Positions 1 to 64,000 of a stretch of DNA of 64,000 bases are shown here, one piece after another. The notes under the pieces were generated by a model that was not told where the DNA came from, searched no databases, and was given only the letters and a program-made list of their open reading frames with translations. Location of the stretch: positions 62,001 through 126,000 of IMG/VR virus record IMGVR_UViG_3300028864_000014; one strand, written 5' to 3'. The first letter of the stretch is position 1, and each line of letters begins with the position of its first letter. The position numbers were made by a program, and so were the translations under genes.

Positions 1-2
1 TT

Positions 3-236
3 AAAAATAATAGTGGTAAAATAGTAGCATCAAAAAAATCAGGAGTTGGTGTTACTTATATGATAAAGTATAATAATATACCTGAGTATTTAAAAAAATA
101 TTTTGTTAGTTTTAACTTTACAAATGACGCAGAACATAAATATATGAGAGCAATAAAAAGACATAACACAATTGAATTCATAGGATCAAAAGAAGAATGT
201 GAAATTAAAATATCAACAAAAAAATATAATTTATAA
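3..236 (+). CDS. 5'-truncated small protein ending in STKKYNL; paralog of 22797..23144
   Basis: Frame 3 is open from the window edge to TAA 234-236 (KNNSGKIVAS...MIKYNNIPEYLKKYF...STKKYNL). It is not in the ORF track. The stop overlaps the next ATG. Confidence 0.75.
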   Translation, partial: KNNSGKIVASKKSGVGVTYMIKYNNIPEYLKKYFVSFNFTNDAEHKYMRAIKRHNTIEFIGSKEECEIKISTKKYNL

Positions 237-679
237 TGATAATACATTTCAAGGAATTTATAACAGAAGGATTTTTAAATATATTCAATAAAAAAAAAGA
301 ATCTATTGAAAATGATAATGAGAAAATTCTCAGAATGATTTATGATAAAGAGCCAGAACTACAAAAGTATAAATTTGAAGTAGATTCTTGGAATAGAAGA
401 GGAGATTTATTACCAAGAGAAAAAAGAAATGATGAAATAATAACCAACCTAAATGGAATTGATGTTATTTTTGATACAGTAACAAAAATTTACGAAATTT
501 CTATTGCGCCTAGATACGATTTTGATTTTTCTCTTAGAATACTCAATTTAATTGATGAAAATTATGACACACTTTCTCATAATTTATACAAATCTAGTAT
601 ATCAACAAAATCAATATTATTCACAGAAATGAGTGAAGAAAGAAAATTTGAATTAGACACAAAAAAATATAATCTATAA
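236..679 (+). CDS. hypothetical protein with CTS-like N-terminus and KYNL C-terminus (candidate internal head protein)
   Basis: Starts MIIHFKEFITE and ends DTKKYNL. Confidence 0.7.
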   Translation: MIIHFKEFITEGFLNIFNKKKESIENDNEKILRMIYDKEPELQKYKFEVDSWNRRGDLLPREKRNDEIITNLNGIDVIFDTVTKIYEISIAPRYDFDFSLRILNLIDENYDTLSHNLYKSSISTKSILFTEMSEERKFELDTKKYNL

Positions 680-680
680 G

Positions 681-1073
681 ATGAAAAAATTTGATGAATT
701 TATAAAAGAAGATGCATTTGCAACTATGGGAAACACAGGAGGAATGGGTGCTATTGTAGCTGCTCAACCAGGAAGTATTCCAGGATCTCAAGGAACTACT
801 GGTTCTGGTGATATTAGTCAGCCTCTTGCTACATATTCTAAACCCGTAGTAAATTTAAAAAGACATAAAAAATCTAAGAAAAATAAAATGAGAAAAGTAG
901 AATCATTTGATATTTTCATGAAAGAAGAAAATGAGATAATAGACAATTTCACTGCAAGATATTATGATAATTATGATGATGAAGAAGAACCAAGTTATGA
1001 AGTAAATATTCAAGATATTGAAGAAAATAATATTAAAAAAATTCAAATGTACGAAAAAGATGAAAATAAATAA
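681..1073 (+). CDS. hypothetical protein with CTS-like N-terminus and possible internal start at 888
   Basis: Starts MKKFDEFIKE, has a Gly-rich linker, and carries a second motif MRKVESFDIFMKE at ATG 888. Confidence 0.7.
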   Translation: MKKFDEFIKEDAFATMGNTGGMGAIVAAQPGSIPGSQGTTGSGDISQPLATYSKPVVNLKRHKKSKKNKMRKVESFDIFMKEENEIIDNFTARYYDNYDDEEEPSYEVNIQDIEENNIKKIQMYEKDENK

Positions 1074-1356
1074 ATTTAGCCAACTAAATGAATCTAATGA
1101 AATACCATATAATAAATCATTAGGATATGATATGTCAATGATAGATTATCTAGCCAAAAGTTTTCAATTATGGACAGATGCATAAGATTTATCACCAAAA
1201 TCCGCTGATGAATATAGCATAGATGAATTAACAGATGTTCAGTATGATTATATAAAAAAATTCATAATTTTATGGGATTCAACTGAAGAATTTGAGAGAG
1301 ATTATAATATAAATGGAATTAAATTAGAACAAAAAGCAAAAAAATTTAATATATAA
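1060..1356 (+). pseudogene. CTS-like/KFNI-tagged small ORF interrupted by an in-frame TAA at 1183-1185
   Basis: Hand translation: MKINKFSQLNE...LWTDA*DLSPK...EQKAKKFNI*. Both terminal family motifs are in one frame. Confidence 0.7.
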
Positions 1357-1367
1357 AATAAGAAATA

Positions 1368-1913
1368 ATGGATAGTATAAGATCAAAATATCAGAAATAT
1401 GGAGTTAAAAATTTCTATGAATGGAATTTTGATCAATATAATAATCCGCATGAGCCAATAATACAAAAATCAATAAAATTTGTAAATGATAATTGGAATA
1501 TAAATTTCAACAAATCATTAGATTTGGCTGCAGGTAAAGGAGAAATTTCTAAAACATTAATAAATCTTGGATATAAAAACATTGATGCTTGTGATGCATA
1601 TTCATGTGATTACTACAAAACAAACGACAACACAAAATGTGAAAAAATATCATTTGATGATATCATAAACGGTTCATTAGATAATAAAAAATATAATATC
1701 ATAATTTGCAGTTTTGCACTACACTTATTAGAGCAATCAAAATTACCAACATTTCTATATAAATTAACTCAAATTAGTAACCAATTACTAATATTATCAC
1801 CTCACAAAAGACCAGAAATAAGAGAAGAATGGGGCTGGAAACTTCAAAATGAAATAGTTATAGAAAAAGTCAGAACTAGACTATTTGATAATATTTTTTC
1901 TAAACAATCTTAA
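1368..1913 (+). CDS. class I SAM-dependent methyltransferase
   Basis: Motif I LDLAAGKG, acidic DACD after strand 2, and an IICSFALHL post-motif. Confidence 0.8.
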   Translation: MDSIRSKYQKYGVKNFYEWNFDQYNNPHEPIIQKSIKFVNDNWNINFNKSLDLAAGKGEISKTLINLGYKNIDACDAYSCDYYKTNDNTKCEKISFDDIINGSLDNKKYNIIICSFALHLLEQSKLPTFLYKLTQISNQLLILSPHKRPEIREEWGWKLQNEIVIEKVRTRLFDNIFSKQS

Positions 1914-1953
1914 TAATTTTTTATATAACATTATAAAATAAAATTATAAAATA

Positions 1954-2961
1954 ATGGACTATAAAAAGGATTATTATAAAGAATTAGGATTAAATAAAGA
2001 TTCATCTGAGGAAGAAATAAAAAAGAAATATCGAAAGCTTGCAATAAAATATCATCCTGACAAAAATCAAGGAGATAAAGAAAGCGAGGAAAAATTCAAA
2101 TCAGTATCAGAAGCTTACGAAGTATTATCTGATAATTCAAAAAAACAAGAATATGACACGCGTAGTCCAAATGGAAATTCATTTTCACAATTTGGTGGGC
2201 AAGAATCAAGTTTTTTTGGAGGAGGCATGAATTCTAGTTTTTTCAATCAATTCTTTGGTGGAAATAGTCCATTTGGAAATTTTTCCGGTAAAGAAGAATT
2301 TTCTGAAAACTTAGACATAAACATAAATGTAGATATAGATTTTAAACAGATATATAAAAATGATAAAATTAAAGTAAAATACAACAAATTAATTAGTTGT
2401 GATGACTGCAAAGGTACTGGATTTGATAAATCTGGACATTCAGATGATTGTGATGTATGTGATGGTACAGGAATAAATAATGGAAGAGATTGTGAGTACT
2501 GTCAAGGTACTGGAAAAATTCATAGTGATAAATGCAAAAAATGTAATGGGGAAAAAGTAATATTAAAAGAAACTGAAATAGAATTACAAAACATATCGGA
2601 AATTAGATCCTCCAATAGAAATTTGCAATATGGTTATGGTAGTCAATCAAAATACTATAAAGATAGAGTAGGAAGCTTAATTTTAAATATAAATATTATA
2701 AATAGAAGTAAATGCAGCATAATAAATAATTATGATTTAATTTCAGAATTAGATATACATTTTCAAGATGCCATTGATGGAAGCAAAATATATTATACTC
2801 ATGTTGATGATACTAAATTAGAAATTAAATTACCTAATAAAACCAAGGACAAAGATACAATAAAAATAAAAGAAAAAGGTTTATTAAGACAGAATGGCAA
2901 AAGAGCAGATTTATATCTGAAATTAAATATTGTCATAGACTATGACAAATTAAATATATAA
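1954..2961 (+). CDS. dnaJ: DnaJ chaperone (J-domain, G/F region, Zn finger)
   Basis: KDYYKELG...YHPDKN J-domain, a G/F-rich segment, and [30 protein letters not shown] repeats. Confidence 0.95.
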
Positions 2962-2982
2962 TAAAAATAAAAATAAAATGAT

Positions 2983-3267
2983 ATGAAAAGAAACGATTTT
3001 GATGTTGCTGCAGGATTAATATATAGAATTGATAAACTTGAAAAAACCATTTTCGAATTACAATCAATAACAAAGTGTGATAAATTTAAAATAACAGGAC
3101 AAAGTTCTGATAAATTATTCAACATAAGTGAAGTTGAACTAAATACAGGTGACATTTCAACTGAAGTATTCTCTCAAGATATTCTTGAATATTTCATAAA
3201 TACACTAAATTTGGAATTAAATGAATTAAGAGAAAATTTTGATAAATTATTTTCAAAGGAAGACTAA
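2983..3267 (+). CDS. hypothetical protein
   Basis: 94 aa ORF co-oriented with dnaJ. Confidence 0.65.
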   Translation: MKRNDFDVAAGLIYRIDKLEKTIFELQSITKCDKFKITGQSSDKLFNISEVELNTGDISTEVFSQDILEYFINTLNLELNELRENFDKLFSKED

Positions 3268-3297
3268 TAAATTTAAAATATTTATATAAAAAGAAAG

Positions 3298-3801
3298 TCA
3301 ATCATAAGATTGACTTTCTTTTTCATTATCAAATATTTCTTGTAATTTAAGTTTACGTACAATTCTTTTAGATTCTGATAAAATTTCATCTTTTGATTTA
3401 TAACAAATAATATTATTCAAATCAATATACAATCTATCACTACATATTGAAGTTCTATAATATCTATACGTATCCATAGGAATATAGTCATCATAATATA
3501 TAGGTCTGCGTATTAAATATTTAAGATCATTATCAAGTAAGTATTTAAAATTATGCTGTACCTTTTTTAATATTTCAGAATAAACATCATTCCAATTTTC
3601 ACCAATTTTAGAATCCAAAAAATCAGACAAAGGTTTATTGTCATAATGATGACAATGATAATTGTCTCCATATTTTTTCATTGATTCATGATAAGGTAAA
3701 TCTGAAAACAAATCAATATCATTATTTCTTTTTGTTTTAACATATTGATATTGTCGTCTTGAAAAATTAGATCTTCTATATAAAAATTTATTTTTAAGCA
3801 T
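3298..3801 (-). CDS. hypothetical protein with RxxKL-type tag
   Basis: 167 aa ORF with IVRKLKLQEI near the C-terminus. Confidence 0.7.
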   Translation of the reverse strand: MLKNKFLYRRSNFSRRQYQYVKTKRNNDIDLFSDLPYHESMKKYGDNYHCHHYDNKPLSDFLDSKIGENWNDVYSEILKKVQHNFKYLLDNDLKYLIRRPIYYDDYIPMDTYRYYRTSICSDRLYIDLNNIICYKSKDEILSESKRIVRKLKLQEIFDNEKESQSYD

Positions 3802-3821
3802 AATTAGAAGTCATTAATTTT

Positions 3822-4268
3822 TTATGACTCCTTAATAAGATCTCTATATTTTGCAGCGGTTTCGTAATCTTCTACATTAACACAATCCAGCATTTTCTCA
3901 TTAAGAATTCCTTGTTGTATTCCACGTATTTCAGGATCATCATATTTATAATTTTCTATCAAATCTTGAAATATATTAAAATATTTTTCTGTTTCACGAA
4001 TAACATCTTCTTTTTTAAGATTAGCAACTTTAAACATATCTATCATATCAATATGTTCATTTACCTTTTTCATTTTATTATAAACACCATAAGCATCTAG
4101 CATAAGCTCATCAATATGTAAAACATTAGAATCCACTAAAACACTATCTATTGATATAGATTTATCAAGCAACATTTGATGATTAAATTTTTTGTGCTCA
4201 AATAAATAAAATGTTTGAACCCAAAAAATAAGGGTTCTGATGTCGTTAACATTAATCTTTGTTTTCAT
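3822..4268 (-). CDS. protein with C-terminal UVR (UvrB/UvrC-type) coiled-coil motif
   Basis: C-terminal EKMLDCVNVEDYETAAKYRDLIKE fits the UVR pattern (M..AV..EdYE.AA.lRD.I). Confidence 0.75.
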   Translation of the reverse strand: MKTKINVNDIRTLIFWVQTFYLFEHKKFNHQMLLDKSISIDSVLVDSNVLHIDELMLDAYGVYNKMKKVNEHIDMIDMFKVANLKKEDVIRETEKYFNIFQDLIENYKYDDPEIRGIQQGILNEKMLDCVNVEDYETAAKYRDLIKES

Positions 4269-4281
4269 AATTTCAATATAA

Positions 4282-4674
4282 TTATTTAAATTGTTTTATT
4301 TTTTCTTTTTCAATAATCTCATCAATAATAATCAAATCACTAAGAGATAAACTATTAAGAATATTATTAAAATCATCTAAATTTAGTGATTTTATTTTTT
4401 CTATTAATTCTTCAATAAATGGAATTTTTTCTAATCGTTCAAGTTTATCCGCTCTTTCTTTTTTTATATCTGGACCTGGTTTCAATTTACCTGATTTGTA
4501 TAAATCTATCAAATCTTTACTTTCTTTCAATCCTAATTTAGAATATTCTTTCATCATTTTAACAGACATAATATATTCAGTTCCTGAAATGTATGCTTCA
4601 AATTCAGATTTGTGATCAAATAAAATTTTTGCGCCTAATATTAAATGATCTGCATTAATAATTACTGAATTCAT
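4282..4674 (-). CDS. ribosomal protein bL12 C-terminal-domain-like protein
   Basis: MSVKMMKEYSKLGLKESKDLID resembles the bL12 signature I.VIK.VRE.tgLGLKEAKdLV. Confidence 0.6.
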   Translation of the reverse strand: MNSVIINADHLILGAKILFDHKSEFEAYISGTEYIMSVKMMKEYSKLGLKESKDLIDLYKSGKLKPGPDIKKERADKLERLEKIPFIEELIEKIKSLNLDDFNNILNSLSLSDLIIIDEIIEKEKIKQFK

Positions 4675-4715
4675 AATGAAATATTTTATTTAAAATTATA
4701 CATCTATTTATGCAG

Positions 4716-4746
4716 CAAAGATAATACAATATTTTTAAATAACAAA
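4716..4746 (-). promoter_or_regulatory. Bacteroidota sigmaA-type promoter (-33 TTTG / -7 TATCTTTG)
   Basis: Minus strand TATCTTTG at 4723-4716 with TTTG at 4746-4743 (19 nt spacing), upstream of 4674. Confidence 0.75.
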
Positions 4747-4748
4747 AA

Positions 4749-5060
4749 CTAATTGAATATTTTTTTCAATTTCTTTTTTCTTAGCATTTTTATTCCACCA
4801 ATAATCTCTACATTATCAAACTTAAATTCTTCACGTTCATTTTTTTTAGAAACATACAAAGTACTATACATTACTAACAAAAAGTATTGTTCTTTGAAAA
4901 GTGGATGGTCTTTTTTTATTTTATTTTTCAATTGAAATGTTTTCAATTGAAATAAATATGTAATAAAAGCATCACTTTTTGAAGATAACTCAATAGGATT
5001 TTTATTTTTTATATGAAAATCAATATCCTTAATGAAATCATATAATTGATAATTTGACAT
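4749..5060 (-). CDS. hypothetical protein with RxxKL-type C-terminal tag
   Basis: Ends MLRKKKLKKIFN. Confidence 0.7.
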   Translation of the reverse strand: MSNYQLYDFIKDIDFHIKNKNPIELSSKSDAFITYLFQLKTFQLKNKIKKDHPLFKEQYFLLVMYSTLYVSKKNEREEFKFDNVEIIGGIKMLRKKKLKKIFN

Positions 5061-5065
5061 AATTT

Positions 5066-6268
5066 TTAATCTAAATAAATAGTAGGAACAGATGATAAAT
5101 AATACAGATTTAAATTTTGATTAATTAATATAGCATCTGATGGCTGATAGCCTAATTCTCCATCATTAAATACAACATCATTAAATAATCCACAAATAAA
5201 CAATCCATTGTTAATTGTTCCTCCTGACCAAAATCCATTCCACCAAGTTCCATTATTGAATGTTCCATTTTCCCATATTCCTTCTAACCAAGTTCCATTA
5301 TTAAATGTACCATTTAAATGAGTACCTCCATACCAAGTACCATTATTCCATGTTCCTCCTGACCAAATAGTTCTATTATGATTATCTGACAATGATGTTA
5401 AACCTGATTGAATATTCAATCCTGAATGAAATTCTCCTTGATAAAATATACCATCATGCCAAATAACAGAAGGGAAAGCCAATTCTGTTGTACCAGACAC
5501 AGGCCATGAACCAAATCTACTTCTAACATTAATATCTGTTTGATTAAATTCACCATTCCACCAATGACTAGCAGAAGAGCCCAATGATTGAACAACTTCA
5601 GTATTACCAATAAAATCTCCTCCATTAAATTTTCCATTCCACCATTCATACCCTTGAAATGTTCCATTTAAAAATGTTCCATTAACCCACTCACTATTAT
5701 AAAATATACCATCTTTAAATATACTATCATTAACATAATAGCTCAACCAAACAGCATTTCTAAAAATACCATTATTAAATATACCAGTTTCCCATCTAGT
5801 ATGATAATAAATAATCTCACTATTTAACATTTGATCCCAAGTATCAACGTCTTTATCAGTACCTTGATCAATTCCTGGTCCGAAATATCCATTAAAAAAT
5901 TCGCCTCTTCTCCAAATACCACGTCTAAATTGTGAATATATTGGATTATTTTTTTCTATAATTCTTATATTTCTTTGTAATAATTGATTAGTATCAAAGC
6001 GATAAGAATAGAATTTTCCATTTTTCCATTCACCATCTTCCCATATTCCAGAATACCAAGTACCATCTTCCCATTCTCCTGCTTTCCAAGTACCTGAATA
6101 CCAAACCAATCCATAATCATCCTGTCCTATTATTGCATTCTCAATAATTGCATTTAATAACCAAATATATTTTCTTTTGATAATATCTGGTGTTAATCCA
6201 TCAATCATAACACAATTTAATAATGCATCAGAATAATTGGTTATATTATAAATTTTTGTTGTTGCCAT
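5066..6268 (-). CDS. (W/F)xxGx pentapeptide-repeat protein, probable beta-solenoid virion protein
   Basis: Many repeats such as WYSGTWKAGEWEDGTW and FNNGTWLEGIWENGTF; preceded by a TTTTTTTATATATAG motif. Confidence 0.7.
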   Translation of the reverse strand: MATTKIYNITNYSDALLNCVMIDGLTPDIIKRKYIWLLNAIIENAIIGQDDYGLVWYSGTWKAGEWEDGTWYSGIWEDGEWKNGKFYSYRFDTNQLLQRNIRIIEKNNPIYSQFRRGIWRRGEFFNGYFGPGIDQGTDKDVDTWDQMLNSEIIYYHTRWETGIFNNGIFRNAVWLSYYVNDSIFKDGIFYNSEWVNGTFLNGTFQGYEWWNGKFNGGDFIGNTEVVQSLGSSASHWWNGEFNQTDINVRSRFGSWPVSGTTELAFPSVIWHDGIFYQGEFHSGLNIQSGLTSLSDNHNRTIWSGGTWNNGTWYGGTHLNGTFNNGTWLEGIWENGTFNNGTWWNGFWSGGTINNGLFICGLFNDVVFNDGELGYQPSDAILINQNLNLYYLSSVPTIYLD

Positions 6269-6274
6269 ATTAAC

Positions 6275-6289
6275 CTATATATAAAAAAA
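6275..6289 (-). promoter_or_regulatory. candidate phage late promoter T(n)ATATATA
   Basis: TTTTTTTATATATAG 6 nt upstream of ATG 6268; the same motif precedes many structural and CTS-like genes. Confidence 0.55.
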
Positions 6290-6353
6290 CTTCATTTAAA
6301 ATAAAACATATAAAAAAATAATGACTAAAAAATAAAAATTAAATTGAATTAAT

Positions 6354-6710
6354 ATGGATATGAAAAAAACAATATTTCTTGATATTGATGGTACATTATT
6401 TAAACACAAAGGTAATTTATCAAATATACTATTTGAAGAGTCTGAAATTTTACCAGGAGTTATTGAAAAAATAAATAAATGGAATTCAGATGGACACAAA
6501 ATAATATTAACTACTGGAAGAACAGAATCTATGAGAAAAAGAACAGATGAACAATTACAAAAAAATGGAATATTTTATGATCAATTAATAATGGGATTAA
6601 CAAGAGGAGAAAGAATAATTATAAATGACAAGAAGCCAGACAATGACATGATTACTGCATCTGCTGTTGAAATAAATAGAAATGTAGGCTTAATAAATAT
6701 TAATATTTGA
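6354..6710 (+). CDS. HAD-superfamily phosphatase-like protein
   Basis: IFLDIDGTL motif I, LTTGR motif II, and YDQLIMG...INDK. Confidence 0.8.
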   Translation: MDMKKTIFLDIDGTLFKHKGNLSNILFEESEILPGVIEKINKWNSDGHKIILTTGRTESMRKRTDEQLQKNGIFYDQLIMGLTRGERIIINDKKPDNDMITASAVEINRNVGLININI

Positions 6711-6766
6711 TTTATATCAATGTAATTAAAATATTTTATATTACATTTACAAAAAATTAATGAATT

Positions 6767-7051
6767 ATGAAATTTTTTAGTATATTCAAAAAGAAAAAAG
6801 AAGAAGATAAAAAAGAAAAAAAGAAAAAATTCATACTTGATGACTCATCAAATATTGAAAAATTCAATTATTGGTTTTGTCATGAATATGAAGGTTATGA
6901 CGGAAGAAAAGGTGCAATTGGAATATTCAAAAGACTAGATAAACTATCACCTAACATGATAGAAGATTGGTTTAAACATTTGAATGTTTATTATGAATTC
7001 ACAGATATATCCAGAATGATAGATTTAATTAGATTAAATTGGAGAAATTAA
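6767..7051 (+). CDS. hypothetical protein
   Basis: 94 aa ORF followed by a terminator hairpin. Confidence 0.6.
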   Translation: MKFFSIFKKKKEEDKKEKKKKFILDDSSNIEKFNYWFCHEYEGYDGRKGAIGIFKRLDKLSPNMIEDWFKHLNVYYEFTDISRMIDLIRLNWRN

Positions 7052-7087
7052 AATAAAACCAAAACTTAATTGTTTTGGTTTTATTTT
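7050..7087. terminator. bidirectional intrinsic terminator
   Basis: AAAATAAAACCAAAAC-TTAATT-GTTTTGGTTTTATTTT between convergent genes. Confidence 0.75.
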
Positions 7088-7088
7088 A

Positions 7089-9434
7089 TTAGGCTATTGC
7101 ATCTACTATCGTGGTTGCATCAAATACTAATTTATTAACTCCTGTTGAACTAACAAATAAAATTTTTGTGTATGTAAGATAAACATAAGTTGATATTGTA
7201 AAATTAGAATGTGAAAAATTATTATTAACCTGATTTGACTGAAAATTACTACCAATAACATTAAACATAAAGTTACATCCGATATTATTTCCAGTAAAAT
7301 TATTTCCAACAGTATTTTGTGTATATTCATTTCCTATTATATTAACACTAAAATCACTTCCGATTACATTAGTAACAAAATTGTCTTCTATTGAGTTAGC
7401 TTGAAAATTCGAAATAATGTTATTATTACTGAAATTGGTTCCAATTCTATTACCTGCAAAATTGTCACCTGATATGATATTAATTTGAAATCTATCACCA
7501 ACAATATTAGACGTAAAATTATTATCTATAGTATTCTGATAAAATCCATTACCAATATCATTTGAATCAAATCCAGATTTAATATTATTCTGATAAAATC
7601 CATTTTTAATTGAATTAGAATTAAAAAGATTTGTGATTATATTATATCGAAAATTATACCCAATAATATTAATTTTAAAATTGTCACCAATTTTATTATA
7701 TTGAAAATTATCACAAACAATATTATTAATAAAATTAATACCAATAATATTATGATGATGCAGATTATTCATTATATTATATTGAAAATTAGACTTAATA
7801 ATATTGTTAAAAAATTGAATTTTAATATTATTATACATAAATGTTGCTCCAATTGAATTAGTATAAAAAGAATATTTTATCACATTAAGTACAAAATTCT
7901 TTGAAATTATATTTTTTGAAAAATTTTGTCCAATTGAATTTTGACTAAATCCATAACCAATTGAATTACCTTCATTAATATTTCCGTTATAATAACCAAA
8001 ATAATTACCAATTGAATTATTATTAAAATTGGATCCAATTGAGTTGTGCATAAACCCACTTCCAATTGAGTTATTATAAAAACTTTCACCAATTGAGTTA
8101 TTAGTAAAATTAAATCCTATCGTGTTACCATAAAATATATTTCCAAAAATAACACTAGTACAATTATTAAGAATATTATTATATCCATTATAAGATCCTA
8201 TATGATTATTATAAATATTACTAGTATATGACACAAACATAGCATAGTCTGAATATAATGTTGTACAAGGTATATTTGAGTTTATGTTATTATAATTAAT
8301 TGCAGTTGTACTCACATAACTTAAATTATTCCATTCAAATAATTTCCAAACATTGTCATTATCAGAAGATGGATTAATTCCAGTCACTCCACTATTTAAA
8401 CAAACATAAATAGTTACTCCACTATATAAAACTACATCATTATTGTTATATGTAGTTGAAGGATCCCAAATATTAGTAACATTTATTTGCCATCTACGAA
8501 ACTTAACATTTCTAAAATCAAAAGGAATATTATTATTCTGAAGAGTATCAATTCTTCTATAAATATAACCCTTTGTACAACCAGGTACAATTGCTTGATC
8601 ACTTACTGAATTATAATAAATTATATCTTTAGGATATAAAACTGAATAAGCTTCAGGTTTTAATGTGTTTGAGCTACTTGCAGTTACTAATAAAGGTTCT
8701 GTTATTCCACTATTGATATCAGAAGTACCTACAATAGTATGAACTGTCTGATAATCTGTAATCGAATAAGTTCTATTAATATTTAATCCATTAGAAAGGA
8801 TCAAAGCTCTCAAATCTGCATATAATATATTAGTGACACCTGATGTAGTATTTATTCCATTTATTCCATTTATTCCATTTATTCCTGATGTTCCATTTGT
8901 ACCACTCGCACCTGATGATCCATTAGTTCCATTTGATCCATTAGTTCCATTTATACCTGATGTACCAGTTTGACCATTTATACCTGATGTACCAGTTTGA
9001 CCATTTATACCTGATGTACCTGATGACCCAGCTGGTCCAATTGGAATATTAGTATATGACAGCACTCCATCAACATCTGAAACTAATATTTTACCTACTC
9101 CATATCCAGGAGATAAACAAGTAATACCAGATTCAATATTTATATTTTTAGTGTGTAGAGTATCAGTATCTGAGTCAAAATATAAAGTATCAGTTGTTGT
9201 ACCAGAATCTTCAAAAAAATACATTTGTTTTATTGTATTTTCTCCTACTCTCATCCACACATTTTCATCCGTTTCATTAAGAAAAAACTCTCCGATATAA
9301 ATATCAGTTGTTCTCCATGATGGTAGCAATGTATGATCATCATGTGATCCTCCCAACGCTGGAATTGTTGCAACATCACCAGAAACAGTATTTCGTTTTA
9401 CAATAACTCTACTATATTTTTCAACTTTAGACAT
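7089..9434 (-). CDS. tail fibre-like protein (GxxG low-complexity stalk plus N-x-IG-x-NF beta-helix repeats)
   Basis: GSSGTSGINGQTG repeats, then a long run of NNxIGxNF repeats. Likely start is ATG 9434 (MSKVEK) rather than TTG 9476. Confidence 0.7.
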   Translation of the reverse strand: MSKVEKYSRVIVKRNTVSGDVATIPALGGSHDDHTLLPSWRTTDIYIGEFFLNETDENVWMRVGENTIKQMYFFEDSGTTTDTLYFDSDTDTLHTKNINIESGITCLSPGYGVGKILVSDVDGVLSYTNIPIGPAGSSGTSGINGQTGTSGINGQTGTSGINGTNGSNGTNGSSGASGTNGTSGINGINGINGINTTSGVTNILYADLRALILSNGLNINRTYSITDYQTVHTIVGTSDINSGITEPLLVTASSSNTLKPEAYSVLYPKDIIYYNSVSDQAIVPGCTKGYIYRRIDTLQNNNIPFDFRNVKFRRWQINVTNIWDPSTTYNNNDVVLYSGVTIYVCLNSGVTGINPSSDNDNVWKLFEWNNLSYVSTTAINYNNINSNIPCTTLYSDYAMFVSYTSNIYNNHIGSYNGYNNILNNCTSVIFGNIFYGNTIGFNFTNNSIGESFYNNSIGSGFMHNSIGSNFNNNSIGNYFGYYNGNINEGNSIGYGFSQNSIGQNFSKNIISKNFVLNVIKYSFYTNSIGATFMYNNIKIQFFNNIIKSNFQYNIMNNLHHHNIIGINFINNIVCDNFQYNKIGDNFKINIIGYNFRYNIITNLFNSNSIKNGFYQNNIKSGFDSNDIGNGFYQNTIDNNFTSNIVGDRFQINIISGDNFAGNRIGTNFSNNNIISNFQANSIEDNFVTNVIGSDFSVNIIGNEYTQNTVGNNFTGNNIGCNFMFNVIGSNFQSNQVNNNFSHSNFTISTYVYLTYTKILFVSSTGVNKLVFDATTIVDAIA
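8851..9020. repeat. in-frame tandem repeats (9, 18 and 27 bp units)
   Basis: TTTATTCCA about 4 copies (8851-8886), GATCCATTAGTTCCATTT x2 (8917-8952), CCATTTATACCTGATGTACCAGTTTGA about 2.7 copies (8947-9020). Confidence 0.9.
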
Positions 9435-9490
9435 TAATAATTTATTATTTTTATTATATATTATTTTATTAAACAAAAAATATACACTTT

Positions 9491-11644
9491 TTATATATTA
9501 GAATTTTTACCACCGTCAATTAATGTATATAATAACGGAGGATTATTTGGTCCAGGTAAACTAACATCTAATCCAGAATCCATAATATCTCCTAATTCAT
9601 TTCCTTTCATACCATTCAAAGAATCTTCATCACCTCCATTCAAAACATTCCAATAAATTTCAATGGTAGAACCAGACAATACTGTTAAAGGAACTGGTAA
9701 TCTTGATTTTCTATCAGAACCAATATATACCAATTCAATTGTAGAAAAATATAAAAGAGGATCAGCATTTTTATCAATATTAGATCCTAAATTGAATAAC
9801 TTTAATATGAATTCATTATTTTCATTTTCATATAATAGTCCAGTAGCGTACAATCTAAAATACTTATCTAATACTAAAATATCAGCATATGATTTACAGA
9901 TATATTTTCTTTCATTATCATTTTTTTGAATATACCAATCATATGGAACATTCATATAAACTTGATATAATATATCTGATATGTTTAATAAACCATCTAT
10001 ATTTTGAATTGATATTATATCAGTAGCAGGATAAAAAGGAAATGATGAAGGTTTTTCAATTATCATTTCTGTATCATGAACACTATAAATTAAAGACTTA
10101 CCATTAATTATTACTCCTGATATATTAATATATGTATATTCTTTAAATTTATTTAATAATCCTCCTTGTGCATAAATAATTCTTATTCTATTATTATCAG
10201 TATATTGATATGTGAATCCAGTAAGTAAAAAATTATTATAAAGAGAATAATCTTCTTTGAATCCATTAGGTTCTAGTCTATTCAAATTATCGAATAACTT
10301 ATAACTAACATATTGATTATATGTAATAAAAGAATGATCAATCCAATTATTATTATCATTTAACGATATTTTCAATCCATCATAATCAAAATATTTATCA
10401 TATTCACAAATTTTTGCAGTAAATCTTATATCTAAATAATTTGTATTATAAGTTCTAACTTTTATATCATAATAATCAGAATATGGTGAGTTAAAAGACA
10501 ATTTATCAAGAGCATCTTCCCAACTTATTCCAACATTTAGATTTTCCACCGAAAATGAATTGGGTTTTAAATCATTCATTATTCTATTTGGAATAGTTTC
10601 TTCTAAAATTAAATAACCTGATTTAATATCCTTTATAAAGGTATTTAATTTTAGAATACTTATTGAATTTAAATCTAATGTATCACCACTATAAATATTT
10701 AACTCAATATAATCTCCTATCACACAATCAAAATATTGTGAATAAGGAATAGCAGTAAATCCTTTTAATATATTATTACTAATTTTATTGGTAATACCAG
10801 TAAATTCTGAACTAATAGTTAATCCTGATCTAATAATATATGAATTGTGATGATAATCTATTTTAGCAATTTCTGAAGATAAATACAAACTATTAATATC
10901 AAAATCTATTTCGTTATATTTTTCTGCATTAGTATTTAATTGTTTTCTTGCAACATCATAATCTGTAAAAAAAATTTTAGATGTACTTCCAGAATCCGAA
11001 TATAATCTTTCTAAATCATATTTAACTAAATTTTTAAGTATAAAAGATTTACCTTCAATAAAATATTTAACTTCTCCTGTAATTGGAAAAGTAGAACCTG
11101 CATTAGATAAAAAGAATTGTTTATCAGAATTATTACCTAATTTAACACTACAACTAAATTTATCAGATTTTTCTCTATTATTTAAAACATTAGAATTTAT
11201 TAAAAAATTTTTATTTGTTACAGTATAAATATCATTTTCTGACTCACTACCTATATTTTGATTTTTTAACAAAATTAAATGTCCTGGCTTGATATTAACT
11301 CCATTAATTTGAGTCCATTGTTTAGATATGTCAATGTGGGTATCTGCTGCTACATCTACAAATATTATATTTTTAAGTACTCTATCAATAACATCATATT
11401 CATTATACATATTAACAATAGAATAACCATCTCCTGTTAATAGATTTTCTTTATTATAAATATCATCTAAACTATTAATATATGTATATGTGACTCCTGT
11501 TAAATATTTATTAAATCTAAAATAAATATCTCCAACTGCAATAAATTTATCTTCATCATATTTAACAGAACGAGTTTTCTGAACAAATGTTCCATCATTT
11601 TGTTTAATCCAATCAAATTTTCTAGATTTTCTATTTTTTTGCAT
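9491..11644 (-). CDS. putative virion structural (tail/baseplate-associated) protein
   Basis: VDVAADTHIDI...INGVNIKPGHLILLKNQ...ENDIY resembles a recurrent phage tail-protein motif (IDGV.L..GDRVLVKNQ...ENGIY); preceded by TTTTTAATATATAC. Confidence 0.6.
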   Translation of the reverse strand: MQKNRKSRKFDWIKQNDGTFVQKTRSVKYDEDKFIAVGDIYFRFNKYLTGVTYTYINSLDDIYNKENLLTGDGYSIVNMYNEYDVIDRVLKNIIFVDVAADTHIDISKQWTQINGVNIKPGHLILLKNQNIGSESENDIYTVTNKNFLINSNVLNNREKSDKFSCSVKLGNNSDKQFFLSNAGSTFPITGEVKYFIEGKSFILKNLVKYDLERLYSDSGSTSKIFFTDYDVARKQLNTNAEKYNEIDFDINSLYLSSEIAKIDYHHNSYIIRSGLTISSEFTGITNKISNNILKGFTAIPYSQYFDCVIGDYIELNIYSGDTLDLNSISILKLNTFIKDIKSGYLILEETIPNRIMNDLKPNSFSVENLNVGISWEDALDKLSFNSPYSDYYDIKVRTYNTNYLDIRFTAKICEYDKYFDYDGLKISLNDNNNWIDHSFITYNQYVSYKLFDNLNRLEPNGFKEDYSLYNNFLLTGFTYQYTDNNRIRIIYAQGGLLNKFKEYTYINISGVIINGKSLIYSVHDTEMIIEKPSSFPFYPATDIISIQNIDGLLNISDILYQVYMNVPYDWYIQKNDNERKYICKSYADILVLDKYFRLYATGLLYENENNEFILKLFNLGSNIDKNADPLLYFSTIELVYIGSDRKSRLPVPLTVLSGSTIEIYWNVLNGGDEDSLNGMKGNELGDIMDSGLDVSLPGPNNPPLLYTLIDGGKNSNI

Positions 11645-11695
11645 CTATAAACTTTATTTCTTTAGTTGTATATATTAAAAATAAATAAGGTAATT

Positions 11696-11944
11696 ATGAA
11701 AGTCATAAAAAAAGGTAGCATTGTAACTCAGGATAAAAATTTTTTTTATTATTGGACATGTCCAAAATTTAAATTAGAAGTAATTAAAATTGATGGACGA
11801 ATAGCTTATTTTAAATATGACATTATAATGAAAAATTCAAATAATATAATGCAATCAACTAAAAGCATAAACATTGATTATATAAAAATAGACATATCAG
11901 AAACAAGAAAACAAAAATTATTAAAAATAAATGAGCGAATTTGA
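11696..11944 (+). CDS. hypothetical protein with RxxKL-type tag
   Basis: Likely start ATG 11696; ends ETRKQKLLKINERI. Confidence 0.7.
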   Translation: MKVIKKGSIVTQDKNFFYYWTCPKFKLEVIKIDGRIAYFKYDIIMKNSNNIMQSTKSINIDYIKIDISETRKQKLLKINERI

Positions 11945-12263
11945 TGAAATAAATTCCTTAAAAGAAGGAACAGAAAAAATAGATAAACTAATAAATTTCT
12001 ATAAAGTAACGGTAAAAATTAATGAATGGTTAAATGGGACAAATAAAAATTCTATTATACACTTCAAAGATAGAATTGAATATAAAAGAAATAATCAATA
12101 TCATAGACTAAATGGACCTGCTATTGATTATGAGAATGAAGACAAAAATAAATATTACTATAAGGGAATATTATACAATTCAAAAGATGAATGGTCGAAG
12201 ATTACACAAAAAGAAGTAAGAAAAACAAAACTAAAAAGAATAAAAAAAGAAAGTTCAGAATAA
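11931..12263 (+). CDS. HRxxGPA-motif protein with RxxKL-type tag
   Basis: YHRLNGPAIDY...YYYKG motif common in phage and giant-virus small proteins; ends EVRKTKLKRI. Confidence 0.7.
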   Translation: MSEFDEINSLKEGTEKIDKLINFYKVTVKINEWLNGTNKNSIIHFKDRIEYKRNNQYHRLNGPAIDYENEDKNKYYYKGILYNSKDEWSKITQKEVRKTKLKRIKKESSE

Positions 12264-12278
12264 TCTGAACTTTCTTTT
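12245..12278. terminator. bidirectional intrinsic terminator
   Basis: AAAAGAAAGTTCAGA-ATAA-TCTGAACTTTCTTTT between convergent genes. Confidence 0.8.
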
Positions 12279-12549
12279 ATTTTTTATAAATTATACAAAA
12301 TGGAGTATTATCACATATCTCTAAATAACTTTGATATTTTTTTCTCACCAATTCTGGATCAGGATTAGGATTAGAATCTGACAATGGAATTATCTTCTTT
12401 AATAATTTATAATTTATATCATTAGGCTCTCCTTTATATAAAACTTTATCTATTTTATCTGATAATATAAAATCAACAATATCTTCATTTAATTTTACTC
12501 TTTTATCATATGTTTTAAAATAAATATTTTCTTTAATATTAATTTCCAC
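12277..12549 (-). CDS. hypothetical protein
   Basis: 90 aa ORF with a GTG start. Confidence 0.55.
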   Translation of the reverse strand: MEINIKENIYFKTYDKRVKLNEDIVDFILSDKIDKVLYKGEPNDINYKLLKKIIPLSDSNPNPDPELVRKKYQSYLEICDNTPFCIIYKK

Positions 12550-12629
12550 AATAATTTCATTTTTTCTTAATATATAACTATTTAAGAAAAAAGTTTATAT
12601 TTCAAATGTTCATATCTAAATCAAATATA

Positions 12630-13691
12630 TTATACTATAAACCAATTATATCCATCAGTTATAAATGTTACAGTTTTATAAGCTGGTATAGAATACGGCG
12701 GAGCTACTCCATCAATATTACCGCCTAAAGAACCTACTGTTATAATTGATGAAGATGTGTTGATATATCTATATAAAGTTTTTATTACTCCATTTCCAGG
12801 ACTCATAAGGGATTCAGAATGAGTAGAAAATGTCGTTACTACAGTTTCAAAATTGCTCACTATATTTCTATTATAAAGTTGGTTATTAGAAATACAATTC
12901 TCAATTTTAAGCAATGGTAAATTTCCAGTAATTGTAATTTGAAATGTTCCACAATTCAATCCTTTTATAAATACATCATTTCCTGTAATATTTATTCCAT
13001 CTATCATCACATCAGCATTACCTGTAAGAGAAACAATATCAATCCACTGTCCATCAACTGTAAATTTATTTGTACCAAAAGTATAATTTGAAGGTGGTAC
13101 AATTATAGTGAATCTATTAGTTGCATCCGAGCTATAATCTCTGGCATTGGTATATGCATCTTGTAATTCAGCAGCATTAACATTAGAATCATAGCTATCA
13201 CCTTTTAATAGAATATAATTACTTCCCTGAAGACCACTCTTTGGTTCTTCAATCATCATTCTTAATACAGTACCTTGTGAAGCATCCAATGCGGTTCCAG
13301 TAGAACCCATAGTAAGATTGTTAGTTAACGTAATAGCTTCAATAAGATTTGATCCAGTACCACACCATAATTTATAATCTAAAATATTTACATATAATTC
13401 TCCTTTAATAGGACTGCCTTTTACAATCCATCCGGAACCAGTTTTTTTGTATATTAAACTTTGTGTAGTATTATAAGTTAAATCATTCAAATTACCTGCT
13501 TGAATAGGAAGATTAGTTGGACCAAAACTAATCAATTTATTGACCCTTCCAGACAATAATGGAGATTCCCAAAGCTGACTCACTGGTATTAAGTTATTCT
13601 CATAATTAGGATTTACACCGTCTATAGCACAAAACATTGTTGTATTGTCTATATTTATAATAGGTTTCTGAGACCATTTTTCATTTGCCAT
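12630..13691 (-). CDS. putative virion/tail-fibre-associated protein
   Basis: Rich in T, N, G and I; LQDAYTNA...TIIVPPSNY resembles the start of pectin-lyase-like folds; C-terminal DGYNWFI motif. Confidence 0.5.
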   Translation of the reverse strand: MANEKWSQKPIINIDNTTMFCAIDGVNPNYENNLIPVSQLWESPLLSGRVNKLISFGPTNLPIQAGNLNDLTYNTTQSLIYKKTGSGWIVKGSPIKGELYVNILDYKLWCGTGSNLIEAITLTNNLTMGSTGTALDASQGTVLRMMIEEPKSGLQGSNYILLKGDSYDSNVNAAELQDAYTNARDYSSDATNRFTIIVPPSNYTFGTNKFTVDGQWIDIVSLTGNADVMIDGINITGNDVFIKGLNCGTFQITITGNLPLLKIENCISNNQLYNRNIVSNFETVVTTFSTHSESLMSPGNGVIKTLYRYINTSSSIITVGSLGGNIDGVAPPYSIPAYKTVTFITDGYNWFIV

Positions 13692-13723
13692 ATTTTTTAT
13701 TTATTTTTTATACATTAAAAATA

Positions 13724-14626
13724 CTAATCAAATTTTTTCTTCAATTTTATATCTATATTACTCAAATATCCAGTTTTTATATGAACGTCATTTTCATCAT
13801 CATCAATAATATCATCAGTATCATATTCAAAATCAAAAATAAATAAGTCATAATCTTCTCTTTCTTTTGGTAATTTATCAAAATCATTATTCTTACTCAA
13901 ATACATATCATCATAATTCCAACCAACTACCAATTTATCTAATTCTTTATTTTTAATATTTAGTGGTTGATTATCTTCTATCATACCAGAATATTTAGAT
14001 GATTTATCTTTTTTGTATCCTCTCCAATATAAACAATAACCATGATTTATTTTTTTAATCGGATAATTAATAATACTATTAATCCATTCATCATCCTTTA
14101 TAATTTTAAATCCATCTTGAACATATATTTCTCCAAATAGTTCTTTTATTTTAGGTATGAATTTTTTAAGAAATTCAGGAATTGTCAATCTAACTCCATT
14201 ATAATATCCACCATCACTATCAAACCATCCAGAGTCTTTCAATCTTTCTATTTTTGATTTAATTATTATAAATTTTTTAGTATACTTACTAATATTTTTT
14301 ATTTTTTGAGTTTTTATCAATTCTTCATTTTCGTGAAACCATATTCGTTTTCTTGATCCATAACTTCCTACTTCAATTGAAGGGAATGCAAAAGGAGAAA
14401 TCTTATAATTATCACTTATTTTATCTCCATCTAATTCTAACTTAAATAAGGTAACAGGAGAATCACCAACATAATGATTCATACTTTTATTTCTTGTAGT
14501 TGAAATATTTGTAAATTTATAAGATGATATTGAATTTGTATTTAATATATATTCACACTTACTCAAATCAAATATATGATATAAACTACCCAATTGCTTA
14601 CCTTCATAACATTTTAAATACTTCAT
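13724..14626 (-). CDS. CTS-like protein with possible ADP-ribosyltransferase-like fold
   Basis: Starts MKYLKCYE; LYH, ISTTRN and ENEE occur in ART-like order. Confidence 0.45.
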   Translation of the reverse strand: MKYLKCYEGKQLGSLYHIFDLSKCEYILNTNSISSYKFTNISTTRNKSMNHYVGDSPVTLFKLELDGDKISDNYKISPFAFPSIEVGSYGSRKRIWFHENEELIKTQKIKNISKYTKKFIIIKSKIERLKDSGWFDSDGGYYNGVRLTIPEFLKKFIPKIKELFGEIYVQDGFKIIKDDEWINSIINYPIKKINHGYCLYWRGYKKDKSSKYSGMIEDNQPLNIKNKELDKLVVGWNYDDMYLSKNNDFDKLPKEREDYDLFIFDFEYDTDDIIDDDENDVHIKTGYLSNIDIKLKKKFD

Positions 14627-14648
14627 TTAGTTATTTATTTAATTTATA

Positions 14649-15074
14649 TTAAATATTGAATTTGCCTGCTATTGAATATAACTCAATATCAGATTCTTTC
14701 AAATTACGAATAATTTCAATCGCATCATTATAATATTTAACATCAAATGTAACAGAAAAATAATCCCAATAATTATCAATATGAGATTTATATGGCTCAA
14801 TTATAATATTATTTTCTATCAATTTATTTATAATTAAATCTGAAATAAATTCTATTTTAGGATCAAAATCATATGCAGTGAAACCTATACAAATTTTATT
14901 TTTATTTTTATTAATACTTATATAATTTTGATTTTTTTTATAATCATTACCTTCAAATTTAATTTCATTTTTTGATATGAAACAAGAAAAGTTATTATTT
15001 AATTTAAGACGCAAAGTATTTAATAATTCTGCTGAAAAAAATTTACTTTCGAATATTTTAAAATTTTTAATCAT
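14649..15074 (-). CDS. CTS-like/KFNI-tagged small protein
   Basis: Likely start ATG 15074 (MIKNFKIFES); ends AGKFNI. Confidence 0.75.
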   Translation of the reverse strand: MIKNFKIFESKFFSAELLNTLRLKLNNNFSCFISKNEIKFEGNDYKKNQNYISINKNKNKICIGFTAYDFDPKIEFISDLIINKLIENNIIIEPYKSHIDNYWDYFSVTFDVKYYNDAIEIIRNLKESDIELYSIAGKFNI

Positions 15075-15084
15075 ATTTTTCTTT

Positions 15085-15438
15085 TTATTCGTAAATTGAT
15101 TGTCCATGTTTATCATTATGTAAATCATGAATAGCAACAAAGTAATCACCACTAATATACAATGAATCCAATTTTATATACATATTAAAAATTACAGGAG
15201 TTTTAGATCCTGTCATCAAACTATATCTTCTGGCAATATCTATATCAGGAGAAAACCAAGTTCCATTTTTAAATTTACCTGTTCTTATTATTTTTTTTGA
15301 ATTCTCTCTATTTGTACCATGATACAATAAAATATATACATCACCGTCGATATACATTTTTTCAATTCCTCTATCAGTAACATTTTTTAAGTATTCATCT
15401 GACAAATGATTCTCATATATTTTAAATTCTATTATCAT
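15085..15438 (-). CDS. CTS-like protein with PARP/ART-like catalytic motifs
   Basis: Starts MIIEFKIYEN; LLYHGT...IIRTGKF..GTWFSPDIDIARRY. Confidence 0.55.
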   Translation of the reverse strand: MIIEFKIYENHLSDEYLKNVTDRGIEKMYIDGDVYILLYHGTNRENSKKIIRTGKFKNGTWFSPDIDIARRYSLMTGSKTPVIFNMYIKLDSLYISGDYFVAIHDLHNDKHGQSIYE

Positions 15439-15475
15439 AATATGTTATATATTATTTTTTACATATAAGAAATTG

Positions 15476-15490
15476 TTTTTTTATATATAT
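15476..15490 (+). promoter_or_regulatory. candidate phage late promoter
   Basis: TTTTTTTATATATAT 18 nt upstream of GTG 15509. Confidence 0.55.
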
Positions 15491-15508
15491 AAGAAAAAAC
15501 CAATTTCT

Positions 15509-18500
15509 GTGGACAATTCAAAGTATATTTTTTTCAATAAAGAAGGGTTTCCTCACAATTTTACATACAATAAATATTCTGAAAGTTGGAATGGTAAAAT
15601 AATATTTGATGAAAATTCAGATCAGACATTTAAAACACAAAGTTTATATATGTTTGAAAGTGTTAATCCAATAGATTTTACTGTTCCTGCAAATTTACTA
15701 TCAATGAACTATAACAATAATAGTGGAATGACAATTTCAGGATTATCTAAATCTGGTGATACTATTTATCAAAATGAAACAATAACCAACATAACAAAAG
15801 TCAATGATTCTACTGATTTTTATTCTAAGTGGATATATGGAATAGATTTTCATAAAAAATTCCCAGTAGGTACAGTGATTAATTTTTCAGGTATAACAAA
15901 CTCATCAGATTTTAGTAATGATAAATACTTCAATGTATTATCAGTTAAAAAGAACGCTTTTTTAATTATAACAAATACAAGTAATGACATTTTCAATTAT
16001 ACATTTTCATCTGGTACAACAAGTTCATTAAACATGATTTCTATTAATGATTATAATAGAAAATTATCAGATAATAATTTATTAATTCAAAATTTATATT
16101 CAGGAAAAGTTTTTTCATTAATAAACACTACACATAATGATGGAATTGTTAGTGTAATAGAATCTGGAACAACTAAATCATATTTAAATGAAATACAAAT
16201 TGATGATGAAATAGATAAAATTTTTACATTAACAATAGAATTATTCACTGAAAGACCAACTATTTTACAAAATAATATCATATTAAATTCTTCTTCATAC
16301 AATACTGGAACTCTTAATATTGGTAAATATGCATATTTATTAGCTCCTACTACAATTTATACAGAATCAGGAATAGAGCAATCTAAAATGAACGTAATAT
16401 TTGAAGATGATTTAGGTAATAAATTATTCAGTGGATATACTTTTACAATTGAATCATTAGTGACAGACAATATTTTAGGCGATAAATTTTTGAATTTCAA
16501 GACATTTTACGATTCATCTAATGTAAAATATAAATCATATAGTGTAACTAGTAATACAACACAATGGAACACTATTCAATTTGAAGGAACATTAGATATT
16601 AAAATTGGTAGTATAATACAACTAAATGGAGTAAAAGACATTAATAATACAGGTTCTACATTTTTAATGGATAATAGAGAATTTAGTGTCATAAATGTTA
16701 GTTATGATTTAAGTTCAGATACAACTATGTTATTTGTATCTGGGTATATTATAGATGAAAATAATTCAACTTATACAATAACACAGAAACTACAATCAAA
16801 TCAAATAAAAAATGTATATTTCACATCATCTGGTGACATATCTGAATTTAACAGAACTACAATTAGTAATGCATATTGTTATTCAACATCAAATATTATA
16901 AATTTATCACAAATGTATATTAGTGGAAAAACTAATAATATATCATATGATACTATAACAGTTTTTCTAAATAAATATAAAAACATATTAAATAGATATG
17001 GTATAGATGCTTATTATTCAAATAGAAATAATATTGATTATTTGTCTATTGAAAGTCTATATGGCACAAATAGTAATTATTTTTCAGTTTCTGGCTATTC
17101 AAATAGTGTTAAAATAAATGATAATTTTTATTTAACGAACAGCGGAACAACTACAAAATATGACATTATAATAAATGAAACTTTAATACAAGAAAAAACA
17201 AATAAATCTGATTTAGATTTATATAAAACTGATGCGCATTCAGAAATAGTACTAAGATTACAAAATGATAATGATAGATTTGGATTCAATTTAAAATTAA
17301 ATGGAAATGAATATAGCATAGGTTTTTCTATTGATTCACAAACTACTATTAATAATTTCATTAATACATACGGTGATATCATGTATAGTAATGGTTATAC
17401 TATATATAGTGGATATAGTATTAATCACACAGGTTATACTTTAAATATCAAGTCAGATAACGATATTTGGGATTTAGGCGTAATAATAAATATATTATCT
17501 ACATATGAAATAATTGAAAATCAAAGAAATAATGCGATATTATTATCTGGAAATGAAATAAAAACAGATACAAATCTATTTGATTTAAACTTGGCTACAG
17601 GAATGTTATTAAAAATTACAGGCAGTACATATGAAATTAATAACAAAGAATATAATATATTATATTTATCTGAATCAGCTATAATATTATCATATCAAGG
17701 AGTATTTAACACTGAATATAATTCAATAATTGGAGGAACAACAAGAGAGTTCATCAGAAAGCCAAGAGGAGAATATAATAAAGATGTATATTTAAAAGCA
17801 TACTGGGAAGTACCATATCAAGATGAAATTGATGAATCAATATTCTTCTATGATATATCTGGGGATCAACTAACTCCTTTTAATGACATTGATAAATTAA
17901 AATACACAGGACAAAAACCATTAATTGATTTAACTAATAATATAGTATTTCTTAATAATATACCAAATACTAATATTACACAGGTGAAAAATCCTAAATA
18001 TCAGCAAACAGTTTTTACTGGATTGACGTATAAATTAGAACAATTAGATTCATCAATTTCTCATAATTATATACCAGAGCCATTAGAAATTTTCATAGGA
18101 TATAATTCTACTGAAGAAGGTGTAAATACTAGAACATTAAAAATTGATAAAATTATAACTCCTGTGAATAATACTAATTATTTATCATTAAGTGGATATA
18201 CAAACTCTGGAAATACACTTTCATTGAATAATTTTACATTAAGTGGAAATGTTATTAATTTTTTATCTACATTTGATTTTAATTTTAAAAATTATTTTGA
18301 AATAGATCAACTAATAACAATAAAATTTGAAGACAAAAATAATAAAAATCAAATAATAAATGAAAATATAAACATCTATAAAATATCAGATTTAACAAGA
18401 AATAAAATATTTATTGACACTGGTTATACTTATGTAAATGATTCAAGTGGTTATACATATGATGACTCTGGATTTACATATTTTAATACTACTGGATCAA

Positions 18501-19762
18501 CATTTTATTATGACATTGAAATTCAGCCTAAAGAAATATTATCTTGTGTATTATATGGACAAACTGAGATCGAAGACATTAGATTTAAAGTAAATCTAAA
18601 TAATGTAGGGGTACAATTAGAAGATGATGTTTATAACATTTTATATCTATCTGATATTGAAGATAACGCAATAGATTATACTCTATTCAATCGCAAAAGA
18701 AAAGAAATGTTATTAAATTATAGAGAGGTTTATGATTATATTGGTTCATATAAAGCATTAATAAATGCTATCAATTTCTTTGGTTATAATGATTTATATT
18801 TATCAGAATATTACAGAAATATAGATAAATCATCAACACTTTACGGTAGTTTGCATAAAATATTAATTCCTGATATATTTGATAATAGTGTTCCTGGTTG
18901 GAATGAAACAGATTTTATAAGTAGTAAATATCAAAATAAAATATCATGGAAAAAAACAAATTTATTCAATCTATCATATTCAATAACTGATTACGATGGA
19001 AACAATATTTTAATCTATTCATTAGATGAAGTTCAAACAAAATTGACTAAATTAAAAACTTGGTTGAGAAGACATATAGTACCATTATCCACCAATTTAG
19101 TTGATATAACAGGAGTTTCTGATACTAGTCAAACACTATATCAAAATTATGATGAATCAAATCAAGTTAAAAAATCAGTAGTAGACAGAAGTTCATCAGT
19201 AGTAAATTTCAATTACACGGCAACTTTAAATTTTGGTTCAGATTATTTAGTTACTGTTAATTTCTATACTTTATTCGGTGCAACAGGCACTACAATAGAT
19301 AATAATGAAATACCTAATGAGTTTTCTGTTAAAATAAAAACTTTCTATCTTTCTGGTACAACATTTATTGAACCAACAGAAACTTTAATACCTGTTCAAT
19401 ATTTTAAATTACATAAAAATGATTTATCATCATTTAGTTTTAGTTTAAATAAAGATGTTGATCCATATATTTATGTTGAAACAACTACTTATGATAATGG
19501 AGGAAGTGGAATTGGATATGTTAATAATAAATTATTCTATTATGATGAGCCAAGAAATTATTGGTTAGTTAATAATAATTTTGATTTAACAAAAATGAAA
19601 TATTATCAAACTACTGATCATATAACAAATACTGTTCAATATTGGGACAATTCAAATGCTACTTATAATAATAGCAGCACAATTATTTCATCACCAGTGG
19701 AAACTATCGTAAAAGTAAATTCTTTAAATAAAACATACATATCTAAAATAATACCAAAATAA
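15509..19762 (+). CDS. large virion structural protein, probably baseplate wedge-type
   Basis: About 1417 aa, rich in N, S, T and Y. The GSYKALINAINFFGYNDLYLSEY segment resembles baseplate/tail-I-type domains. Likely start is GTG 15509. Confidence 0.55.
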   Translation: MDNSKYIFFNKEGFPHNFTYNKYSESWNGKIIFDENSDQTFKTQSLYMFESVNPIDFTVPANLLSMNYNNNSGMTISGLSKSGDTIYQNETITNITKVNDSTDFYSKWIYGIDFHKKFPVGTVINFSGITNSSDFSNDKYFNVLSVKKNAFLIITNTSNDIFNYTFSSGTTSSLNMISINDYNRKLSDNNLLIQNLYSGKVFSLINTTHNDGIVSVIESGTTKSYLNEIQIDDEIDKIFTLTIELFTERPTILQNNIILNSSSYNTGTLNIGKYAYLLAPTTIYTESGIEQSKMNVIFEDDLGNKLFSGYTFTIESLVTDNILGDKFLNFKTFYDSSNVKYKSYSVTSNTTQWNTIQFEGTLDIKIGSIIQLNGVKDINNTGSTFLMDNREFSVINVSYDLSSDTTMLFVSGYIIDENNSTYTITQKLQSNQIKNVYFTSSGDISEFNRTTISNAYCYSTSNIINLSQMYISGKTNNISYDTITVFLNKYKNILNRYGIDAYYSNRNNIDYLSIESLYGTNSNYFSVSGYSNSVKINDNFYLTNSGTTTKYDIIINETLIQEKTNKSDLDLYKTDAHSEIVLRLQNDNDRFGFNLKLNGNEYSIGFSIDSQTTINNFINTYGDIMYSNGYTIYSGYSINHTGYTLNIKSDNDIWDLGVIINILSTYEIIENQRNNAILLSGNEIKTDTNLFDLNLATGMLLKITGSTYEINNKEYNILYLSESAIILSYQGVFNTEYNSIIGGTTREFIRKPRGEYNKDVYLKAYWEVPYQDEIDESIFFYDISGDQLTPFNDIDKLKYTGQKPLIDLTNNIVFLNNIPNTNITQVKNPKYQQTVFTGLTYKLEQLDSSISHNYIPEPLEIFIGYNSTEEGVNTRTLKIDKIITPVNNTNYLSLSGYTNSGNTLSLNNFTLSGNVINFLSTFDFNFKNYFEIDQLITIKFEDKNNKNQIINENINIYKISDLTRNKIFIDTGYTYVNDSSGYTYDDSGFTYFNTTGSTFYYDIEIQPKEILSCVLYGQTEIEDIRFKVNLNNVGVQLEDDVYNILYLSDIEDNAIDYTLFNRKRKEMLLNYREVYDYIGSYKALINAINFFGYNDLYLSEYYRNIDKSSTLYGSLHKILIPDIFDNSVPGWNETDFISSKYQNKISWKKTNLFNLSYSITDYDGNNILIYSLDEVQTKLTKLKTWLRRHIVPLSTNLVDITGVSDTSQTLYQNYDESNQVKKSVVDRSSSVVNFNYTATLNFGSDYLVTVNFYTLFGATGTTIDNNEIPNEFSVKIKTFYLSGTTFIEPTETLIPVQYFKLHKNDLSSFSFSLNKDVDPYIYVETTTYDNGGSGIGYVNNKLFYYDEPRNYWLVNNNFDLTKMKYYQTTDHITNTVQYWDNSNATYNNSSTIISSPVETIVKVNSLNKTYISKIIPK

Positions 19763-19774
19763 ATATATAACAAC

Positions 19775-20080
19775 ATGACAGATTATGATACTCTTTATAT
19801 AAGAAGTTTTAGCGGTATGACTGGATCTACAATGAATAGTGGTATCACATCAAGTGGTACCACTGATTTTCATCAGTTTATAGATGAAAACGGTAATGTA
19901 TCTCAAATACCAAAAATTAAAAAAATAAGATATAAATATTACATTGACCCTGATACTCCTGATAGAATAATAACTGAATCTTGTGTAATAGGAGTAGATG
20001 ATGAAGAAAGTGGTCCATGTAGCTTCGGCGTAGCACTGGGCATTGGTGACGATACAATGTGCTTAGCTAAATATGATTAG
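19775..20080 (+). CDS. hypothetical protein, probably structural
   Basis: Rich in S, G and T; directly downstream of the large structural gene. Confidence 0.6.
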   Translation: MTDYDTLYIRSFSGMTGSTMNSGITSSGTTDFHQFIDENGNVSQIPKIKKIRYKYYIDPDTPDRIITESCVIGVDDEESGPCSFGVALGIGDDTMCLAKYD

Positions 20081-20384
20081 AAATATATTCTAAATATAAA
20101 TTATTCATAAATCTTTCAATATTAATACATATTGAAAATTTGCCATAGATATCATCTTTCTCATTATAACATCTGAATCCAACATTATCTACAAAAAACA
20201 ATCTAATAAGTTTATTATCAATTAATAAGCCTTGTCTTTTTGATAACATCTTAAGTTGTTCATCATCAAATTTAATCAATAAATTATCAATAGTATTATC
20301 AATGCTAATATCATATTTTTTGTTTTTAAGTTTTTCTAAACTATCTTTAAGTGAAAAAAAATCATTCATCATTTTTATCATCAT
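20067..20384 (-). CDS. hypothetical protein
   Basis: Part of an overlapping three-ORF minus-strand run. Confidence 0.6.
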   Translation of the reverse strand: MMIKMMNDFFSLKDSLEKLKNKKYDISIDNTIDNLLIKFDDEQLKMLSKRQGLLIDNKLIRLFFVDNVGFRCYNEKDDIYGKFSICINIERFMNNLYLEYISNHI

Positions 20385-20730
20385 TTTTTGAATCTGATAT
20401 GCATGTTTTTCCTACAATATTCAATTCTCCTTTTTTTATCATATCTAATAGAGTAGGAATTGTATATGTAATAACATCACTAATTAATATAAATGTATCA
20501 TATTTACCGTATTTATCACCATGTATAAATTCATCTAAATCCATTTTTGAGATTTCTTCTGTGCCATCTTTGAAAATTGTATTAACTACAACTAATTGAT
20601 TTTTTTTTAATTTATCATAACATTCATGAGTAGAAATATTTACACCATCTGTTAAATTATTTGTATCTGGATTAAGAACAAATAAAAATAAATTACCATC
20701 TATTCTTAATACCACGCCATCATACTTCAT
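20362..20730 (-). CDS. hypothetical protein
   Basis: 122 aa ORF overlapping both neighbours. Confidence 0.65.
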   Translation of the reverse strand: MKYDGVVLRIDGNLFLFVLNPDTNNLTDGVNISTHECYDKLKKNQLVVVNTIFKDGTEEISKMDLDEFIHGDKYGKYDTFILISDVITYTIPTLLDMIKKGELNIVGKTCISDSKNDDKNDE

Positions 20731-20971
20731 ATATCTTTATTAATTTTAAATATCTACTTAACTTTTTATTATTTTCTACTAATCTGTTTATATCTATTAT
20801 AACATCATTTATTGATAAAAAATCAATATTATTTAAATTATATGCAAAAAATTCTATTACATCAATTCTTTTTTCAAAAAATTTATTTTTTGGACTTCCA
20901 CATTTTTTAGCATAAACTAAGTGAAAACCATCAAAACTATCTATCTTATCATCAATTATTCCTTTTAACAT
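20720..20971 (-). CDS. hypothetical protein
   Basis: 83 aa ORF. Confidence 0.55.
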   Translation of the reverse strand: MLKGIIDDKIDSFDGFHLVYAKKCGSPKNKFFEKRIDVIEFFAYNLNNIDFLSINDVIIDINRLVENNKKLSRYLKLIKIYEV

Positions 20972-21023
20972 CTATTTTAAGAACTTGTTTTTATTTATAT
21001 ATAAAAAAAAATCAAAACAGTTT

Positions 21024-21737
21024 ATGATATTTATAGGATTAGATGTATCAAAAATTTCAACTGCACTATGTATTGAAAAAAATGGAATCACTAAATTATT
21101 TAGTTATTCTACTCAAAAAGATAATAATATATGGGTTAAAGATACCAACTCTATTATTAATTACAGACATATTAAATATTCATATCTAGATGAAGATGAT
21201 TATAGTAAATCTGAAATACTGAAGTTACAAAATTTTGATGAAGTTACAGATTTAATAATAAATGATATTTTTAATAATGTAGGAATATTAGATAGTATTA
21301 GAATAGGAATTGAAGGATTTTCTTATAATTCAAAAGGTCCAATATTTGATTTAATAGAATTTACAACTCTACTAAAATATAAATTATTACATAGAATAAA
21401 TAAATACGGGGAAATTCAAATTTTTTCACCAATAACACTTAAAATGGAAGCTTGTAAAATGGCATATAAACCTAGAATAGAAACTAAAGGAAAAAAGGTA
21501 ATTAAAGAAATAATACACAATGAAAATGATGAAGGTAAAAATGCTAAAGACTTTGATAAATGGGACATGCTTTACGCTTTAATTAAAAGTGATGTGAAAT
21601 TAGAACTAAAGGATTGGTGTGTAGAAAATATGGAAAAAATATCTAAGATAAAAAAAGTACCTAAGCCAATAGATGATGAGATTGATGCTATATTTCTATC
21701 ACAAATAATAAAAAAACAATATAATCAAAGAAAATAA
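21024..21737 (+). CDS. RuvC-like (RNase H fold) Holliday junction resolvase
   Basis: IFIGLDVS (Asp), IGIEGFSY (Glu) and DDEIDAIFL (Asp pair). Likely start is ATG 21024. Confidence 0.75.
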   Translation: MIFIGLDVSKISTALCIEKNGITKLFSYSTQKDNNIWVKDTNSIINYRHIKYSYLDEDDYSKSEILKLQNFDEVTDLIINDIFNNVGILDSIRIGIEGFSYNSKGPIFDLIEFTTLLKYKLLHRINKYGEIQIFSPITLKMEACKMAYKPRIETKGKKVIKEIIHNENDEGKNAKDFDKWDMLYALIKSDVKLELKDWCVENMEKISKIKKVPKPIDDEIDAIFLSQIIKKQYNQRK

Positions 21738-21890
21738 TTAATATATAATCATTGTATATTTCAAGCATTTAAGTGGGGGAAATATATAATATATATAGTA
21801 TATATATCATGATCTTGCATCTTTTTTATAAATGATTGATTATTAATAATATACAAACTAAGAAAATTATACAAAATTTAAAATTTAAAT

Positions 21891-22793
21891 ATGTTTGAAG
21901 ACGGTAAAGAATACAAATTTAAAAATAAAGACATAAAAGTATTTGGTCCAAAAGCTAATGAGGCTCAGCAGATTGATCCTAATATCATACCAAAATTTCC
22001 TATCAATAAACCTGTTAAATTTGATGTAGAACTAATGAAAAAGGCAATTAAGTATGGATTAGTTATACTTATTAATTATAGAGGTGAAGAAGATCGTTGG
22101 AAAGGTGGTAGAGAAAGAACTATTCAGCCTATGGTACTTGGTGTTAATAAAAATACTAAAAATATGTTGGTGAGAGGGTTTCATCTTGAAGGATGGTCAG
22201 TGTCTCAAAAAGCAGAAACAAAAAAAGTGTGGAGATTATTTAAAACTGATAATATTGTATCAATGACATTCACAGGAAACTTTTTCCGTTTACCTCCTAT
22301 TGGATATAAGATGAATGATAGGGTAATGACAGAAAAAATATTAGCCAAAGCAGATTTTAATGAAATAAGAAGAAACCAGAACACTTTATTAAAAGGTGGA
22401 CAGATACAATCAGAAGAAGAAACAACTATCTCCACCCCAACGGGAGGAGTAGTGAGCATTGAAATAACCAACTCTAATAGTCAGATAGATTTAAAAACAC
22501 CGTCAAAGAATTTACTTATAAACAAAAACAATTATGATCCTAATAGATTTTTGAGAGATTCAAGTACAAAATCTATGAAATTTTCAGTTATGAAAAGTAT
22601 GTTTGGTAATAATTATCTTGTATTAGTAGGTGCGATGGGTACAATTAATAGACAAATTAAAGTATATGATGGTAAAAAATTAATAGGTAATTATAGATGT
22701 ATTAAAACATTTTTAGGATCTGATTTAAGTAATAATAAAATTGTAGATGGTAAAAATATATTTGACTTATACGTATTTAATAGAAAAATTTAA
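21891..22793 (+). CDS. WYL-domain protein
   Basis: INY...RERTIQPMVLG...LVRGFH...WRLFKTDNI matches the WYL pattern (Y...R.I.P..L...L.a...R.Fr.drI). Confidence 0.7.
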   Translation: MFEDGKEYKFKNKDIKVFGPKANEAQQIDPNIIPKFPINKPVKFDVELMKKAIKYGLVILINYRGEEDRWKGGRERTIQPMVLGVNKNTKNMLVRGFHLEGWSVSQKAETKKVWRLFKTDNIVSMTFTGNFFRLPPIGYKMNDRVMTEKILAKADFNEIRRNQNTLLKGGQIQSEEETTISTPTGGVVSIEITNSNSQIDLKTPSKNLLINKNNYDPNRFLRDSSTKSMKFSVMKSMFGNNYLVLVGAMGTINRQIKVYDGKKLIGNYRCIKTFLGSDLSNNKIVDGKNIFDLYVFNRKI

Positions 22794-22796
22794 AAT

Positions 22797-23144
22797 ATGA
22801 AGCACTTAAGATTATTTGAGAATGAGTTATCGTATAAATATAAAGTAGGTGATTATGTATTAATTAACTATGATACTAAATCTAAAACATTATCAAAGTT
22901 GAAGGATTTTGTAAATATTCATATAGGAAAAATACTGTTTATTGACGATAAAAGTTTAATTATTCAATATAATAATCCACCAGATAAATTGAATCATTTT
23001 TTTTCTGATAAAGTAGTAGGCAATAAAAATATTAAAAATTCTGTGTTTTTTTGGAATAAAATAAATACAATAAGAAGATTGGCAACAGAAGATGAAATAT
23101 CAGAATATGAAGTAGTTAAAAATACAAATAAATTTAATATATGA
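22797..23144 (+). CDS. CTS-like/KFNI-tagged small protein (KVGDYV, SH3/KOW-like)
   Basis: Starts MKHLRLFEN, contains KYKVGDYV, ends NTNKFNI. Confidence 0.75.
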   Translation: MKHLRLFENELSYKYKVGDYVLINYDTKSKTLSKLKDFVNIHIGKILFIDDKSLIIQYNNPPDKLNHFFSDKVVGNKNIKNSVFFWNKINTIRRLATEDEISEYEVVKNTNKFNI

Positions 23145-23482
23145 AACATTTGAAATTATATGAATCTAATCTCATACCTAAATATAAAGTAGGTGATTAT
23201 GTTCATTTAGGTATGGAGCCAGATTTTACTTATGATGATTGCTTAGGACAAATACTTAAAATAGATAAAAACGGATTCATAAAAGAACCTGAAGAAACAG
23301 ATTCAGATAAAAATCATGATTATTATATTAATACATTAAATCCTTACCCATATAAAGTTAAAATATTAGATGGTAAATTCGATGCAGAAGAAGGTTTAAT
23401 AGATAGATATCTGAATAAAGATGAAATAGAATATTTTGAGTATTTATTAAAGAATAATGATACTAAAAAATTTAATATATGA
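23141..23482 (+). CDS. CTS-like/KFNI-tagged small protein (KVGDYV)
   Basis: Starts MKHLKLYES, contains KYKVGDYV, ends DTKKFNI. Confidence 0.75.
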   Translation: MKHLKLYESNLIPKYKVGDYVHLGMEPDFTYDDCLGQILKIDKNGFIKEPEETDSDKNHDYYINTLNPYPYKVKILDGKFDAEEGLIDRYLNKDEIEYFEYLLKNNDTKKFNI

Positions 23483-23739
23483 GTAAATTAATTAATGATA
23501 TACATAAAATGTTGGGGTATATTAAAATCATACAACAATATAATTTTTTTTCACAATTAGGAAACGAAGAAGAAATTGATTATTTAAGAGATAAAGTAGA
23601 TAACCTTTATTATATCGATGATACAGATAAACTCATAAAAGATTTTGAATGGTGTGCTGATATGGTTAATCAGCTTTACAATGAAGTTGATCCTGAATTC
23701 AAAAAGAAATTATTAAAAGAAGAACAAGAGCAAGATTAA
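23479..23739 (+). CDS. hypothetical protein
   Basis: 86 aa ORF with an ATGA overlap with the upstream gene. Confidence 0.65.
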   Translation: MSKLINDIHKMLGYIKIIQQYNFFSQLGNEEEIDYLRDKVDNLYYIDDTDKLIKDFEWCADMVNQLYNEVDPEFKKKLLKEEQEQD

Positions 23740-23740
23740 C

Positions 23741-23772
23741 AAAAAAACTCAGATTAAATCTGAGTTTTTTTT
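23741..23772. terminator. bidirectional intrinsic terminator
   Basis: AAAAAAACTCAGAT-TAA-ATCTGAGTTTTTTT between convergent genes. Confidence 0.85.
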
Positions 23773-24244
23773 ATCTACCATATCTATCACCAGGATATTT
23801 CTTATCAATTTCTTTCCACATTTCAAATGAACGTTTAAATAACTCAAATTTATTTTCAATGAAATCAGTTACCCCGTCATCTGTTGTACTATCTATATTA
23901 AAATGTTCAATAACATTTGATGGTAAATTCTCAAGATTGTTTTTTATTCCTAAAAAATAATATTTACTTTTTTCAGTTAAATAATAATTTATAGATTCAA
24001 TTAATTTTTTAATATAATCTGATTCACCATAATCCGATAATGTATCACCCATTAGACTTATTTTTCTTTCATCATTTTTCTCTCTTTCCACTGTATATGC
24101 ATCACTTGTTATTCCTTTTTGACTAGGATTTTTATCAAAGTCTTCATCTGAAATTGGTTTTTTATGTTCGCCATCAATTTTTCCACCATATGGAAATTTT
24201 ATATATTCTTTTATATATTCTCCATAGTCTACTATTTTTTTCAT
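23771..24244 (-). CDS. hypothetical protein with CTS-like N-terminus
   Basis: Starts MKKIVDYGEYIKE. Confidence 0.7.
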   Translation of the reverse strand: MKKIVDYGEYIKEYIKFPYGGKIDGEHKKPISDEDFDKNPSQKGITSDAYTVEREKNDERKISLMGDTLSDYGESDYIKKLIESINYYLTEKSKYYFLGIKNNLENLPSNVIEHFNIDSTTDDGVTDFIENKFELFKRSFEMWKEIDKKYPGDRYGR

Positions 24245-24262
24245 GCCTTTTATATTTTTTTT

Positions 24263-24607
24263 TTATATATTAAATTTATTAGTTGATATTAATAAATCCA
24301 AATCATCTCTTGTTATTATTGACCAATTATCCTTATTATTCCAATCATAATCTGGATATTTGTCTAATATATAATCTAATCTACGCTCTGCTTGTTTTGT
24401 TGTAAAAAAACAAGCTGTGTTATTAATATTATAAATTGTATTTGAATTAAATTTATTAATATCAATAGAAGATATTACATCACTAGATTCATATGGAAGA
24501 TTCATCAATATCAATTTATCACCTTTAGTTGGTCTATTCAAAATTAATAAATATTTTTGTTTATTTTCTTCTTTCTTTTTAAATATGTTAAATTTTTCTA
24601 CTATCAT
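24263..24607 (-). CDS. CTS-like/KFNI-tagged small protein, paralog of 24610..24948
   Basis: MIVEKFNIFK...YLLILNRPTKGD...STNKFNI. Confidence 0.75.
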   Translation of the reverse strand: MIVEKFNIFKKKEENKQKYLLILNRPTKGDKLILMNLPYESSDVISSIDINKFNSNTIYNINNTACFFTTKQAERRLDYILDKYPDYDWNNKDNWSIITRDDLDLLISTNKFNI

Positions 24608-24609
24608 AA

Positions 24610-24948
24610 TTATAAATTAAATTTATTTGTAGTGAATAAAAAATTCAACTCGTCAAAAGTTTTTATCATCCAATTATTTCTATTAGTCCATTGAGAATCA
24701 CTATATTTATGTAGTATATTATCTAATCTATCATTGGCTAATTCAATTGTAGGAAAACTTTCAATATTATTATTTTTCCCTTTTAGAATATTTATATTAC
24801 TTGAATTTATTTCATCAGTAGTAATAAAATCCTCAATTCCGTGAGTAAGTTTATATAATATAGAATAATCTCCTTCATTTGGTCTGTGTAAAATCAAGAA
24901 ATATTTTTCTTCTTTGTTTTTAAATATATTAAATCTTTCTATTATCAC
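24610..24948 (-). CDS. CTS-like/KFNL-tagged small protein, paralog of 24263..24607
   Basis: MIIERFNIFK...YFLILHRPNEGD...TTNKFNL. Confidence 0.75.
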   Translation of the reverse strand: MIIERFNIFKNKEEKYFLILHRPNEGDYSILYKLTHGIEDFITTDEINSSNINILKGKNNNIESFPTIELANDRLDNILHKYSDSQWTNRNNWMIKTFDELNFLFTTNKFNL

Positions 24949-24963
24949 ATTCTAATATTATTT

Positions 24964-25395
24964 TTATAAATTAAATTTCATAGTAGATTTTATCCATGTT
25001 GGAGTATAATTTACCGCATTTAGAAATAAATAGAATGAAAAAATGAAATATGAACTCTTCCAATCCATTGATGTTTTATTCGTATATTCTTCTATTTCAT
25101 AATATAATTTAGGAGTATTTTCTATTTTTGTTATTATAGAATTTAATGTATATTTTTTTATTTCTCTTTGAGTTTTTTTATCTTTCTTTTTATCCTCTGT
25201 TTTCCAGACATCAGGATGTTTATACATAAATATTAGCATAGAAAATTCATCATAACAAGAAATTGGTATATTTCTATATGTGTAATTATCAGTTATTTTT
25301 TCACCATATTTATTCTTATATATTTTTTCATAATTATTTATAAAAATTTCAGTATCAGAGCTAATTTTTATGACTATATTATTTTTTTCTATCAT
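24964..25395 (-). CDS. KFNL-tagged hypothetical protein
   Basis: Ends STMKFNL but lacks the CTS-like start; TAATTTTG box on the minus strand at 25430-25423. Confidence 0.7.
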   Translation of the reverse strand: MIEKNNIVIKISSDTEIFINNYEKIYKNKYGEKITDNYTYRNIPISCYDEFSMLIFMYKHPDVWKTEDKKKDKKTQREIKKYTLNSIITKIENTPKLYYEIEEYTNKTSMDWKSSYFIFSFYLFLNAVNYTPTWIKSTMKFNL

Positions 25396-25486
25396 ATTAA
25401 ATTTGTTTATAAGTACAATTTACAAAATTATAAAAAATACTCACAAAATATTAATAAATTGCATATTATTATATTTTTTTATATTA

Positions 25487-25924
25487 TTACAAGTTAAATT
25501 TGTTCGCATTTCTTATTAAATTCAATTCTTCAATAATAATTTTTTGTTTTTCTGTTATATTTCCATAAATAGTAAATGGTGAATTGACATTAATTCTATA
25601 TTCAATATTAGGATAATTTTTTAATATTAATGATAATATCACAAATTCTTTTTCTTTGTGTTGTAGTGTTCCTTTATATCCAACAGTACATTCATGAACT
25701 TTATCAATAATACCTGTACATCCTTCTACAATTGGTATGAATTCAAATAAACTATTATCATAACCATAATTAAAATTAAATTTAACTACTTTACCAGGAG
25801 CTAACAAATCTGTAATAAATTTTTTTATTTTATTCTGGTTTCCATTATAATAAATCATCAAATCATTTAAAATTAATGTTGTTTCATTTTCTACATTCTC
25901 AAATACTTTAAAATTTGTTATCAT
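25487..25924 (-). CDS. CTS-like/KFNL-tagged small protein, paralog of 25921..26343
   Basis: MITNFKVFEN...ILNDLMIYYNG...NANKFNL. Confidence 0.75.
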   Translation of the reverse strand: MITNFKVFENVENETTLILNDLMIYYNGNQNKIKKFITDLLAPGKVVKFNFNYGYDNSLFEFIPIVEGCTGIIDKVHECTVGYKGTLQHKEKEFVILSLILKNYPNIEYRINVNSPFTIYGNITEKQKIIIEELNLIRNANKFNL

Positions 25925-26343
25925 ATATTAAATTTTTTTGCTTCTCTTTTTATATTTATATCATTAACAATTTTTTTAATTTCATCAGGAACATAGCCAT
26001 AAATAGTAGTTGGAGAATTTGTGTCTACATCATGATCATATTTTATTCTTTTTAATATTATTGTTAAATATATATAATGAAATTCATTACTAAATCCATA
26101 TGATCTACCTCGTATTACACCTTTGTGATGTTTATTTGAATGCATAAAATTGGTTACTCCATTAATCATCATGGTACATTTTTTACAATCAAATTCAACT
26201 ATATTGTTATCATTATAATCAAGTAATTTAAATATGAAATTTCTTATTGAGTCATCATCACCATCGAAATAATCTATTACGTCATTTAAAATTATTGTAA
26301 TCTTATCTTCTGAGTTCTCAAATATTTTGAATTCTGTTATCAT
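25921..26343 (-). CDS. CTS-like/KFNI-tagged small protein
   Basis: Likely start ATG 26343 (MITEFKIFEN); ends EAKKFNI; ATTATATATATAC upstream. Confidence 0.75.
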   Translation of the reverse strand: MITEFKIFENSEDKITIILNDVIDYFDGDDDSIRNFIFKLLDYNDNNIVEFDCKKCTMMINGVTNFMHSNKHHKGVIRGRSYGFSNEFHYIYLTIILKRIKYDHDVDTNSPTTIYGYVPDEIKKIVNDINIKREAKKFNI

Positions 26344-26455
26344 GTAGGTATATATATAATTATTTTTCAAAAAATATAAACAATTTAAATATTTTTCTAT
26401 AATATAAAAAGTATAATTTTTTCAAATAATTATACAATATTTCAAATTAAATTGT

Positions 26456-26463
26456 TATCTTTG
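26456..26463 (+). promoter_or_regulatory. Bacteroidota-type -7 box TATCTTTG
   Basis: Intergenic, 40 nt upstream of the SbcCD fusion gene. Confidence 0.6.
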
Positions 26464-26503
26464 TAAAAACCACATAAGATAAAAAATAATATTCAATAAA
26501 TAT

Positions 26504-29500
26504 ATGAAAATTGCACACTTAGCTGATGTTCACATTAGAAATCTAGAAAGACATGAAGAATATGATAAGATTTTTCAAAAAATTATAAAAAAATTACAAG
26601 AATTACAACCAGATAGAATAGTTATTGTAGGAGATTTATTTGAAAGTTACATTGAAATTTCAAATGAAGCTGAAATTATCGCTGGAGATTTCTTGAATAA
26701 GTTATCAAATATTGCGAAAGTAATAATAGTCAGAGGTAATCATGACATAAGAAAGAAAAGTTTAAATAGAGTTGATAGTATAGAAACTGTAGTTAAACTT
26801 ATGAATAATCCAAATGTAACTTACTATGATAAAACTGGTTTTTATGATGATGATAATGATAATTTCGTTTGGGTTGTGTATGAGCACTCAGATAAAGATA
26901 ATGATCCATGGTTAAATAATAAAAAAACTGATGATAAAATTCATATTGGATTATTTCATGATCCAGTTTTAAATGTAACATCAAATACAGGAAAAGTATT
27001 TAATGATGCTAATAAATATAAAAATATAAATTATTTTAATAATAATGATTTTGTTCTTATTGGTGATATTCACAAGCGTCAATATTTAAGAAACGATAAA
27101 TCTGCAGCATATTGTGGTTCAACAATCCAACAATCTTATGGTGAAACTGTTGAGAATCATGGTTTTTTATTATGGAATATTAAATCACCTTCTGATTTTA
27201 ATGTTACTGAATATGATATTGAAAATGATCATACATTTATAAATTTATATATTGATGAATCATCAGACTATGATAATTTAAATTTATCTGCTAATAATAT
27301 TGGAAAAGACACTGAGATTAAAGTTCATTGGAAAGAATACTCTTCAATCATTAATACAGTAAATGAAAAGAAGATACGAGATTATATTAAAAATAAATTT
27401 AACACAATTAAGGTAGTTTTTGAAAAAAATTATTTATATACAGATATATTATCATCTAAGATGTTATCAGAATCTATTGATTTGACTGATACTGAAACTC
27501 AAAGAGAAATATTTAATGAGTATTTAGTAGAACAGAAGTATAAAAAAGATGACATTGAATCTATACTTAATATTGATGATATCATCAATAGTAGAATACA
27601 ATTAGTAGATGTTTTGAAGAATACAGAATGGAGTATTGATAAATTCTGGTTTAGTAATTTTAAGTCTTATGGAGACGACAATGTAATAGAATGGAAAGAT
27701 ATTAATGGAATTGTACAGATTCATGGTGAAAATCAGGAAGGAAAAACTACGATTCTTGATGCTCTTACTTATATTCTATATGGTAAAACTACAACAACAT
27801 TAAGTCCTGAAAAATTTGGAGACTCTAGATACATAAATAATAAAAGAGAATTAGATTTTGTTAATGGTGGAGCAGTAATTAATTCAAATGGTAATAAATT
27901 TGTAATTCAGAGAAAGACTGAAAGAGTTTGGAATAAGGCACACACATCTTTAACAAGTTGTCCTACATCTTTAGATTTCTATAAGAGTGAAGATATTTGT
28001 GAAAAAAATAAATTAACTGATGAAGTTAAAAGTAAAACTCAAAAAGAATTAGATTCTATTTTAGGAGATTTGAAGGATTTTATTAGACTATCATTCACCA
28101 ACGCTGATAATTTAAATGATTTATTATCTGAAAATAGAAGTATTTTCATGGATAATATTATTAGAGATGCTGGATATGATATATTTGAAACTAAATCAAA
28201 TGAATTTAAAGAATATAAAAAAGAAATTATAGAAGAAAAATTAATTGTAAATATTCAAGATTCAGAAGAAAATATAAAAGAATTAAATTCTGATATAGTT
28301 GATATTAAAGCAATAGTAGATACTAATATTTCTGAAATTGAAAGAATAGAAAAAGAATTATTATTGTATAATATCACTAGAGATGAATTAAATAAAAAAT
28401 TAAGTAATATTGATTTATCAATGTTAACTTTCAATGAAGATTTGAATTTAAATACAATTAAGAATTATAATACTAAAATTGAAGAATCTAAAATACAAAG
28501 AGTTAATTTAGAAAAAGAAATTGATAAATTACCTACTGAGTTTGATTCATCTAAACTTGATGATTTTAAAATTAAATTGAAGCAAACAAATTTAAAAATT
28601 TCAGAGTTAAAAGATAAAATTTCAACTTTAAAAAATTCATTGTTAGAATCAGATGGAAAGATTGATAAAGTTAATGTTAAGATTGAAGAACTGAAGCAAA
28701 ATGAGATTAAAAAAATACTATCAAAAATAACAGCAAATGATTTGCAAATTGAAGTTATTAAAAATAAAAAATCTAATATTATAAAAGATGAGATAAAAAA
28801 AATAACTTCTCAAATTCAAGTTTTTGAATTAGAATCCATAGAATTAGCATCGAATATAAAACTTTTACAAAAAGATGGTATTAATGCTAAAAAATCAAAT
28901 GATGAATTAGATAAAGAAATTGAAACATTTAAAAATTCAAAATCATGTCCTAGTTGCGGTAGAGCTTATGATAAAAATGATCCAAATTACTCAGAACACT
29001 TAGCTCATTTAGAAGATAAAATTAGAAGTCTTGAAATTAAAAAAGAACCAAATTTATTAATAATAAAAGATTGTTTATTGAAATATAAAGAATTGAAAAA
29101 TGATTCAATTGATTGTAATTCAAATATCTTTAATTATGAAGATATGAAAAAAAGATTAGAACAAGGTGATTATAATGAAGATATATTATCAAAATTAAAA
29201 GATGTCGGTAGTAGCAAGACATTGAGACAAGATAATATAGAATTGAATATATCAATTGAAAATATTGAAAATAATAACTTTGATAATTATTTAACATTAA
29301 ATGAAAATATTGATAAGGGTAAAACTCTAATAACAAACATAGAAAAAGGAAAAGATAATACTTTACAATTAATAAAAAACATCGAAGTAGAATTAAAAGA
29401 AATCAATATCGATGATATTGAAAATAATATTACAATAGAAGAAATTAAGAAAGATAATTTTGATTTGAGAAATAAAAAAATATCGAATAGAGATAATATT

Positions 29501-30256
29501 ATTTTGACACTTGAAAATTTTAATTTTAAAATTAAAGAATTAAAATCAGAAATTGAAAAATACCAAGAATATAAAGTTAAAATTGATGAAAATAAAAAAA
29601 TTCAAATTTCAATTGATGATGTAGATTATAATATTAAAAATTATAAAGAAAAAATAAAAGATTTTTCAAAAATAAATATTGATTTAGAAAAAAACATTCT
29701 TCTTAAAGAAACTGACATATTTAATATATCTACTAAAATAAAAAAATATTTAAAGCAAAAGAAACGAGATGAGTTATTAAAGGAGTATCAAAAATGTATT
29801 AGTCGTGATGGATTACCTACATTTTTATTAAAAAAATCCATTCATTTAATAAATAAAGAATTGAATGATTTACTGAGTAATGTTGATTTTACATTATTCT
29901 TTGATGAAAATTTGAATTTGAGACTTAGTGCAGATGATAGACTTGATACTAGTCAAAATGCTATTGAAAGCTCTGGTAAGGAAAGGACATTTTGTGCCCT
30001 TGCTTTGAAAATATCTTTGAGACAAATAAATGTAAAATCCAAATCTACTTTCATTGTTTTAGATGAAATTATGGGTAAATTAATTGATGGTAAGAAAACA
30101 AAATCTGTTCAACAATTTTTAGAATTTATTGATGAATTGAAATATAAAGTAAATAAAATAGTAATTATTGAGCAAGTGCATAATATAAATTTTGATGCTT
30201 CAATTGAAGTTGATAAAGACGATGAATTAATTTCTCACTTAGAATTAGTTTATTAA
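26504..30256 (+). CDS. fused SbcD-SbcC (Mre11-Rad50; T4 gp47-gp46-like) nuclease-ATPase
   Basis: Phosphoesterase motifs ADVH, VGDLF, RGNHD and GDIH; Walker A GENQEGKTT; coiled coil with CPSC Zn hook; SSGKE signature; Walker B IVLDE. Confidence 0.92.
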   Translation: MKIAHLADVHIRNLERHEEYDKIFQKIIKKLQELQPDRIVIVGDLFESYIEISNEAEIIAGDFLNKLSNIAKVIIVRGNHDIRKKSLNRVDSIETVVKLMNNPNVTYYDKTGFYDDDNDNFVWVVYEHSDKDNDPWLNNKKTDDKIHIGLFHDPVLNVTSNTGKVFNDANKYKNINYFNNNDFVLIGDIHKRQYLRNDKSAAYCGSTIQQSYGETVENHGFLLWNIKSPSDFNVTEYDIENDHTFINLYIDESSDYDNLNLSANNIGKDTEIKVHWKEYSSIINTVNEKKIRDYIKNKFNTIKVVFEKNYLYTDILSSKMLSESIDLTDTETQREIFNEYLVEQKYKKDDIESILNIDDIINSRIQLVDVLKNTEWSIDKFWFSNFKSYGDDNVIEWKDINGIVQIHGENQEGKTTILDALTYILYGKTTTTLSPEKFGDSRYINNKRELDFVNGGAVINSNGNKFVIQRKTERVWNKAHTSLTSCPTSLDFYKSEDICEKNKLTDEVKSKTQKELDSILGDLKDFIRLSFTNADNLNDLLSENRSIFMDNIIRDAGYDIFETKSNEFKEYKKEIIEEKLIVNIQDSEENIKELNSDIVDIKAIVDTNISEIERIEKELLLYNITRDELNKKLSNIDLSMLTFNEDLNLNTIKNYNTKIEESKIQRVNLEKEIDKLPTEFDSSKLDDFKIKLKQTNLKISELKDKISTLKNSLLESDGKIDKVNVKIEELKQNEIKKILSKITANDLQIEVIKNKKSNIIKDEIKKITSQIQVFELESIELASNIKLLQKDGINAKKSNDELDKEIETFKNSKSCPSCGRAYDKNDPNYSEHLAHLEDKIRSLEIKKEPNLLIIKDCLLKYKELKNDSIDCNSNIFNYEDMKKRLEQGDYNEDILSKLKDVGSSKTLRQDNIELNISIENIENNNFDNYLTLNENIDKGKTLITNIEKGKDNTLQLIKNIEVELKEINIDDIENNITIEEIKKDNFDLRNKKISNRDNIILTLENFNFKIKELKSEIEKYQEYKVKIDENKKIQISIDDVDYNIKNYKEKIKDFSKINIDLEKNILLKETDIFNISTKIKKYLKQKKRDELLKEYQKCISRDGLPTFLLKKSIHLINKELNDLLSNVDFTLFFDENLNLRLSADDRLDTSQNAIESSGKERTFCALALKISLRQINVKSKSTFIVLDEIMGKLIDGKKTKSVQQFLEFIDELKYKVNKIVIIEQVHNINFDASIEVDKDDELISHLELVY

Positions 30257-30279
30257 AATAAAAATGATCATAAAAGTAA

Positions 30280-30519
30280 ATGGGAGTTGTAAGAACTATT
30301 AAAGGAGATGATGGTAAGCCATATATATCATTGGAGGATTTGATTGGTGAAGTTGAAGAAGCCAGGAATTTTAGTATAGAATACAATAAAGAGGGTAAGA
30401 GAAAAATTGATTTTGTGGAGATTATATTATCAACATTACATAATATGGAAAAAGATTATTATGAGAAATATCTATTTAGAAGAAATGATGACGAAAAAAA
30501 AGATAATGATAAATTATGA
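30280..30519 (+). CDS. hypothetical protein
   Basis: 79 aa ORF. Confidence 0.65.
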   Translation: MGVVRTIKGDDGKPYISLEDLIGEVEEARNFSIEYNKEGKRKIDFVEIILSTLHNMEKDYYEKYLFRRNDDEKKDNDKL

Positions 30520-31085
30520 TAACAATCGACAGTAATTTTATTAATCGTGCGATCATTAAATGGAGTCCTATTATTAATACTTTAAATATCGATAAAAGAT
30601 TTGAAGAACCTATTTCTATTTTTTCTGAATTGTGCTCATTTAATCACAATAATTTACATATATCAAATAGTATTTATGATGATAATATTTTACCGATTTC
30701 AATAAGAACGTTATCAAAATTAAAATTAGAAAATGTCAAATTAGTTATAGGCACAAAAAATTATTATGAATTTAATACATATCAAATAAAAATTAAATTT
30801 TCTATTAATCAAGAAGAAGAATTTAAAATGATATCTGGAACAGATGTTATTACCATGTTATCATCATCATTTGTAGAAGAAATTTCCACCAATATTAATG
30901 ATAAAATAGAAAAAGAAAAACTTAACATTCTTATAATAGATAGTAATTTTATTAGTAATATTGAAAGATTTCCAGAGTGTGTTTTATTGTCATATAGATT
31001 TATATTAACCAGCATAAAAAAAGAAAGATGTGATAAGATAAATAAGATAAATAAGATAAATAAATATAAGCCTGGTGACTTATAA
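30516..31085 (+). CDS. hypothetical protein whose N-terminus resembles that of T4-like major capsid proteins
   Basis: IIKWSPIINTL versus T4 gp23 LNKWKPLLEG; loose RxxK-type tail ERCDKINKINKINK. Confidence 0.5.
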   Translation: MITIDSNFINRAIIKWSPIINTLNIDKRFEEPISIFSELCSFNHNNLHISNSIYDDNILPISIRTLSKLKLENVKLVIGTKNYYEFNTYQIKIKFSINQEEEFKMISGTDVITMLSSSFVEEISTNINDKIEKEKLNILIIDSNFISNIERFPECVLLSYRFILTSIKKERCDKINKINKINKYKPGDL

Positions 31086-31141
31086 ATTATATTATAAGCC
31101 TTATGACTTATAAATTATGTTTATAAGCCTTATGACTTATA
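31037..31141. repeat. 9-bp tandem repeat x3 followed by three ~29-bp dyad-symmetric direct repeats
   Basis: GATAAATAA x3 (31037-31063); TATAAG-CCT(GG/TA)TGA-CTTATA cores at 31065, 31093 and 31122. Confidence 0.9.
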
Positions 31142-31146
31142 TTTTA

Positions 31147-31407
31147 TTAATATATTTTCCAATTTTTGCTATTAACTTCATCTCTTTTTTTAGGATAATA
31201 TAAATTGCAGCAGCCATCAGAACTAACTTTGGATTTAACTTTTACATTTTTACAATAGTCATGCTCATAAAAAGAGCACTCATTACAACGAAATTTACTT
31301 TTCATTAATTCCATATATGATACATCTGGAGATTTCAGACGTTTTATGTTTTCATTATCATAATTTTCATTATCATAATTTTCAAATACTATAATATTAT
31401 TCATCAT
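31147..31407 (-). CDS. CTS-like small Cys-rich protein, HiPIP-like
   Basis: SY...RCNECSFY...CKNV...VSSDGCCNLY has HiPIP-like Cys spacing; N-terminal IIVFEN. Confidence 0.5.
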   Translation of the reverse strand: MMNNIIVFENYDNENYDNENIKRLKSPDVSYMELMKSKFRCNECSFYEHDYCKNVKVKSKVSSDGCCNLYYPKKRDEVNSKNWKIY

Positions 31408-31596
31408 TATTATTACTCAGTTATTTTTTATAACTGTATATATTAATTATAAAAACCTTGTTTTTAGCTTAATTTTTAAGTATTTAATGATTTTCACTGA
31501 TTAATATATACATATCATAAAATATAAAATATGTATTTTTTATTTTGTTTATAATCAGATAGTTAAATATATTATTGAAATATTATTATAATAAGT

Positions 31597-31627
31597 TTTG
31601 ATATTAGGAAAAAATGTTGTAAATTTG
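31597..31627 (+). promoter_or_regulatory. Bacteroidota sigmaA-type promoter (-33 TTTG / -7 TAAATTTG)
   Basis: TTTG at 31597-31600 and TAAATTTG at 31620-31627 (19 nt spacing), upstream of clpS. Confidence 0.75.
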
Positions 31628-31693
31628 CATTATCAATTACAATAAATAATTAAATGAAACTTTACAATAAAGTTTATATACATATAATAAGTT

Positions 31694-31987
31694 ATGGAGA
31701 AAACAAAAACAAAATCATTAGATGAAATTTTATCAGAAAATGGAATTTCTACTAATACTGAAGAAGAATTTAAATTGATATTATGGAATGATGATGTAAA
31801 TTCATTTGAATGGGTTATCACATGCTTAATGGCTTATTTAAAATTTCCACCTAAAAAAGCAGAAGCATCAGCCTATAATGTACATCTTATTGGTAAAGAT
31901 GTTATTAAAACTGGTTCAAGAGAAACATTAGAGCCTTATAAAAAATTATTAGAAGAGAGAGGATTATCTCTCACAATAGAACAATAG
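31694..31987 (+). CDS. clpS: ATP-dependent Clp protease adaptor ClpS
   Basis: KLILWNDDVNSFEWVITCL...AYNVHLIGK; the WNDD form is typical of Bacteroidota ClpS as I recall it. Confidence 0.9.
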   Translation: MEKTKTKSLDEILSENGISTNTEEEFKLILWNDDVNSFEWVITCLMAYLKFPPKKAEASAYNVHLIGKDVIKTGSRETLEPYKKLLEERGLSLTIEQ

Positions 31988-31988
31988 A

Positions 31989-32267
31989 ATGAAAAAATTT
32001 ACAATAGATTATATATTATATATTTATAAAACTTTTATATTAAAAAATAAAAGCGGAGATATTTATAAAAAATGGGCGAAATCATTAATGAGATTATTAG
32101 AATATACATACGATTTGTATATTTGGATTTTTGCCTTGATGTTATTTTTACCAGTTTTATTAATTTCTGTTACAATTGGTAAAAAAATAAAAATGAAAAA
32201 ATTTCAATTAATGAAAGCGTTCATTAAATACACTAACGATTACAATAACAATAATAAAATTAATTAA
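31989..32267 (+). CDS. small membrane protein
   Basis: Hydrophobic segment LYIWIFALMLFLPVLLISVTI. Confidence 0.6.
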   Translation: MKKFTIDYILYIYKTFILKNKSGDIYKKWAKSLMRLLEYTYDLYIWIFALMLFLPVLLISVTIGKKIKMKKFQLMKAFIKYTNDYNNNNKIN

Positions 32268-32276
32268 TTAAAGCCT

Positions 32277-34811
32277 ATGAATTACTCAAAAGAAGTAGAA
32301 GAAGTCATTAAAAAAAGTAAGGACATTGCTATTAAGATTAAGTCTAAATCAATCAGACCTGAACATTTATTTCTATCAATGATAGATGATGAATATTCTG
32401 ATGCATCTCAAATTATGAGGGATCTTAATCTAAATATTGATGCCATTAAGAAAACAATATCTGAGTGGTCTTCTGTGATGCAAGAACAAATTGGAGTAAA
32501 TTCACTCAGAAAAAATGCTTCAATTCCACTGGAATTAGAAACTGAAAAAATTCTAAAAGATTCTGTTGTTTTTGCGAAATCAATGGATTCAGATGAAGTT
32601 TGTATTGAACATGTTTTTTATTCAATATTGGATAATAGCAATAATCTTGTTTCAGAGTTATTTAATAAATCACCTGAAATTTTAAGAAGTTTGAAAAATA
32701 GATTGAAGAATGAAGAAGAAGAACTTAATATTAATGATGAATTAGAAAATGTTAATAATATGGACGAAGAACAAGAAGAAGTAACAGGAAGTTCAAAAAG
32801 TAAGTCAAAAACTAAATTGATTGATCAATTTGGTACAAATCTTACAAATCTCGCAAAAGAAGGAAAACTTGATCCAGTAGTTGGACGTGCAGATGAAATT
32901 AAAAGAATTACACAAATTTTATCCAGACGTAAGAAAAACAATCCTGTATTAGTTGGAGAACCTGGTGTAGGTAAATCAGCAATTGTTGAAGGATTAGCTC
33001 AATTAATCGTAGATGGACTTGTTCCTGAAAATTTACAAAACAAGAAAGTTATCACTCTTGATATGGGTTCATTAGTAGCAGGAACTAAATATCGTGGTGA
33101 ATTTGAGCAACGATTAAGAGGTATTGTAAAAGAGATGGAAGAAAATCCTGATATCATTCTATTTATAGATGAAATTCACACTATTATTGGAGCTGGAGGT
33201 GCTCAAGGATCACTTGATGCTTCTAATATGTTGAAACCAGGATTGGCAAGAGGAACATTCAGATGTATTGGTGCTACTACTCTTGAAGAATATCGTAAAT
33301 ATATTGAAAAAGATGCAGCATTAGAACGTAGATTTCAGAAAGTTGTTGTAGAAGCAACTAGCAAATCAGAAACATTAGAAATTCTTAAGAATATCAAAAA
33401 ACAATATGAAGATCATCACAAAGTTACTTATACTGATGATGCATTAGAAGCTTGTGTCAATTTATCTGACAAATATATATCAGAAAAATTCTTTCCTGAT
33501 AAAGCAATTGATGTTCTAGATGAGGCTGGTGCTATGGTTCATGTGAATGGTACAAGTGCTATTCCTGAAAAAATTGTTGAGCTTAGTAAGAAAATAAAAA
33601 TATCTATAGTAGAAAAACTTGATTGTATTTCTTCACAAAAATATGAACTTGCTGCTGATCATAGAGATAATGAAAAACAATGGAAAGCTGAACTTGAAAG
33701 TGAAAGAGAAGTATGGAGTCAAGAGCACTCAGATAATCGTGCAATGGTAACAGAAAAAGATATTGCTGAGGTTGTCGCTCTTATGACAAAAATTCCAGTA
33801 GATAATGTTTCTATTGATGAAAACAATAAGCTTAAATTTATGGCTGATAAAGTAAAAACTATTGTAATTGGACAAAACGAAGCTGTTGATAAGATAGTTC
33901 AATCAGTCAAGAGATCAAGAGTTGGAATTAATAGTCATGATAAGCCAGTTGGATCATTTATTTTCTCTGGTCCTACAGGAGTAGGTAAAACCTATCTTGC
34001 AAAAATTATGGCAAAAGAATTATTTGGTTCTGAAGATGCGATGATTAGAATTGATATGAGTGAATTTATGGAAAAATTCTCCGTATCTAGATTAGTAGGA
34101 GCACCTCCAGGTTATGTTGGATATGAAGATGGAGGTAAATTAACTGAAGCAGTAAGACGTAAGCCTTATTCTATTATTCTTCTTGATGAAATAGAAAAAG
34201 CTCATCCTGATGTTCAAAATATTCTACTTCAAGTATTGGATGATGGGGTATTAACTGATAGTAATGGCCGTAAAGTGGATTTTAAAAATACTATCATTGT
34301 TATGACAACAAATGCAGGTTCAAGAAAATTGAAAGATTTTGGAACTGGTATTGGATTTGGACTTTCTAAAAACAATCAAGATTCTAAAAATTCTGTTCTT
34401 AAAAAAGAATTAGAAAAAGTGTTTAGTCCAGAATTTTTAAATCGTGTTGATGAAGTTATAAATTTCAATTCATTAAGTAAAGAAAATATTTGTGGTATTA
34501 TTGATGTTGAATGTAAATCATTAATCTCAAATCTTAAAGAAAAAGGATATGATGTAATTATATCTCAATCACTTAAAGATTATTTATTTGAAAATGGTTA
34601 TGATGAAAACTATGGTGCAAGACCATTGAAGAGAGCTATTCAGAGTAATATTGAAGATAAACTTACTGATGCGATTATTGATCAAGAAATCTCAGTTGGT
34701 GATACATTATCATTAATATACGACAAAGATAGTTCATCTGTAAAAATTTCAAAATTATCATCTAAAGAAATTAAAAGTGGTAATATTTTAACTGAAAATA
34801 CCACAGTTTAA
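32277..34811 (+). CDS. clpC: ClpC-type AAA+ chaperone/protease ATPase
   Basis: Clp-N repeats (PEHL, IEHV); Walker A GEPGVGKS and GPTGVGKT; FIDEIH; UVR-like [10 protein letters not shown]; GAPPGYVGY; [10 protein letters not shown]. Confidence 0.95.
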
Positions 34812-34813
34812 TA

Positions 34814-35137
34814 ATGTCTAAATGGAAAGATTTAAATATAAATGATGAAATATTCTATGTTATCTTAAATAAAGATAACATAGAATCTTTTCTTAATAGT
34901 GAAATGAAAATAAAGGAGCTTAATATACTCAATATTACTAACAACAATGAAATTGTTATATTTGATACTGATATATTTGGTGATATTGAATTAACAATTC
35001 ATGAGTATAATTATGATAGCTATATTACTTCATATTTAGAAGAATCACTTATCATTTTATCCATAAATCACACTGGAATAATAAATGAATTAACAAAAAT
35101 ATTAGCAGAATTAAGAAAAAATAATTTTTATTCTTAA
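34814..35137 (+). CDS. hypothetical protein
   Basis: 107 aa ORF. Confidence 0.6.
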   Translation: MSKWKDLNINDEIFYVILNKDNIESFLNSEMKIKELNILNITNNNEIVIFDTDIFGDIELTIHEYNYDSYITSYLEESLIILSINHTGIINELTKILAELRKNNFYS

Positions 35138-35138
35138 T

Positions 35139-35170
35139 AAAAAACCTCTGATTTTTCAGAGGCTTTTTTT
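35139..35170 (+). terminator. intrinsic terminator
   Basis: CCTCTGA-TTTT-TCAGAGG followed by a T-run. Confidence 0.8.
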
Positions 35171-35188
35171 ATTAAAATTGAATTGATA

Positions 35189-35203
35189 TTTTTTTATATA
35201 TAA
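35189..35203 (+). promoter_or_regulatory. candidate phage late promoter
   Basis: TTTTTTTATATATAA upstream of 35248. Confidence 0.5.
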
Positions 35204-35247
35204 TGTTTAAAATTTGTTAAATAATTAGTATAAAAAATATCAAAAAT

Positions 35248-36351
35248 ATGTCAGATAAACATTATAAAATATATTTCCAGAGAAATTTTAAAACTTGTAA
35301 AAGATATAATGATTTTTACAATACATTACTAGACTTAGATATAAAAAATTTATTTGAAGTTCTACACAAATTAAGATTACCAAATGGTTTTTATAAAGCA
35401 TCAGTATCGACTGATTATAGTTATAGTTGGTTAAGAGATAATTTTTTTTGCTCATTTCCAGAATTATGGAATGATACAGAAAAATATATTCAAACATACC
35501 AAACATGGTTAGATTATTACAAAAATATAGAAGATCAGTATGGAAAATTTTCATCTTTGATTAAAAAAAAGAAAATAGATTTTGATTGGGAATTTCCAAA
35601 TCCAAGAATAAATCCAGATTTGACAGAGATTCATTCTGGTTGGAATCACATACAAATAGATCAAATAGGCTATTTTTTGTATGGTATTTCAATAGGAGAA
35701 AATAATGGATTGAGAATAATTAGGAATGAATCTGATATTAATATTATATCAAAAGTTATTCAATTACTAGATGCCATTGACTATCAAACTGTACCTGAAT
35801 CAGGTGCTTGGGAAGAAGGTAAAGAAGCTCCTAGAGCATCCACAATAGGAGTAATAGTTTCTGGCTTAAAATCAATTAAAATGTGTGATAATATTGATGT
35901 AGAAATTCCTGAGCATTTAATAGAAAATGGAATCAAAGCATTAAATAGTATATTACCAAATGAAACTCCTACCAGAAAATATGACTTAGCACAATTATTT
36001 CTTATTTATCCATTTAATTTATTGACAATTGAAATGACAAAAACAATATTAAAAAATATTGAAGATAATTTATTGGATGATAATGGAGTGTATAGATATT
36101 TAGATGATAAATATTATAATCATAATGGAGAAGCAACTTGGATATTTGGATTGAGCTATTTAGGATTAATATATTGTCAATTAGGAGATAAAGAAAAAGC
36201 AAGATATTTTTATGAAAAAATTATTAACGAATCAATTGATTATGAAATACCAGAGTTATATTATCATGGAACAAAAACTCCAAATGATAATAATCCTTTG
36301 AGTTGGAGTATTGCAATGACTATTGAATTGGCTCACATGCTCAAATCATAA
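35248..36351 (+). CDS. glycoside hydrolase family 15-like (alpha/alpha)6 protein
   Basis: YSWLRD, QIDQIG, GAWEE, GVYRY..D.Y, PELYY and PLSWS motifs. Confidence 0.8.
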   Translation: MSDKHYKIYFQRNFKTCKRYNDFYNTLLDLDIKNLFEVLHKLRLPNGFYKASVSTDYSYSWLRDNFFCSFPELWNDTEKYIQTYQTWLDYYKNIEDQYGKFSSLIKKKKIDFDWEFPNPRINPDLTEIHSGWNHIQIDQIGYFLYGISIGENNGLRIIRNESDINIISKVIQLLDAIDYQTVPESGAWEEGKEAPRASTIGVIVSGLKSIKMCDNIDVEIPEHLIENGIKALNSILPNETPTRKYDLAQLFLIYPFNLLTIEMTKTILKNIEDNLLDDNGVYRYLDDKYYNHNGEATWIFGLSYLGLIYCQLGDKEKARYFYEKIINESIDYEIPELYYHGTKTPNDNNPLSWSIAMTIELAHMLKS

Positions 36352-36422
36352 TATTATAAAAAATGCATCATTATCAATGATAATGATGCATAATATTAAT
36401 ATTTAATTTTGATACACAATTA

Positions 36423-37052
36423 TCAAACAACGTTATCATTATATCTTTCCTTATTAGAGCATTCTGGAATGACTCTTATTTTAGGTATTATAGGTATTTT
36501 TAGTTCTTTTTCTTCAGATTCTTTAATCTTAATTAATCCAAAAATTGCATAATTAATCATATCAAAATAATTTGCATCGATACCTTCCGATATTATTGTT
36601 TTTCCATCATTATCTTCAATTTGTTTAGTTCTATAAATTTTCATTAAAATCAAATCTGTATAAGATTCCATTCTCATTGATCTCCATGCCTCACCATAAT
36701 CATGATTTTTATTCATCATCAATTCCTTAGATTTCTGTATATATTTATCGTATAATTTTATTCCATCATCATATGATAAATCATCTGAATTTGAATATCC
36801 TAGTTCTAATTGAATTAACCCCATTATTCCATAATTTACAATAGCTATCAACTCAGAATTTATTCCTTCATTTATTTTTATTACCGATTTGGTTTCAATA
36901 CTTCTGATTCTATTCGCTTTTATGAATATCTGATCTGTAACAGAGGTAGGTCTTAATATTCTCCAAGCTGCACCATAATCTTTCATTTTTTTAGCGTAAA
37001 TATCAGAGCAATTGTTTATTATTTGATTAAATTGTTCATTTGTTTTATTCAT
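36423..37052 (-). CDS. DUF1599 (nucleotide-modification-associated domain 1) protein, two repeats
   Basis: KKMKDYGAAWR...DQIFIKANRI and NKNHDYGEAWR...DLILMKIYRT, each followed by NY.I.GLI. Confidence 0.85.
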   Translation of the reverse strand: MNKTNEQFNQIINNCSDIYAKKMKDYGAAWRILRPTSVTDQIFIKANRIRSIETKSVIKINEGINSELIAIVNYGIMGLIQLELGYSNSDDLSYDDGIKLYDKYIQKSKELMMNKNHDYGEAWRSMRMESYTDLILMKIYRTKQIEDNDGKTIISEGIDANYFDMINYAIFGLIKIKESEEKELKIPIIPKIRVIPECSNKERYNDNVV

Positions 37053-37662
37053 TGTTTTTTAATATTTTATTTAGTTTATCTGATCTTTTTTCCTTCACTG
37101 ATAATCTTTCATTATCATATAGAATTTTATCAAATTTGAATTTTACTTTCAATTTACTTAAACTACAGTACCCATTATTGAATTTGAAATTATTTTCAAT
37201 GTCAATAAATTGAAATTTTGTGTAACATAATGTTAATAAGTCAGATATCACAATTTTTACTGATATTTCTTTTTTGTCACTTATTAATTCCATTAATTTT
37301 TCATACGGTTGCATTCTATTGCCAATCATCTTACAATTAAAAACAAAAGTATTATCATTAATTTCACATATAGTATCAGATAATATTTTATCATCATCAT
37401 CTAATTCAAAATAAACAGAATAAGACAAATCATCTAACTCATCTTTTTTTTCACTTGATTTCCACATGGAACCATATGAGCTAACAGGTACTCCAGTATA
37501 AACACCAGGAGAACCATTATAAATAGTAGAATAATATGGATTTGTATTTGTATTTGTATATGTATCAGAACATGCACTAAAAATACCTGATGATATGTTT
37601 GATATTGAAGTAGCTGCAGATTTTGATTTACTTGATGCGTATGAACTTGTGTTTAATGACAT
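37045..37662 (-). CDS. hypothetical protein with RxxKL-type tag
   Basis: Ser-rich N-terminus; ends EKRSDKLNKILKNNE. Confidence 0.7.
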   Translation of the reverse strand: MSLNTSSYASSKSKSAATSISNISSGIFSACSDTYTNTNTNPYYSTIYNGSPGVYTGVPVSSYGSMWKSSEKKDELDDLSYSVYFELDDDDKILSDTICEINDNTFVFNCKMIGNRMQPYEKLMELISDKKEISVKIVISDLLTLCYTKFQFIDIENNFKFNNGYCSLSKLKVKFKFDKILYDNERLSVKEKRSDKLNKILKNNE

Positions 37663-37706
37663 TTTATTTTTTATTATTTTTATTATTTTTCTATTACAAA
37701 GTTTAA

Positions 37707-37720
37707 TTTTTTATATATAG
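37707..37720 (+). promoter_or_regulatory. candidate phage late promoter
   Basis: TTTTTTATATATAG 22 nt upstream of ATG 37743. Confidence 0.55.
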
Positions 37721-37742
37721 AAAAAAATATAATAACGACAAT

Positions 37743-39629
37743 ATGTCCAGTACTAAAAAAATGATAAAGATTAATCCAAATGTCTTAATGGAATGGACAT
37801 TTGATAATGAAAATAATGTAACAGAAAATTATAAAGTTATAACTAATCTTAATGAAAACAAAAAGAGAAGTTTTCTTTCTACTATAAGCAATAATAATAT
37901 AAATAATAATTTATTTTTATTAGATACTGTTCTTAGAAAATATACTACAATTAATACTGAAAAGTATAATTTTTTACAATATCAAGATTATAATACTGCT
38001 CCTATACCATATGATAATGTAAAATTATATTTACCTACAAATTATAATTTTGTTTTAAATGAATATGTTGGATTATATGTTAAAATTTATACATACGATT
38101 ATTATAATGAGAGTATGTATGAGTTAGCTAATATTTTTTTCGATTCAACAACAAAATCAACTTCAGGTATGACTTTATCTGTTCCATTTTTATATGATGG
38201 ACAAGAATGGGGTAAATATTATGAATTTCAAATACCTTCAATTGATTATGTTTCTAATCAAAGAACAACTACATTAACAGATAATTCTGTATTAAGTAAT
38301 ACAATCAATGATAATTTTACTCTTGGAATAGGATTAAGTCAAACATCTCCAATATTTGTAGATTTTAAATATTTAGTAACAAAAGAAAATGTTCTAGGTA
38401 CTACATATTATTATTCATCTGAATCTTATAATACGTCTTTTTCAAAAAGCGCAGATTATAATACATTAGCTGTTAATATTAAAGAATCTACTGAAGGTGA
38501 TTTCTTTGAAATTAATGGTACATATGGTAATTCAAATCAAAATTTAGATAATTTTATAAGAGAAATGGAAAATAAAGGTCGTAGAATGAGAATAGAATAC
38601 GATATTTATTTATTAGAAGAAAATATTCAAACTAATATGCAAACCGTTGTTGTTTCAGGAATAGGAATAAATGATGATTTTACAAAAACTATATTATATA
38701 GACCTATTTTAACTTTTTCAAATACCACTGCTGCAATAAGAGTTGTTATGAGGGTTATTGATTTGGTTGATATGAGTACCATTGAAAGAACATCAACATT
38801 AGGATTAGATAATAACATTCAAAAATACGGCAAAAAATTAATTAGTTTAAATATACAAAATTTGAATAAAATTAAAATTTATAATGCCAAACCAGATGAA
38901 ATTGTATTAGGAAATGATTATTTATCAGGAAATATAACAACAGAAATTGTTAAAGTAAATTCTCCTCAATTAATAGAAGTTGGAAAATTGATAGTTAATA
39001 GTTCTTCTAATAGTTCTTCTACTGCTTTAACAAATAATGATTATAAAACTATGGGATTATTGAATATTGTAATTACTCCATTTGATAATATTATTCAATT
39101 TAGATTAGCATCTCTTCAATCAACAAATAGTACAACAAATCAATTAGTTATATATGATTTATCTACAATCTTAAATAATTCTGAATTAGTTCTAATATTT
39201 AAATCTGATTCTGAAACTATAGAAAAATCAATATATAAAGAAGCTACAAACGATTATGTAAATGGTATAGTCAATTTTAAAATTTTAGAAAATGATTTAA
39301 CGGTATTGAAATCAATTTATAATAAAGGATTTACAAATTTTTATTTAACATTAGTTTCAAATAATCAATCATCAACTAGCTCAAGTCAAGTTATCGGATT
39401 AGATAAAGTAAGAACTTTATTATATTCTGGTACATTTACTTTATTTGAAGATATTACATTTGTTGATAATAGTGTTAATTATATATCTGATTCAAGTAGC
39501 TCTGTTCCTATATCATCAAGTATAACATCAACTGACACCACGACATCATCAGAGTCAATATGGCCTATGGCAGGAAGAACAGTTATAATTTATACTAAAT
39601 ATAAAGATACATCTTCTACATCAAATTAA
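37743..39629 (+). CDS. putative virion structural protein
   Basis: 628 aa, beta-rich composition high in N, S, T and Y; heads a late-motif operon containing Ig-domain and tube-fold genes. Confidence 0.55.
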   Translation: MSSTKKMIKINPNVLMEWTFDNENNVTENYKVITNLNENKKRSFLSTISNNNINNNLFLLDTVLRKYTTINTEKYNFLQYQDYNTAPIPYDNVKLYLPTNYNFVLNEYVGLYVKIYTYDYYNESMYELANIFFDSTTKSTSGMTLSVPFLYDGQEWGKYYEFQIPSIDYVSNQRTTTLTDNSVLSNTINDNFTLGIGLSQTSPIFVDFKYLVTKENVLGTTYYYSSESYNTSFSKSADYNTLAVNIKESTEGDFFEINGTYGNSNQNLDNFIREMENKGRRMRIEYDIYLLEENIQTNMQTVVVSGIGINDDFTKTILYRPILTFSNTTAAIRVVMRVIDLVDMSTIERTSTLGLDNNIQKYGKKLISLNIQNLNKIKIYNAKPDEIVLGNDYLSGNITTEIVKVNSPQLIEVGKLIVNSSSNSSSTALTNNDYKTMGLLNIVITPFDNIIQFRLASLQSTNSTTNQLVIYDLSTILNNSELVLIFKSDSETIEKSIYKEATNDYVNGIVNFKILENDLTVLKSIYNKGFTNFYLTLVSNNQSSTSSSQVIGLDKVRTLLYSGTFTLFEDITFVDNSVNYISDSSSSVPISSSITSTDTTTSSESIWPMAGRTVIIYTKYKDTSSTSN

Positions 39630-39640
39630 ATTAATTAATA

Positions 39641-40906
39641 ATGATAAATAATACTAATATAATATCAAATAGTAAAACCGATTTACTTAATGCATTAAAT
39701 ATGTCATCAGGTACAACCTTGAGTTATAATTCATCAATAGAAAATATTATAAATACGCAAGGAGGTACTATTTTATATTCATATGATAATATTATTATTG
39801 CTTCTGAAATTACAGAATCTTTTTATAATGAATTAAGCAAAAATCCTTATATTGAATATATTGATTCATTGCCTCTAAAAAAATATGGAGATATAAATTA
39901 TGATCTTATAAATCAAATTCAAACAAATACAGGAGGTACTTCAAATTTGAGTTCTATTCCTGCATCAAATTCAGGATCAACTCTTAATGGTCCAGGTAGT
40001 CAATACACTAACATATTCACAACTGGAATAAATGTAACAGGATTCACAAATGATATAACAAATTCAATAAATACTTTAAATACACTTACTACCACACTTC
40101 AAGATGGAGTATCAGGTAAGACTACTTTATCGAATAGTGGTGATATTCATCCAACTATAACAAATGAAATTTTTTCATTAAGTGCTGAAACAAATAGTTC
40201 ATTTAACTACATTATAACGGCAACAGGAACATTTCCTATTAAATATGAAATAATACCACCAAGTAATTATACTGGTACAATAGGAATTAATTTAAATAAA
40301 ATAAGTGGTGTCACATCTATGAATGGAGTATATAATTTTACATATAGTGCAATAAATTATTACGGATCAGCATCAAAAGATTTAGTTCTAACTGTTGTCG
40401 AGTATGTTAAAATAACTAACACAAATCTTATAATTAATAGTAGTTTTGGATCAAATATTACATACCAAATATTATCAAATGGTAATCCAATTTCATATGA
40501 TGCAAAATCTTTACCTGATGGATTAAGTATAAATCATTCAACTGGAGTAATTAGTGGAATTTGTAATTCTACTGGTAGTACAATTTCTGATATATCTGCA
40601 TCAGGATTAACAGGGAGTGATTCTAAACCATTATCTATTAATTCTGGATATTATCCTATCATTTCTAGTTCTGGCTCAGTTTCAGGTAGTCCATACACAC
40701 AATTTAGTTATGTTATATTATCAAATGATAGTAAATCTACATATAAAATCATAGGAAATTTACCATCAGGATTAAATTTTAGTAATAATACTATAAGTGG
40801 AACACCTAATTCTCCTGGAATAACAAATGTTTCAATTAAAGCGATTAACTCATTTGGAGAATCTACTAAAAATTTGACAATTACAATTTCAAATATTGTT
40901 ATATAA
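39641..40906 (+). CDS. putative Ig-domain (He_PIG-like) repeat protein
   Basis: YDAKSLPDGLSINHSTGVISG and GNLPSGLNFSNNTISGTP; N-terminal module shared with 40923..41171. Confidence 0.75.
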   Translation: MINNTNIISNSKTDLLNALNMSSGTTLSYNSSIENIINTQGGTILYSYDNIIIASEITESFYNELSKNPYIEYIDSLPLKKYGDINYDLINQIQTNTGGTSNLSSIPASNSGSTLNGPGSQYTNIFTTGINVTGFTNDITNSINTLNTLTTTLQDGVSGKTTLSNSGDIHPTITNEIFSLSAETNSSFNYIITATGTFPIKYEIIPPSNYTGTIGINLNKISGVTSMNGVYNFTYSAINYYGSASKDLVLTVVEYVKITNTNLIINSSFGSNITYQILSNGNPISYDAKSLPDGLSINHSTGVISGICNSTGSTISDISASGLTGSDSKPLSINSGYYPIISSSGSVSGSPYTQFSYVILSNDSKSTYKIIGNLPSGLNFSNNTISGTPNSPGITNVSIKAINSFGESTKNLTITISNIVI

Positions 40907-40922
40907 AATAATAAAATAATAA

Positions 40923-41171
40923 ATGGCAACATCGACTCAAAGTTCTCTATTCCAAGGATTAACATATAATGATGATATAACAAATGAAATAATATCAAGT
41001 GGAGGAACTATTGTTTTCACTAAGGATAATGTAATAATGGCATCTGAAATATCAGAAGCTGAATATAGATCATTATTAAGTAATCCAAATATATACAAAT
41101 TAGATGTATTACCATTAAAAAGATATGGAAATCAAGGAATTACTTCTACTGAAATAACAACAACACCATAA
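40923..41171 (+). CDS. stand-alone copy of the N-terminal module of 39641..40906
   Basis: GGTIVFTKDNVIMASEISE...LPLKRYG versus GGTILYSYDNIIIASEITE...LPLKKYG. Confidence 0.75.
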   Translation: MATSTQSSLFQGLTYNDDITNEIISSGGTIVFTKDNVIMASEISEAEYRSLLSNPNIYKLDVLPLKRYGNQGITSTEITTTP

Positions 41172-41193
41172 AACATAAAACATAAAATATAAA

Positions 41194-41583
41194 ATGAACT
41201 ATTTAAAAACATTTGAAAAATATGATAACTCTGATATTGATGATATTTTAAATCAGATTTCAAAATTCATAAAATCTAATTTGCGAAATCTATGGATATC
41301 TAATGATGAAATAAAAATATATATTAGAAAATCTAAAAGAAATTTTAAAGGTAATATGTATGATTTTTTTGATTTTGCTAGTATAGATGTAACTGAACCA
41401 AATAGTGGATTGTTCACAAAAATACTTAAAAAATTTGAAGAAGAATACCCAGATAAAAAAATATTTATTGAATCTGTATTAACTGAAAGATTTGCAGATT
41501 ATATTAAAAATGTTTTAAAATTTGAAGAAGAAACTCCAAATTATAGCAACAATTTTTATAAAATAAAAAGTAATATAATATAA
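41194..41583 (+). CDS. CTS-like protein with possible GNAT-like fold
   Basis: Starts MNYLKTFEK; FASIDVTEPNSGLFTKIL...IFIESV resembles GNAT motif A/B. Confidence 0.45.
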   Translation: MNYLKTFEKYDNSDIDDILNQISKFIKSNLRNLWISNDEIKIYIRKSKRNFKGNMYDFFDFASIDVTEPNSGLFTKILKKFEEEYPDKKIFIESVLTERFADYIKNVLKFEEETPNYSNNFYKIKSNII

Positions 41584-42230
41584 TGAGAATAAGTTCGCAA
41601 AACAATCAGGTACTTTTTCAATTACCAACAGATATTATATCTAAGGATGTTAATGATAGAATGAGTAAATATTTATATAAAAATTGGATACCATATTTAG
41701 ATCCAATATCATACCTTAACTCTACAATAAAAGAAGTTGTCTTTCCAAGTATTACATATGAAGGTTCTGAACAAACACTTAAATTTGGAAAGAAATTTGA
41801 GCACAAACCATCAACTAATGTTTATGATACTTATAATAGTACATTAGATATTACATTTAGAAGTGTAGATTCTCATTCTAATTATTTTATGATGCAACAG
41901 ATATTCAATGAATATTATAATAATACTAGAAAATATTATTTGCCACATATTAATTTATTTATTTTAGATAAAGATGGTGATTTTTTATATTCAGTAGTAT
42001 TCAGATCAGCATTATTTAAATCATTATCAGAGGTTAGATTTATGTATCAATCAATGGATGTGTCTGAGCAAACTTTTACTGTACAATTCAAATTTAATTT
42101 TATGGATGTTTATTGGGATATAAGTGAAACTCCTGATTATAAGCAAGATAATATATTTTCTTCTGAAACTTGGGATCACACCAAAGAAATATTGCCAATG
42201 ACTAGACCCCAGAATAATTATAATTTATAA
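41583..42230 (+). CDS. T4 gp3/gp19-like tail tube-fold protein
   Basis: KEVVFPSI, LDITF..VD..NY, LFILD, FKSLSEVRF and FTVQFKF occur in gp3/gp19 order. Confidence 0.65.
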   Translation: MRISSQNNQVLFQLPTDIISKDVNDRMSKYLYKNWIPYLDPISYLNSTIKEVVFPSITYEGSEQTLKFGKKFEHKPSTNVYDTYNSTLDITFRSVDSHSNYFMMQQIFNEYYNNTRKYYLPHINLFILDKDGDFLYSVVFRSALFKSLSEVRFMYQSMDVSEQTFTVQFKFNFMDVYWDISETPDYKQDNIFSSETWDHTKEILPMTRPQNNYNL

Positions 42231-42283
42231 TAAATAAAACTTTTTATCTCATATGGTATATAATCTATCATAACAGTTATATT

Positions 42284-42508
42284 ATGGTATATAAGAATTA
42301 CGGTAATTGGAATTTAGAAAATTCAATAGAGATTGATGATTTAGCTTATAAATTATATCTTATTGAGTTTGATAAAAAATATTTAAAAGGAAGTCCATAT
42401 TTAGATCAAAAAACTTTTCGTATGTATTATGTAAATGAAGATAAATATTACAAAAATGCAAAAAGAAAAATTAGACTTAAAAAAATAAAACAATTAGAAA
42501 AAAAATAA
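42284..42508 (+). CDS. small RxxKL-type protein, paralog of 56618..56881
   Basis: GNWNLENSIEIDDLAY; ends RKIRLKKIKQLEKK. Confidence 0.7.
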   Translation: MVYKNYGNWNLENSIEIDDLAYKLYLIEFDKKYLKGSPYLDQKTFRMYYVNEDKYYKNAKRKIRLKKIKQLEKK

Positions 42509-42581
42509 ACTTTCTAATATTTATAATATACAATAAAAACAAACAAACAAATAAATTATTAACTTTTTAAAAAAAAATAAA

Positions 42582-43736
42582 ATGAATACAGAATTAATAG
42601 TAGGTGTAAATATTGGTAGTTTACCTGATCCATTTCCAGAATTGAATAATAATAAAATTCGAAAAATAAAGAGTACTGGAGACTTGAATCAAGAATATCG
42701 AGATATGTACGAACAAATGGAGAAATCTTTATCAGGAATTAAAGAGGTTAAAGAAAATCAAGTTGTTACAGGTACAATATCATCAATTAATCAAAAAGAA
42801 ATCTTAATTGATTTTGGATTTAAAGATTTTATCTATGTAGAAAAACCTAAATTGAATACAGTTGTAACTGAATTACTAGTTGGTGATTCAATTGATGTTT
42901 TAATTACATCAGTTTCAGATAAACCATATTTAATCAAAGGCTCAATTACAGAACTCATCAAACAAAATGTTCATAATAAAATGAAAGAATATTATGAACA
43001 AAGATTACCACTTATTTCTGAAGTTAAATCAATGATACCAGCAGGTTATATGATGGACATTCTTATGGATAATGTTAGAGTTGAAGCATTTATGCCTAAT
43101 ACATTAGCAGATGTTAATAAATTATCTGATTCAGAATCTATATTGGGTGTAACATTTGAAGTAATGTTAGAAACATTACAACAAGAAAAAGGTGTTTATG
43201 TAGTATCAAGAAAGAAATATTTACAATCATTAATTCCAGATGAAGTAAGAAAATTGAAGCATGATATTACCTATGAAGGTGTTATCACAGGTACAACTCC
43301 ATTTGGTGTTTTCGTTCAATTTAAAGCCACTGAAAATGGTCCTAATTGTTTAACTGGAATGGTACATAAAGCTAATATTGGTGAAAAATGGCAAGAAAAA
43401 TGGAATGAAATATTACCTGGTATGACAATTGAATTCTATGTTAAGGAAGTTATCAAAAATAATAAAATTATTCTTACTCAAATTTTAAAAGAATCTATGT
43501 GGGATAGCATTAAAGTTGGTAAAGTATTAACAGGAAAAATCAGAGACATTAAAAACTTTGGTGCTCTTATTACTTTGGATGATGAAACAACTGGACTAAT
43601 TCAAACTGCATATATTAACAGAAATGAGAAAAAATATAATGTTGGAGATGAAGTCAAAGTGAAAGTAATCTCATTAATTAAAGATGATAGAAAAATTTAT
43701 CTAAACTTTGCTGATGTGAAGACAAAATTAGATTAA
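42582..43736 (+). CDS. rpsA: ribosomal protein S1-like protein (about four S1 domains)
   Basis: VTGTISSI...IDFG; VKSMIPAGY; GVITGTTPFGVFV...GMVH; GKIRDIKNFGALI...GLI...VKVKVI. Confidence 0.8.
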   Translation: MNTELIVGVNIGSLPDPFPELNNNKIRKIKSTGDLNQEYRDMYEQMEKSLSGIKEVKENQVVTGTISSINQKEILIDFGFKDFIYVEKPKLNTVVTELLVGDSIDVLITSVSDKPYLIKGSITELIKQNVHNKMKEYYEQRLPLISEVKSMIPAGYMMDILMDNVRVEAFMPNTLADVNKLSDSESILGVTFEVMLETLQQEKGVYVVSRKKYLQSLIPDEVRKLKHDITYEGVITGTTPFGVFVQFKATENGPNCLTGMVHKANIGEKWQEKWNEILPGMTIEFYVKEVIKNNKIILTQILKESMWDSIKVGKVLTGKIRDIKNFGALITLDDETTGLIQTAYINRNEKKYNVGDEVKVKVISLIKDDRKIYLNFADVKTKLD

Positions 43737-43753
43737 TATCACAATACATTAAT

Positions 43754-43785
43754 AAAAAAAGAGAATCAAATGATTCTCTTTTTTT
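43754..43785. terminator. bidirectional intrinsic terminator
   Basis: AAAAAAAGAGAATCA-AA-TGATTCTCTTTTTTT. Confidence 0.85.
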
Positions 43786-43792
43786 ATTATAA

Positions 43793-44302
43793 TTATTTTT
43801 CAAGAACATAAGTTTTTATTTCCTCTTTAAATTTATCATTCCATTTTTTTAAATATTCATCATATAAATTTTTATATGGTTGTAAAGTTTTGATATAAGG
43901 AAAATTTTTTCTCATATCTCTCAATAGTTTTGTTGATGCCTCAAAATTTGAAGGTTTCAGTGCTGCAATTAAAGCTGATCTTAACTCATCAATTGATATA
44001 TAATCTTTTTCTACTGTATAATCAACATTTTCAAATGTTCCTTCTGGTTTATATAAATCTAAATCTACTTTAAATTTATTATACCATTTTTTCAAAAATG
44101 CCATATAAATTTCTTTGTATGGAGATTCTGTTTTAATATAAGGATGATCATTTTTAATACTTCTAAGAAGTTTTACTGATGCCTCAAAATTATTAATCTG
44201 AAATATAGAATCTAACTGTTCTTCTAATTCTTCTGTTGATAAATATTCTTTTTGAATTATATTATCAGCATTATTCTCATTGAATGTTTTTAATTTTCTC
44301 AT
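43793..44302 (-). CDS. CTS-like protein with two copies of a helical repeat
   Basis: Starts MRKLKTFNE; EASxKLLR...PYIKT..PYK..Y..(F/Y)LKKW..KFK occurs twice. Confidence 0.75.
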   Translation of the reverse strand: MRKLKTFNENNADNIIQKEYLSTEELEEQLDSIFQINNFEASVKLLRSIKNDHPYIKTESPYKEIYMAFLKKWYNKFKVDLDLYKPEGTFENVDYTVEKDYISIDELRSALIAALKPSNFEASTKLLRDMRKNFPYIKTLQPYKNLYDEYLKKWNDKFKEEIKTYVLEK

Positions 44303-44406
44303 GTTTTTTATAATATATATATAATATCACATAATAATGTGCTATCATTTATATATTTTATATGTTAATTAACACATTTTATATTTTTATTATTATTTTA
44401 TTGTAT

Positions 44407-44446
44407 AAAAAAACCCTTGAAATGTATTTCAAGGGTTTTCTTTTTT
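44407..44446 (-). terminator. intrinsic terminator
   Basis: AACCCTTGAAAT-GT-ATTTCAAGGGTT with an A-run on the left (U-tract on the minus strand). Confidence 0.75.
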
Positions 44447-44705
44447 AATGTTCATATGAATTTATATCTTCTATAAATTTATCATGCCATTTATTTGTAT
44501 ATTCATTCCATAATTCTGAATATGGAGATTCAGTTTTTACATAAGGATATTCTTCTTTAATTCTTCTCAGAATATTCAAAGATTCTTCAAAATTGTTTGT
44601 TTGTATCACAGAGTCCAATTCGTCTCTTAGTTCTTCAATTGATACATATTCTTTTTGTAATATATCATCAGAAATGTTTTCATTAAATGTTTTTAATTTT
44701 CTCAT
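44445..44705 (-). CDS. CTS-like protein, single-repeat paralog of 43793..44302
   Basis: MRKLKTFNENISDDILQKEY...PYVKTESPY...KWHDKF; TTTATATATAC at 44730-44720. Confidence 0.75.
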   Translation of the reverse strand: MRKLKTFNENISDDILQKEYVSIEELRDELDSVIQTNNFEESLNILRRIKEEYPYVKTESPYSELWNEYTNKWHDKFIEDINSYEH

Positions 44706-44730
44706 TATTGTTTTTTTTTGTATATATAAA

Positions 44731-45243
44731 TTATTCTGAATCTTTTATAAATTGAGAATAAGTTAAATCTAAAATTACTTCTCTATCAAAAACGTTAACT
44801 GATACTTTAGATTTTTGCTTAGAATTATCCAATGTCTTAATGATTCCTTTGAACGTACTAAAAGGTCCATCTATTATTTTAACTTTTTCTTTGATATAAT
44901 ACATATCACCATTAACAAAAACTTCTTCTGTTGTCTTTTTTTCAAGTAATCTATCAACTTCAGATTGTCTCAAAGGTTTTTTTAATACTCCTTGAACTCC
45001 ACTAATATATTTAATATATCCTTCAACATTATCTATTGATTCACATTCAATAAAAATATAGCCAGGAATATTTATTTTTTCAATGTTAATTTTTTTGCCA
45101 TTCCTTAATTGCTGTGTTTTTACTGATGGTACTAAAATATTAGAAATTATATTTTCAATAGGATTAACTTTCAATTCAGTTTCTATTAATTCTTTGACTT
45201 TTTTCTCTTTGCCATTAGCAACTTTTATTACATAGTATTTCAT
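44731..45243 (-). CDS. nusG: transcription termination/antitermination factor NusG
   Basis: NGN domain (YYVIKVANGKEKKV...PGYIFIE) and KOW domain (VKIIDGPFSTFKG...VSVNVFDRE). Confidence 0.9.
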   Translation of the reverse strand: MKYYVIKVANGKEKKVKELIETELKVNPIENIISNILVPSVKTQQLRNGKKINIEKINIPGYIFIECESIDNVEGYIKYISGVQGVLKKPLRQSEVDRLLEKKTTEEVFVNGDMYYIKEKVKIIDGPFSTFKGIIKTLDNSKQKSKVSVNVFDREVILDLTYSQFIKDSE

Positions 45244-45300
45244 TTTTTAAAATTATTTTTATAATTAGTATATTAACATTTAATTAAAAAGTTCAAATAA

Positions 45301-45334
45301 AAATTCCTTATATTTTTATATAAGGAATTTTTTA
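45301..45334 (-). terminator. intrinsic terminator-like hairpin
   Basis: AAAATTCCTTATAT-TTTT-ATATAAGGAATTTT at the 3' end of 45332..45802. Confidence 0.65.
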
Positions 45335-45802
45335 AAATCTTCTAATAATAGTTTTTCTTTTTTGAGGTTCTATTGCAGGTTGTGAATAAGGTTCAAAAGA
45401 TTTATTGTCATTATATTCATCAGGAAAAAATTTATCATTGTCTGTATTATGATGTCTTTTTTTAGGCTCAAAGAAAGAATCATTACTCTCTCCTTTTTCT
45501 TCATCTCTCTTTAATCTTTGATTTATAAATTCTCTAACATAATTGTGTGCATCTTTCAAATCATCTTTCTTTTTATTTCTCAATCTTACACTTTCTCCAT
45601 CTTTATTTTTTTTGAAAATTTTACATATAAAAAAACCGCCTTTTTTCTGTATTCTTGCGAAGTAATATGGCTCAGAATTTCCTGATTTATATTTTATAAT
45701 TCCACCAAATACTGTTGGATCATATTTAGCTTTGCCACTAGTGAATAATTTATCATCTATAATATTGTCTTTCCAAGTTTCAAATGTTTTAATATTTTTC
45801 AT
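45332..45802 (-). CDS. hypothetical protein with CTS-like N-terminus
   Basis: Starts MKNIKTFET; TTTTATATATAAC at 45819-45807. Confidence 0.7.
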   Translation of the reverse strand: MKNIKTFETWKDNIIDDKLFTSGKAKYDPTVFGGIIKYKSGNSEPYYFARIQKKGGFFICKIFKKNKDGESVRLRNKKKDDLKDAHNYVREFINQRLKRDEEKGESNDSFFEPKKRHHNTDNDKFFPDEYNDNKSFEPYSQPAIEPQKRKTIIRRF

Positions 45803-45865
45803 ATGTGTTATATATAAAACTTTTTATATTATTTTTTATATATTATAAAAAATGAATAATATTCA

Positions 45866-46000
45866 ATGGGCAAAACTAGAAAAGTAAAAGTAGCGAAAGT
45901 AAAAAGAAATAATCAAAATTATTATAAAAATAGAAAAAGAATGCAATCTAATATTATAATAATTAATGAATTAAAAAAGATTAATGAATTAGAAAAATAA
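45866..46000 (+). CDS. small basic protein (44 aa)
   Basis: Hand translation MGKTRKVKVAKVKRNNQNYYKNRKRMQSN...ELEK*; below the ORF-track cutoff. Confidence 0.5.
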   Translation: MGKTRKVKVAKVKRNNQNYYKNRKRMQSNIIIINELKKINELEK

Positions 46001-46017
46001 TAAATAAAATAATTAGA

Positions 46018-46293
46018 ATGAAAAATTCTTTCTTAAAATTGAGAATAGATGATGATGAATATCAAAAATTTCAAGATGTATGTGAAAATAAAGGAAAATC
46101 TATGAGTGAAGTCATGAGATCTTTCATCAGTTCATATAACAATGGAAAAAATATTATTTTATTAGATATAGACAATGAAACATTTAATCAAAGTTTAGAA
46201 ATGTGCAAAAGTAAAAAAATTAAGCTTAATGATGTTGTAAAATATTTATTAAATAAAGCAATTAAAAATAAAGACAAAATATCATTCAAATAA
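46018..46293 (+). CDS. tandem ribbon-helix-helix DNA-binding protein
   Basis: LKLRIDDDEYQKFQDVC...SMSEVMRSFI, followed by a second RHH-like unit. Confidence 0.7.
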   Translation: MKNSFLKLRIDDDEYQKFQDVCENKGKSMSEVMRSFISSYNNGKNIILLDIDNETFNQSLEMCKSKKIKLNDVVKYLLNKAIKNKDKISFK

Positions 46294-46381
46294 ATCTGAA
46301 TAATATAAAAAAAATCATGAAAAATTTTATTTTTTCAAGATTTTTTTGTATCTTTGCATTTGAAATAAATTAAAAAATATT

Positions 46382-46416
46382 AAAAAAAGAGTTCTGTTTT
46401 CACAGAACTCTTTTTT
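46382..46416. terminator. bidirectional intrinsic terminator
   Basis: AAAAAAGAGTTCTGT-TTTC-ACAGAACTCTTTTTT. Confidence 0.85.
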
Positions 46417-46621
46417 ATACCCATTCTTCTTCTTCAAGAAGTTCTGGCTCATATCTTAATCCAAGTTCAAATATTTTTTCATAAATCTCATTTTTACTTT
46501 TTGCTTCAAAAATCTCATTTACTGTTTCAAAATCTCCTTCAATTTGTTTTAGTAATAAAACATCTTTGGTTTCATAATCCCAAACCAATTTCCATACATT
46601 GTTCTTTTCAATTTTTTTCAT
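46415..46621 (-). CDS. hypothetical protein
   Basis: 68 aa ORF ending at the terminator. Confidence 0.6.
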   Translation of the reverse strand: MKKIEKNNVWKLVWDYETKDVLLLKQIEGDFETVNEIFEAKSKNEIYEKIFELGLRYEPELLEEEEWV

Positions 46622-46845
46622 AGAGAATTAATTTTTTTTATTGTAAATTAAGTTGAATATTATTCAACTTTTTAAAAAATTTTGATATATAATTATAGTA
46701 TTTCTTACCCAAGTATATATTAATTAACATCTTTCAGATATTTCTATTTTTTATAAGTAACTTATTATCATATACTTATAAGTATCTGATTATTAGATAT
46801 TAAAAAAATAATTAGAAATAATTAAAAACAATTAAATATAAATAA

Positions 46846-47436
46846 ATGGCAAAACTCTATTTTAGATATTCCACAATGAATGCAGGAAAAAGTATAGATT
46901 TAATAAAAACAAACTTTAATTATACTGAGAATGGAAAAAAAACAATGTGTTTCACATCTAGTAAGGATGTTAGATATGGTTTAGGTAAAATAACATCAAG
47001 AATAGGATTATCAATTGATGCTATACCAGTTAATGATGATACAAATATTTATGATATAGTTGAAAAAGAATTAGATATATCTTGTGTTTTTGTAGATGAA
47101 GTTCAGTTCTTAACTAAGAATCACATTTTTCAATTGACAAATATAGTGGATGAATTAGATATTCCTGTGATTTGTTACGGATTGAGATCGTCCTATCTTC
47201 TTCAACCTTTTGAAAGTTCGAAATATTTAATGTCACTATCAGATTCAATTGAAGAGATTAAAACTATTTGTAGTCATTGTAAAACTAAAAAAGCAATAAT
47301 CAATGCTAAAATAACTGATAATAAAATAATTACAGAAGGTGAAGAAATTATAATAGGAGGTAACGATAGTTACAAACCTTTATGTAGAAAATGTTATAAA
47401 AAATTATTAAAAGAACAGAAATGGAAAAAAATTTAA
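46846..47436 (+). CDS. tdk: thymidine kinase (type II)
   Basis: YSTMNAGKS, VFVDEVQFL, CYGLRS, CSHC and YKPLCRKC. Confidence 0.95.
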   Translation: MAKLYFRYSTMNAGKSIDLIKTNFNYTENGKKTMCFTSSKDVRYGLGKITSRIGLSIDAIPVNDDTNIYDIVEKELDISCVFVDEVQFLTKNHIFQLTNIVDELDIPVICYGLRSSYLLQPFESSKYLMSLSDSIEEIKTICSHCKTKKAIINAKITDNKIITEGEEIIIGGNDSYKPLCRKCYKKLLKEQKWKKI

Positions 47437-47624
47437 AAGAAAAAATAGAAGAAGGATATAAAAGACTTTGTATAGTAAATGTGATTTGGTCATTAATATT
47501 ATTTCCTTTTGTTTTTTTATTCAGTGAAAATAATATACCAATATTTACAATTTTGTGGATGATTTGGGTTCTTATAGGATTATATTTATCACCTAAAATA
47601 ACTAAGAGAATATGGCGAAAGTAG
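47421..47624 (+). CDS. small two-TM membrane protein
   Basis: Two hydrophobic stretches. Confidence 0.6.
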   Translation: MEKNLKEKIEEGYKRLCIVNVIWSLILFPFVFLFSENNIPIFTILWMIWVLIGLYLSPKITKRIWRK

Positions 47625-48022
47625 ATTTTATAACACTTGCTAATATTATATTTAAAGATAAAGAAAAATATAAATTTGTAACTGATGATGAGAAAAAAGA
47701 TGCATTTTTTGTTCTCAATAGAAAGTTTGCATATAAAGATTTAAGAAAAGCTCAATTCTTTAATAATAAAAATATTAATAAATCATCTTCATTAGACATT
47801 TGGAATCAGTTTTTTTATGGATCAACTAATGGAACACCTGATTGGTGGTGGAAAACAAAAAATCCTTCAAAAAACAAAATAAAATCAGAATTTAGTAATA
47901 ATGATATTACATTAATTAAAGATTATTATGAAATTAAAAATAATGATATTCAATTCTTAATTAAATATTATAGTCAAGATTTGAAAGATGATATTAAAAG
48001 ACTGAAGAAATTTAAAAATTAA
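47612..48022 (+). CDS. hypothetical protein, possibly T4 gp62-like clamp-loader subunit
   Basis: FFVLNRKF and LIKDYY loosely resemble gp62 motifs; the function call is weak. Confidence 0.35.
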   Translation: MAKVDFITLANIIFKDKEKYKFVTDDEKKDAFFVLNRKFAYKDLRKAQFFNNKNINKSSSLDIWNQFFYGSTNGTPDWWWKTKNPSKNKIKSEFSNNDITLIKDYYEIKNNDIQFLIKYYSQDLKDDIKRLKKFKN

Positions 48023-48023
48023 T

Positions 48024-48059
48024 AAAAAAAAGAGTAGATTTAAAATCTACTCTTTTTTT
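48024..48059. terminator. bidirectional intrinsic terminator
   Basis: AAAAAAAGAGTAGATT-TA-AATCTACTCTTTTTT between convergent genes. Confidence 0.85.
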
Positions 48060-48900
48060 AGTTTTTTTTGTTTATTTTATTAGTTATATAATTATTACCT
48101 TCAATTTTTATTTTATCCTTATTTGTTCCATTTTGTAATATTATTATATCGTATGTATATTTTTTATTGATGTTTATTTCTTTGTATAGTACCAAATAAT
48201 GAGTATTAAATGACATTGATCCATTAGAACAAATTTCAAGATTATCTTCATTATACGTCTTCGATATAAATGGTTTTACTTGAACTGTGAATGTTTGATT
48301 GTTGAAAATGAATGAACCATCTATTCCATTAAAATCCTCTTTTGCGTTTTTTGGATAATTAACTTTAATCAAATCAGTCATGTTAATGTTTGGATTTGTT
48401 ATTTTTTTTGTTTCTTCATTGATATGTTTAATTTCTTTATATTTGTCATTTATAAACATTTCAAAATTACCTCTAGCGTATATTTCTGCTCTTGATCCTT
48501 TTGTAGAGCACTCTTCAACCGTATTATAATTATGAAAAAACATTTTACCAGAATAATGATATTGATTGAATAACTCACCATATCTTAAAAACCTAATGAA
48601 TGATTCTTTGTCTCTTATATCATTAATTTTCATCATATTCTCATATGTTTTTCTATTATTTGTGAATTTATTAATATATTCTGTATGATAATAAAATCCA
48701 CCAATCTCTAATAACTTATCATCAATATCACTACTATATAATGGATTTTTATAACCATGACTTTGGTATACTCTATATACATAATTACCAACCATATTTT
48801 TTATTTTCTTGAATTCTTCAAACGGTATATTAACCTGAACACATATATTATTATCATCTTTCCAACAAAATAATATATCACTTTTATCATTTTCTATCAT
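48058..48900 (-). CDS. putative PD-(D/E)xK-type nuclease
   Basis: AE...G..E, EDFNGID and FTVQVKP motifs; TATATTTG box at 48961-48954. Confidence 0.5.
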   Translation of the reverse strand: MIENDKSDILFCWKDDNNICVQVNIPFEEFKKIKNMVGNYVYRVYQSHGYKNPLYSSDIDDKLLEIGGFYYHTEYINKFTNNRKTYENMMKINDIRDKESFIRFLRYGELFNQYHYSGKMFFHNYNTVEECSTKGSRAEIYARGNFEMFINDKYKEIKHINEETKKITNPNINMTDLIKVNYPKNAKEDFNGIDGSFIFNNQTFTVQVKPFISKTYNEDNLEICSNGSMSFNTHYLVLYKEININKKYTYDIIILQNGTNKDKIKIEGNNYITNKINKKN

Positions 48901-48963
48901 TTATTTAAAAAACCTTAATTATTGTATTTTTAACTGTTTATTTTTTACTATTACAAATATAAT

Positions 48964-49094
48964 AAAAAAAAGTGAAACAACCTAATGTTCCACCTTCTTT
49001 CTTTTGTAAAATTGAAAAAAGAGAGATAGCTTACACACACCTAATGTAATTTTTTATATTACTTAGTCAGGACATTAACCTGAATCTCTCATTT
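48964..49094 (-). ncRNA. candidate structured small RNA (three-way junction) with its own terminator
   Basis: Stems GAGAGAT/ATCTCTC, TCAGG/CCTGA and CTAA-GTAAT/ATTAC-TTAG. GTGGAACA/TGTTTCAC hairpin plus U-run downstream; TATTTATATAA just upstream. Confidence 0.45.
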
Positions 49095-49110
49095 GTTATA
49101 TAAATACAAA

Positions 49111-49144
49111 AACCTAGCAAACTTTAAAAAAGTCTTACTAGGTT
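49111..49144 (-). terminator. terminator-like hairpin downstream of 49234..49785
   Basis: AACCTAG...CTAGGTT with a T-run on the minus strand. Confidence 0.55.
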
Positions 49145-49233
49145 ATTTTCATTTAATATTTTTATTATTAGATTTTTACTCATAATTATATACCTTATAT
49201 ATAAATATTTTTTATCTATTTTTCTATATATTT

Positions 49234-49785
49234 TTATTTACACAAACGATCAGATGCTGAACTAGACGCAAAACTATCTGGCTTACTCATTACTTTATAT
49301 TTATCTCCACATAACCAACCCATAACAGCAGTATAAACTTTATTTGATTTATTGTCTGATAATTTTGCTCCGTTTCTTGTATTTTTACTGGCATTTAAAT
49401 CAACATGAATTTCAACTAACTTATTGGGAGTAGATCCATCATAAAGATTAGTATCAAATTTATGTTTATAATCAATTTCAATTAATTTTTCATTTATAGA
49501 TTCCGCAACAGAATGAGCCAAATATACTTCATTCCACAATTTAGTTACAAGATCTTTAACCTTTGGCTCAGTATATGTTGCATAAACAACATGGGCACCT
49601 TTTTTTTTGTTCTCATTATAAAAAACTACAGTTACCGCATATTTAGTTCTATGCATATGACTATCTGAATCACATCCAACTATTACTTTGGATCCATTAT
49701 CAATGTTTTTTACATAATTTAGAACATAATCATTAATGTTTTCAATTTTTTCTCCATTTACTTTCTTCCATGCTAACTTTTTCAT
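49234..49785 (-). CDS. YkuK/DUF458-like RNase H-fold protein
   Basis: VIVGCDS, KLWNEV, VEIHVDLN and KPDSFASSSASD. Confidence 0.85.
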   Translation of the reverse strand: MKKLAWKKVNGEKIENINDYVLNYVKNIDNGSKVIVGCDSDSHMHRTKYAVTVVFYNENKKKGAHVVYATYTEPKVKDLVTKLWNEVYLAHSVAESINEKLIEIDYKHKFDTNLYDGSTPNKLVEIHVDLNASKNTRNGAKLSDNKSNKVYTAVMGWLCGDKYKVMSKPDSFASSSASDRLCK

Positions 49786-49965
49786 TTCTGTTATAATTTT
49801 TTGTTTTTTATATTAATGATAATGTATTTTATATTTTCAAATAAGTTTATTTTTATTTTAAAAAAGATAATGATTTATAACTTTATTTAAGTACAAATTA
49901 TAAACTTATCTATCAATTGTAAGTATAAACATCAATTCTATATGTAATAATTAAAATATAATGAT

Positions 49966-50679
49966 ATGTCTAAGATAAAAATTAATAATGAGTACGCTGT
50001 AAGAATAAATCATCCAGAACTTGGAGTTTTCTATTTCTCATATTGCGGGCTCAATGAAAAATTTAATCCGTTTGTTTTTACTAAAATTTTATCTAAAGTT
50101 CAAACTTGGAAAACTATAAAATTTGCAGAAAAACAAATAAATATAATTATATCACAGTTGGAATCTAATGAAGGTAAAATTTATTTATCTCTTGGAACAA
50201 ATATAGAGTGTGAATATACATCTAAAATTTTTCAATCCAGAAAAAAATATTATTATCTTATTGACTCGATACAAAATGTTAGATCAAAAATAAATTTAAT
50301 AACAGCAAATAAAAACGTTAACAATTTAAATGTTACATTAATTGAAGATTCAGAAGAAATTTGTAATGTTTATAAAAATATAAAAAATAATTTTTTCATA
50401 AATAAAATTAAAAAACTAGATAATTGTGATGTTGATTTTGATGAAATATTAAAATATTCAAATGATACATTATTATCTATAAATACATACAATGCAATTC
50501 AAAATGAATTAGTACTTAAAGTGAATAACTATCTTGAAGATATCTCATTATATAAAAAAGATATTTCAATCTTAGAAGATTCTAAAACTTATAAAGGATT
50601 ATATTTAGATATTATAGATGCATCTTATGGATTTAGAAGATTAAAATTAAATACACTTAATTTATTACAAGATAATTAA
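49966..50679 (+). CDS. hypothetical protein with RxxKL-type tag
   Basis: Ends FRRLKLNTLNLLQDN. Confidence 0.7.
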   Translation: MSKIKINNEYAVRINHPELGVFYFSYCGLNEKFNPFVFTKILSKVQTWKTIKFAEKQINIIISQLESNEGKIYLSLGTNIECEYTSKIFQSRKKYYYLIDSIQNVRSKINLITANKNVNNLNVTLIEDSEEICNVYKNIKNNFFINKIKKLDNCDVDFDEILKYSNDTLLSINTYNAIQNELVLKVNNYLEDISLYKKDISILEDSKTYKGLYLDIIDASYGFRRLKLNTLNLLQDN

Positions 50680-51899
50680 TTATACACTAATCCTGCCTGC
50701 CAATAAGTTTTTCCAGACACAGTTATATATTCATAGTCACTTAATCCATCAACAGTAATTTCATCTATTTCTGTTTCACTTGAATAATTAACTGGTTCTC
50801 CATTCCATGCTGATATATTAATTAAACTTGAAATTCTATCAATTCTGCAAGCCAAACCTACTTTATCAGAACCAGAAAAACATAATCCTATTATTTTTTT
50901 AGTTCCTGAAAAATCTGCAATTAACGCAGAACCAGAATCTCCATGCCAAATAGGATAATCACACATATCACTTATTGGTTGAGTTGTACCAGTTGTTGCT
51001 ACAAAAACTATAAGATCAGAAAACACAATAGGAGTACTAACTCCTTGAATATTATATGATACTGTTGCTACTGCAGGAGATTGATAAACTAATAATTTAG
51101 TGATATATTCACCTTTAGCTCCTGTTGTTCTACCTGCACTATATAATAATGGATTATATGATATATTACCTGGTTTTAATAAGTTATTTATTTCGTCTGT
51201 TGTTGCAAATGAGTAAGAAGATGATTCTAATCCTTCTTGATTATATGATGTTTTTTTATTTATGTAAGTTTGTCCAGAATAAATTGTTGTCAATGAAACC
51301 TCTGCATAATTATATTCAGTTTGCCTTATAGGATAATATCTTTTAACTATTCCAATTGGAAACATATCATTTGGTGTTTCATGTTTTTGTCCTACTATAT
51401 TACCTTTGATATTATATATTTCTCCATCTATTGATCTTTCTGAACATATAGAAGAATCATCAGAAAATACATGATTATTTGATACTCCAACTAATGAATT
51501 TGTTTCATTATCTATAGCTAAAAATCCCAATGTACCAGAATAATTATACATTGATGTAATATTACTACAAGAAACTCCACATTTCAATGGACGAAATGTA
51601 TTTCTGTTTGATGGGGGAATTGTTTCCCAATCATAAAAAGAATCATCACAAAATTTTTCATAGCTACCAATTACTACATCAGTTTTTATTGTTTCATCAC
51701 CAATAACTAATGAATCTGGTAATAATTGTTCTGGTTTCAATTTATCATTATCAATTTTATCTTTAACAGTAAAAACTATTGATAACTCATCAGATATTAT
51801 TCCACTAGTGGTTTTATACCCATATCCAACTCCAATTATATTATCATCAGTATTTTTATGATACTCTTCTAATTTTTTTAATAACTCTTCTTGATTCAT
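50676..51899 (-). CDS. trypsin-like (S1, Nal1-like) serine protease
   Basis: N-terminal GVGYG...VFTV...TDV; GTLG; SNNHV (His); AGRTTG; GDSGS (Ser); Glu at the expected Asp position. Confidence 0.8.
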   Translation of the reverse strand: MNQEELLKKLEEYHKNTDDNIIGVGYGYKTTSGIISDELSIVFTVKDKIDNDKLKPEQLLPDSLVIGDETIKTDVVIGSYEKFCDDSFYDWETIPPSNRNTFRPLKCGVSCSNITSMYNYSGTLGFLAIDNETNSLVGVSNNHVFSDDSSICSERSIDGEIYNIKGNIVGQKHETPNDMFPIGIVKRYYPIRQTEYNYAEVSLTTIYSGQTYINKKTSYNQEGLESSSYSFATTDEINNLLKPGNISYNPLLYSAGRTTGAKGEYITKLLVYQSPAVATVSYNIQGVSTPIVFSDLIVFVATTGTTQPISDMCDYPIWHGDSGSALIADFSGTKKIIGLCFSGSDKVGLACRIDRISSLINISAWNGEPVNYSSETEIDEITVDGLSDYEYITVSGKTYWQAGLVYN

Positions 51900-52492
51900 A
51901 TTTTTTTTATTTCATTTGGTATATGTATAAACAATGTCTTAACTTTAAGTTTTTTGTCAATTATCTCGAATGCATTATTTGTTATTGTGGTTGTTGTGGT
52001 TGTAGTGTATATATCATTTGATATAGTTGATGTGATAATTATTACCGTTGTATTGGCTGTACTTGTATTTATCTTTGATTCTAATTGTGAAACATTTAAT
52101 ACTTGTTCATTTGATTGATATAACGGATGACTAGATATTATTTTAGTGTTTTTCCATGTACTACCATTTGATATTCTAAAAACCAATTTATCTTCTGATT
52201 CGTATCTTATATCTAATATTGATGTTATAAAATATTGTAAAAATTTCTTTGTTGAAGTATTGTCAAAATTATAAGATAAATACTCATTTAAAGTATTTAT
52301 TTTTTTATTGATAAATTCTATAGGAATATTATTAATATTCAATTTCATATCTGCTAAAAATGAAATATTATTTATATTTAAAAAATCTTTTATGTTTTTG
52401 GACTCTCCTATATGAAGACTAAATGTCACCCAATGATCAATAAACCAGCATTTCGCAATTGGTAATTTTGAATATTCAACTGATTTTTTCAT
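51896..52492 (-). CDS. hypothetical protein with Thr-rich segment
   Basis: 198 aa ORF. Confidence 0.6.
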   Translation of the reverse strand: MKKSVEYSKLPIAKCWFIDHWVTFSLHIGESKNIKDFLNINNISFLADMKLNINNIPIEFINKKINTLNEYLSYNFDNTSTKKFLQYFITSILDIRYESEDKLVFRISNGSTWKNTKIISSHPLYQSNEQVLNVSQLESKINTSTANTTVIIITSTISNDIYTTTTTTTITNNAFEIIDKKLKVKTLFIHIPNEIKKI

Positions 52493-52498
52493 TTTATT

Positions 52499-53119
52499 TT
52501 ATTTTTTTATCAAATCATTTACTTTATCTAATTTACTTAATGGAAAAATCCATCCAGCCTTTTTTTCGCCAGTTTTAGGATCAGTCAAAAATTTATTATA
52601 TCTACATCCTAATTCTAATAAATCTTCTTTAATTTCTTTTGTTCCTTTTCCAAAAATAGCATATGCTTTATCTGAATATTTAACTAATTCAATATCAGAG
52701 TATTCTTTTTTATCAAATGTGGATATTGATTTTATGTGTTTTAATTCTGATATCTCTTTTTTTGGTTCTTTCAAAATATCCTTTTTATGTAGCATAAATA
52801 ATTCAGATAAAAGCATTTGATTTCCTTCTTCATCTTCCCAATGTTTAGAAAATTTGTGCTGAGATATCACATATTTTTTAAGCAGTGAATTTACTAAAAC
52901 AGAATCTATTTTTGTTTTTAAATTTCCTATTTTTATAAATTCCAAATCATCTTTCCACTCTCCTTTACCTAATCCTGTTTTAGCTTTAAAGCTATTTAAT
53001 TTAAGATATAAATCATCGTTACTCATATCTAATAATATTTTAGCCTCAACAGACTTATAATCATAATCCCATGAGTAATAAGACTTATTTGTTGCTAATA
53101 ATTTAAGATTTTCATTCAT
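52499..53119 (-). CDS. hypothetical protein with conserved C-terminal YSxKA...LG.RYN...GWIFP domain
   Basis: KYSDKAYAIFG..TKEIKEDLLELGCRYN...AGWIFP is a recurrent uncharacterised domain. Confidence 0.65.
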   Translation of the reverse strand: MNENLKLLATNKSYYSWDYDYKSVEAKILLDMSNDDLYLKLNSFKAKTGLGKGEWKDDLEFIKIGNLKTKIDSVLVNSLLKKYVISQHKFSKHWEDEEGNQMLLSELFMLHKKDILKEPKKEISELKHIKSISTFDKKEYSDIELVKYSDKAYAIFGKGTKEIKEDLLELGCRYNKFLTDPKTGEKKAGWIFPLSKLDKVNDLIKK

Positions 53120-53214
53120 TTTATATAAAATATGTTTTTTATTACTATTAATTAAATTATATATAAATAAAACTTTTTTTATTTTTTCTTTTATAATTAA
53201 AAAAACAAATTAAT

Positions 53215-53529
53215 ATGATTAACTTAGATATAAATATTGGTGTAGGTAATGGAAGTAATAAACTTACTATAAATGTAGAATCAATTAAATCATTCAATAG
53301 AAAAAAAGTAGAAATTGAAAAAATGTTAAGTTATTATTTTTTTGAATTTGATACAGAAAATGTCAGAAATGAGATAAAAGAAAATGTATTGAGAATTCTG
53401 AGTAATGATTTAATAAGTACCAGAATAGAAAAACTTAAAAAATTAAATGATATTTGTGAAGGTGATAATAAATTAAAAAATTATCATCAATACAATATCA
53501 TCAATAATATTGAAATAATAAAAAAATAA
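53215..53529 (+). CDS. tail-sheath C-terminal-like fragment with RxxKL tag
   Basis: YYFFEFDTENVRNEIKENV versus T4 gp18 YRLFELNNAFTRSSFR; TRIEKLKKL. Confidence 0.5.
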   Translation: MINLDINIGVGNGSNKLTINVESIKSFNRKKVEIEKMLSYYFFEFDTENVRNEIKENVLRILSNDLISTRIEKLKKLNDICEGDNKLKNYHQYNIINNIEIIKK

Positions 53530-53534
53530 TTATA

Positions 53535-54002
53535 ATGGCAATAGCACAGTTTTCTAATAGTTTGAATAGCTTACATGATGTAGAGCCTATTTATCTAACA
53601 CAATTTGAAGTTAGATTTAATAATACTTTTTTGACTGATAATTGTAGTTCTATAAAAAACGATATTATGATTTTTAATTTATATACTGTTAATGATGAAT
53701 TACAACCATTTCAGATTATAAATAATATGATTAATAATAATACTATTATAAATTATTTAGAAATTATAAATAGTAAAAAAGATGGTACTATAAAATATTG
53801 CTCTTTTTTGAAAAATTTCTCATTTGTCGAAATTTTAGGATTTCTTGATTTTGATTGGGATTCATGGGATAAAAGTGATTCAAAAATTAAAGATTTACGT
53901 GTAAAATTTAAATATGATAAAATGGATGTAGTCACATCAAAAAATTATAACAATTTTTTAAGAAAAATTAAACTTGAGTGCATAACTAAAAAAGATTCAT
54001 AA
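53535..54002 (+). CDS. tail-tube-like degenerate protein with RxxKL tag
   Basis: MAIAQFSNS...EPIYLTQFEVRF resembles N-termini of jumbo-phage tube proteins as I recall them; ends LRKIKLECI. Confidence 0.5.
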   Translation: MAIAQFSNSLNSLHDVEPIYLTQFEVRFNNTFLTDNCSSIKNDIMIFNLYTVNDELQPFQIINNMINNNTIINYLEIINSKKDGTIKYCSFLKNFSFVEILGFLDFDWDSWDKSDSKIKDLRVKFKYDKMDVVTSKNYNNFLRKIKLECITKKDS

Positions 54003-54018
54003 TATATGAATCTTTTTT
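53988..54018. terminator. bidirectional intrinsic terminator
   Basis: AAAAAAGATTCATA-AT-ATATGAATCTTTTTT (stem AAAAAAGATTCAT/ATGAATCTTTTTT). Confidence 0.75.
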
Positions 54019-54022
54019 ATTT

Positions 54023-54427
54023 TTATTCTTCTTTTTCTTCTTCTAAGAATTCAATCTCATCATCATCATCAATATTTATCAATTTTATATTATCATCATA
54101 TACTACAAATTCTTTCAATTCTTCTATCATATCATAAAAATCTGATTCATCTAAACTATCAAGAAGGTCTGCCAATTCATCTTTTGATGGTTCATAATTA
54201 TCTTCATCTTTATATCCATCTAAACTATTTATACCTTGATTATCTAGAATTTCTAATATCTGATCAATAGCATCATGTTTATATTCCCAAAATGATTCAG
54301 TATTGTCATTCACTCTAACTTCCCATTTATTTTCTATTTCTTCATCATTAGTGGTATTTTCTATTTCCTCGTCATCAAGAATATTTTCTTTTATATATTC
54401 AAATTCATTAAATTTTTTAAGAGCCAT
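54023..54427 (-). CDS. highly acidic protein with CTS-like N-terminus
   Basis: Starts MALKKFNEFE; TTTTTATATATAC at 54455-54443. Confidence 0.75.
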   Translation of the reverse strand: MALKKFNEFEYIKENILDDEEIENTTNDEEIENKWEVRVNDNTESFWEYKHDAIDQILEILDNQGINSLDGYKDEDNYEPSKDELADLLDSLDESDFYDMIEELKEFVVYDDNIKLINIDDDDEIEFLEEEKEE

Positions 54428-54503
54428 AATTTTTCTTTTTTTGTATATATAAAAATATAACTAACTATTTTTTATTTTCTTCTATTATATCATTTTTTAT
54501 TTG

Positions 54504-54511
54504 TATCTTTG
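54504..54511 (+). promoter_or_regulatory. Bacteroidota-type -7 box TATCTTTG
   Basis: 27 nt upstream of ATG 54539, at the head of the run of RxxKL-tagged genes. Confidence 0.65.
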
Positions 54512-54538
54512 TAATTCAAATAATTTAATAAAATTTAT

Positions 54539-55045
54539 ATGAAAAAATTTGAAACCGTATTTAAGACTTGGATAGGGAAAAATACGAATTCACAAATCAA
54601 AGCAATTGATAAAATTTCATCTGAAACAGGAATTGACGCCGAAGATTGGTTCTTTAATAATTTCTTACGTTTACAAACTGGTGATTTTAGTGGAACTGAT
54701 TTTTTAGAGGTACTACTTGAAAATTATTTATGTAATTTGACTCATAAATTTGAAAAAATTGTAGGAGAATATTTAGAAAGCACAGGAACTAGTTTTTATG
54801 GTGAGCCAATATATGATATAGATATTACATTGGATTATGATTATAAAAAAAATTGTATAGTTATTGACGAACAATATGGAAATAAATCTGATATTGAAAA
54901 AATAATAAAATCAATATCTCTTGATAATAAAATACTATTAACTAAAAATAAAATATTTACATACGTCATTAATGAAACAAAATTAAATATATTCTCAGAA
55001 AAAGAAGCAAGAATATTAAAATTGAAACAATTGAATGAAATATAA
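54539..55045 (+). CDS. hypothetical protein with RxxKL tag
   Basis: Ends EARILKLKQLNEI. Confidence 0.75.
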   Translation: MKKFETVFKTWIGKNTNSQIKAIDKISSETGIDAEDWFFNNFLRLQTGDFSGTDFLEVLLENYLCNLTHKFEKIVGEYLESTGTSFYGEPIYDIDITLDYDYKKNCIVIDEQYGNKSDIEKIIKSISLDNKILLTKNKIFTYVINETKLNIFSEKEARILKLKQLNEI

Positions 55046-55256
55046 AATTGGCGATATTATCATTTTTAATAAATCTAAAAAATCAAAATCAATCATAATA
55101 GAAATTATTCATCAACATTTATTTCATTATTATAGATTTAGATTTATTGATGAAAATAATACTCACATTATGAGTTGTGAAAATGTAGATAATTCATCAG
55201 AATTCTATATTAATTATATAAGAAAAGAAAAATTAAAAAATATAAATGAAATATAA
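55035..55256 (+). CDS. MKYKIGDI (SH3/KOW-like) cassette protein with RxxKL tag
   Basis: MKYKIGDII...IRKEKLKNINEI. Confidence 0.75.
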   Translation: MKYKIGDIIIFNKSKKSKSIIIEIIHQHLFHYYRFRFIDENNTHIMSCENVDNSSEFYINYIRKEKLKNINEI

Positions 55257-55471
55257 AATAGGTGATATTATCATTTTTGAAAGTTTCAAAACAAAAATAG
55301 TAAGAATTATTAATAGTAATAATTGTTATGAAATACATACATTTTTTAATAATCAAACATACACACAAGTTGTTCAATCTGAATATGTAGATAGATGCTC
55401 AAAAATAGATATTAAATCTATGAGAAAAGAAAAATTAAAAAATTTAAATGAAATATAAAATAGGTGATATT
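55221..55471 (+). repeat. two 49-bp direct repeats spanning gene junctions (one mismatch)
   Basis: AGAAAAGAAAAATTAAAAAAT(A/T)TAAATGAAATATAAAATAGGTGATATT at 55221-55269 and 55423-55471. Confidence 0.9.
55246..55458 (+). CDS. MKYKIGDI cassette protein with RxxKL tag
   Basis: MKYKIGDII...MRKEKLKNLNEI. Confidence 0.75.
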   Translation: MKYKIGDIIIFESFKTKIVRIINSNNCYEIHTFFNNQTYTQVVQSEYVDRCSKIDIKSMRKEKLKNLNEI

Positions 55472-55669
55472 GTGGTTGGCGAAATTTTAAAAATTAAAAT
55501 AGTAAGTATTTTAAATAATAAATATGAATATCGTTTAATGTGCTGTAAAAATCCAAAAGTCACAAATTGGACTACTGAATCAATAGACAATAAAACAGAA
55601 TTAGATAAACAATATTTAAGAAAAGAAAAATTAAAAAAATTATATGATACTTCAGCAATGGCTAAATAA
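55448..55669 (+). CDS. MKYKIGDI cassette protein with RxxKL tag
   Basis: MKYKIGDIV...LRKEKLKKLYD. Confidence 0.75.
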   Translation: MKYKIGDIVVGEILKIKIVSILNNKYEYRLMCCKNPKVTNWTTESIDNKTELDKQYLRKEKLKKLYDTSAMAK

Positions 55670-56225
55670 TCCTGATTTTTTGGATAAAAATCAGTTTGAA
55701 AAAAGAAAAGTATTAAAAAGAAGCATATTATCAGATAAATATTGTTTAGTAGGTAAAACATATATATGCTTTGATAATGAAAACTATTGCTCAAATATGA
55801 GATTTTATAGTTCTAATAGCTATTGTAATTTGACTATAGGTAAATCATATGAAATATTAGATCATAAAATTGGTAAGGTAAGAATACTAAATGATAGCAA
55901 CAAAAAAATTTGGACTACAATTAATAGATTTATATATTCAATAAAATATGAAAGAAAAGATAAATTAAAAAAAATATCTAAATCAGATGATGAAATTTTT
56001 ATTGACATATCAGAAAAAAAATTGATTTGTGTTTTATGCGGACAAGAATGGGGAATAGAAAATAAATTCACAAATACATGTGAAAATGTTGAATGTAATG
56101 GCTTTTGTACATGGGGATATTATCCAATGATACCAGAAAGTTTCACAATTGATGATAATGGATTTTGGCATTTAATACCTTTTCCTAAGGATTTAAAAGA
56201 ATTATATAATTATAAAATTAAATAA
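55644..56225 (+). CDS. hypothetical protein with internal RxxKL tag and C-terminal Cys-rich (Zn-binding-like) domain
   Basis: Internal ERKDKLKKI, then CVLCG...CENVECNGFC. Confidence 0.7.
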   Translation: MILQQWLNNPDFLDKNQFEKRKVLKRSILSDKYCLVGKTYICFDNENYCSNMRFYSSNSYCNLTIGKSYEILDHKIGKVRILNDSNKKIWTTINRFIYSIKYERKDKLKKISKSDDEIFIDISEKKLICVLCGQEWGIENKFTNTCENVECNGFCTWGYYPMIPESFTIDDNGFWHLIPFPKDLKELYNYKIK

Positions 56226-56227
56226 AT

Positions 56228-56617
56228 ATGTTAGATAAAAAATCAACTCAACGTATAAAAGACTATGTTATCAGCACAGGTAAAAAGATAACAGTAAAAA
56301 GTGGTAGATGTAGATATAATTTTAGATGTCAAATGAATGCAGTAAATGATGCATTATGTAGTGGTCAAACAACAGTAGGAATGTGTGTTTGTATTAATAG
56401 TGATAATTGTTTTATTCATTTTGTTAATATTTCAAAAAATAACACATTCATTGATAATACATTGGGACAATGGTCAGTTAAATATAAATATTATTTAGTA
56501 AAAATTATTGAAAAAAAAGATTTTTTAAATATAAATGATATTTTTCTTAAATATAGAAAAGAATTGCATCAAAAATTACCTTTATACTTGAGAATGGTAA
56601 ATACAATTGAATTTTAA
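56228..56617 (+). CDS. hypothetical protein with possible Cys-His-Asp triad
   Basis: FRCQMNA, FIHFVN and FIDNT in papain/transglutaminase-like order. Confidence 0.4.
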   Translation: MLDKKSTQRIKDYVISTGKKITVKSGRCRYNFRCQMNAVNDALCSGQTTVGMCVCINSDNCFIHFVNISKNNTFIDNTLGQWSVKYKYYLVKIIEKKDFLNINDIFLKYRKELHQKLPLYLRMVNTIEF

Positions 56618-56881
56618 ATGATAATTGATAAAGGTTGGGGATATTGGGATTTGAAAAATTCCACAAGACTTGATGATATTGCATATTATTCATTTGTTCA
56701 AGATTATGTGAAGGACTATAAAGATTCAATATCATTTATGTCAAATATGGATTATGAACCACCTGATCAAACTTGGTTTTATTATCAAAGAAATAAAAAT
56801 AGTCATTATTCTTATCATTACAATAGTGCAAATAATTTTTTAAGAAAAGAAAAACTTGTTAAATTAAAAGAAATACAATAA
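56618..56881 (+). CDS. small RxxKL-tagged protein, paralog of 42284..42508
   Basis: GYWDLKNSTRLDDIAY...LRKEKLVKL. Confidence 0.7.
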   Translation: MIIDKGWGYWDLKNSTRLDDIAYYSFVQDYVKDYKDSISFMSNMDYEPPDQTWFYYQRNKNSHYSYHYNSANNFLRKEKLVKLKEIQ

Positions 56882-56884
56882 ATA

Positions 56885-57562
56885 ATGAAAAAGAAAATAG
56901 TAATATTCACTGGTGCTGGAATAAGTGCAGAAAGCGGAATTCAAACTTTCAGGGATTCTGACGGACTTTGGGAGCAATATGATGTAAAAGACGTTGCAAC
57001 TATTGATGGTTGGAGAAAAGATAGACAATTAGTTTTAAAATTTTATAATGAAAGACATAAACAATTAGATACTGTAGAACCTAATTCAGCTCATTACTTT
57101 CTTGCTGAATTGGAAAAAAAGTATGATGTTCAGATAGTTACTCAAAATGTCGACGATCTCCATGAGAGAGCAGGAAGTACAAATGTTCTACATCTTCATG
57201 GACAATTAACAAAGATGAGAGCATTTAATAATTTTACTGTTTATGATTGGCCAAAAGATTTTGACATACAAACAGATAGTGTGGATGAAAATGGCGATAC
57301 ATTAAGACCACATATTGTTTGGTTTGGAGAAGCTGTTCCAAATATGGGTAAAGCTGAAAAAATAACAAAAGAAGCAGATATACTTATTGTAATTGGAACA
57401 TCATTACAAGTTTATCCTGCAGCAAATTTATTATATAAAGCAAATTTTAGAGCACCTATATATTATATTGATCCTTCTGATTCTGATATTGGTATAGATA
57501 TTAAAAATTTTACTCATATAAAAGAAACAGCAACAGAAGGAGTTAAAAAATTAAAATTGTGA
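56885..57562 (+). CDS. cobB: Sir2-family NAD-dependent protein deacylase
   Basis: GAGISAESGIQTFR, TQNVDDLHE, LHLHG, RPHIVWFGE and GTSLQVYPAA. Confidence 0.95.
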   Translation: MKKKIVIFTGAGISAESGIQTFRDSDGLWEQYDVKDVATIDGWRKDRQLVLKFYNERHKQLDTVEPNSAHYFLAELEKKYDVQIVTQNVDDLHERAGSTNVLHLHGQLTKMRAFNNFTVYDWPKDFDIQTDSVDENGDTLRPHIVWFGEAVPNMGKAEKITKEADILIVIGTSLQVYPAANLLYKANFRAPIYYIDPSDSDIGIDIKNFTHIKETATEGVKKLKL

Positions 57563-57879
57563 TGATAGAAAATAAAAGTGAAAAATACGGAAAATATTAT
57601 GGAGAGTTAGTTGATTTTGACTACACTGCAAATATGATATATTCAGATTGGAGCGAGAGAGAGACTTCAATGTTTTGTGAACAACTAGAAGAATACGGAG
57701 TAACAGAAATAATTTTTGACGTTGAAGATGGGGAAAATGAAAATAAATACTCATCAACATTATATATTGAAACAACAGATGAAACAGATTACAAAAAACT
57801 TATGATGTTAATTTTATCAAAACATCCTGATGAGTTTTCAGAAGAAACAAATAATCACTTTAGATTTTGGGTTGATTAA
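57559..57879 (+). CDS. acidic hypothetical protein
   Basis: 106 aa ORF overlapping the cobB stop. Confidence 0.65.
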   Translation: MMIENKSEKYGKYYGELVDFDYTANMIYSDWSERETSMFCEQLEEYGVTEIIFDVEDGENENKYSSTLYIETTDETDYKKLMMLILSKHPDEFSEETNNHFRFWVD

Positions 57880-57909
57880 AAACATTAAACAAATTAAAAA
57901 TATAATATT

Positions 57910-58350
57910 ATGCCAAGTGTTACAGAAAAATTAGAAGAATATTTAAAATTTTTAAAAACTCCTGAGGGAGAAGAAAGCATTCTTGAATTTCAAAAAGTAA
58001 TTCAATTGGAAGAAGATATCAAAAATATAAACATTGAAAGAGTAAAAAAAATGTTCAATGATCAAGAAACTTTTGATTCTTTAGTCAATAGAATAATAAG
58101 AAAAAATGGAGAAGAATGGAGGGACAAATGTTACAAAAATGGTTGTACCCCATATCCAACTCAACTATTATACTCGTTGTTTGATTTAGCAGAAAAAGAA
58201 GGAACTGAAATAACAGAATCTATTGATGATTTTACAAGTCATTTTCCGTCTGACATCTGTGAATATAACGGTTGGCAATTTGCTTTGACATATGGTCAAG
58301 GTACATGTAGTAGTATATACTACAATAAAAAATTAATGTATAGAGATTGA
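57910..58350 (+). CDS. hypothetical protein
   Basis: 146 aa ORF. Confidence 0.65.
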   Translation: MPSVTEKLEEYLKFLKTPEGEESILEFQKVIQLEEDIKNINIERVKKMFNDQETFDSLVNRIIRKNGEEWRDKCYKNGCTPYPTQLLYSLFDLAEKEGTEITESIDDFTSHFPSDICEYNGWQFALTYGQGTCSSIYYNKKLMYRD

Positions 58351-58604
58351 ATTCAATTAAAACAGTAAAATCAAGATATAGTATAACTACAATTTCACCA
58401 AATTTTTATAGTAATTTGTCATTAAGTGGCAATACAAATGATATTATTTCTGGTTCAACTGGATTATTAGAGCAAGGTTATATATTTGTTCCTTATATAA
58501 TGGCTACAACAACATCAATTATTACTGAATCAAGAGAACGTAAGATAAACAGACTAAGAGAAGAAAGAGTAGAAAAACTTAAAAAATTAGGATGGAATGA
58601 CTGA
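58347..58604 (+). CDS. small protein with gp23-like G-Y-x-x-x-P-Y motif and RxxKL tag
   Basis: LLEQGYIFVPYIMAT versus T4 gp23 DAGIYYAPYVALT; ERVEKLKKL. Confidence 0.55.
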   Translation: MNSIKTVKSRYSITTISPNFYSNLSLSGNTNDIISGSTGLLEQGYIFVPYIMATTTSIITESRERKINRLREERVEKLKKLGWND

Positions 58605-58875
58605 TAAAAAATATAAACAAGGAGATGAAGTTGTATGTATTAATAATGATGGAGGTTATGATAAATATTTAACAATTGGAAAAAAATATAAAATTCATTA
58701 TATTTATAAAGGAAAATTAACCAATTTAGATCATTTTAGGATAAAATCTGACAAAATAAATTCATTTTTTATAAGTCCATTAGGAATAATTTTTTTATCA
58801 CCAAATGAGTTTAAAATTAAGAAAAGAAAAGAAAAATTAGAAAAAATCAATAAATTAATTTTTAATGATATTTAA
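58597..58875 (+). CDS. GDEVVCI (SH3-like) protein with RxxKL tag
   Basis: QGDEVVCINN...LTIGKKY...RKEKLEKI. Confidence 0.75.
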   Translation: MTDKKYKQGDEVVCINNDGGYDKYLTIGKKYKIHYIYKGKLTNLDHFRIKSDKINSFFISPLGIIFLSPNEFKIKKRKEKLEKINKLIFNDI

Positions 58876-59113
58876 TCAAGGAGATGAAGTTGTTTGTATT
58901 CAAAATGTTGGTTATACTGATTTTTTAACAATTAGCAAATCATATAAAGTTTTACTTTCCTACTATGGAAGTGTAACAGAAACTGAACATATACGTGTTC
59001 AGAAAGATGATAAAAATGGTCATGTTGATATATTTAGTAGTAGATTTATATCTATCAAAGAATTCAAAAAAATAAAAAGAAAAGAAAAACTAAATATATT
59101 AAATCTAATATAA
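58865..59113 (+). CDS. GDEVVCI (SH3-like) protein with RxxKL tag
   Basis: QGDEVVCIQN...LTISKSY...RKEKLNIL. Confidence 0.75.
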   Translation: MIFNQGDEVVCIQNVGYTDFLTISKSYKVLLSYYGSVTETEHIRVQKDDKNGHVDIFSSRFISIKEFKKIKRKEKLNILNLI

Positions 59114-59141
59114 CATATAAATAATAAAAATAAAATAGGAT

Positions 59142-59363
59142 ATGAAAATTTTAAGAAAAAAAGACACTTTTAAGAAAGTACCTGACGCAAGCATTAATGA
59201 TGTTGTAGCTATCAAATCTTATATTGAACAAGGATGGAAGCATTGTTCAAAAAAAGAATATAAAGATTTTTTCAAAACTGCAGTTTCTGAGAAATTAGTT
59301 GAAAAGAAAATTGAAAAAGAAGAAATTAAAGAAAAAAAGAAAGAAAAGAAGCACGGCAAATGA
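59142..59363 (+). CDS. basic hypothetical protein
   Basis: 73 aa, Lys/Glu-rich. Confidence 0.6.
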   Translation: MKILRKKDTFKKVPDASINDVVAIKSYIEQGWKHCSKKEYKDFFKTAVSEKLVEKKIEKEEIKEKKKEKKHGK

Positions 59364-59794
59364 TTTTAGATATAATCAAATATGATGATTCTAACTCAGG
59401 AAAATTAAGAAAACTAAATGTAAATGTAAAAAAGGAAAATCCTTTTTTGCTTTCACTTATTAAAAATATGTTTGAAACTCTTAATTATCACAAATTTGAA
59501 TTTGGGTTATCTGCTCCACAAGTTGGACATAACTTAAATTTATTTGTTATTAATAATCCTGATTTAAAAGAAGTATTTATTAATCCAGAAATATATTTAG
59601 AAGGACTTTTTATTCAAAACAAAGAAAGATGTTTAAGCTTACCAAATTTAGAATTTCCTATAAATAGGAGATCAATTGTTAAGATTAAATATTATGATAT
59701 AAATTGGAATTATAAAATGTCTTCGTTTAAAGATTTAAATGCCATAGCTATTCAACATCAATTTGATCATATTAACGGAAAATTAATTATTTGA
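59360..59794 (+). CDS. def: peptide deformylase-like protein with degenerate active site
   Basis: GLSAPQVG, VFINPEI, ERCLS (canonical EGCLS) and QHQFDHING (canonical QHEMDHL.G). Confidence 0.85.
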   Translation: MILDIIKYDDSNSGKLRKLNVNVKKENPFLLSLIKNMFETLNYHKFEFGLSAPQVGHNLNLFVINNPDLKEVFINPEIYLEGLFIQNKERCLSLPNLEFPINRRSIVKIKYYDINWNYKMSSFKDLNAIAIQHQFDHINGKLII

Positions 59795-60177
59795 TGAATA
59801 TATTTAATAGAAAAAAAAGGGAATTAAAAAGGGAACTAAAATACAATGAACTGAACAAATTATTCAGGATTAAACATGGTATAATTTGTAATTGGAGGAT
59901 TAAAAAATATACTTTGCATCCAACTACAGTTGAAGGACTTGTTTTTGATGAAAAGTTTAATTCATTTTTTTTGAGAGAATATGGAATATTTCCACATTCC
60001 TTTAATGAGTTTGCTTGTATTAACTATTCCTTTGATCCAAAATTTGATAATTTTCCAGTTGATAAATTACAGGAATTATATAATAAAATTGAGTCTGTTT
60101 TTCCTGATCCATTTATTAAAATTAATAGATTAAAAAAATTAAAAAATATTAATTCTGTTAAATATGAAGAACGGTGA
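59791..60177 (+). CDS. hypothetical protein with RxxKL-type tag
   Basis: Ends INRLKKLKNINS. Confidence 0.7.
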   Translation: MMNIFNRKKRELKRELKYNELNKLFRIKHGIICNWRIKKYTLHPTTVEGLVFDEKFNSFFLREYGIFPHSFNEFACINYSFDPKFDNFPVDKLQELYNKIESVFPDPFIKINRLKKLKNINSVKYEER

Positions 60178-60394
60178 TAAAATTACTTATATTAGTAACG
60201 ATATTTGTGTTTTTGATAAATATAAAACATATACTATTATTAATATACACAATGATATTATAACATATGTGAGTTATCTTGATAATTATAAAAAGTTATG
60301 GTATATAGGTTGTAGTTATACTATGAATAAATTCATAACATATAATCAATATAGAAAATTAAAATTAAATAAAATTAATGAAAAAATATGTTAG
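60164..60394 (+). CDS. SH3-like small protein with RxxKL tag
   Basis: MKNGDKITYI...YRKLKLNKI. Confidence 0.7.
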   Translation: MKNGDKITYISNDICVFDKYKTYTIINIHNDIITYVSYLDNYKKLWYIGCSYTMNKFITYNQYRKLKLNKINEKIC

Positions 60395-60570
60395 TAAAAG
60401 AATTAATAGAAAAAATAGAAGAATTAAGAGTAATATATCCTAATATTGATGATATTGAAATTGGACCACTTTTTAATGGTGATTTAGTGATGATGATTAG
60501 TGATTTGACAATAGAAGAAGGCTCAGGATGGGAAACTGACGATGCAATTGGCATTATTTGGAATTGTTAA
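60388..60570 (+). CDS. hypothetical protein
   Basis: 60 aa acidic ORF (MLVKELIEKIEEL). Confidence 0.6.
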   Translation: MLVKELIEKIEELRVIYPNIDDIEIGPLFNGDLVMMISDLTIEEGSGWETDDAIGIIWNC

Positions 60571-60597
60571 GTTTTTATAAAAAATAATAAATATTAA

Positions 60598-60840
60598 ATG
60601 TTAGAAGAAATCATAAATAACTATCCAGATGAAGGAATTTTATCTGCTGATGGATTGGATGATGCAGTAATTGGATTAGAAATGAATTCAATGAGGTTAA
60701 TATATTCAGTATCTAAATGTATTGAAATTTTTATCAATGATGGAATGACAGAAGAAGAAGCATTAGAATTCTTTGAATTTAATACAGCAGGATCTTATAT
60801 GGGTGAACACACTCCAATATGGTGCTACGATGATTTTTAA
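60598..60840 (+). CDS. conserved phage hypothetical protein
   Basis: ADGLDDAVIG...YS..KC...GMTEEEALEFFEFN..GSYMGEHTPI is a family I recognise from environmental phages. Confidence 0.75.
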   Translation: MLEEIINNYPDEGILSADGLDDAVIGLEMNSMRLIYSVSKCIEIFINDGMTEEEALEFFEFNTAGSYMGEHTPIWCYDDF

Positions 60841-60900
60841 TTGATATAAAAATAAATAATTTTTTTATATCAATTATTTTCATTATATTTGTAAAAAAAT

Positions 60901-61101
60901 ATGAAAGATAAAAAATCAGATGAAATATATTCAAATTGGGTCAAAGAATCAGGAATAAAAGATTTAACTGGTAACCAATCAAAATTTGTCAAAATGATTA
61001 TATCAAATAGAAAAATTATCTGTGAAATCGGAAGTTTTAATAAAGTTTTTGTTAGCATTTATAAATATTTGAAAAATAATCGTGAAAAATTAGAAGATTA
61101 A
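60901..61101 (+). CDS. hypothetical protein
   Basis: 66 aa ORF. Confidence 0.55.
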   Translation: MKDKKSDEIYSNWVKESGIKDLTGNQSKFVKMIISNRKIICEIGSFNKVFVSIYKYLKNNREKLED

Positions 61102-61103
61102 AT

Positions 61104-61361
61104 ATGAAATCAATACTTTACAAAAAAGGTGAAAAATTTGTTTGTATAGATAATACATCTAGATATACTGGAGTAGAATTAGGCTATTCTTCTTTGACGT
61201 TATTGAAAATTGGCGGTGTTTACACATTTCGTGATATTAATAGTTATGGCGAAATGAATTTTTTGGAACTACGCGGATATAGTTTCAGAAAGCAAAGGTT
61301 TGTGAAATATTCAGAGTTAAGAAAGATAAAATTAGAAAAATTAAATACTATAAACATATAA
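61104..61361 (+). CDS. SH3-like small protein with RxxKL tag
   Basis: KKGEKFVCIDN...LRKIKLEKL. Confidence 0.75.
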   Translation: MKSILYKKGEKFVCIDNTSRYTGVELGYSSLTLLKIGGVYTFRDINSYGEMNFLELRGYSFRKQRFVKYSELRKIKLEKLNTINI

Positions 61362-61363
61362 TC

Positions 61364-62251
61364 ATGAGTCTAAAAGCATATGACGGTATGATGACCAGAA
61401 ATGGTTTAGCATACATACAAGAAGAAATCTTAAAAAGAATTGATAGATTTGAAGATGCATCACAAAATGAATTAGCAAAATGTTATGCTAAAGATATTAT
61501 ATTACATGTAGATGAAAAATGTGACATTATTCATCAAATGGAATATTTATCAATTAATGATAGTGAAGAATTAAAAAATAAAATAAAAGAAATTAGTATA
61601 AAAGAAGATACTACTTTGATGTCTTATTTATTTCAATCAGGTAAAATATTATCAAAAAGTCAATATAAAAATGATTTTATGGTTGATCTTAGTTTATCAA
61701 TTGATTGTAGAGATGATAAAATACTAATTTTTCCAAATATAAATGTAGGCGAGCATAGAACAATCCTTTTAGAATTTCTAAATGATTGGTATTGTCAAAA
61801 CCAATCTGATCCAGATGAAAATGTAAAAGAAGATGAATGGGATGAAAGAGAAAAAGATTGGTATGTATTTAATGAACATAAAGGATTATCAATGAAGATT
61901 ATGATATTTGATACAAATAATTATTCTAAAAATTTAAATGAACATTTTAGAGGTGAAATATTATATCAAAAAATACTCGAAAATATTCCTTCAGATGATA
62001 TTAGAAAAAGGAAAATAGTAACTAATATTTTAATTAGTGAGAAATTAAAAGATAATGATGATTATTCAACTGTTTGGAATATATTGGGAGAGTTAAAGAA
62101 AGATGACAACTCAGAAATAACTGAATATATAAACTCACATGATATTCAATTATTTAAAATTGATAAAGAATTTCTTGATACTGAATTATTAAAACCTAAA
62201 ACAGAACTTGATGAGTATATAAAAACTCATAATATTGAATTAAAAAAATAA
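61364..62251 (+). CDS. hypothetical protein
   Basis: 295 aa ORF. Confidence 0.7.
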   Translation: MSLKAYDGMMTRNGLAYIQEEILKRIDRFEDASQNELAKCYAKDIILHVDEKCDIIHQMEYLSINDSEELKNKIKEISIKEDTTLMSYLFQSGKILSKSQYKNDFMVDLSLSIDCRDDKILIFPNINVGEHRTILLEFLNDWYCQNQSDPDENVKEDEWDEREKDWYVFNEHKGLSMKIMIFDTNNYSKNLNEHFRGEILYQKILENIPSDDIRKRKIVTNILISEKLKDNDDYSTVWNILGELKKDDNSEITEYINSHDIQLFKIDKEFLDTELLKPKTELDEYIKTHNIELKK

Positions 62252-62257
62252 CAATTT

Positions 62258-62294
62258 AAATCCATCTATTTAAGATGGATTTTTTTATATATAA
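62258..62294 (+). terminator. intrinsic terminator whose T-run is also the start of a late-promoter-like motif
   Basis: AAATCCATCT-ATTTA-AGATGGATTT, continuing into TTTTTTTATATATAA (62280-62294) before 62318. Confidence 0.7.
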
Positions 62295-62317
62295 TAATAA
62301 ATAAAAAATAATTTATT

Positions 62318-62647
62318 ATGACAGTATATAGTTTTGATGAATATTATGGCAAGAAATATCAAGTAGATAGATATTATGATAATATGATGAGAGTAGTTGA
62401 TGATTATGTAAATACTAATGATGAATTTAGAAAAAACCACAAAGTTCAAAATTCACCTTATTTTGTTATAAAATCAGATAGTATACATAAAAGTTCACTT
62501 AAACCAGGAGGATATAATATAAATTACACTTTGAAAAAAAATTATCAAAAGGGAACAATAAATATAACTGATGAAGAATATAATGATTTAGTTGAATATA
62601 TGAAAGATACAGAATTATATAAATCTACAAAAAAATTCAATTTATAA
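62318..62647 (+). CDS. CTS-like/KFNL-tagged small protein
   Basis: Starts MTVYSFDEY; ends STKKFNL. Confidence 0.7.
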   Translation: MTVYSFDEYYGKKYQVDRYYDNMMRVVDDYVNTNDEFRKNHKVQNSPYFVIKSDSIHKSSLKPGGYNINYTLKKNYQKGTINITDEEYNDLVEYMKDTELYKSTKKFNL

Positions 62648-63447
62648 TGAGCAAAAAAGTCAAAGATTGGAATTCATTTATTTTAGAACAACAGAGTATA
62701 GAAAACTCTATATATTCAATATTTGATATTGATGATAATTTACTTATCATGAATACTCCTTTACACTTTCAACATTTTGAAAATGGTAAATGGATAAATA
62801 AAGATATATCAATTCAAGATTTTTCTAAAATAAGACTTGAATATCCAGATAATTATATTGATAATAATGAATGGAAATCAGACACTAAATATACATTTTC
62901 TGAATTTGGAGACAACGGTCCAAGATTAGATAATTCACTTGTTGATGATATTAAAAAATCAATAAAGAATAAAAATTTTGGTCCATCATGGGAGTCATTT
63001 TTAACAACTCTAAAAGAAGGTAGATTATTTGCTATCATTACCACAAGAGGACATGAACCTAATACTATACATTCATCAGTAAGATATATAATAGATAATG
63101 TATTAGACATAGATGATAAAAATATAATGATAACAAATATAGAAAAATATAATAAATTATTCAAATTTGAATCAACTGATAAAATAGAAAATTATTTAGA
63201 CTGCTGTTATTTTATTGGATTAATGTCTCAAGCATTCAAAGATGAGTTTTATTTTACTCCAACAATGAAAACAAGACATTTAGCTATACAAGATGCAACT
63301 AACAAATTTTCAAATTACGTTAAAGAAATTTCTCCTGGTACAATAGATTCATTCATTAGTAATGAGAAATCATTAGACTTTCCTGAATTTTATAGCATTT
63401 CTAATTCTGTCACCAATAAAACAGAACAAGTAAAAGTTAAAATATAA
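62647..63447 (+). CDS. HAD-like protein with CTS-like N-terminus
   Basis: Starts MSKKVKDWNSFILE; IFDIDDNL (motif I) and AIITTRGH (motif II). Confidence 0.65.
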   Translation: MSKKVKDWNSFILEQQSIENSIYSIFDIDDNLLIMNTPLHFQHFENGKWINKDISIQDFSKIRLEYPDNYIDNNEWKSDTKYTFSEFGDNGPRLDNSLVDDIKKSIKNKNFGPSWESFLTTLKEGRLFAIITTRGHEPNTIHSSVRYIIDNVLDIDDKNIMITNIEKYNKLFKFESTDKIENYLDCCYFIGLMSQAFKDEFYFTPTMKTRHLAIQDATNKFSNYVKEISPGTIDSFISNEKSLDFPEFYSISNSVTNKTEQVKVKI

Positions 63448-63507
63448 TAAATATCAAATATTTAATAAATATATCTTGAATAATTTTTTTATTCAAGATA
63501 TTTTTTT

Positions 63508-63515
63508 TATCTTTG
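63508..63515 (+). promoter_or_regulatory. Bacteroidota-type -7 box TATCTTTG
   Basis: 26 nt upstream of the ligA ATG at 63542. Confidence 0.65.
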
Positions 63516-63541
63516 TACTTCATAAACAAAAAATATAAAAA

Positions 63542-64000
63542 ATGAAAATATCAGAAATTTATCAATTATTAGAATATGGTATGTTTAAATCTGCTTCAGT
63601 TGAAGTTAAGAAACTAAATCAGAAATATCGTGATGGAGAACCTGAAATAAGTGATCCAGAATATGATAAATTGATTTCAACATTTCAAAATTTGGATCCA
63701 GACAATGAAATATTTGAATCTGGTGTAATTGAAGATAGTGGAACTGTCAATCCAGACAGAAAAGAAAATTTAAAATTTCCAATGTATTCATTGAATAAAT
63801 TTCATACTATTGAGGAAATTCACAAATGGTTATCAAACAAAGGAATATCATTAGAAATAGAATTGGTTTGTACATCGAAATATGATGGAATGTCAATTCT
63901 TAAAGATGAATATAAACAACTTGCTTGGTCAAGAGGTGATGGCATAATTGGAGAAACTATGCATAAGCATTATGAAATGATAAATGATAATAGTAAAAAA
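63542..64000 (+). CDS. ligA: NAD-dependent DNA ligase, N-terminal part (3'-truncated by the window)
   Basis: Hand translation: YRDGEPEISDPEYDKL, PMYSLNK, adenylation motif KYDG (Lys at 63878-63880) and SRGDG..G. Not in the ORF track. Confidence 0.92.
   Translation, partial: MKISEIYQLLEYGMFKSASVEVKKLNQKYRDGEPEISDPEYDKLISTFQNLDPDNEIFESGVIEDSGTVNPDRKENLKFPMYSLNKFHTIEEIHKWLSNKGISLEIELVCTSKYDGMSILKDEYKQLAWSRGDGIIGETMHKHYEMINDNSKK

What the first reader, a model, noticed from the sequence alone, without database searches (positions are those of the whole stretch)
4716..63515. Two promoter classes that partition with the two protein-tag classes
Class 1 (seen): TAnnTTTG at 4723-4716(-), 25430-25423(-), 26456, 31620, 46349, 48961-48954(-), 54504 and 63508. 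Two have TTTG exactly 19 nt upstream (4746, 31597). This is the established Bacteroidota sigmaA -7/-33 consensus. It heads replication and host-takeover genes (sbcCD, clpS, ligA) and the RxxKL-rich run from 54539. Class 2 (seen): T(n)(A)ATATATA at 6289(-), 11681(-), 15476, 20994, 26360(-), 31446(-), 35189, 37707, 44730(-), 45819(-), 54455(-) and 62280. It lies about 5-45 nt before structural genes and CTS-like genes. Inference: class 1 is early (host RNAP) and class 2 is a phage late promoter analogous to T4 TATAAATA. RxxKL proteins would then be largely early and CTS/KFN proteins late. The match is a tendency and I did not test it statistically.
Basis: partly seen in the sequence, partly recalled or inferred. 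Interest (0 to 1): 0.72.

Follow-up and report, generated by a model that had tools for sequence, protein, structure and literature searches.

The report
Two promoter classes in a huge phage
This piece of an uncultivated giant Bacteroidota phage carries two real upstream signals, a host-type promoter (TTTG-N19-20-TAnnTTTG) before early-looking operons and a phage-specific T-run+(TA)4 box before tail and other genes; the box is conserved across the largest known phages, so gene timing in them can be predicted from sequence, though timing itself is untested.

Summary

**Class 2, TT[T/A]ATATATA**
- 74 sites lie in the 235-kb contig, and 66 are intergenic although only 9.4% of the contig is intergenic.
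- The box sits a median 20 nt before the ATG and points toward the downstream gene.
- It is abundant in divergent gaps and almost absent from convergent ones.
- It is 4-fold depleted inside genes.
- It is conserved before one orthologous gene in 14 relatives, down to 30% protein identity, including the 735-kb phage LR756501.

**Class 1** is the Bacteroidota sigma-A -33/-7 promoter. The specific form TATCTTTG is strongly enriched. The loose TAnnTTTG is only weakly enriched.

**What each class heads**
- Class 1 heads long operons of small proteins and the SbcCD, ClpS/ClpA-like and ligase genes.
- Class 2 heads the tail sheath, the baseplate hub, eight tail-fibre paralogues and the KFN family, plus several non-structural genes.
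- RKxKL-tailed proteins fall 52:5 in class 1 units, which is robust. KFN proteins fall 5:37, which is only moderately robust.

**Machinery**
- No gp55 homologue was found.
- An ECF-type sigma factor is encoded and co-occurs with the box in relatives. It is my candidate reader of class 2.

Timing and the sigma-box link are inferred. No RNA data were available.

The parts
4716..4723 (-). Class 1 box TATCTTTG with TTTG 19 nt upstream. Heads the 4282-4674 gene and two genes downstream.
12622..12629 (-). Class 1 box TATATTTG, 72 nt before the 12277-12549 gene.
25423..25430 (-). Class 1 box TAATTTTG, 27 nt before 24964-25395. It heads three KFN-tailed genes and so is an exception to the partition.
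26456..26463 (+). Class 1 box TATCTTTG, 40 nt before the fused SbcCD gene (26504-30256).
31620..31627 (+). Class 1 box TAAATTTG with TTTG 19 nt upstream. Heads the ClpS (31694-31987) and ClpA/B-like (32277-34811) operon.
46349..46356 (+). Class 1 box TATCTTTG followed by a terminator hairpin at 46393-46416. Candidate transcript of about 55 nt, not a protein gene.
48954..48961 (-). Class 1 box TATATTTG, 53 nt before 48058-48900.
54504..54511 (+). Class 1 box TATCTTTG, 27 nt before 54539. Heads the long + strand operon that holds 9 RKxKL-tailed proteins, SIR2 and peptide deformylase.
60884..60891 (+). Class 1 box TATATTTG, 9 nt before 60901-61101.
63508..63515 (+). Class 1 box TATCTTTG, 26 nt before the NAD-dependent DNA ligase gene (63542 onward).
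1346..1355 (+). Class 2 box TTAATATATA, 12 nt before 1368-1913. The DnaJ homologue (1954-2961) follows in the same unit.
6276..6285 (-). Class 2 box TTTATATATA, 7 nt before the 400-aa gene 5066-6268.
11669..11678 (-). Class 2 box TTAATATATA, 24 nt before the 717-aa gene 9491-11644. The tail-fibre paralogue 7089-9434 lies downstream.
15480..15493 (.). Class 2 box TTTATATATATAAG between divergent genes. It lies 19 nt before the 1417-aa gene (15509-19762, +) and 43 nt before 15085-15438 (-).
20994..21005 (.). Palindromic class 2 box TTTATATATAAA serving two divergent genes. It lies 20 nt before the RuvC-like gene (21024-21737, +) and 24 nt before 20720-20971 (-).
24264..24273 (-). Class 2 box TTAATATATA overlapping the KFNI-stop end of the upstream gene, 19 nt before 23771-24244.
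26349..26360 (-). Class 2 box ATTATATATATA, 5-7 nt before the KFN gene 25921-26343.
31437..31446 (-). Class 2 box TTAATATATA, 29 nt before 31147-31407.
35193..35202 (+). Class 2 box TTTATATATA, 45 nt before the glycoside-hydrolase-15-like gene 35248-36351.
37710..37721 (.). Class 2 box, 23 nt before the 628-aa gene 37743-39629 (+) and 49 nt before 37045-37662 (-). A box is kept at the same distance before this gene's orthologues in 14 relatives.
44314..44325 (-). Class 2 box, 11-13 nt before the CTS-like gene 43793-44302.
44721..44730 (-). Class 2 box TTTATATATA, 15 nt before the CTS-like gene 44445-44705.
45809..45818 (-). Class 2 box TTTATATATA, 6 nt before the CTS-like gene 45332-45802. The NusG-like gene 44731-45243 follows downstream.
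46714..46723 (-). Class 2 variant TTAATATATA, 92 nt before 46415-46621. The distance is atypically long.
53156..53167 (.). Class 2 box between divergent genes 52499-53119 (-, 38 nt) and 53215-53529 (+, 49 nt).
54444..54453 (-). Class 2 box TTTATATATA, 16 nt before the CTS-like gene 54023-54427. It shares a 111-nt gap with the class 1 box at 54504, which faces the other way.
62284..62293 (+). Class 2 box TTTATATATA just after a hairpin, 24 nt before the KFN gene 62318-62647. It interrupts a class 1 operon.
44731..45243 (-). Phage NusG-like transcription factor gene, inside a class 2 unit.

Best explanation
The window belongs to a fragment of a huge phage of the Mahaphage clade that infects Bacteroidota. 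The fragment is about one third of the genome by CheckV. The phage uses two kinds of promoter.

Class 1 is (TTTG)-N19-20-TA(H)(H)TTTG, most often TATCTTTG. It is the host primary-sigma (sigma-A Bfr type) promoter. Unmodified host RNA polymerase reads it. It drives long operons of small proteins, many with an RKxKL tail, and the nucleic-acid and proteostasis genes (SbcCD, ligase, ClpS/ClpA-like, ClpP). I infer that these are the early genes.

Class 2 is a -10-only box: a T-run, then [T/A]ATATATA, then a non-T base, with no -35 element. A conserved A lies 6 nt after the box and is the likely start site, which gives leaders of about 10-20 nt. The palindromic (TA)4 core lets a single box serve two divergent genes. 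I infer that host core polymerase reads class 2 only when it carries a phage-made specificity factor. The best candidate is the phage's ECF-type sigma (208 aa, contig 20848-21474, outside the window). I infer that class 2 switches on middle and late genes: the tail sheath, the baseplate hub operon, tail fibres, the MK.LK.FE...KFN[IL] family and a set of enzymes.

Shown: the boxes exist, are non-random, directional and positioned, are avoided inside genes, are conserved across relatives, and partition by gene content.
Inferred: that the boxes are promoters, their timing, and which sigma reads class 2.
For: Non-randomness of the boxes:
- Enrichment over AT-matched simulations.
- Intergenic restriction: 66 of 74 class 2 sites.
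- Unbiased word searches recover exactly these two motifs and no third.

Class 2 architecture:
- The logo shows no -35 element, a non-T base after the box, and an A six nt after the box in 43 of 51 sites.
- The box ends a median 20 nt before the ATG (IQR 15-25.5).
- Class 1 ends a median 36 nt before the ATG. That gives a leader of about 31 nt, against an average of 33 nt in Flavobacterium johnsoniae (PMC6847099).

Direction and placement:
- Class 2 sits 22 with and 5 against the downstream gene, and 29 in divergent against 1 in convergent gaps.
- TATATATA occurs 10 times inside genes, against 39 +/- 6 in synonymous-codon shuffles.

Class 1 identity:
- The -33 TTTG sits at spacer 18-20 in 9 of 38 sites, against 7 of 440 coding controls (p=4e-7).
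- The two variable positions are G in only 4 of 65 intergenic sites, which fits TAHHTTTG (PMC6847099).

Host:
- There is no Shine-Dalgarno sequence, and A peaks at -15 to -11 before starts.
- The relatives of more than 634 kb are predicted Bacteroidetes phages (PMC7162821).

Conservation:
- The box lies 20-23 nt before the orthologue of 37743-39629 in 10 IMG/VR relatives and in LR756501, LR756502, LR745206 and LR756504.
- In LR756501, 76 of 80 TTTATATATA sites are intergenic.
- Unit class agrees between 60 orthologue pairs: 23/1/5/6, p=0.0017.

Gene content:
- Class 2 units hold the sheath (phrog_34521, 4e-80), the hub and the tail fibres.
- Class 1 units hold SbcCD, ClpS/ClpA-like, ligase and thymidine-related genes.

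Sigma factor:
- It is ECF-type (PF04542 and PF08281; PDB SigW 7e-12).
- It is the only sigma in LR756501.
- Orthologues exist in four relatives that have box enrichment, and none in LR756500, which has no enrichment (17 sites against 20 control).
- No Rpb1 or Rpb2 polymerase domains were found in four complete relatives.

Precedent:
- phiEco32 gp36, a two-domain phage sigma, uses a single -10-like consensus (PMC12276001).
Against: - There are no transcript data. No RNA run was listed, so start sites and timing are untested.
- ECF sigmas normally need a -35 element and class 2 shows none.
- The sigma-box co-occurrence rests on six genomes. The 501-kb relative G001 is enriched for the box but gave only a weak, stop-containing sigma match. 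That contig is 70% complete.
- The contig is a fragment, so another factor may lie in the missing part.
- Class 2 also precedes recombination and replication-type genes in LR756501 (RecA-like and DnaB-like) and many enzymes here, so it is not purely 'late structural'.
- Class 1 sites are poorly conserved in position between relatives.
- 27 genes could not be assigned to any unit.
Confidence: 0.6

Rival explanations
1. Class 2 is a phage-specific promoter, but something other than the ECF-type sigma reads it. The reader could be an unrecognised gp55-like or gp33-like factor, or a very divergent phage RNA polymerase, encoded in the missing two thirds of the genome or among the many unannotated genes. 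The ECF sigma would then serve a small separate regulon.
For: - Class 2 has no -35 element, which is unlike ECF promoters.
- The contig is about 33% complete.
- Most proteins have no Pfam or PHROG match.
- Sigma orthologues in three relatives share a different upstream word, TTAACGG(C/A)A, which could be an autoregulated promoter of their own.
- G001 is enriched for the box without a clear sigma orthologue.
Against: - No gp55 family match in the contig or in the complete LR756501.
- No Rpb1 or Rpb2 domains in four complete relatives.
- The sigma is the only recognisable promoter-specificity factor, and its presence tracks box enrichment in five of six genomes.
Confidence: 0.25
2. Both motifs are promoters but do not define early and late classes. 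The split with gene content and protein tags would simply reflect genome modules and tandem paralogue arrays that carried their promoters along when they duplicated.
For: - Tagged genes sit in arrays and operons. Counting each transcription unit once weakens the KFN and N-tag associations (p=0.03-0.48; permutation 0.05-0.09).
- Class 2 heads many non-structural genes.
- There are no expression data.
Against: - The RKxKL association survives the per-unit and permutation tests (p=3e-4 and <5e-5).
- The tags span several BLAST-separable families.
- All ten recognisable virion genes are in class 2 units and none is in a class 1 unit.
- Class 2 cannot be read as a sigma-A -7 element, so a second specificity, and hence a switch, is required.
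- Unit class is conserved between orthologues at about 40% identity.
Confidence: 0.1
3. The (TA)4 box is not a promoter. It would be an mRNA-level or DNA-level signal next to gene starts, such as an AU-rich translation enhancer in an organism without Shine-Dalgarno sequences, an RNA processing site, or an easily melted structural element.
For: - The box lies close to the ATG (median 20 nt), in the zone where A/U-rich leaders aid initiation in Bacteroidota (PMC6847099).
- No transcription start data exist.
Against: - Genes behind class 1 promoters lack the box in their leaders. When both motifs share a gap, the box nearly always belongs to the divergent neighbour.
- One palindromic box serves two divergent genes at about 20-24 nt each. 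That fits a -10 element but not a shared leader.
- There is 1 box in convergent gaps against 29 in divergent gaps.
- The box follows terminator hairpins in relatives, forming terminator-promoter cassettes.
- Hairpins are not generally enriched upstream of the box, so the T-run is not a terminator tail.
Confidence: 0.05

Closest known systems
Bacteroidota primary-sigma (sigma-A Bfr) promoters, -33 TTTG / -7 TAnnTTTG (refined to TAHHTTTG in Flavobacterium johnsoniae; PMC6847099)
   Same: - Class 1 has the same -7 word and almost never G at the two variable positions.
- TTTG or TTG sits at a 19-20 nt spacer in about a quarter of sites.
- The region between the elements is AT-rich.
- Inferred leaders are about 30 nt.
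- Translation-start context is A-rich with no Shine-Dalgarno sequence.
   Different: - The phage strongly prefers one form, TATCTTTG(T/C)A.
- Many sites replace the -33 TTTG with a T7 run plus ATATCAA.
- Recognition by the host holoenzyme was not tested, and the host species is unknown.
Phage T4 late promoters (TATAAATA at -10, read by gp55 with gp33 and the gp45 clamp)
   Same: - Both are -10-only, AT-rich 8-bp boxes with no -35 element.
- The likely start lies about 6 nt after the box.
- Leaders are short.
- Both sit before virion genes and before a RuvC/endonuclease-VII-type resolvase.
   Different: - The box is (TA)4 with an obligatory T-run, not TATAAATA.
- TATAAATA is at most mildly enriched in intergenic DNA here (35 of 160 sites).
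- No gp55 family match in this contig or in a complete relative.
- Dependence on gp33 and gp45 was not examined.
Phage phiEco32 middle/late promoters read by the phage sigma gp36 (single consensus AATGTA centred at -11.5; PMC12276001)
   Same: - A phage-encoded two-domain sigma-family protein is paired with promoters that show only one conserved -10-like element.
- Early genes are left to the host primary sigma.
   Different: - The consensus differs and the host phylum differs.
- No gp79-like co-factor has been identified.
- Homology between this sigma and gp36 was not tested.
- The sigma-box link here is correlative only.

Membership tests
Bacteroidota sigma-A (-33/-7) promoter | The -7 element TAnnTTTG lies upstream of genes and points toward them | tested here: met
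   - 65 intergenic sites.
- 29 point with and 6 against the downstream gene in co-directional gaps. For TATCTTTG the split is 13 to 0.
- TATCTTTG is found before 15 genes against 0.4-0.7 expected.
Bacteroidota sigma-A (-33/-7) promoter | No G at the two variable positions (TAHHTTTG; PMC6847099) | tested here: met
   61 of 65 intergenic sites have no G at those positions.
Bacteroidota sigma-A (-33/-7) promoter | -33 TTTG about 19-21 nt upstream of the -7 element | tested here: met
   - TTTG at spacer 18-20 in 9 of 38 sites, against 7 of 440 coding-region controls (p=3.7e-7).
- The TTG spacer histogram peaks at 19-20.
- Only a minority of sites carry it, as also reported for F. johnsoniae (PMC6847099).
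Bacteroidota sigma-A (-33/-7) promoter | Transcription starts 4-5 nt after the -7 element and is made by host sigma-A holoenzyme | not testable with these tools
   No RNA run was listed. The phage is uncultivated.
T4-type late transcription (gp55 system) | A -10-only promoter with consensus TATAAATA | tested here: not met
   - The -10-only architecture is present, but the word is T-run+[T/A]ATATATA.
- TATAAATA is at most mildly enriched: 35 of 160 sites are intergenic, against 66 of 74 for the class 2 box.
T4-type late transcription (gp55 system) | A gp55-family late sigma is encoded by the phage | tested here: not met
   - phrog_234 and phrog_12791 (identified with T4 gp55 itself) give no match in the contig.
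- phrog_234 gives no match in the complete 735-kb relative either.
- Caveat: the contig is a fragment and very remote homologues could be missed.
T4-type late transcription (gp55 system) | The gp33 co-activator and the gp45 sliding clamp are required | not tested
   I did not search for them.
Phage-sigma-directed middle/late promoters (phiEco32 gp36 type) | The phage encodes a sigma-70-family protein with sigma-2 and sigma-4 domains | tested here: met
   - 208-aa protein at contig 20848-21474.
- PF04542, PF08281 and PF04545; PF04542 at 1.4e-9.
- PDB ECF sigmas SigW, RpoE and SigH at 7e-12 to 1e-8.
- phrog_1740 at 3e-23.
Phage-sigma-directed middle/late promoters (phiEco32 gp36 type) | The sigma and its promoter word occur together across related genomes | tested here: inconclusive
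   - Sigma orthologues and box enrichment are both present in LR756501, LR756502, LR745206 and LR756504.
- Both are absent in LR756500.
- G001 is enriched for the box, but its sigma match is weak and the contig is 70% complete.
- Six genomes only.
Phage-sigma-directed middle/late promoters (phiEco32 gp36 type) | The sigma directs initiation from the box | not testable with these tools
   This needs in vitro transcription or genetics.

The most novel reading that the evidence does not exclude
The T-run+(TA)4 box is the shared middle/late promoter of the whole group of >600-kb Bacteroidota 'Mahaphages'. A phage ECF-type sigma would read it with no -35 contact, which would be a recognition mode not described for that sigma group. 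The terminal peptide motifs that follow the promoter split would then be functional fate tags. The RKxKL tail would mark early proteins, for example for clearance by the phage's own ClpS/ClpA-like/ClpP set. The MK.LK.FE / KFN ends would mark late proteins destined for the virion.
Probability: 0.15. Interest if true: 0.8.

Novelty: new member of a known kind. Interest (0 to 1): 0.55.

Why it matters
Huge phages of 0.5-0.7 Mb are known only from metagenomes, and their gene programmes cannot yet be measured. Two short sequence words split about 93% of the genes in this contig into transcription units with different gene content. One of these words is conserved down to 30% protein identity in the largest phage genomes known. 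Together they give a sequence-only way to predict temporal class for hundreds of unannotated genes. They also give defined templates and a candidate sigma factor for a direct biochemical test, and they offer orthogonal promoter parts for Bacteroidota. The link to conserved N- and C-terminal peptide motifs points to protein families whose role could now be tested, for example as early host-takeover or late virion cargo proteins.

Tried and rejected
- **RNA evidence.** A search for RNA runs with 37650-40950 listed none. The DNA holders are peat metagenomes. I therefore did not use read laying.
- **Structure of the 628-aa class 2 gene.** AlphaFold2 with an 8-sequence alignment gave pLDDT 39, which is unusable, so no fold search was run.
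- **Naming class 2-headed proteins.**
  - Sequence searches against the PDB gave nothing for 37743-39629 and only weak hits (E 0.003-0.25) for 5066-6268 and the 463-aa gene at contig 141016.
  - The protein-atlas look-ups gave only weak leads: lectin-like for 37743-39629 and beta-helix-like for 5066-6268.
  - PHROGs and Pfam leave most class 2-headed proteins unnamed.
- **KFNI-stop as a coding shadow of the class 2 box.** I tested whether AAA TTT AAT ATA TAA explains the C-terminal motif. Rejected: only 3 of 42 such ends encode the box.
- **T-run as a terminator tail.** Rejected: hairpins are no more frequent upstream of class 2 boxes than in random intergenic DNA (8% against 6%).
- **A third promoter class.** Word enrichment in upstream regions gave only the two known motifs plus a repeated terminator word, AACTGAGT.
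- **Class 1 conservation at the SbcCD locus.** Uninformative, because gene order differs between relatives.
- **T7-type polymerase search (PF00940).** The control rang nowhere, so this result says nothing.
- **First shuffle script.** It timed out and I replaced it with Markov simulations.

Full report
**What the window is**

The 64-kb window is bases 62001-126000 of a single 235,318-bp viral contig with 24% G+C.
- IMG/VR and CheckV rate the contig as linear and about 33% complete.
- It recurs in many peat metagenomes.
- Its proteins match only the uncultured huge phages LR756501 (735 kb), LR756502, LR745206, LR756504 and LR756500. The genomes above 634 kb belong to the 'Mahaphage' clade and were predicted to infect Bacteroidetes (PMC7162821).
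- Gene starts have no Shine-Dalgarno sequence. They show an A-rich stretch that peaks at -15 to -11, which is the Bacteroidetes signature (PMC6847099).
- My 377 gene calls agree with the genes called on public assemblies of the same phage.

**Checking the observation**

Class 2 over the whole contig:
- TTTATATATA occurs 42 times, always in the 9.4% of the contig that is intergenic.
- 31 genes have it within 60 nt upstream, against 1.5-3.4 expected in simulations trained on those same AT-rich upstream regions.
- TATATATA is the most intergenic-biased 8-mer in an unbiased scan.
TT[TA]ATATATA gives 74 sites, 66 of them intergenic. Single C or G substitutions in the core are not enriched.

Class 1:
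- The loose word TAnnTTTG is barely enriched (34 genes against 16-19 expected).
- The specific forms are strongly enriched: TATCTTTG 15 against 0.4-0.7, and TTTG-N18-20-TAnnTTTG 9 against 0.5.
- ATCTTTG is the top G/C-containing word upstream of genes, and no third motif appears.

**Anatomy**

Class 2:
- The consensus is tTT[T/A]ATATATA followed by a non-T base, then an A-rich stretch. An A lies six bases after the box in 43 of 51 sites, and nothing is conserved near -35.
- The box ends a median 20 nt before the ATG (IQR 15-25.5).
- It points with the downstream gene 22 times and against it 5 times in co-directional gaps. It occurs 29 times in divergent gaps and once in convergent gaps of similar total length.
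- The palindromic core lets one box serve two divergent genes, for example at 20994-21005 and 37710-21.
- Inside genes the core is four-fold rarer than in synonymous-codon shuffles (10 against 39 +/- 6). TAnnTTTG is not depleted in the same test.
- Upstream hairpins are not generally enriched, so the T-run is part of the signal and not a terminator tail.

Class 1:
- It has TTTG or TTG at a 19-20 nt spacer (9 of 38 against 7 of 440 controls, p=4e-7).
- It almost never has G at the variable positions.
- It ends a median 36 nt before the ATG.
- All of this matches the published F. johnsoniae promoter and its leader length (PMC6847099).

**Conservation**

- The 628-aa gene at 37743 has orthologues in 10 IMG/VR contigs (66-87% identity) and in LR756501, LR756502, LR745206 and LR756504 (30-42% identity).
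- In all 14 a T-run plus [T/A]ATATATA lies 20-23 nt before the start. In the distant four it follows a terminator hairpin.
- I fetched and gene-called the whole of LR756501. There, 76 of 80 TTTATATATA sites are intergenic although only 7.7% of that genome is intergenic.
- Among 60 reciprocal-best orthologue pairs, the class of the transcription unit agrees (23 class2/class2, 6 class1/class1, 6 discordant; p=0.0017).
- Class 1 positions are less stable between relatives.

**What the classes drive**

I assigned each gene to the nearest upstream box on its strand. This gives 32 class 1 units and 71 class 2 units and covers 350 of 377 genes.

Class 1 units:
- They are long (up to 30 genes) and made of small proteins (median 97 aa).
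- They include fused SbcCD, ClpS with a ClpA/B-like ATPase, NAD ligase, ClpP, SIR2, peptide deformylase, thioredoxin, NUDIX, MazG and radical-SAM genes.

Class 2 units:
- They hold every recognisable virion gene: the 1200-aa tail sheath (phrog_34521, 4e-80), the gp5-like hub operon and eight tail-fibre paralogues.
- They also hold a RuvC-like resolvase, Dam, DeoC, DnaJ, a NusG-like factor, an S1-domain protein, AAA ATPases and glycosyltransferases.
- 'Structural late' is therefore too narrow a label for class 2.

**Protein tags**

| Tag | Proteins | In class 1 units | In class 2 units | Per-unit Fisher p | Label permutation p |
|---|---|---|---|---|---|
| C-terminal RKxKL tail | 61 | 52 | 5 | 3e-4 | <5e-5 |
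| C-terminal KFN[IL] end | 42 | 5 | 37 | 0.03 | 0.053 |
| N-terminal M..LK.FE start | 47 | 8 | 39 | 0.48 | 0.087 |

- Thirty-two proteins carry both the KFN end and the N-terminal start.
- The tags span several BLAST-separable families.
It is inflated by operon and array structure.

**Machinery**

I identified the gp55 PHROG families with T4 gp55 itself. They give no match in the contig, and phrog_234 gives none in complete LR756501.
- The contig instead encodes one ECF-type sigma with sigma-2 and sigma-4 domains.
- It is the only Sigma70_r2 hit in LR756501.
- It has orthologues at 38-42% identity in the four relatives that are enriched for the box. It has none in LR756500, which is not enriched (17 sites against 20 control).
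- No Rpb1 or Rpb2 polymerase domains occur in four complete relatives.
- A phage two-domain sigma that uses a single -10-like element has a precedent in phiEco32 gp36 (PMC12276001).
- Jumbo phages without their own polymerase typically carry sigma factors (PMC7824862).

**Verdict**

- Class 1 as the host sigma-A promoter is well supported.
- Class 2 as a phage-specific, -10-only promoter conserved across the clade is well supported as a signal. It is plausibly, but not demonstrably, read through the ECF-type sigma.
- Early and late timing is inferred from gene content only.
- The T4 comparison holds for architecture, not for membership.
- This is a new member of a known kind of phage regulation. 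Its practical value is for annotating uncultivated huge phages.

Noticed in passing
window 46349-46416: The class 1 box at 46349 is followed about 35 nt later by a strong bidirectional terminator hairpin (46393-46416). It would therefore make only a transcript of about 55 nt, a possible small RNA, next to the 3' end of the minus-strand gene 46415-46621.
   Followed up: partly
contig 20848-21474 (L002:5848-6474), outside the window: The phage ECF-type sigma gene sits behind a 702-nt gap with no class 1 or class 2 box close to it. Its orthologues in LR756502, LR745206 and LR756504 share the word TTAACGG(C/A)A upstream. This may be a separate, possibly autoregulated, promoter.
   Followed up: partly
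window 44731-45243 (-): A phage-encoded NusG-like protein (PF02357; phrog_6386 'transcription antiterminator', 1e-19) lies inside a class 2 unit. It has an orthologue in LR756501.
   Followed up: partly
window 54539-61361 and contig-wide (61 genes): The RKxKL motif sits 8-10 residues from the C-terminus of small proteins whose genes almost all overlap the next gene. The K codon lies a median 22 nt before the next ATG. The motif could be a protein tag or a translational-coupling sequence. The phage also encodes ClpS, a ClpA/B-like ATPase and ClpP.
   Followed up: partly
whole contig, coding regions: TATATATA is four-fold depleted inside genes compared with synonymous-codon shuffles (10 against 39 +/- 6). 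TAnnTTTG is not depleted.
   Followed up: yes
window 26504-30256 (+): The SbcD-like nuclease (Metallophos) and the SbcC/Rad50-like ATPase are fused in one 1250-aa reading frame.
   Followed up: no
window 49196-49205 (-): A perfect TTTATATATA box lies 295 nt from the next called gene but has an ATG 13 nt downstream. This suggests a small gene that neither I nor the public gene calls annotated.
   Followed up: no
whole contig: CheckV rates the contig as about one third of a genome. Another sample holds a longer assembly of the same phage (243,438 bp, ERZ27250347), and a 68%-identical relative has a 501-kb contig. This is probably a phage of more than 500 kb.
   Followed up: partly
contig 216-222 kb (L011) and window 15509-19762: A tandem array of about 13 paralogous genes of 130-170 aa on the minus strand shares similarity with part of the 1417-aa class 2 protein in the window. 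Together they form a BLAST cluster of 20 members.
   Followed up: no

Follow-up and report, generated by a model that had tools for sequence, protein, structure and literature searches.

A conserved gene pair related to tail sheath and tail tube, located away from the tail genes of a peat-bog megaphage

Why would a huge phage keep, far from its tail genes, a second and much reduced sheath-like and tube-like gene in tandem? We addressed this question in a 64,000-nucleotide stretch (the window, positions 62,001 to 126,000 of IMG/VR record IMGVR_UViG_3300028864_000014) of a ~700-kb AT-rich megaphage related to the 735-kb phage LR756501 and to the Lak phages. A sequence-only reading had described two small genes in sheath-then-tube order, outside the structural operons and both carrying an RxxKL tag, and had proposed that they are domesticated fragments acting as decoys or inhibitors of defence sensors that recognise structural proteins, or as assembly modulators. 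Our results confirm that observation: ORF-A (104 aa) and ORF-B (155 aa) are real ATG-initiated genes 5 nt apart, flanked by minus-strand genes and conserved as a pair in four related contigs (L018, L026, L027 and L028). The proposed interpretation is only partly supported, since the derivation of both genes from the sheath and tube families, their order, location, reduction, shared tag and maintenance under selection hold, whereas the decoy or modulator function remains an inference, with which the loss of the tube's ring-stacking loops, the fast evolution and the non-structural neighbourhood are compatible but which none of them demonstrates. The features of the locus are collected in Table 1.

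Table 1 Features of the cassette and related loci (window coordinates unless marked as record coordinates).
Position	Strand	Feature	Observations
53120..53214	+	Upstream intergenic region of the cassette	Conserved TATATATAAAT-AAAACTTTTT and TATAAT-like blocks in an alignment of four relatives; promoter presumed; the same TATATATAA...AAACTTT element sits 57 nt before the 205-aa tube paralogue
53215..53529	+	ORF-A, 104 aa	Small protein modelled with a β-hairpin, short helices and one long helix (AF2 pLDDT 77); conserved upstream of ORF-B in close relatives; homologues 47-98% identical in L018, L026, L027 and L028
53275..53403	+	Sheath-derived segment of ORF-A	Residues 21-63; corresponds to the helix-FExN(D/T)-helix element of the sheath C-terminal domain
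53422..53445	+	RxxKLxxL tag of ORF-A	R70-L77, RIEKLKKL; R70, K73, L74, K75 and L77 invariant in the ORF-A family alignment; followed by a 24-aa tail that one relative lacks (the L018 homologue stops 3 residues after the tag)
53535..54002	+	ORF-B, 155 aa	Loop-deleted paralogue of the phage's gp19-type tail tube protein
53559..53936	+	Tube-fold domain of ORF-B (predicted structure)	Residues ~9-134; N-loop and β-sandwich kept; β2-β3 loop (~45 aa) and α-loop (~13 aa) missing; VIA alignment ranges 8/9..131 against gp19 and the KP1 tube
53937..53999	+	C-terminal helix of ORF-B	Residues 135-154 in the model; carries the tag R143-K-I-K-L-E-C-I; replaces the ...DYWEDFYY end of the true tube; F141, R143, K144, I145 and K146 invariant among 8 homologues; tag kept in family members down to ~25% identity
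37045..37662	-	Second tagged mini-tube paralogue, 205 aa	~80-aa N-terminal extension that is not sheath-like; ORF-B family HMM E 6.9e-22; hhalign 98.6%
record 16543-20145	-	True sheath	1200 aa
record 14416-14979	-	True tube

We first asked whether ORF-B belongs to the tail tube superfamily (gp19/Hcp/MTP fold). T4 gp19-type tail tube proteins (Pfam Phage_T4_gp19 / Phage_TTP_2) have the same fold as Hcp, Afp1 and Pvc1. The AF2 model of ORF-B has a pLDDT of 89 and shows a β-sandwich with a flanking helix and an N-terminal arm, and all of its top Foldseek and VIA hits are tail tube, Hcp, gp3 or gp48/54 proteins. The KP1 tube (9ev2_T1) superposes with Z 11.8 and an rmsd of 2.2 Å over 114 aa and T4 gp19 (5w5f_A) with Z 11.6 and 2.6 Å over 115 aa. 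In total 99 PDB chains score Z>=8, and at least 50 of the matches are tail-tube or Hcp-type proteins, in concordance with the ESM Atlas search. At the sequence level, profile-profile comparison (hhalign) of the ORF-B family with the phage's true tube family gives a probability of 98.2% and E 3.4e-14 over 124 columns, and an HMM of the ORF-B family finds the true tube at E 2.1e-8 among the 390 ORFs of the record. The motifs ...EPIY..LFEV.F... and LDFDW(D/N)S...V.F.YD parallel the phage's own tube (WEPIHKNLYEV; ELSWDSS...FVADYWE). The ORF-B family has 53 representatives at 50% identity.

No Pfam or PHROG model reached its threshold for ORF-B or for any of 50 family members, and Pfam and PHROG scans of ORF-A likewise gave nothing usable. 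The models PF06841, PF04985 and PF23849 were silent on the record, although the control for PF23849 was also silent. Searches of the region and of ORF-B with megablast and tblastn against INPHARED phages found no match. Profile searches of PDB sequences with two family alignments, including that of ORF-B, returned only a short PA14-like similarity to RsgI3 (E 0.0011, two stretches of 20-27 residues), which we judged to be chance.

The sequence-only reading had considered both genes far too short or degenerate. For ORF-B this is not the case: its tube domain of ~126 aa is a loop-deleted but complete core, and only ORF-A is a true fragment. The loss of the β2-β3 loop is seen both as a gap in the alignment with the true tube family and as a 2-residue turn between strands 37-41 and 44-48 in the model (DSSP). 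Published work indicates that this loop is the largest inter-ring contact of tail tubes, and that its deletion abolishes tube growth in T5 and SPP1 and leaves hexameric rings in YSD1 (PMC8718954). ORF-B lacks this long loop expected of a functional major tail tube protein, and it also lacks the α-loop, which together with the β2-β3 loop stacks tube rings.

To test the sheath-like character of ORF-A, we compared it with the phage's own sheath. A single-sequence phmmer search of the proteome gave the sheath only an E-value of 0.93, which at first suggested no relation, but family-level tests reversed this view. An HMM of the ORF-A family core, with the tag removed, was run against all 390 ORFs, and the best non-self hit is the true sheath at residues 1106-1136 (E 3.5e-4; next hit 0.034). 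That score was reached in 2 of 200 shuffled proteomes and never in the shuffled sheath. In addition, hhalign against the C-termini of eight sheaths, an alignment that left out the Lak-B7 sheath because of its genetic code, gives a probability of 92% and a score of 47.1, compared with a maximum of 22.4 in 400 column shuffles. ORF-A thus shares a short local homology, covering only 43-58 columns, with the sheath element (R)INVRRL...LEK.I.DA...FE.N(D/T)..TR..FK (T4 gp18 domain IV; Pfam Phage_sheath_1C), where ORF-A reads FFEFDTENVRNEIK and the sheath of Pseudomonas phage Lauda reads VFELNTPEVRNEIK.

On the other hand, ORF-A is not a complete sheath protein. Only ~5% of the 1200-aa sheath is represented, there are no N- or C-terminal handshake strands and no outer domains, and the fragment cannot form a sheath lattice. 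Fold searches with the ORF-A model found only generic long-helix matches and no sheath structure (best Z 6.0; BFVD E>0.6), and the Atlas gave no usable hit. Prediction of a complex between ORF-B and ORF-A returned a score of 0.01, which is no evidence either way.

We next examined the tag. The motif R-x-x-K-L-x-x-[LI] is found near the C-terminus of 78 of 390 ORFs, on at least 56 unrelated cores, and is absent from the tail and replication blocks; no recognised structural protein carries it. In a six-frame search 80 of 106 hits lie 8-25 residues before stops, whereas a reversed-motif control gave 19 hits with no positional bias. The clade-specific form of the peptide, [LI]-R-K-x-K-L-x-K-[LI]-N, is shared by about 20% of the phage's ORFs. 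We tested whether the tag is a DNA-level signal, such as a promoter or RBS for the next gene, and rejected this: there is no conservation outside the codons, synonymous Leu and Arg codons vary, and ORF-B carries the tag although it has no downstream co-oriented gene. The constraint is therefore on the protein. Literature searches for the tag string found nothing relevant.

The genomic context and the rate of change suggest an accessory rather than a core character. The pair (ORF-B at 115.5 kb of the record) lies about 95 kb from the true sheath and tube, among TK, RNase H-like, SIR2 and protease genes. In a more distant relative (L024) the ORF-B homologue sits between a peptidase M16 gene and NAD-salvage and Clp genes, and the neighbourhood is non-structural in three different genomic contexts. 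Identity to relatives is 56-70% for ORF-B and 47-76% for ORF-A, against 72-94% for flanking genes. The dN/dS values are 0.22-0.61 for ORF-B (0.50-0.61 against L018, L027 and L028; 0.22 against L026) and 0.54-1.07 for ORF-A, against 0.12-0.24 for the flanks. Although NG86 estimates are rough at 24% GC, the pair changes 2-3 times faster than its flanks. By contrast, the true tube is at least 55% identical in at least 120 of 275 clusters. LR756501 holds several mini-tubes, one of them frameshifted, which fits a dynamic accessory family.

What our analysis establishes is that the cassette is a relic of the phage's own sheath-tube module: ORF-B is a diverged paralogue of the gp19-type tail tube protein that keeps the N-terminal arm and the β-sandwich core but has lost two loops and has a basic helix in place of its C-terminus, while ORF-A keeps only a ~45-60-residue piece of the conserved sheath C-terminal domain, and both carry the shared peptide. 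Everything beyond this, namely the origin, the oligomeric state and stacking of ORF-B, any presence in virions, the binding of a sensor or rival machine and the recognition of the tag by a Clp unfoldase, is inferred. The origin is probably a segmental duplication spanning the 3' end of the sheath gene and the adjacent tube gene, followed by reduction; in LR756501 the sheath ends 152 nt before the tube starts.

As a mechanism we favour, tentatively and with less than even confidence, that the two proteins are not building blocks of the tail but soluble, non-polymerising mimics of the sheath and tube surfaces, with a decoy or dominant-negative role. In this view ORF-B could at most form rings or cap a ring and could not stack into a tube, and the pair would act by competitive binding to whatever recognises sheath or tube, be it a host sensor that fires on tail proteins or a contractile assembly (a rival phage, a tailocin or a T6SS) that it would poison. 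No such sensor or contractile system has been identified as a target, and the sequence was found only in DNA metagenomes from peat; the model rests on sequence and predicted structure alone. The shared tag would put the pair under the same handling as the other tagged accessory proteins, which could be targeting or timed turnover by the ClpS, IGF-loop Clp ATPase and ClpP that the phage encodes. The Clp ATPase gene lies at window positions 32277-34811.

The concept has a parallel in phage counter-defence proteins such as DSAD1, which blocks DSR2, a system activated by the tail tube protein; in both cases a phage protein would occupy the site where a sensor binds a tail protein, although such inhibitors are not known to be paralogues of the trigger. 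The tag, in turn, resembles C-terminal recognition peptides of Clp unfoldases, such as the ssrA tag and the basic C-terminal end of MuA, in being a short, conserved, basic and hydrophobic peptide placed on unrelated proteins. It differs in that it lies in a helix 2-5 residues from the end (27 residues in ORF-A) and not at the extreme terminus. The only comparative hint of a link, based on a single genome, is that the tagless relative LR756501 has the ATPase but no ClpP.

A serious rival, which we consider somewhat less likely, is that both are minor virion proteins: ORF-B a tube-terminating or tube-initiating ring, like T4 gp3 or gp48/gp54, and ORF-A a small sheath-capping or sheath-stabilising partner, both encoded away from the main tail block as gp3 and gp15 are in T4. 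T4 gp3, a tube-fold protein encoded outside the gp18-gp19 pair and used as a single non-polymerising ring, matches the ORF-B model as well as gp19 does (9mkb_AC, 175 aa; Z 11.6, 127 aa), so that a capping role fits the fold equally well. The retained N-loop would allow docking on one face of a tube ring, and a ring that cannot accept or donate the β2-β3 contact is what a cap would look like (PMC8718954; PMC12929629). BFVD and Atlas hits include 'tail completion and sheath stabilizer' proteins, and TATATATAA-type upstream elements also precede some tail genes. Canonical terminators could not be enumerated from the record, which covers only ~33% of the genome. Arguing against this reading are the fast evolution of the pair compared with its flanks and the true tube, the non-structural neighbourhoods, the presence of two or more copies per genome with a frameshifted copy in LR756501, and a tag shared with ~78 small non-structural ORFs. 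Moreover, T4 gp3 keeps loops on both ring faces to bind gp19 and gp15, is a conserved single-copy gene among tail genes and has no shared C-terminal tag.

It is also possible, though unlikely, that the sheath and tube ancestry is incidental, with ORF-B a ring-shaped scaffold or chaperone used as Hcp is used for cargo, ORF-A one more small tagged early protein, and function defined by the tag pathway. In support, the tag is the most conserved part of both proteins, the pairing is limited to close relatives (in L024 and in another relative, L022, the ORF-B homologue has other neighbours), and mini-tubes without a tag exist in LR756501, so the fold and the tag are separable. However, retention of the sheath motif in ORF-A and of the tube N-arm motif M-x-L-x-H/Q-F...EPIY..LFEV in ORF-B suggests that the ancestral interaction surfaces are still under selection, and no cargo or receptor has been identified. 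Finally, non-functional leftovers of a duplication, or chance similarity of two ORFans, are very unlikely and already largely refuted, because, despite the dN/dS of ~1.07 over 80 codons for ORF-A against L018 and its few detectable homologues, both frames are intact in every relative examined, the dN/dS values of ORF-B are 0.22-0.61, the ORF-B family keeps its length and motifs across 53 clusters down to 25% identity, the tag residues are invariant and the similarity statistics are far above the shuffled controls.

Paralogues of tail tube proteins are already described as structural parts, namely terminators, initiators and Hcp. We found no description of a conserved cassette that pairs a sheath remnant with a tube core stripped of its polymerisation loops, placed among accessory genes and evolving fast. 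If the pair acts by mimicry, it would be the first case of a phage using cut-down copies of its own tail proteins against host sensors or competing contractile systems, and it would provide a simple sequence signature to look for in other huge phages. Independently, the shared peptide on a fifth of the proteome, next to a phage-borne Clp protease set, makes a directly testable hypothesis about how megaphages address or time their many small proteins. A more far-reaching combination, which is doubtful but not excluded, is that the cassette is a purpose-built pair of dominant-negative mimics, a loop-less tube ring and a sheath helix fragment, that blunt host immune sensors or poison rival contractile machines, and that belong to a much larger, previously undescribed system in which the C-terminal address peptide (RKxKLxK[LI]N) would be read by phage-encoded machinery, for example ClpS/ClpA-C/ClpP for timed removal before the phage's own tails assemble.

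We also looked for signals of expression. The T4-type late promoter TATAAATA is not enriched (45 found against 41 expected), a σ70-type scan was uninformative at 21% GC, and timing cannot be inferred from the upstream TATATATAA/AAACTTT elements. For the 205-aa paralogue, we tested whether the N-terminal extension is a fused mini-sheath, and found no match of its N-terminus to ORF-A or to the sheath.

The IMG/VR virus record under study is 235,318 bp long, is rated 33% complete by CheckV and has a GC content of 24%, and homologues of the ORFs studied here occur on contigs of up to 711,471 bp. The record encodes a baseplate spike (Phage_base_V + M23), a tail sheath (phrog_34521, E 5.6e-75) and a tail tube (phrog_45 and phrog_32623). 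The tube is 48.7% identical to that of the 735-kb uncultured phage LR756501 and 27% identical to Lak Prevotella phages, and it also matches Tenacibaculum, Chryseobacterium and Flavobacterium phages. This is therefore a contractile-tailed megaphage, probably of a Bacteroidota host, and it is found in many peat metagenomes. The features considered in this analysis are listed in the table.

Coordinates of the features in the record and in LR756501 (window positions refer to bases 62001-126000 of the record)
Feature	Coordinates	Strand	Product length
ORF-A, with sheath remnant	window 53215-53529		104 aa
ORF-B, tube paralogue	window 53535-54002		155 aa
Tail sheath	record 16543-20145	-	1200 aa
Tail tube	record 14416-14979	-	187 aa
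Three small ORFs separating sheath and tube	record 14979-16543		175, 118 and 133 aa
Second tagged mini-tube paralogue	window 37045-37662	-	205 aa
Gene overlapping the second mini-tube	window 36423-37052	-	209 aa
ClpS-like adaptor	window 31694-31987	+	
Clp ATPase	window 32277-34811	+	844 aa
ClpP, just right of the window	record 130534-131052		
Examples of tagged ORFs or stretches	window 3298-3801	-	
	window 4749-5060	-	
	window 11696-12263		
	window 49966-50679		
	window 54539-55669		
	window 56618-56881		
	window 58597-61361		
Very acidic protein	window 54023-54427	-	134 aa
Three tandem tagged paralogues	window 55035-55669	+	70-73 aa each
SIR2-like gene	window 56885-57562	+	225 aa
Protease-like gene and poly-Thr gene	window 50676-52492	-	407 and 198 aa
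Mre11-Rad50/SbcC-type fusion	window 26504-30256	+	1250 aa
Collagen-repeat protein	window 7089-9476	-	795 aa
Split mini-tube and following mini-tube of LR756501	L032 (a stretch of LR756501) 1401-2168, LR756501 ~675.7-676.5 kb		63, 92 and 116 aa

ORF-A and ORF-B are co-oriented, lie 5 nt apart and are bracketed by minus-strand genes. Neither reaches any Pfam or PHROG model. Both are conserved as a pair in four related contigs, with ORF-B 56-95% and ORF-A 47-98% identical to their homologues.

To establish the identity of ORF-B, we carried out an exhaustive profile search, which found 53 representative clusters of proteins of ~140-160 aa, and predicted the structure from a 50-sequence alignment with AlphaFold2 (pLDDT 89, pTM 0.79). 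Every leading Foldseek match of the model in PDB and BFVD is a tail tube, Hcp, tube terminator or baseplate-tube protein. VIA-align gives Z 11.8 for the KP1 tube (rmsd 2.2 Å, 114 aa), Z 11.6 for T4 gp19 (2.6 Å, 115 aa) and Z 11.6 for a 175-aa T4 chain taken to be gp3, and ESM Atlas agrees independently. Among the 390 ORFs of the record, the family HMM finds three proteins, namely ORF-B itself, a second tagged paralogue (E 6.9e-22) and the true tube (E 2.1e-8). Profile-profile comparison with 23 true-tube homologues gives a probability of 98.2% and E 3.4e-14 over 124 columns.

This alignment shows what ORF-B has lost: about 45 residues are missing between its residues 37 and 40, and about 13 residues after its helix, corresponding to the β2-β3 loop and the α-loop of the major-tail-protein fold. 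In the model, strands 37-41 and 44-48 are joined by a two-residue turn. According to a review of solved tubes, the β2-β3 loop makes the largest ring-to-ring contact, and its deletion abolishes tube formation in T5 and SPP1 and leaves hexameric rings in YSD1 (PMC8718954). On the other hand, ORF-B keeps the N-terminal arm motif (M-A-L-P-H-F...EPIY..LFEV), which it shares with the true tube (MGLAHF...WEPIHKNLYEV), while the ...DYWEDFYY end of the true tube is replaced by a linker and a predicted helix (residues 135-154) that bears the tag. The gene overlapping the second mini-tube paralogue does so by 8 nt and has a weak N-terminal transcription-regulator hit (phrog_809, plus phrog_1485); the same TATATATAA...AAACTTT element lies 57 nt upstream of the paralogue, as it does for ORF-A.

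Our first tests of ORF-A against the sheath were negative: a single-sequence phmmer search gave the sheath E 0.93, and fold searches found only generic helices. The family profile changed this view. When an HMM of the ORF-A core, with the tag removed, was run against all 390 ORFs, the best non-self hit was the true sheath, at residues 1106-1136 of 1200 (E 3.5e-4; next hit 0.034), and in 200 shuffled proteomes that score was reached twice, and never in the sheath. We then aligned the sheath C-termini of this phage, LR756501, a T4-like phage, a Schizotequatrovirus, two Kyanoviridae members, Pseudomonas phage Lauda and Stenotrophomonas phage RAS14. Comparison of the ORF-A family with this alignment by hhalign gives 92%, E 6e-7, with ORF-A residues 21-63 pairing with sheath residues 1095-1137. 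Null controls were far lower, since 400 column shuffles reached at most 22.4 against 47.1 observed, the reversed alignment gave 15.2 and the tube family gave 10.4.

The matched element is the universally conserved ...LEK.I.DA...FE.N(D/T)..TR..[FI]K of the sheath, where ORF-A reads FFEFDTENVRNEIK and the Lauda sheath reads VFELNTPEVRNEIK. The AlphaFold2 model of ORF-A (pLDDT 77) has a hairpin, helices at 24-39, a loop at 40-47 and a long helix from residue 48, which is compatible with a helix-loop-helix. ORF-A is thus a ~5% remnant of a sheath and not a miniature sheath.

In LR756501 the sheath gene ends 152 nt before the tube gene starts, the two genes being adjacent, while in the present phage three small ORFs separate them. 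We infer that a duplication spanning the 3' end of the sheath and the tube gene would yield exactly a sheath C-terminal piece followed by a tube. Mini-tubes predate the tag. LR756501 has family members at 295 kb and 675.7 kb, the latter split by a frameshift into two overlapping frames and followed immediately by a further mini-tube ending ...LESWEDKYF, a tandem and partly broken array; none of these members carries the tag. That genome has zero matches to the RKxKLxK[LI] codon pattern, against 43 in this 235-kb record.

We next characterized the tag across the record. The motif R..KL..[LIV] occurs 106 times in six-frame translation and 80 of these occurrences lie 8-25 residues before a stop, with a peak at 11-13, while a reversed-motif control gave 19 hits with no positional bias. 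The tag sits on 78 of 390 ORFs (about 20%), with a median length of 82 aa, which fall into at least 56 BLAST-distinct cores once the tag is removed; they are mostly proteins of 60-110 aa in tandem arrays, and none is in the tail or replication blocks. The consensus is [LI]-R-K-x-K-L-[KE]-K-[IL]-N-x-x-COOH, the peptide ending 2-5 residues before the stop. DNA conservation is confined to the constrained codons, and Leu is TTA about 70% of the time and CTN about 30%, so selection acts on the peptide. The tag is invariant in ORF-A and ORF-B homologues while the cores diverge, is kept in ORF-B relatives down to ~25% identity, and is also seen in related AT-rich contigs. Tagged genes are the fastest-evolving in the locus. 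Among them, the three tandem paralogues overlap (ATGA-type), each starting MKYKIGDI... and each ending in the tag, and are only 39-44% identical to their counterparts in L018, a related contig.

The phage also encodes a ClpS-like adaptor, a ClpA/C-type double-AAA ATPase with a GIGFG (IGF-type) loop, and ClpP, which together make a complete Clp protease set, and the two ORFs directly downstream of ClpP carry the tag. The tagless LR756501 has the ATPase but no ClpP, which is a lead rather than evidence.

To assess whether the pair is accessory or structural, we compared its context and its rate of change with those of other genes. The cassette lies ~95 kb from the tail module, among thymidine kinase, RNase H-like, SIR2-like and protease genes. 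A distant homologue lies between a peptidase M16 gene and NAD-salvage and Clp genes, and another lies next to a DUF2400 gene. Identity to four relatives is 47-76% for ORF-A and 56-70% for ORF-B, against 72-94% for flanking genes, and dN/dS (NG86, rough at this GC) is 0.54-1.07 for ORF-A and 0.22-0.61 for ORF-B, against 0.12-0.24 for flanking genes. The true tube is at least 55% identical in at least 120 of the 275 clusters found. These features fit accessory, conflict-type genes better than core tail parts. T4 gp3 shows, however, that a tube-fold ring encoded apart from gp18 and gp19 can be structural (PMC12929629).

The sequence-only reading had described a sheath-like and then a tube-like gene in canonical order, both tagged, far too short or degenerate and outside the structural operons. 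This observation is confirmed on all points, with the one correction that ORF-B is a complete, though loop-deleted, tube core and not a fragment. Its interpretation is supported only in part, for the derivation of both genes from the sheath and tube families; that the pair would be decoys or inhibitors of structural-protein sensors or assembly modulators is compatible with the loss of the loops, the fast evolution and the non-structural neighbourhood, none of which demonstrates it. What our analysis supports well is identity and ancestry, with high confidence for ORF-B and somewhat less, though still good, confidence for ORF-A, while the duplication and any function of the pair, including binding and handling through the tag, are inferred. 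We tentatively favour soluble, non-polymerising mimics of sheath and tube surfaces that would act by competition, as a decoy or a dominant-negative, and would be handled through the shared tag; a prediction of the complex of ORF-A with ORF-B gave no answer. A tail-capping role is a doubtful but close alternative, and a role defined by the tag and unrelated to ancestry is more unlikely still.

The very acidic protein (pI 4.05, runs of D and E), encoded convergently with ORF-B, is kept beside it in all four relatives (75-83% identity, dN/dS ~0.15) and could be a DNA mimic or a partner for basic tags. The 225-aa gene is 94% identical to an L018 gene annotated with the Pfam SIR2 family and is the most conserved gene of the neighbourhood. 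The protease-like gene (phrog_20754) and the gene with a poly-Thr tract are both present here and in L026, another of the related contigs, but absent from the syntenic site in L018, which instead has a 101-aa and a 373-aa gene inserted after the acidic protein gene. Elsewhere in the window, an Mre11-type phosphoesterase and a Rad50/SbcC-type ATPase are fused in a single ORF that is conserved in the relative L024, and a protein with collagen triple-helix repeats and a weak CBM_5_12 hit lies next to a 717-aa ORF with no family, these being possibly fibre proteins.

What the first reader, a model, noticed from the sequence alone, without database searches (positions are those of the whole stretch)
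55035..55669. Cassette-like array whose junction sequence encodes both the tail of one gene and the head of the next
At 55035-55045, 55246-55256 and 55448-55458 the same 11 nt ATGAAATATAA reads N-E-I-stop in the upstream frame and M-K-Y-K in the downstream frame. Two junctions are 49-bp repeats with one mismatch, while the ~150 bp between them is unrelated. Each unit is a conserved head (MKYKIGDI), a variable middle and a conserved tail (RKEKLK). Homologous recombination between junctions could insert, delete or shuffle units while keeping translational coupling, giving an integrase-free cassette array. A related pair (QGDEVVCI) lies at 58597-59113.
Basis: partly seen in the sequence, partly recalled or inferred. 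Interest (0 to 1): 0.72.

Follow-up and report, generated by a model that had tools for sequence, protein, structure and literature searches.

The report
Recombining arrays of tail-tagged small phage genes
Three tandem, fast-evolving small genes of a very large uncultured peat phage overlap so that the end of one and the start of the next share the same DNA, and comparison with two related phages shows that these conserved ends are where units are gained, lost and swapped.

Summary
The three units (73, 70 and 73 aa) are paralogues, not unrelated cassettes. Each is modelled as an SH3-like barrel plus a C-terminal helix carrying R-K-x-K-L-x-x-[LI].

That tail is genome-wide. About 61 ORFs (roughly 15%) of this 235-kb, 24% GC phage fragment carry it. 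It is locked to the reading frame and sits 10-14 residues before the stop, on at least two unrelated folds. Codon usage shows selection at the amino-acid level.

Genes here lack Shine-Dalgarno sites and overlap, so the tail-coding DNA is also the A-rich leader of the next gene.

The recombination idea is partly supported:
- Between the same flanking genes, three related lineages carry 2, 3 and 4 units. Other arrays differ 8 vs 5, 5 vs 3 and 3 vs 1.
- The QGDEVVCI pair shows a reciprocal swap of gene bodies. One breakpoint lies inside the 12 nt coding R-K-E-K, the other just after the head motif.
- No integrase was found, but a UvsX-like recombinase is encoded.

Within a lineage the array is invariant across samples, and no credible recombinant contigs were seen.

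The closest analogue is PeSL-mediated shuffling in T4-type phages, here with coding repeats. The proteins' function is unknown.

The parts
54539..55045 (+). Upstream flanking gene (168 aa). It is unrelated to the units but ends in the tail variant R-I-L-K-L-K-Q-L-N-E-I. Its last 11 nt overlap the start of unit 1.
   Evidence: Orthologues at 58-60% identity flank the array in lineages B and C.
55035..55256 (+). Unit 1 (73 aa): head MKYKIGDI, SH3-like body, tail RKEKLKNINEI.
   Evidence: Its orthologue is the first unit of lineage C (body 67% nt identity).
55246..55458 (+). Unit 2 (70 aa). Modelled as a five-stranded SH3-like barrel (strands between residues 8 and 54) plus a C-terminal helix (56-69), which is the tail.
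   Evidence: pLDDT 90.3; weak KOW, Tudor and PWWP fold matches; profile family.
55448..55669 (+). Unit 3 (73 aa) with an extended tail, RKEKLKKLYDTSAMAK. Its last 26 nt overlap the start of the next gene.
   Evidence: Its orthologue is the last unit of lineage B (79% nt identity overall).
55221..55269 (+). 49-nt junction repeat, copy 1. It holds the tail coding, the 11-nt overlap and the head coding.
   Evidence: It matches copy 2 at 48 of 49 positions, whereas all other internal junction pairs within or between lineages match at 37-44 of 49.
55423..55471 (+). 49-nt junction repeat, copy 2.
55644..56225 (+). Downstream flanking gene (193 aa). It consists of a unit-like domain with an internal RKDKLKKI (coded at about 55952-55975) fused to a Cys-rich C-terminal domain.
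   Evidence: It is 72-83% identical in lineages B and C.
56618..56881 (+). 87-aa gene of the second tail-bearing family ('DDIAY'). It is all-alpha, and the tail RKEKLVKL forms the end of the last helix.
   Evidence: pLDDT 86.5; helices 17-37, 51-60, 62-86.
58347..58604 (+). 85-aa ORF with the tail variant RVEKLKKLGWND, overlapping the start of the first QGDEVVCI gene. In lineage C a 238-aa gene is inserted inside this tail-coding sequence.
58597..58875 (+). First gene of the QGDEVVCI pair (92 aa). Its body is orthologous to the SECOND gene of lineages B and C. Its extreme head and tail are orthologous to their FIRST gene.
58825..58839 (+). R-K-E-K-L coding 15-mer of the first pair gene. The 3' crossover of the body swap lies in its first 12 nt.
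   Evidence: Upstream of it the sequence is lineage-C second-gene type. From the Leu codon (TTA) onward it is lineage-C first-gene type.
58865..59113 (+). Second gene of the QGDEVVCI pair (82 aa). Its body resembles the first gene of lineage C, and its tail (CTA Leu codon, short NILNLI end) matches the second gene of lineages B and C.
60164..60394 (+). Single 76-aa family member with tail RKLKLNKINEKIC. It is present in lineage B and absent from lineage C.
61104..61361 (+). Single 85-aa family member (KKGEKFVCIDN type). Lineage B has two copies, joined by the same LNEI-stop/MKYK overlap.
53535..54002 (+). 155-aa ORF with an unrelated body and the tail RKIKLECI.

Best explanation
What it is. 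The locus is a tandem array of a fast-evolving multigene family of small phage proteins. Each protein is an SH3-like beta-barrel followed by a conserved basic amphipathic C-terminal helix, R-K-x-K-L-x-x-[LI], often followed by N-E or N-D. The array lies in a very large, AT-rich, uncultured peat phage.

Why the ends are conserved. Genes of this phage have no Shine-Dalgarno sites. They are packed so that each stop lies 4-32 nt after the next ATG. The last roughly 25-50 nt of a gene therefore do three jobs: they code the tail helix, they form the A-rich, G-poor leader of the next gene, and they partly code the next gene's head. This triple constraint keeps heads and tails nearly identical while the bodies diverge to saturation.

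What follows from that. The resulting 20-50-nt direct repeats are substrates for homologous recombination, probably by the phage's own UvsX-like recombinase. Unequal exchange and gene conversion between them expand and contract arrays and move bodies between positions without breaking frames or overlaps.

Shown:
- The anatomy of the array and its overlaps.
- That the tail is selected at the protein level.
- Copy-number differences between lineages.
- One reciprocal body swap with breakpoints at the head region and inside the tail-coding motif.
- One pair of homogenised junctions.

Inferred:
- The recombination enzyme.
- Translational coupling between the overlapping genes.
- Whether the swap went through an excised circle or through two gene conversions.
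- That the tail is a docking module for a common partner. The proteins' function is unknown; a host-interaction or accessory role is my guess.
For: The tail is a real, protein-level motif.
- The pattern occurs 83 times in frame on the + strand, against about 4.5 in codon-shuffled genomes and 9 on the - strand. Of the 83, 66 lie 5-24 residues before a stop.
- It is carried by 61 ORFs whose bodies fall into at least 33 BLAST clusters.
- Position 3 of the motif is free. Synonymous codons at R1, K2, K4 and L5 follow genome usage.
- It sits on two unrelated folds: an SH3-like barrel and an all-alpha protein.

The tail-coding DNA is also a leader.
- Only 3 of 200 long ORFs have an SD-like 4-mer upstream. 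A is 65-68% and G is 2-4% at positions -10 to -20.
- The next ATG lies 23-38 nt after the R codon in most cases. Overlaps of 4, 7, 8, 11, 14 and 17 nt are common.

Arrays change between lineages.
- The MKYK array has 2, 3 and 4 units.
- Other arrays differ 8 vs 5, 5 vs 3, 3 vs 1, 3 vs 1 and 1 vs 2.

Body swap. Segment identities and the exact switch point lie inside the R-K-E-K codons.

Insertion. In lineage C a 238-aa gene sits inside a tail-coding sequence, with a 12-nt duplication.

Homogenised junction. The two internal junctions of the window match at 48 of 49 positions, against 37-44 for all other internal pairs.

Fast bodies. Units are 41-68% identical between lineages, where neighbouring genes are 72-95%.

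Enzymes. A UvsX-like recombinase and an SbcCD-like nuclease are present. No tyrosine integrase is present.

The architecture is widespread.
- 1703 representative clusters match the family profile.
- Other contigs consist almost entirely of about 25-30 such genes, many of them joined by 25-nt dual-coded junctions.
Against: - Only three lineages could be compared.
- Within each lineage the array is identical across many peat samples, so ongoing recombination is not observed.
- The 'joints' in assembled contigs all have sides of 34 nt or less at the repeated motif, so they are not credible recombinants.
- Gene-sized insertions and deletions would be seen at gene boundaries under any mechanism, because selection removes broken genes.
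- Most of the head and tail conservation is expected from purifying selection alone.
- Ile at tail position 8 uses ATA in 28 of 31 cases, against 45% genome-wide. Some nucleotide-level constraint therefore exists as well.
- No partner or function for the tail is known.
Confidence: 0.68

Rival explanations
1. Ordinary old tandem duplicates. The arrays are ancient paralogues whose ends are conserved only by purifying selection on protein motifs and overlaps. Copy-number differences arise from generic duplication and deletion. The conserved junctions have no special role in recombination.
For: The units are homologous along their whole length. The tail is under amino-acid-level selection. The arrays are invariant within lineages. 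In lineage C the junctions are not homogenised, matching at 39-41 of 49 positions.
Against: The pair's body swap has breakpoints exactly in the R-K-E-K codons and near the head motif, and position-specific ends are kept. The two internal junctions of the window match at 48 of 49 positions beside saturated bodies. An insertion sits inside a tail-coding sequence. The same tail on unrelated folds requires transfer of the tail between genes.
Confidence: 0.17
2. A regulatory cassette in disguise. The conserved 'tail' is primarily an RNA or DNA signal for the downstream gene, such as a translation-initiation leader or promoter. The unit that duplicates would then be leader plus gene, and the peptide motif would be a by-product.
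For: Leaders are SD-less and A-rich at -10 to -20, exactly where the tail codons lie. There is an ATA bias at tail position 8. In lineage C, a remnant of tail-coding sequence survives as a non-coding leader upstream of the next gene.
Against: The motif is locked to the reading frame of the upstream ORF. Of 45 near-matches to the 20-mer on the + strand, most coincide with in-frame tails. The motif-to-ATG distance varies from 23 to 38 nt and falls in two frame classes. Position 3 is free and Leu codons vary as they do genome-wide. Internal copies exist far from any start, as in the 193-aa gene and in fused two-unit proteins. Promoter-like sites are at chance level.
Confidence: 0.1
3. Frameshift-fused polyproteins. 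The overlaps are programmed frameshift sites, so ribosomes read several units as one multi-domain protein.
For: Relatives exist with 2-6 units fused in one ORF. A-rich runs lie just before the overlaps.
Against: The overlaps fall in both relative frames and have many lengths. No conserved slippery-site-plus-structure geometry was seen. Every unit has its own ATG at a conserved head.
Confidence: 0.03

Closest known systems
PeSL (promoter-early stem-loop) mediated modular shuffling in T4-type phages (Arbiol et al. 2010, PMC2839356; 2014 follow-up paper, PMC4122927)
   Same: Dispersed conserved repeats flank small non-essential ORFs in plastic regions. Insertions, deletions and replacements between close relatives map to them. 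No integrase is involved. The phage's own homologous recombination is invoked, and excision and reinsertion of mini-circles is proposed. One excision (head x head) followed by reinsertion (tail x tail) would produce exactly the body swap seen here (inference).
   Different: PeSLs are roughly 100-bp intergenic promoter-plus-terminator cassettes. Here there is no intergenic DNA. The repeats are 20-50 nt of protein-coding sequence (tail of one gene, head of the next). No promoter or terminator signal was found. The flanked genes are paralogues, not unrelated ORFans.
Lineage-specific expansions of small domains in jumbo phages, for example about 35 zinc-ribbon copies in Bacillus phage G (PMC7824862)
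   Same: Dozens of copies of a small domain in one very large phage genome, with unknown function.
   Different: Here the shared element is a short C-terminal helix carried by at least two unrelated folds. The genes sit in overlapping tandem arrays whose copy number differs between close lineages.
Integron gene-cassette arrays
   Same: Serial, same-strand, promoterless small genes separated by a repeated junction. Units are gained and lost.
   Different: There is no IntI-type integrase. There are no attC-like inverted repeats at the junctions. The units are paralogues, and the junction is coding.
Tandem multigene families evolving by unequal crossing-over and gene conversion (concerted or birth-and-death evolution; general knowledge)
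   Same: Copy-number change, homogenised segments and mosaic members.
   Different: The conversion-prone segments are confined to the dual-coded gene ends, while the bodies are saturated with substitutions.
SH3-like small barrels (KOW of NusG/Spt5, Tudor, PWWP)
   Same: The predicted fold of the units. The best PDB matches have TM 0.55-0.6. One fused relative was annotated 'NusG' by a source.
   Different: There is no significant sequence or profile match to any Pfam family, and Foldseek E-values are 0.03 or worse. The C-terminal RKxKL helix is not part of those domains.

Membership tests
PeSL-type mobile regulatory cassettes | A conserved intergenic element of about 100 bp holding a sigma-70-like early promoter and a stem-loop terminator | tested here: not met
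   The units overlap, so there is no intergenic DNA. Promoter-like hits number 97 against 97.7 expected. No terminator-like site lies in the array.
PeSL-type mobile regulatory cassettes | Insertions, deletions and replacements between close relatives map to the repeated element | tested here: met
   Copy number 2, 3 and 4. A body swap and an insertion have breakpoints in the tail- or head-coding repeats.
PeSL-type mobile regulatory cassettes | Excised mini-circles detectable in phage DNA | not testable with these tools
   Only assembled contigs of the runs were available. Joints had sides of 34 nt or less at the repeat.
Integron cassette array | An IntI tyrosine recombinase nearby | tested here: not met
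   PF00589 has no match in the 235-kb record. The record is only a fragment of the genome.
Integron cassette array | An attC imperfect inverted repeat at each cassette boundary | tested here: not met
   No inverted repeat recurs at the junctions.
Tandem paralogue array (multigene family) | Adjacent units are homologous proteins | tested here: met
   38-47% amino-acid identity, one HMM family and one confident fold.
Tandem paralogue array (multigene family) | Copy number varies between related genomes | tested here: met
Translationally coupled overlapping genes | The stop of the upstream gene overlaps or abuts the start of the downstream gene on the same strand | tested here: met
   Overlaps of 11, 11 and 26 nt occur here. 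Genome-wide, 53 of the 61 tail-bearing ORFs overlap the next ATG start.
Translationally coupled overlapping genes | Downstream translation depends on upstream translation | not testable with these tools
   This needs reporter or ribosome-profiling experiments.
KOW / Tudor / PWWP SH3-like domains | Significant profile match to the family | tested here: not met
   No Pfam hit at E of 1 or below for the units. There is fold resemblance only.

The most novel reading that the evidence does not exclude
The R-K-x-K-L-x-x-[LI] helix may be a portable address tag read by one common partner. One candidate is the phage's own ClpC-like unfoldase plus ClpP, which would remove a whole class of small proteins on schedule. 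Another is a single host hub. On this reading, the dual-coded tail/head junction is a selected, frame-preserving 'splice site' for DNA-level domain shuffling. It would let the phage mint and diversify tagged proteins without an integrase.
Probability: 0.12. Interest if true: 0.85.

Novelty: new variant of a known kind. Interest (0 to 1): 0.6.

Why it matters
Hyperplastic regions full of small ORFans make up most of the unexplained content of large phage genomes. How they turn over is known mechanistically only for the PeSL cassettes of T4-type phages.

This locus shows a second route. Conserved protein termini, frozen by dual coding and by the need for an A-rich leader in an SD-less system, act as the homology for frame-preserving gain, loss and exchange of gene bodies.

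It also exposes an uncharacterised C-terminal motif. The motif is shared by about 15% of the ORFs of this phage fragment, across unrelated folds. The profile of the motif-bearing SH3-like family matches well over a thousand metagenomic protein clusters. That pattern points to a common partner that could be found experimentally.

Tried and rejected
- Pfam and PHROGs scans of the units and neighbours gave nothing usable.
- blastn of the region against GenBank phages matched only the sirtuin gene.
- tblastn of a consensus-like family member against 50,697 phage records gave no match.
- The word-index protein search found only the two sister lineages.
- The metagenome-contig scan with the 193-aa flanking protein found nothing.
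- A further viral scan returned the same three lineages.
- A full-text search for the motif string returned only irrelevant papers.
- Laying Logan contigs of four peat runs confirmed the array is intact and identical. All joints were short-sided matches at the repeated motif, so they are not counted as recombinants.
- Complex prediction of a unit-2 homodimer returned 'no answer' (score 0.00). This is not evidence either way.
- Foldseek of the all-alpha family model found no meaningful match.
- The sigma-70 promoter scan was at chance level.
- A programmed-frameshift reading was considered and set aside because the overlaps use both frames and many lengths.
- An integron reading was rejected.

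Full report
**Source**

The window is bases 62001-126000 of a single 235,318-bp virus record with 24% GC. CheckV rates the record only 33% complete. Near-identical sequence is present in many peat metagenomes.

The record encodes:
- tailed-phage functions: baseplate or tail-lysozyme-like proteins;
- replication and repair enzymes: RNR, a DnaB-like helicase, a UvsX-like recombinase and an SbcCD-like nuclease;
- a sirtuin, a peptide deformylase and an NAD-dependent ligase;
- a ClpC/ClpB-type ATPase and ClpP.

**Observation**

The 11-mer ATGAAATATAA occurs in the window only at 55035, 55246 and 55448. At each site it closes one ORF (N-E-I-stop) and opens the next (M-K-Y-K). The 11-mer count alone is not significant: 16 of 100 shuffles reach 3 copies.

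The 49-nt junctions 55221-55269 and 55423-55471 differ at one base. They have no other match in the record even with 9 mismatches.

The three ORFs are 73, 70 and 73 aa. The first junction follows an unrelated 168-aa gene that ends in a tail variant. The third unit overlaps the next gene (193 aa) by 26 nt, with its ATG at the same place relative to the tail. That gene itself contains a unit with an internal RKDKLKKI followed by a Cys-rich domain.

- The units share 38-47% amino-acid identity.
- A 177-nt stretch aligns at 76% DNA identity.
- A family alignment led by unit 2 gives a confident model, pLDDT 90.3: an SH3-like five-stranded barrel plus a C-terminal helix.

The central bodies are, however, near saturation at the DNA level, at 37-57% between paralogues.

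**The tail is a genome-wide protein motif**
- R-[KR]-x-K-[LI]-x-x-[LIV] occurs 83 times in frame on the + strand. Codon-shuffled genomes give about 4.5, and the - strand has 9. Of the 83, 66 lie 5-24 residues before a stop.
- Sixty-one ORFs of 39-239 aa carry it, about 15% of roughly 400 ORFs and 50 of 161 small + strand ORFs.
- With the tail removed, their bodies fall into at least 33 BLAST clusters. These include a 13-member 'DDIAY' family and the SH3-like family.
- The DDIAY member at 56618-56881 is modelled as all-alpha, with the tail at the end of its last helix. The same tail therefore sits on two unrelated folds.
- Position 3 of the motif is free. Codons at R1, K2, K4 and L5 follow genome usage (for example TTA 0.71, CTT 0.18, CTA 0.06, TTG 0.04 against 0.60, 0.14, 0.08, 0.15). 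Selection therefore acts on the amino acids.
- One exception is Ile at position 8, which uses ATA in 28 of 31 cases against 45% genome-wide. This hints at an added nucleotide-level constraint.

**The tail-coding DNA is also the leader of the next gene**
- Only 3 of 200 long ORFs have an SD-like 4-mer upstream. A is 65-68% and G is 2-4% at positions -10 to -20.
- The next ATG lies 23-38 nt after the R codon in most cases. Overlaps of 4 nt (15 cases), 11 (8), 14 (6), 8 (5), 7 (4) and 17 (4) occur. The ATG often sits inside N-E or Y-D codons.
- Both relative frames are used. The motif is therefore tied to the upstream protein's C-terminus, not to a fixed distance from the ATG.

**Relatives**

Three lineages were found:
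- The window's own lineage is 100% identical over 16.5 kb in contigs from three metagenomes.
- Lineage B has conserved neighbours up to 92% identical.
- Lineage C has conserved neighbours about 82-96% identical. It includes a 235,581-bp contig from one of the same samples.

Between the same 168-aa and roughly 190-aa flanking genes, lineage B has 2 units, the window has 3 and lineage C has 4.

Within a lineage the array is fixed across samples. Assembled contigs from four runs span 54400-55868 with no difference.

Units are 41-68% identical between lineages, where neighbouring genes are 72-95%.

In a second region (genome 176-196 kb) other arrays differ between the window and lineage B: 8 vs 5, 5 vs 3, 3 vs 1 and 3 vs 1. 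The KKGEKFVCIDN gene is single here but doubled in lineage B, joined by the same LNEI-stop/MKYK overlap.

**Breakpoints in the QGDEVVCI pair**
- The body of the window's first gene matches the second gene of lineage C at 87, 75 and 81% in three segments. It matches the first gene of C at only 70, 45 and 61%.
- Its tail matches the first gene of C at 79%, against 63% for the second.
- The tail of the window's second gene matches the second genes of lineages C and B at 85% and 89%.
- Anchored on the motif, the switch lies inside the 12 nt coding R-K-E-K. Upstream, the sequences pair crosswise. From the Leu codon onward (TTA in first genes, CTA in second genes) they pair by position.
- The 5' switch lies about 30 nt after the GDEVVCI motif. 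The N-terminal extensions are also position-specific.
- Lineage B has the same body order as lineage C, so the window's order is the derived one.
- One head-by-head excision followed by tail-by-tail reinsertion of a circle would give this pattern. So would two gene conversions. Both are inference.

**Other events at the repeats**
- In lineage C a 238-aa gene is inserted inside the tail-coding sequence of the preceding ORF, with a 12-nt duplication. A tail remnant is left behind as a non-coding leader.
- The two internal junctions of the window match at 48 of 49 positions. All other internal junction pairs, within or between lineages, match at 37-44. Heads and tails within the window are 90-96% identical, against 71-79% for the window-to-C orthologues. 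This fits a recent conversion.

**Breadth**
- A profile of 31 family members finds 1703 representative clusters at E of 1e-3 or below. Most are 68-90 aa and match end to end. Some have 2-6 fused units.
- None carries an informative name. No GenBank phage matches.
- Other 23% GC contigs consist almost entirely of about 25-30 such genes. Many of them are joined by 25-nt overlaps in which '...KICSKQEIE-stop' and 'MFKxGDRV' share the same DNA. The dual-coded junction is therefore a clade-wide architecture with several junction types.

**Interpretation**

The anatomy is best read as overlapping tandem paralogues. Their ends are held constant by protein function, by dual coding and by the leader requirement. 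These conserved ends act as homology for recombination that changes unit number and exchanges bodies.

This works like PeSL-mediated shuffling in T4-type phages (PMC2839356), but it fails the defining PeSL features: there is no intergenic element, promoter or terminator. It is not an integron.

Ongoing recombination, circles, translational coupling and the role of the tail remain untested. The homodimer prediction gave no answer.

**Verdict**

This is a new variant of a known kind, with interest scored at 0.6.

Noticed in passing
window 32277-34808 (+) and G000:C1:130534-131052 (+; locus L028): The phage encodes both a two-ring ClpC/ClpB-type ATPase of 844 aa (Clp_N, AAA, AAA_2 and ClpB_D2-small domains) and a ClpP protease (E 3.7e-55). 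Two tail-bearing ORFs lie directly downstream of clpP.
   Followed up: partly
whole record G000: CheckV rates the 235-kb record at 33% complete, and a sister-lineage protein occurs on contigs up to 711 kb. The phage may be far larger than the record.
   Followed up: no
window 56885-57562 (+): The sirtuin (SIR2) gene is present here and in lineage C but absent from lineage B. The difference starts right after the R-K-E-K-L codons of the preceding 87-aa gene. The sirtuin itself ends in K-K-L-K-L-stop.
   Followed up: partly
L004 5634-6350 (lineage C), corresponding to window ~58590: A 238-aa gene is inserted inside a tail-coding sequence with a 12-nt duplication (CTYAAMAAATTA). A remnant of the old tail persists as the non-coding leader of the next gene.
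   Followed up: partly
L030 1-6912, L031, L029 1-7576: Other 23% GC metagenomic contigs are almost entirely arrays of about 25-30 small same-strand genes carrying the same tail. Many are joined by 25-nt overlaps that code '...KICSKQEIE-stop' and 'MFKxGDRV' in two frames.
   Followed up: partly
whole record G000: Shine-Dalgarno-like 4-mers precede only 3 of 200 long ORFs. Upstream regions are 65-68% A and 2-4% G at -10 to -20, suggesting an SD-independent host such as a Bacteroidota-like lineage (the host is inference).
   Followed up: no
61 tail motifs genome-wide: Ile at tail position 8 uses ATA in 28 of 31 cases, against 45% ATA genome-wide. This is the only clear nucleotide-level bias inside the motif.
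   Followed up: no
window 55644-56225 (+): The 193-aa gene after the array is a unit-like domain with an internal RKDKLKKI, fused to a Cys-rich (CxxC...CxxxxC) C-terminal domain. It has only a weak DUF7040 hit.
   Followed up: no
G000:C1:195492-232392 (-): A long series of large paralogous proteins has the N-terminus 'MINIQLASEEWV...' followed by Gly/Ser/Thr-rich collagen-like stretches. They are probably a diversified tail-fibre set.
   Followed up: no
P0003, P0005, P0008, P0017, P0020: Some metagenomic relatives carry 2-6 SH3-like units fused in one ORF. In the two-unit forms the first unit's RKxKL tail is kept as an internal linker.
   Followed up: no
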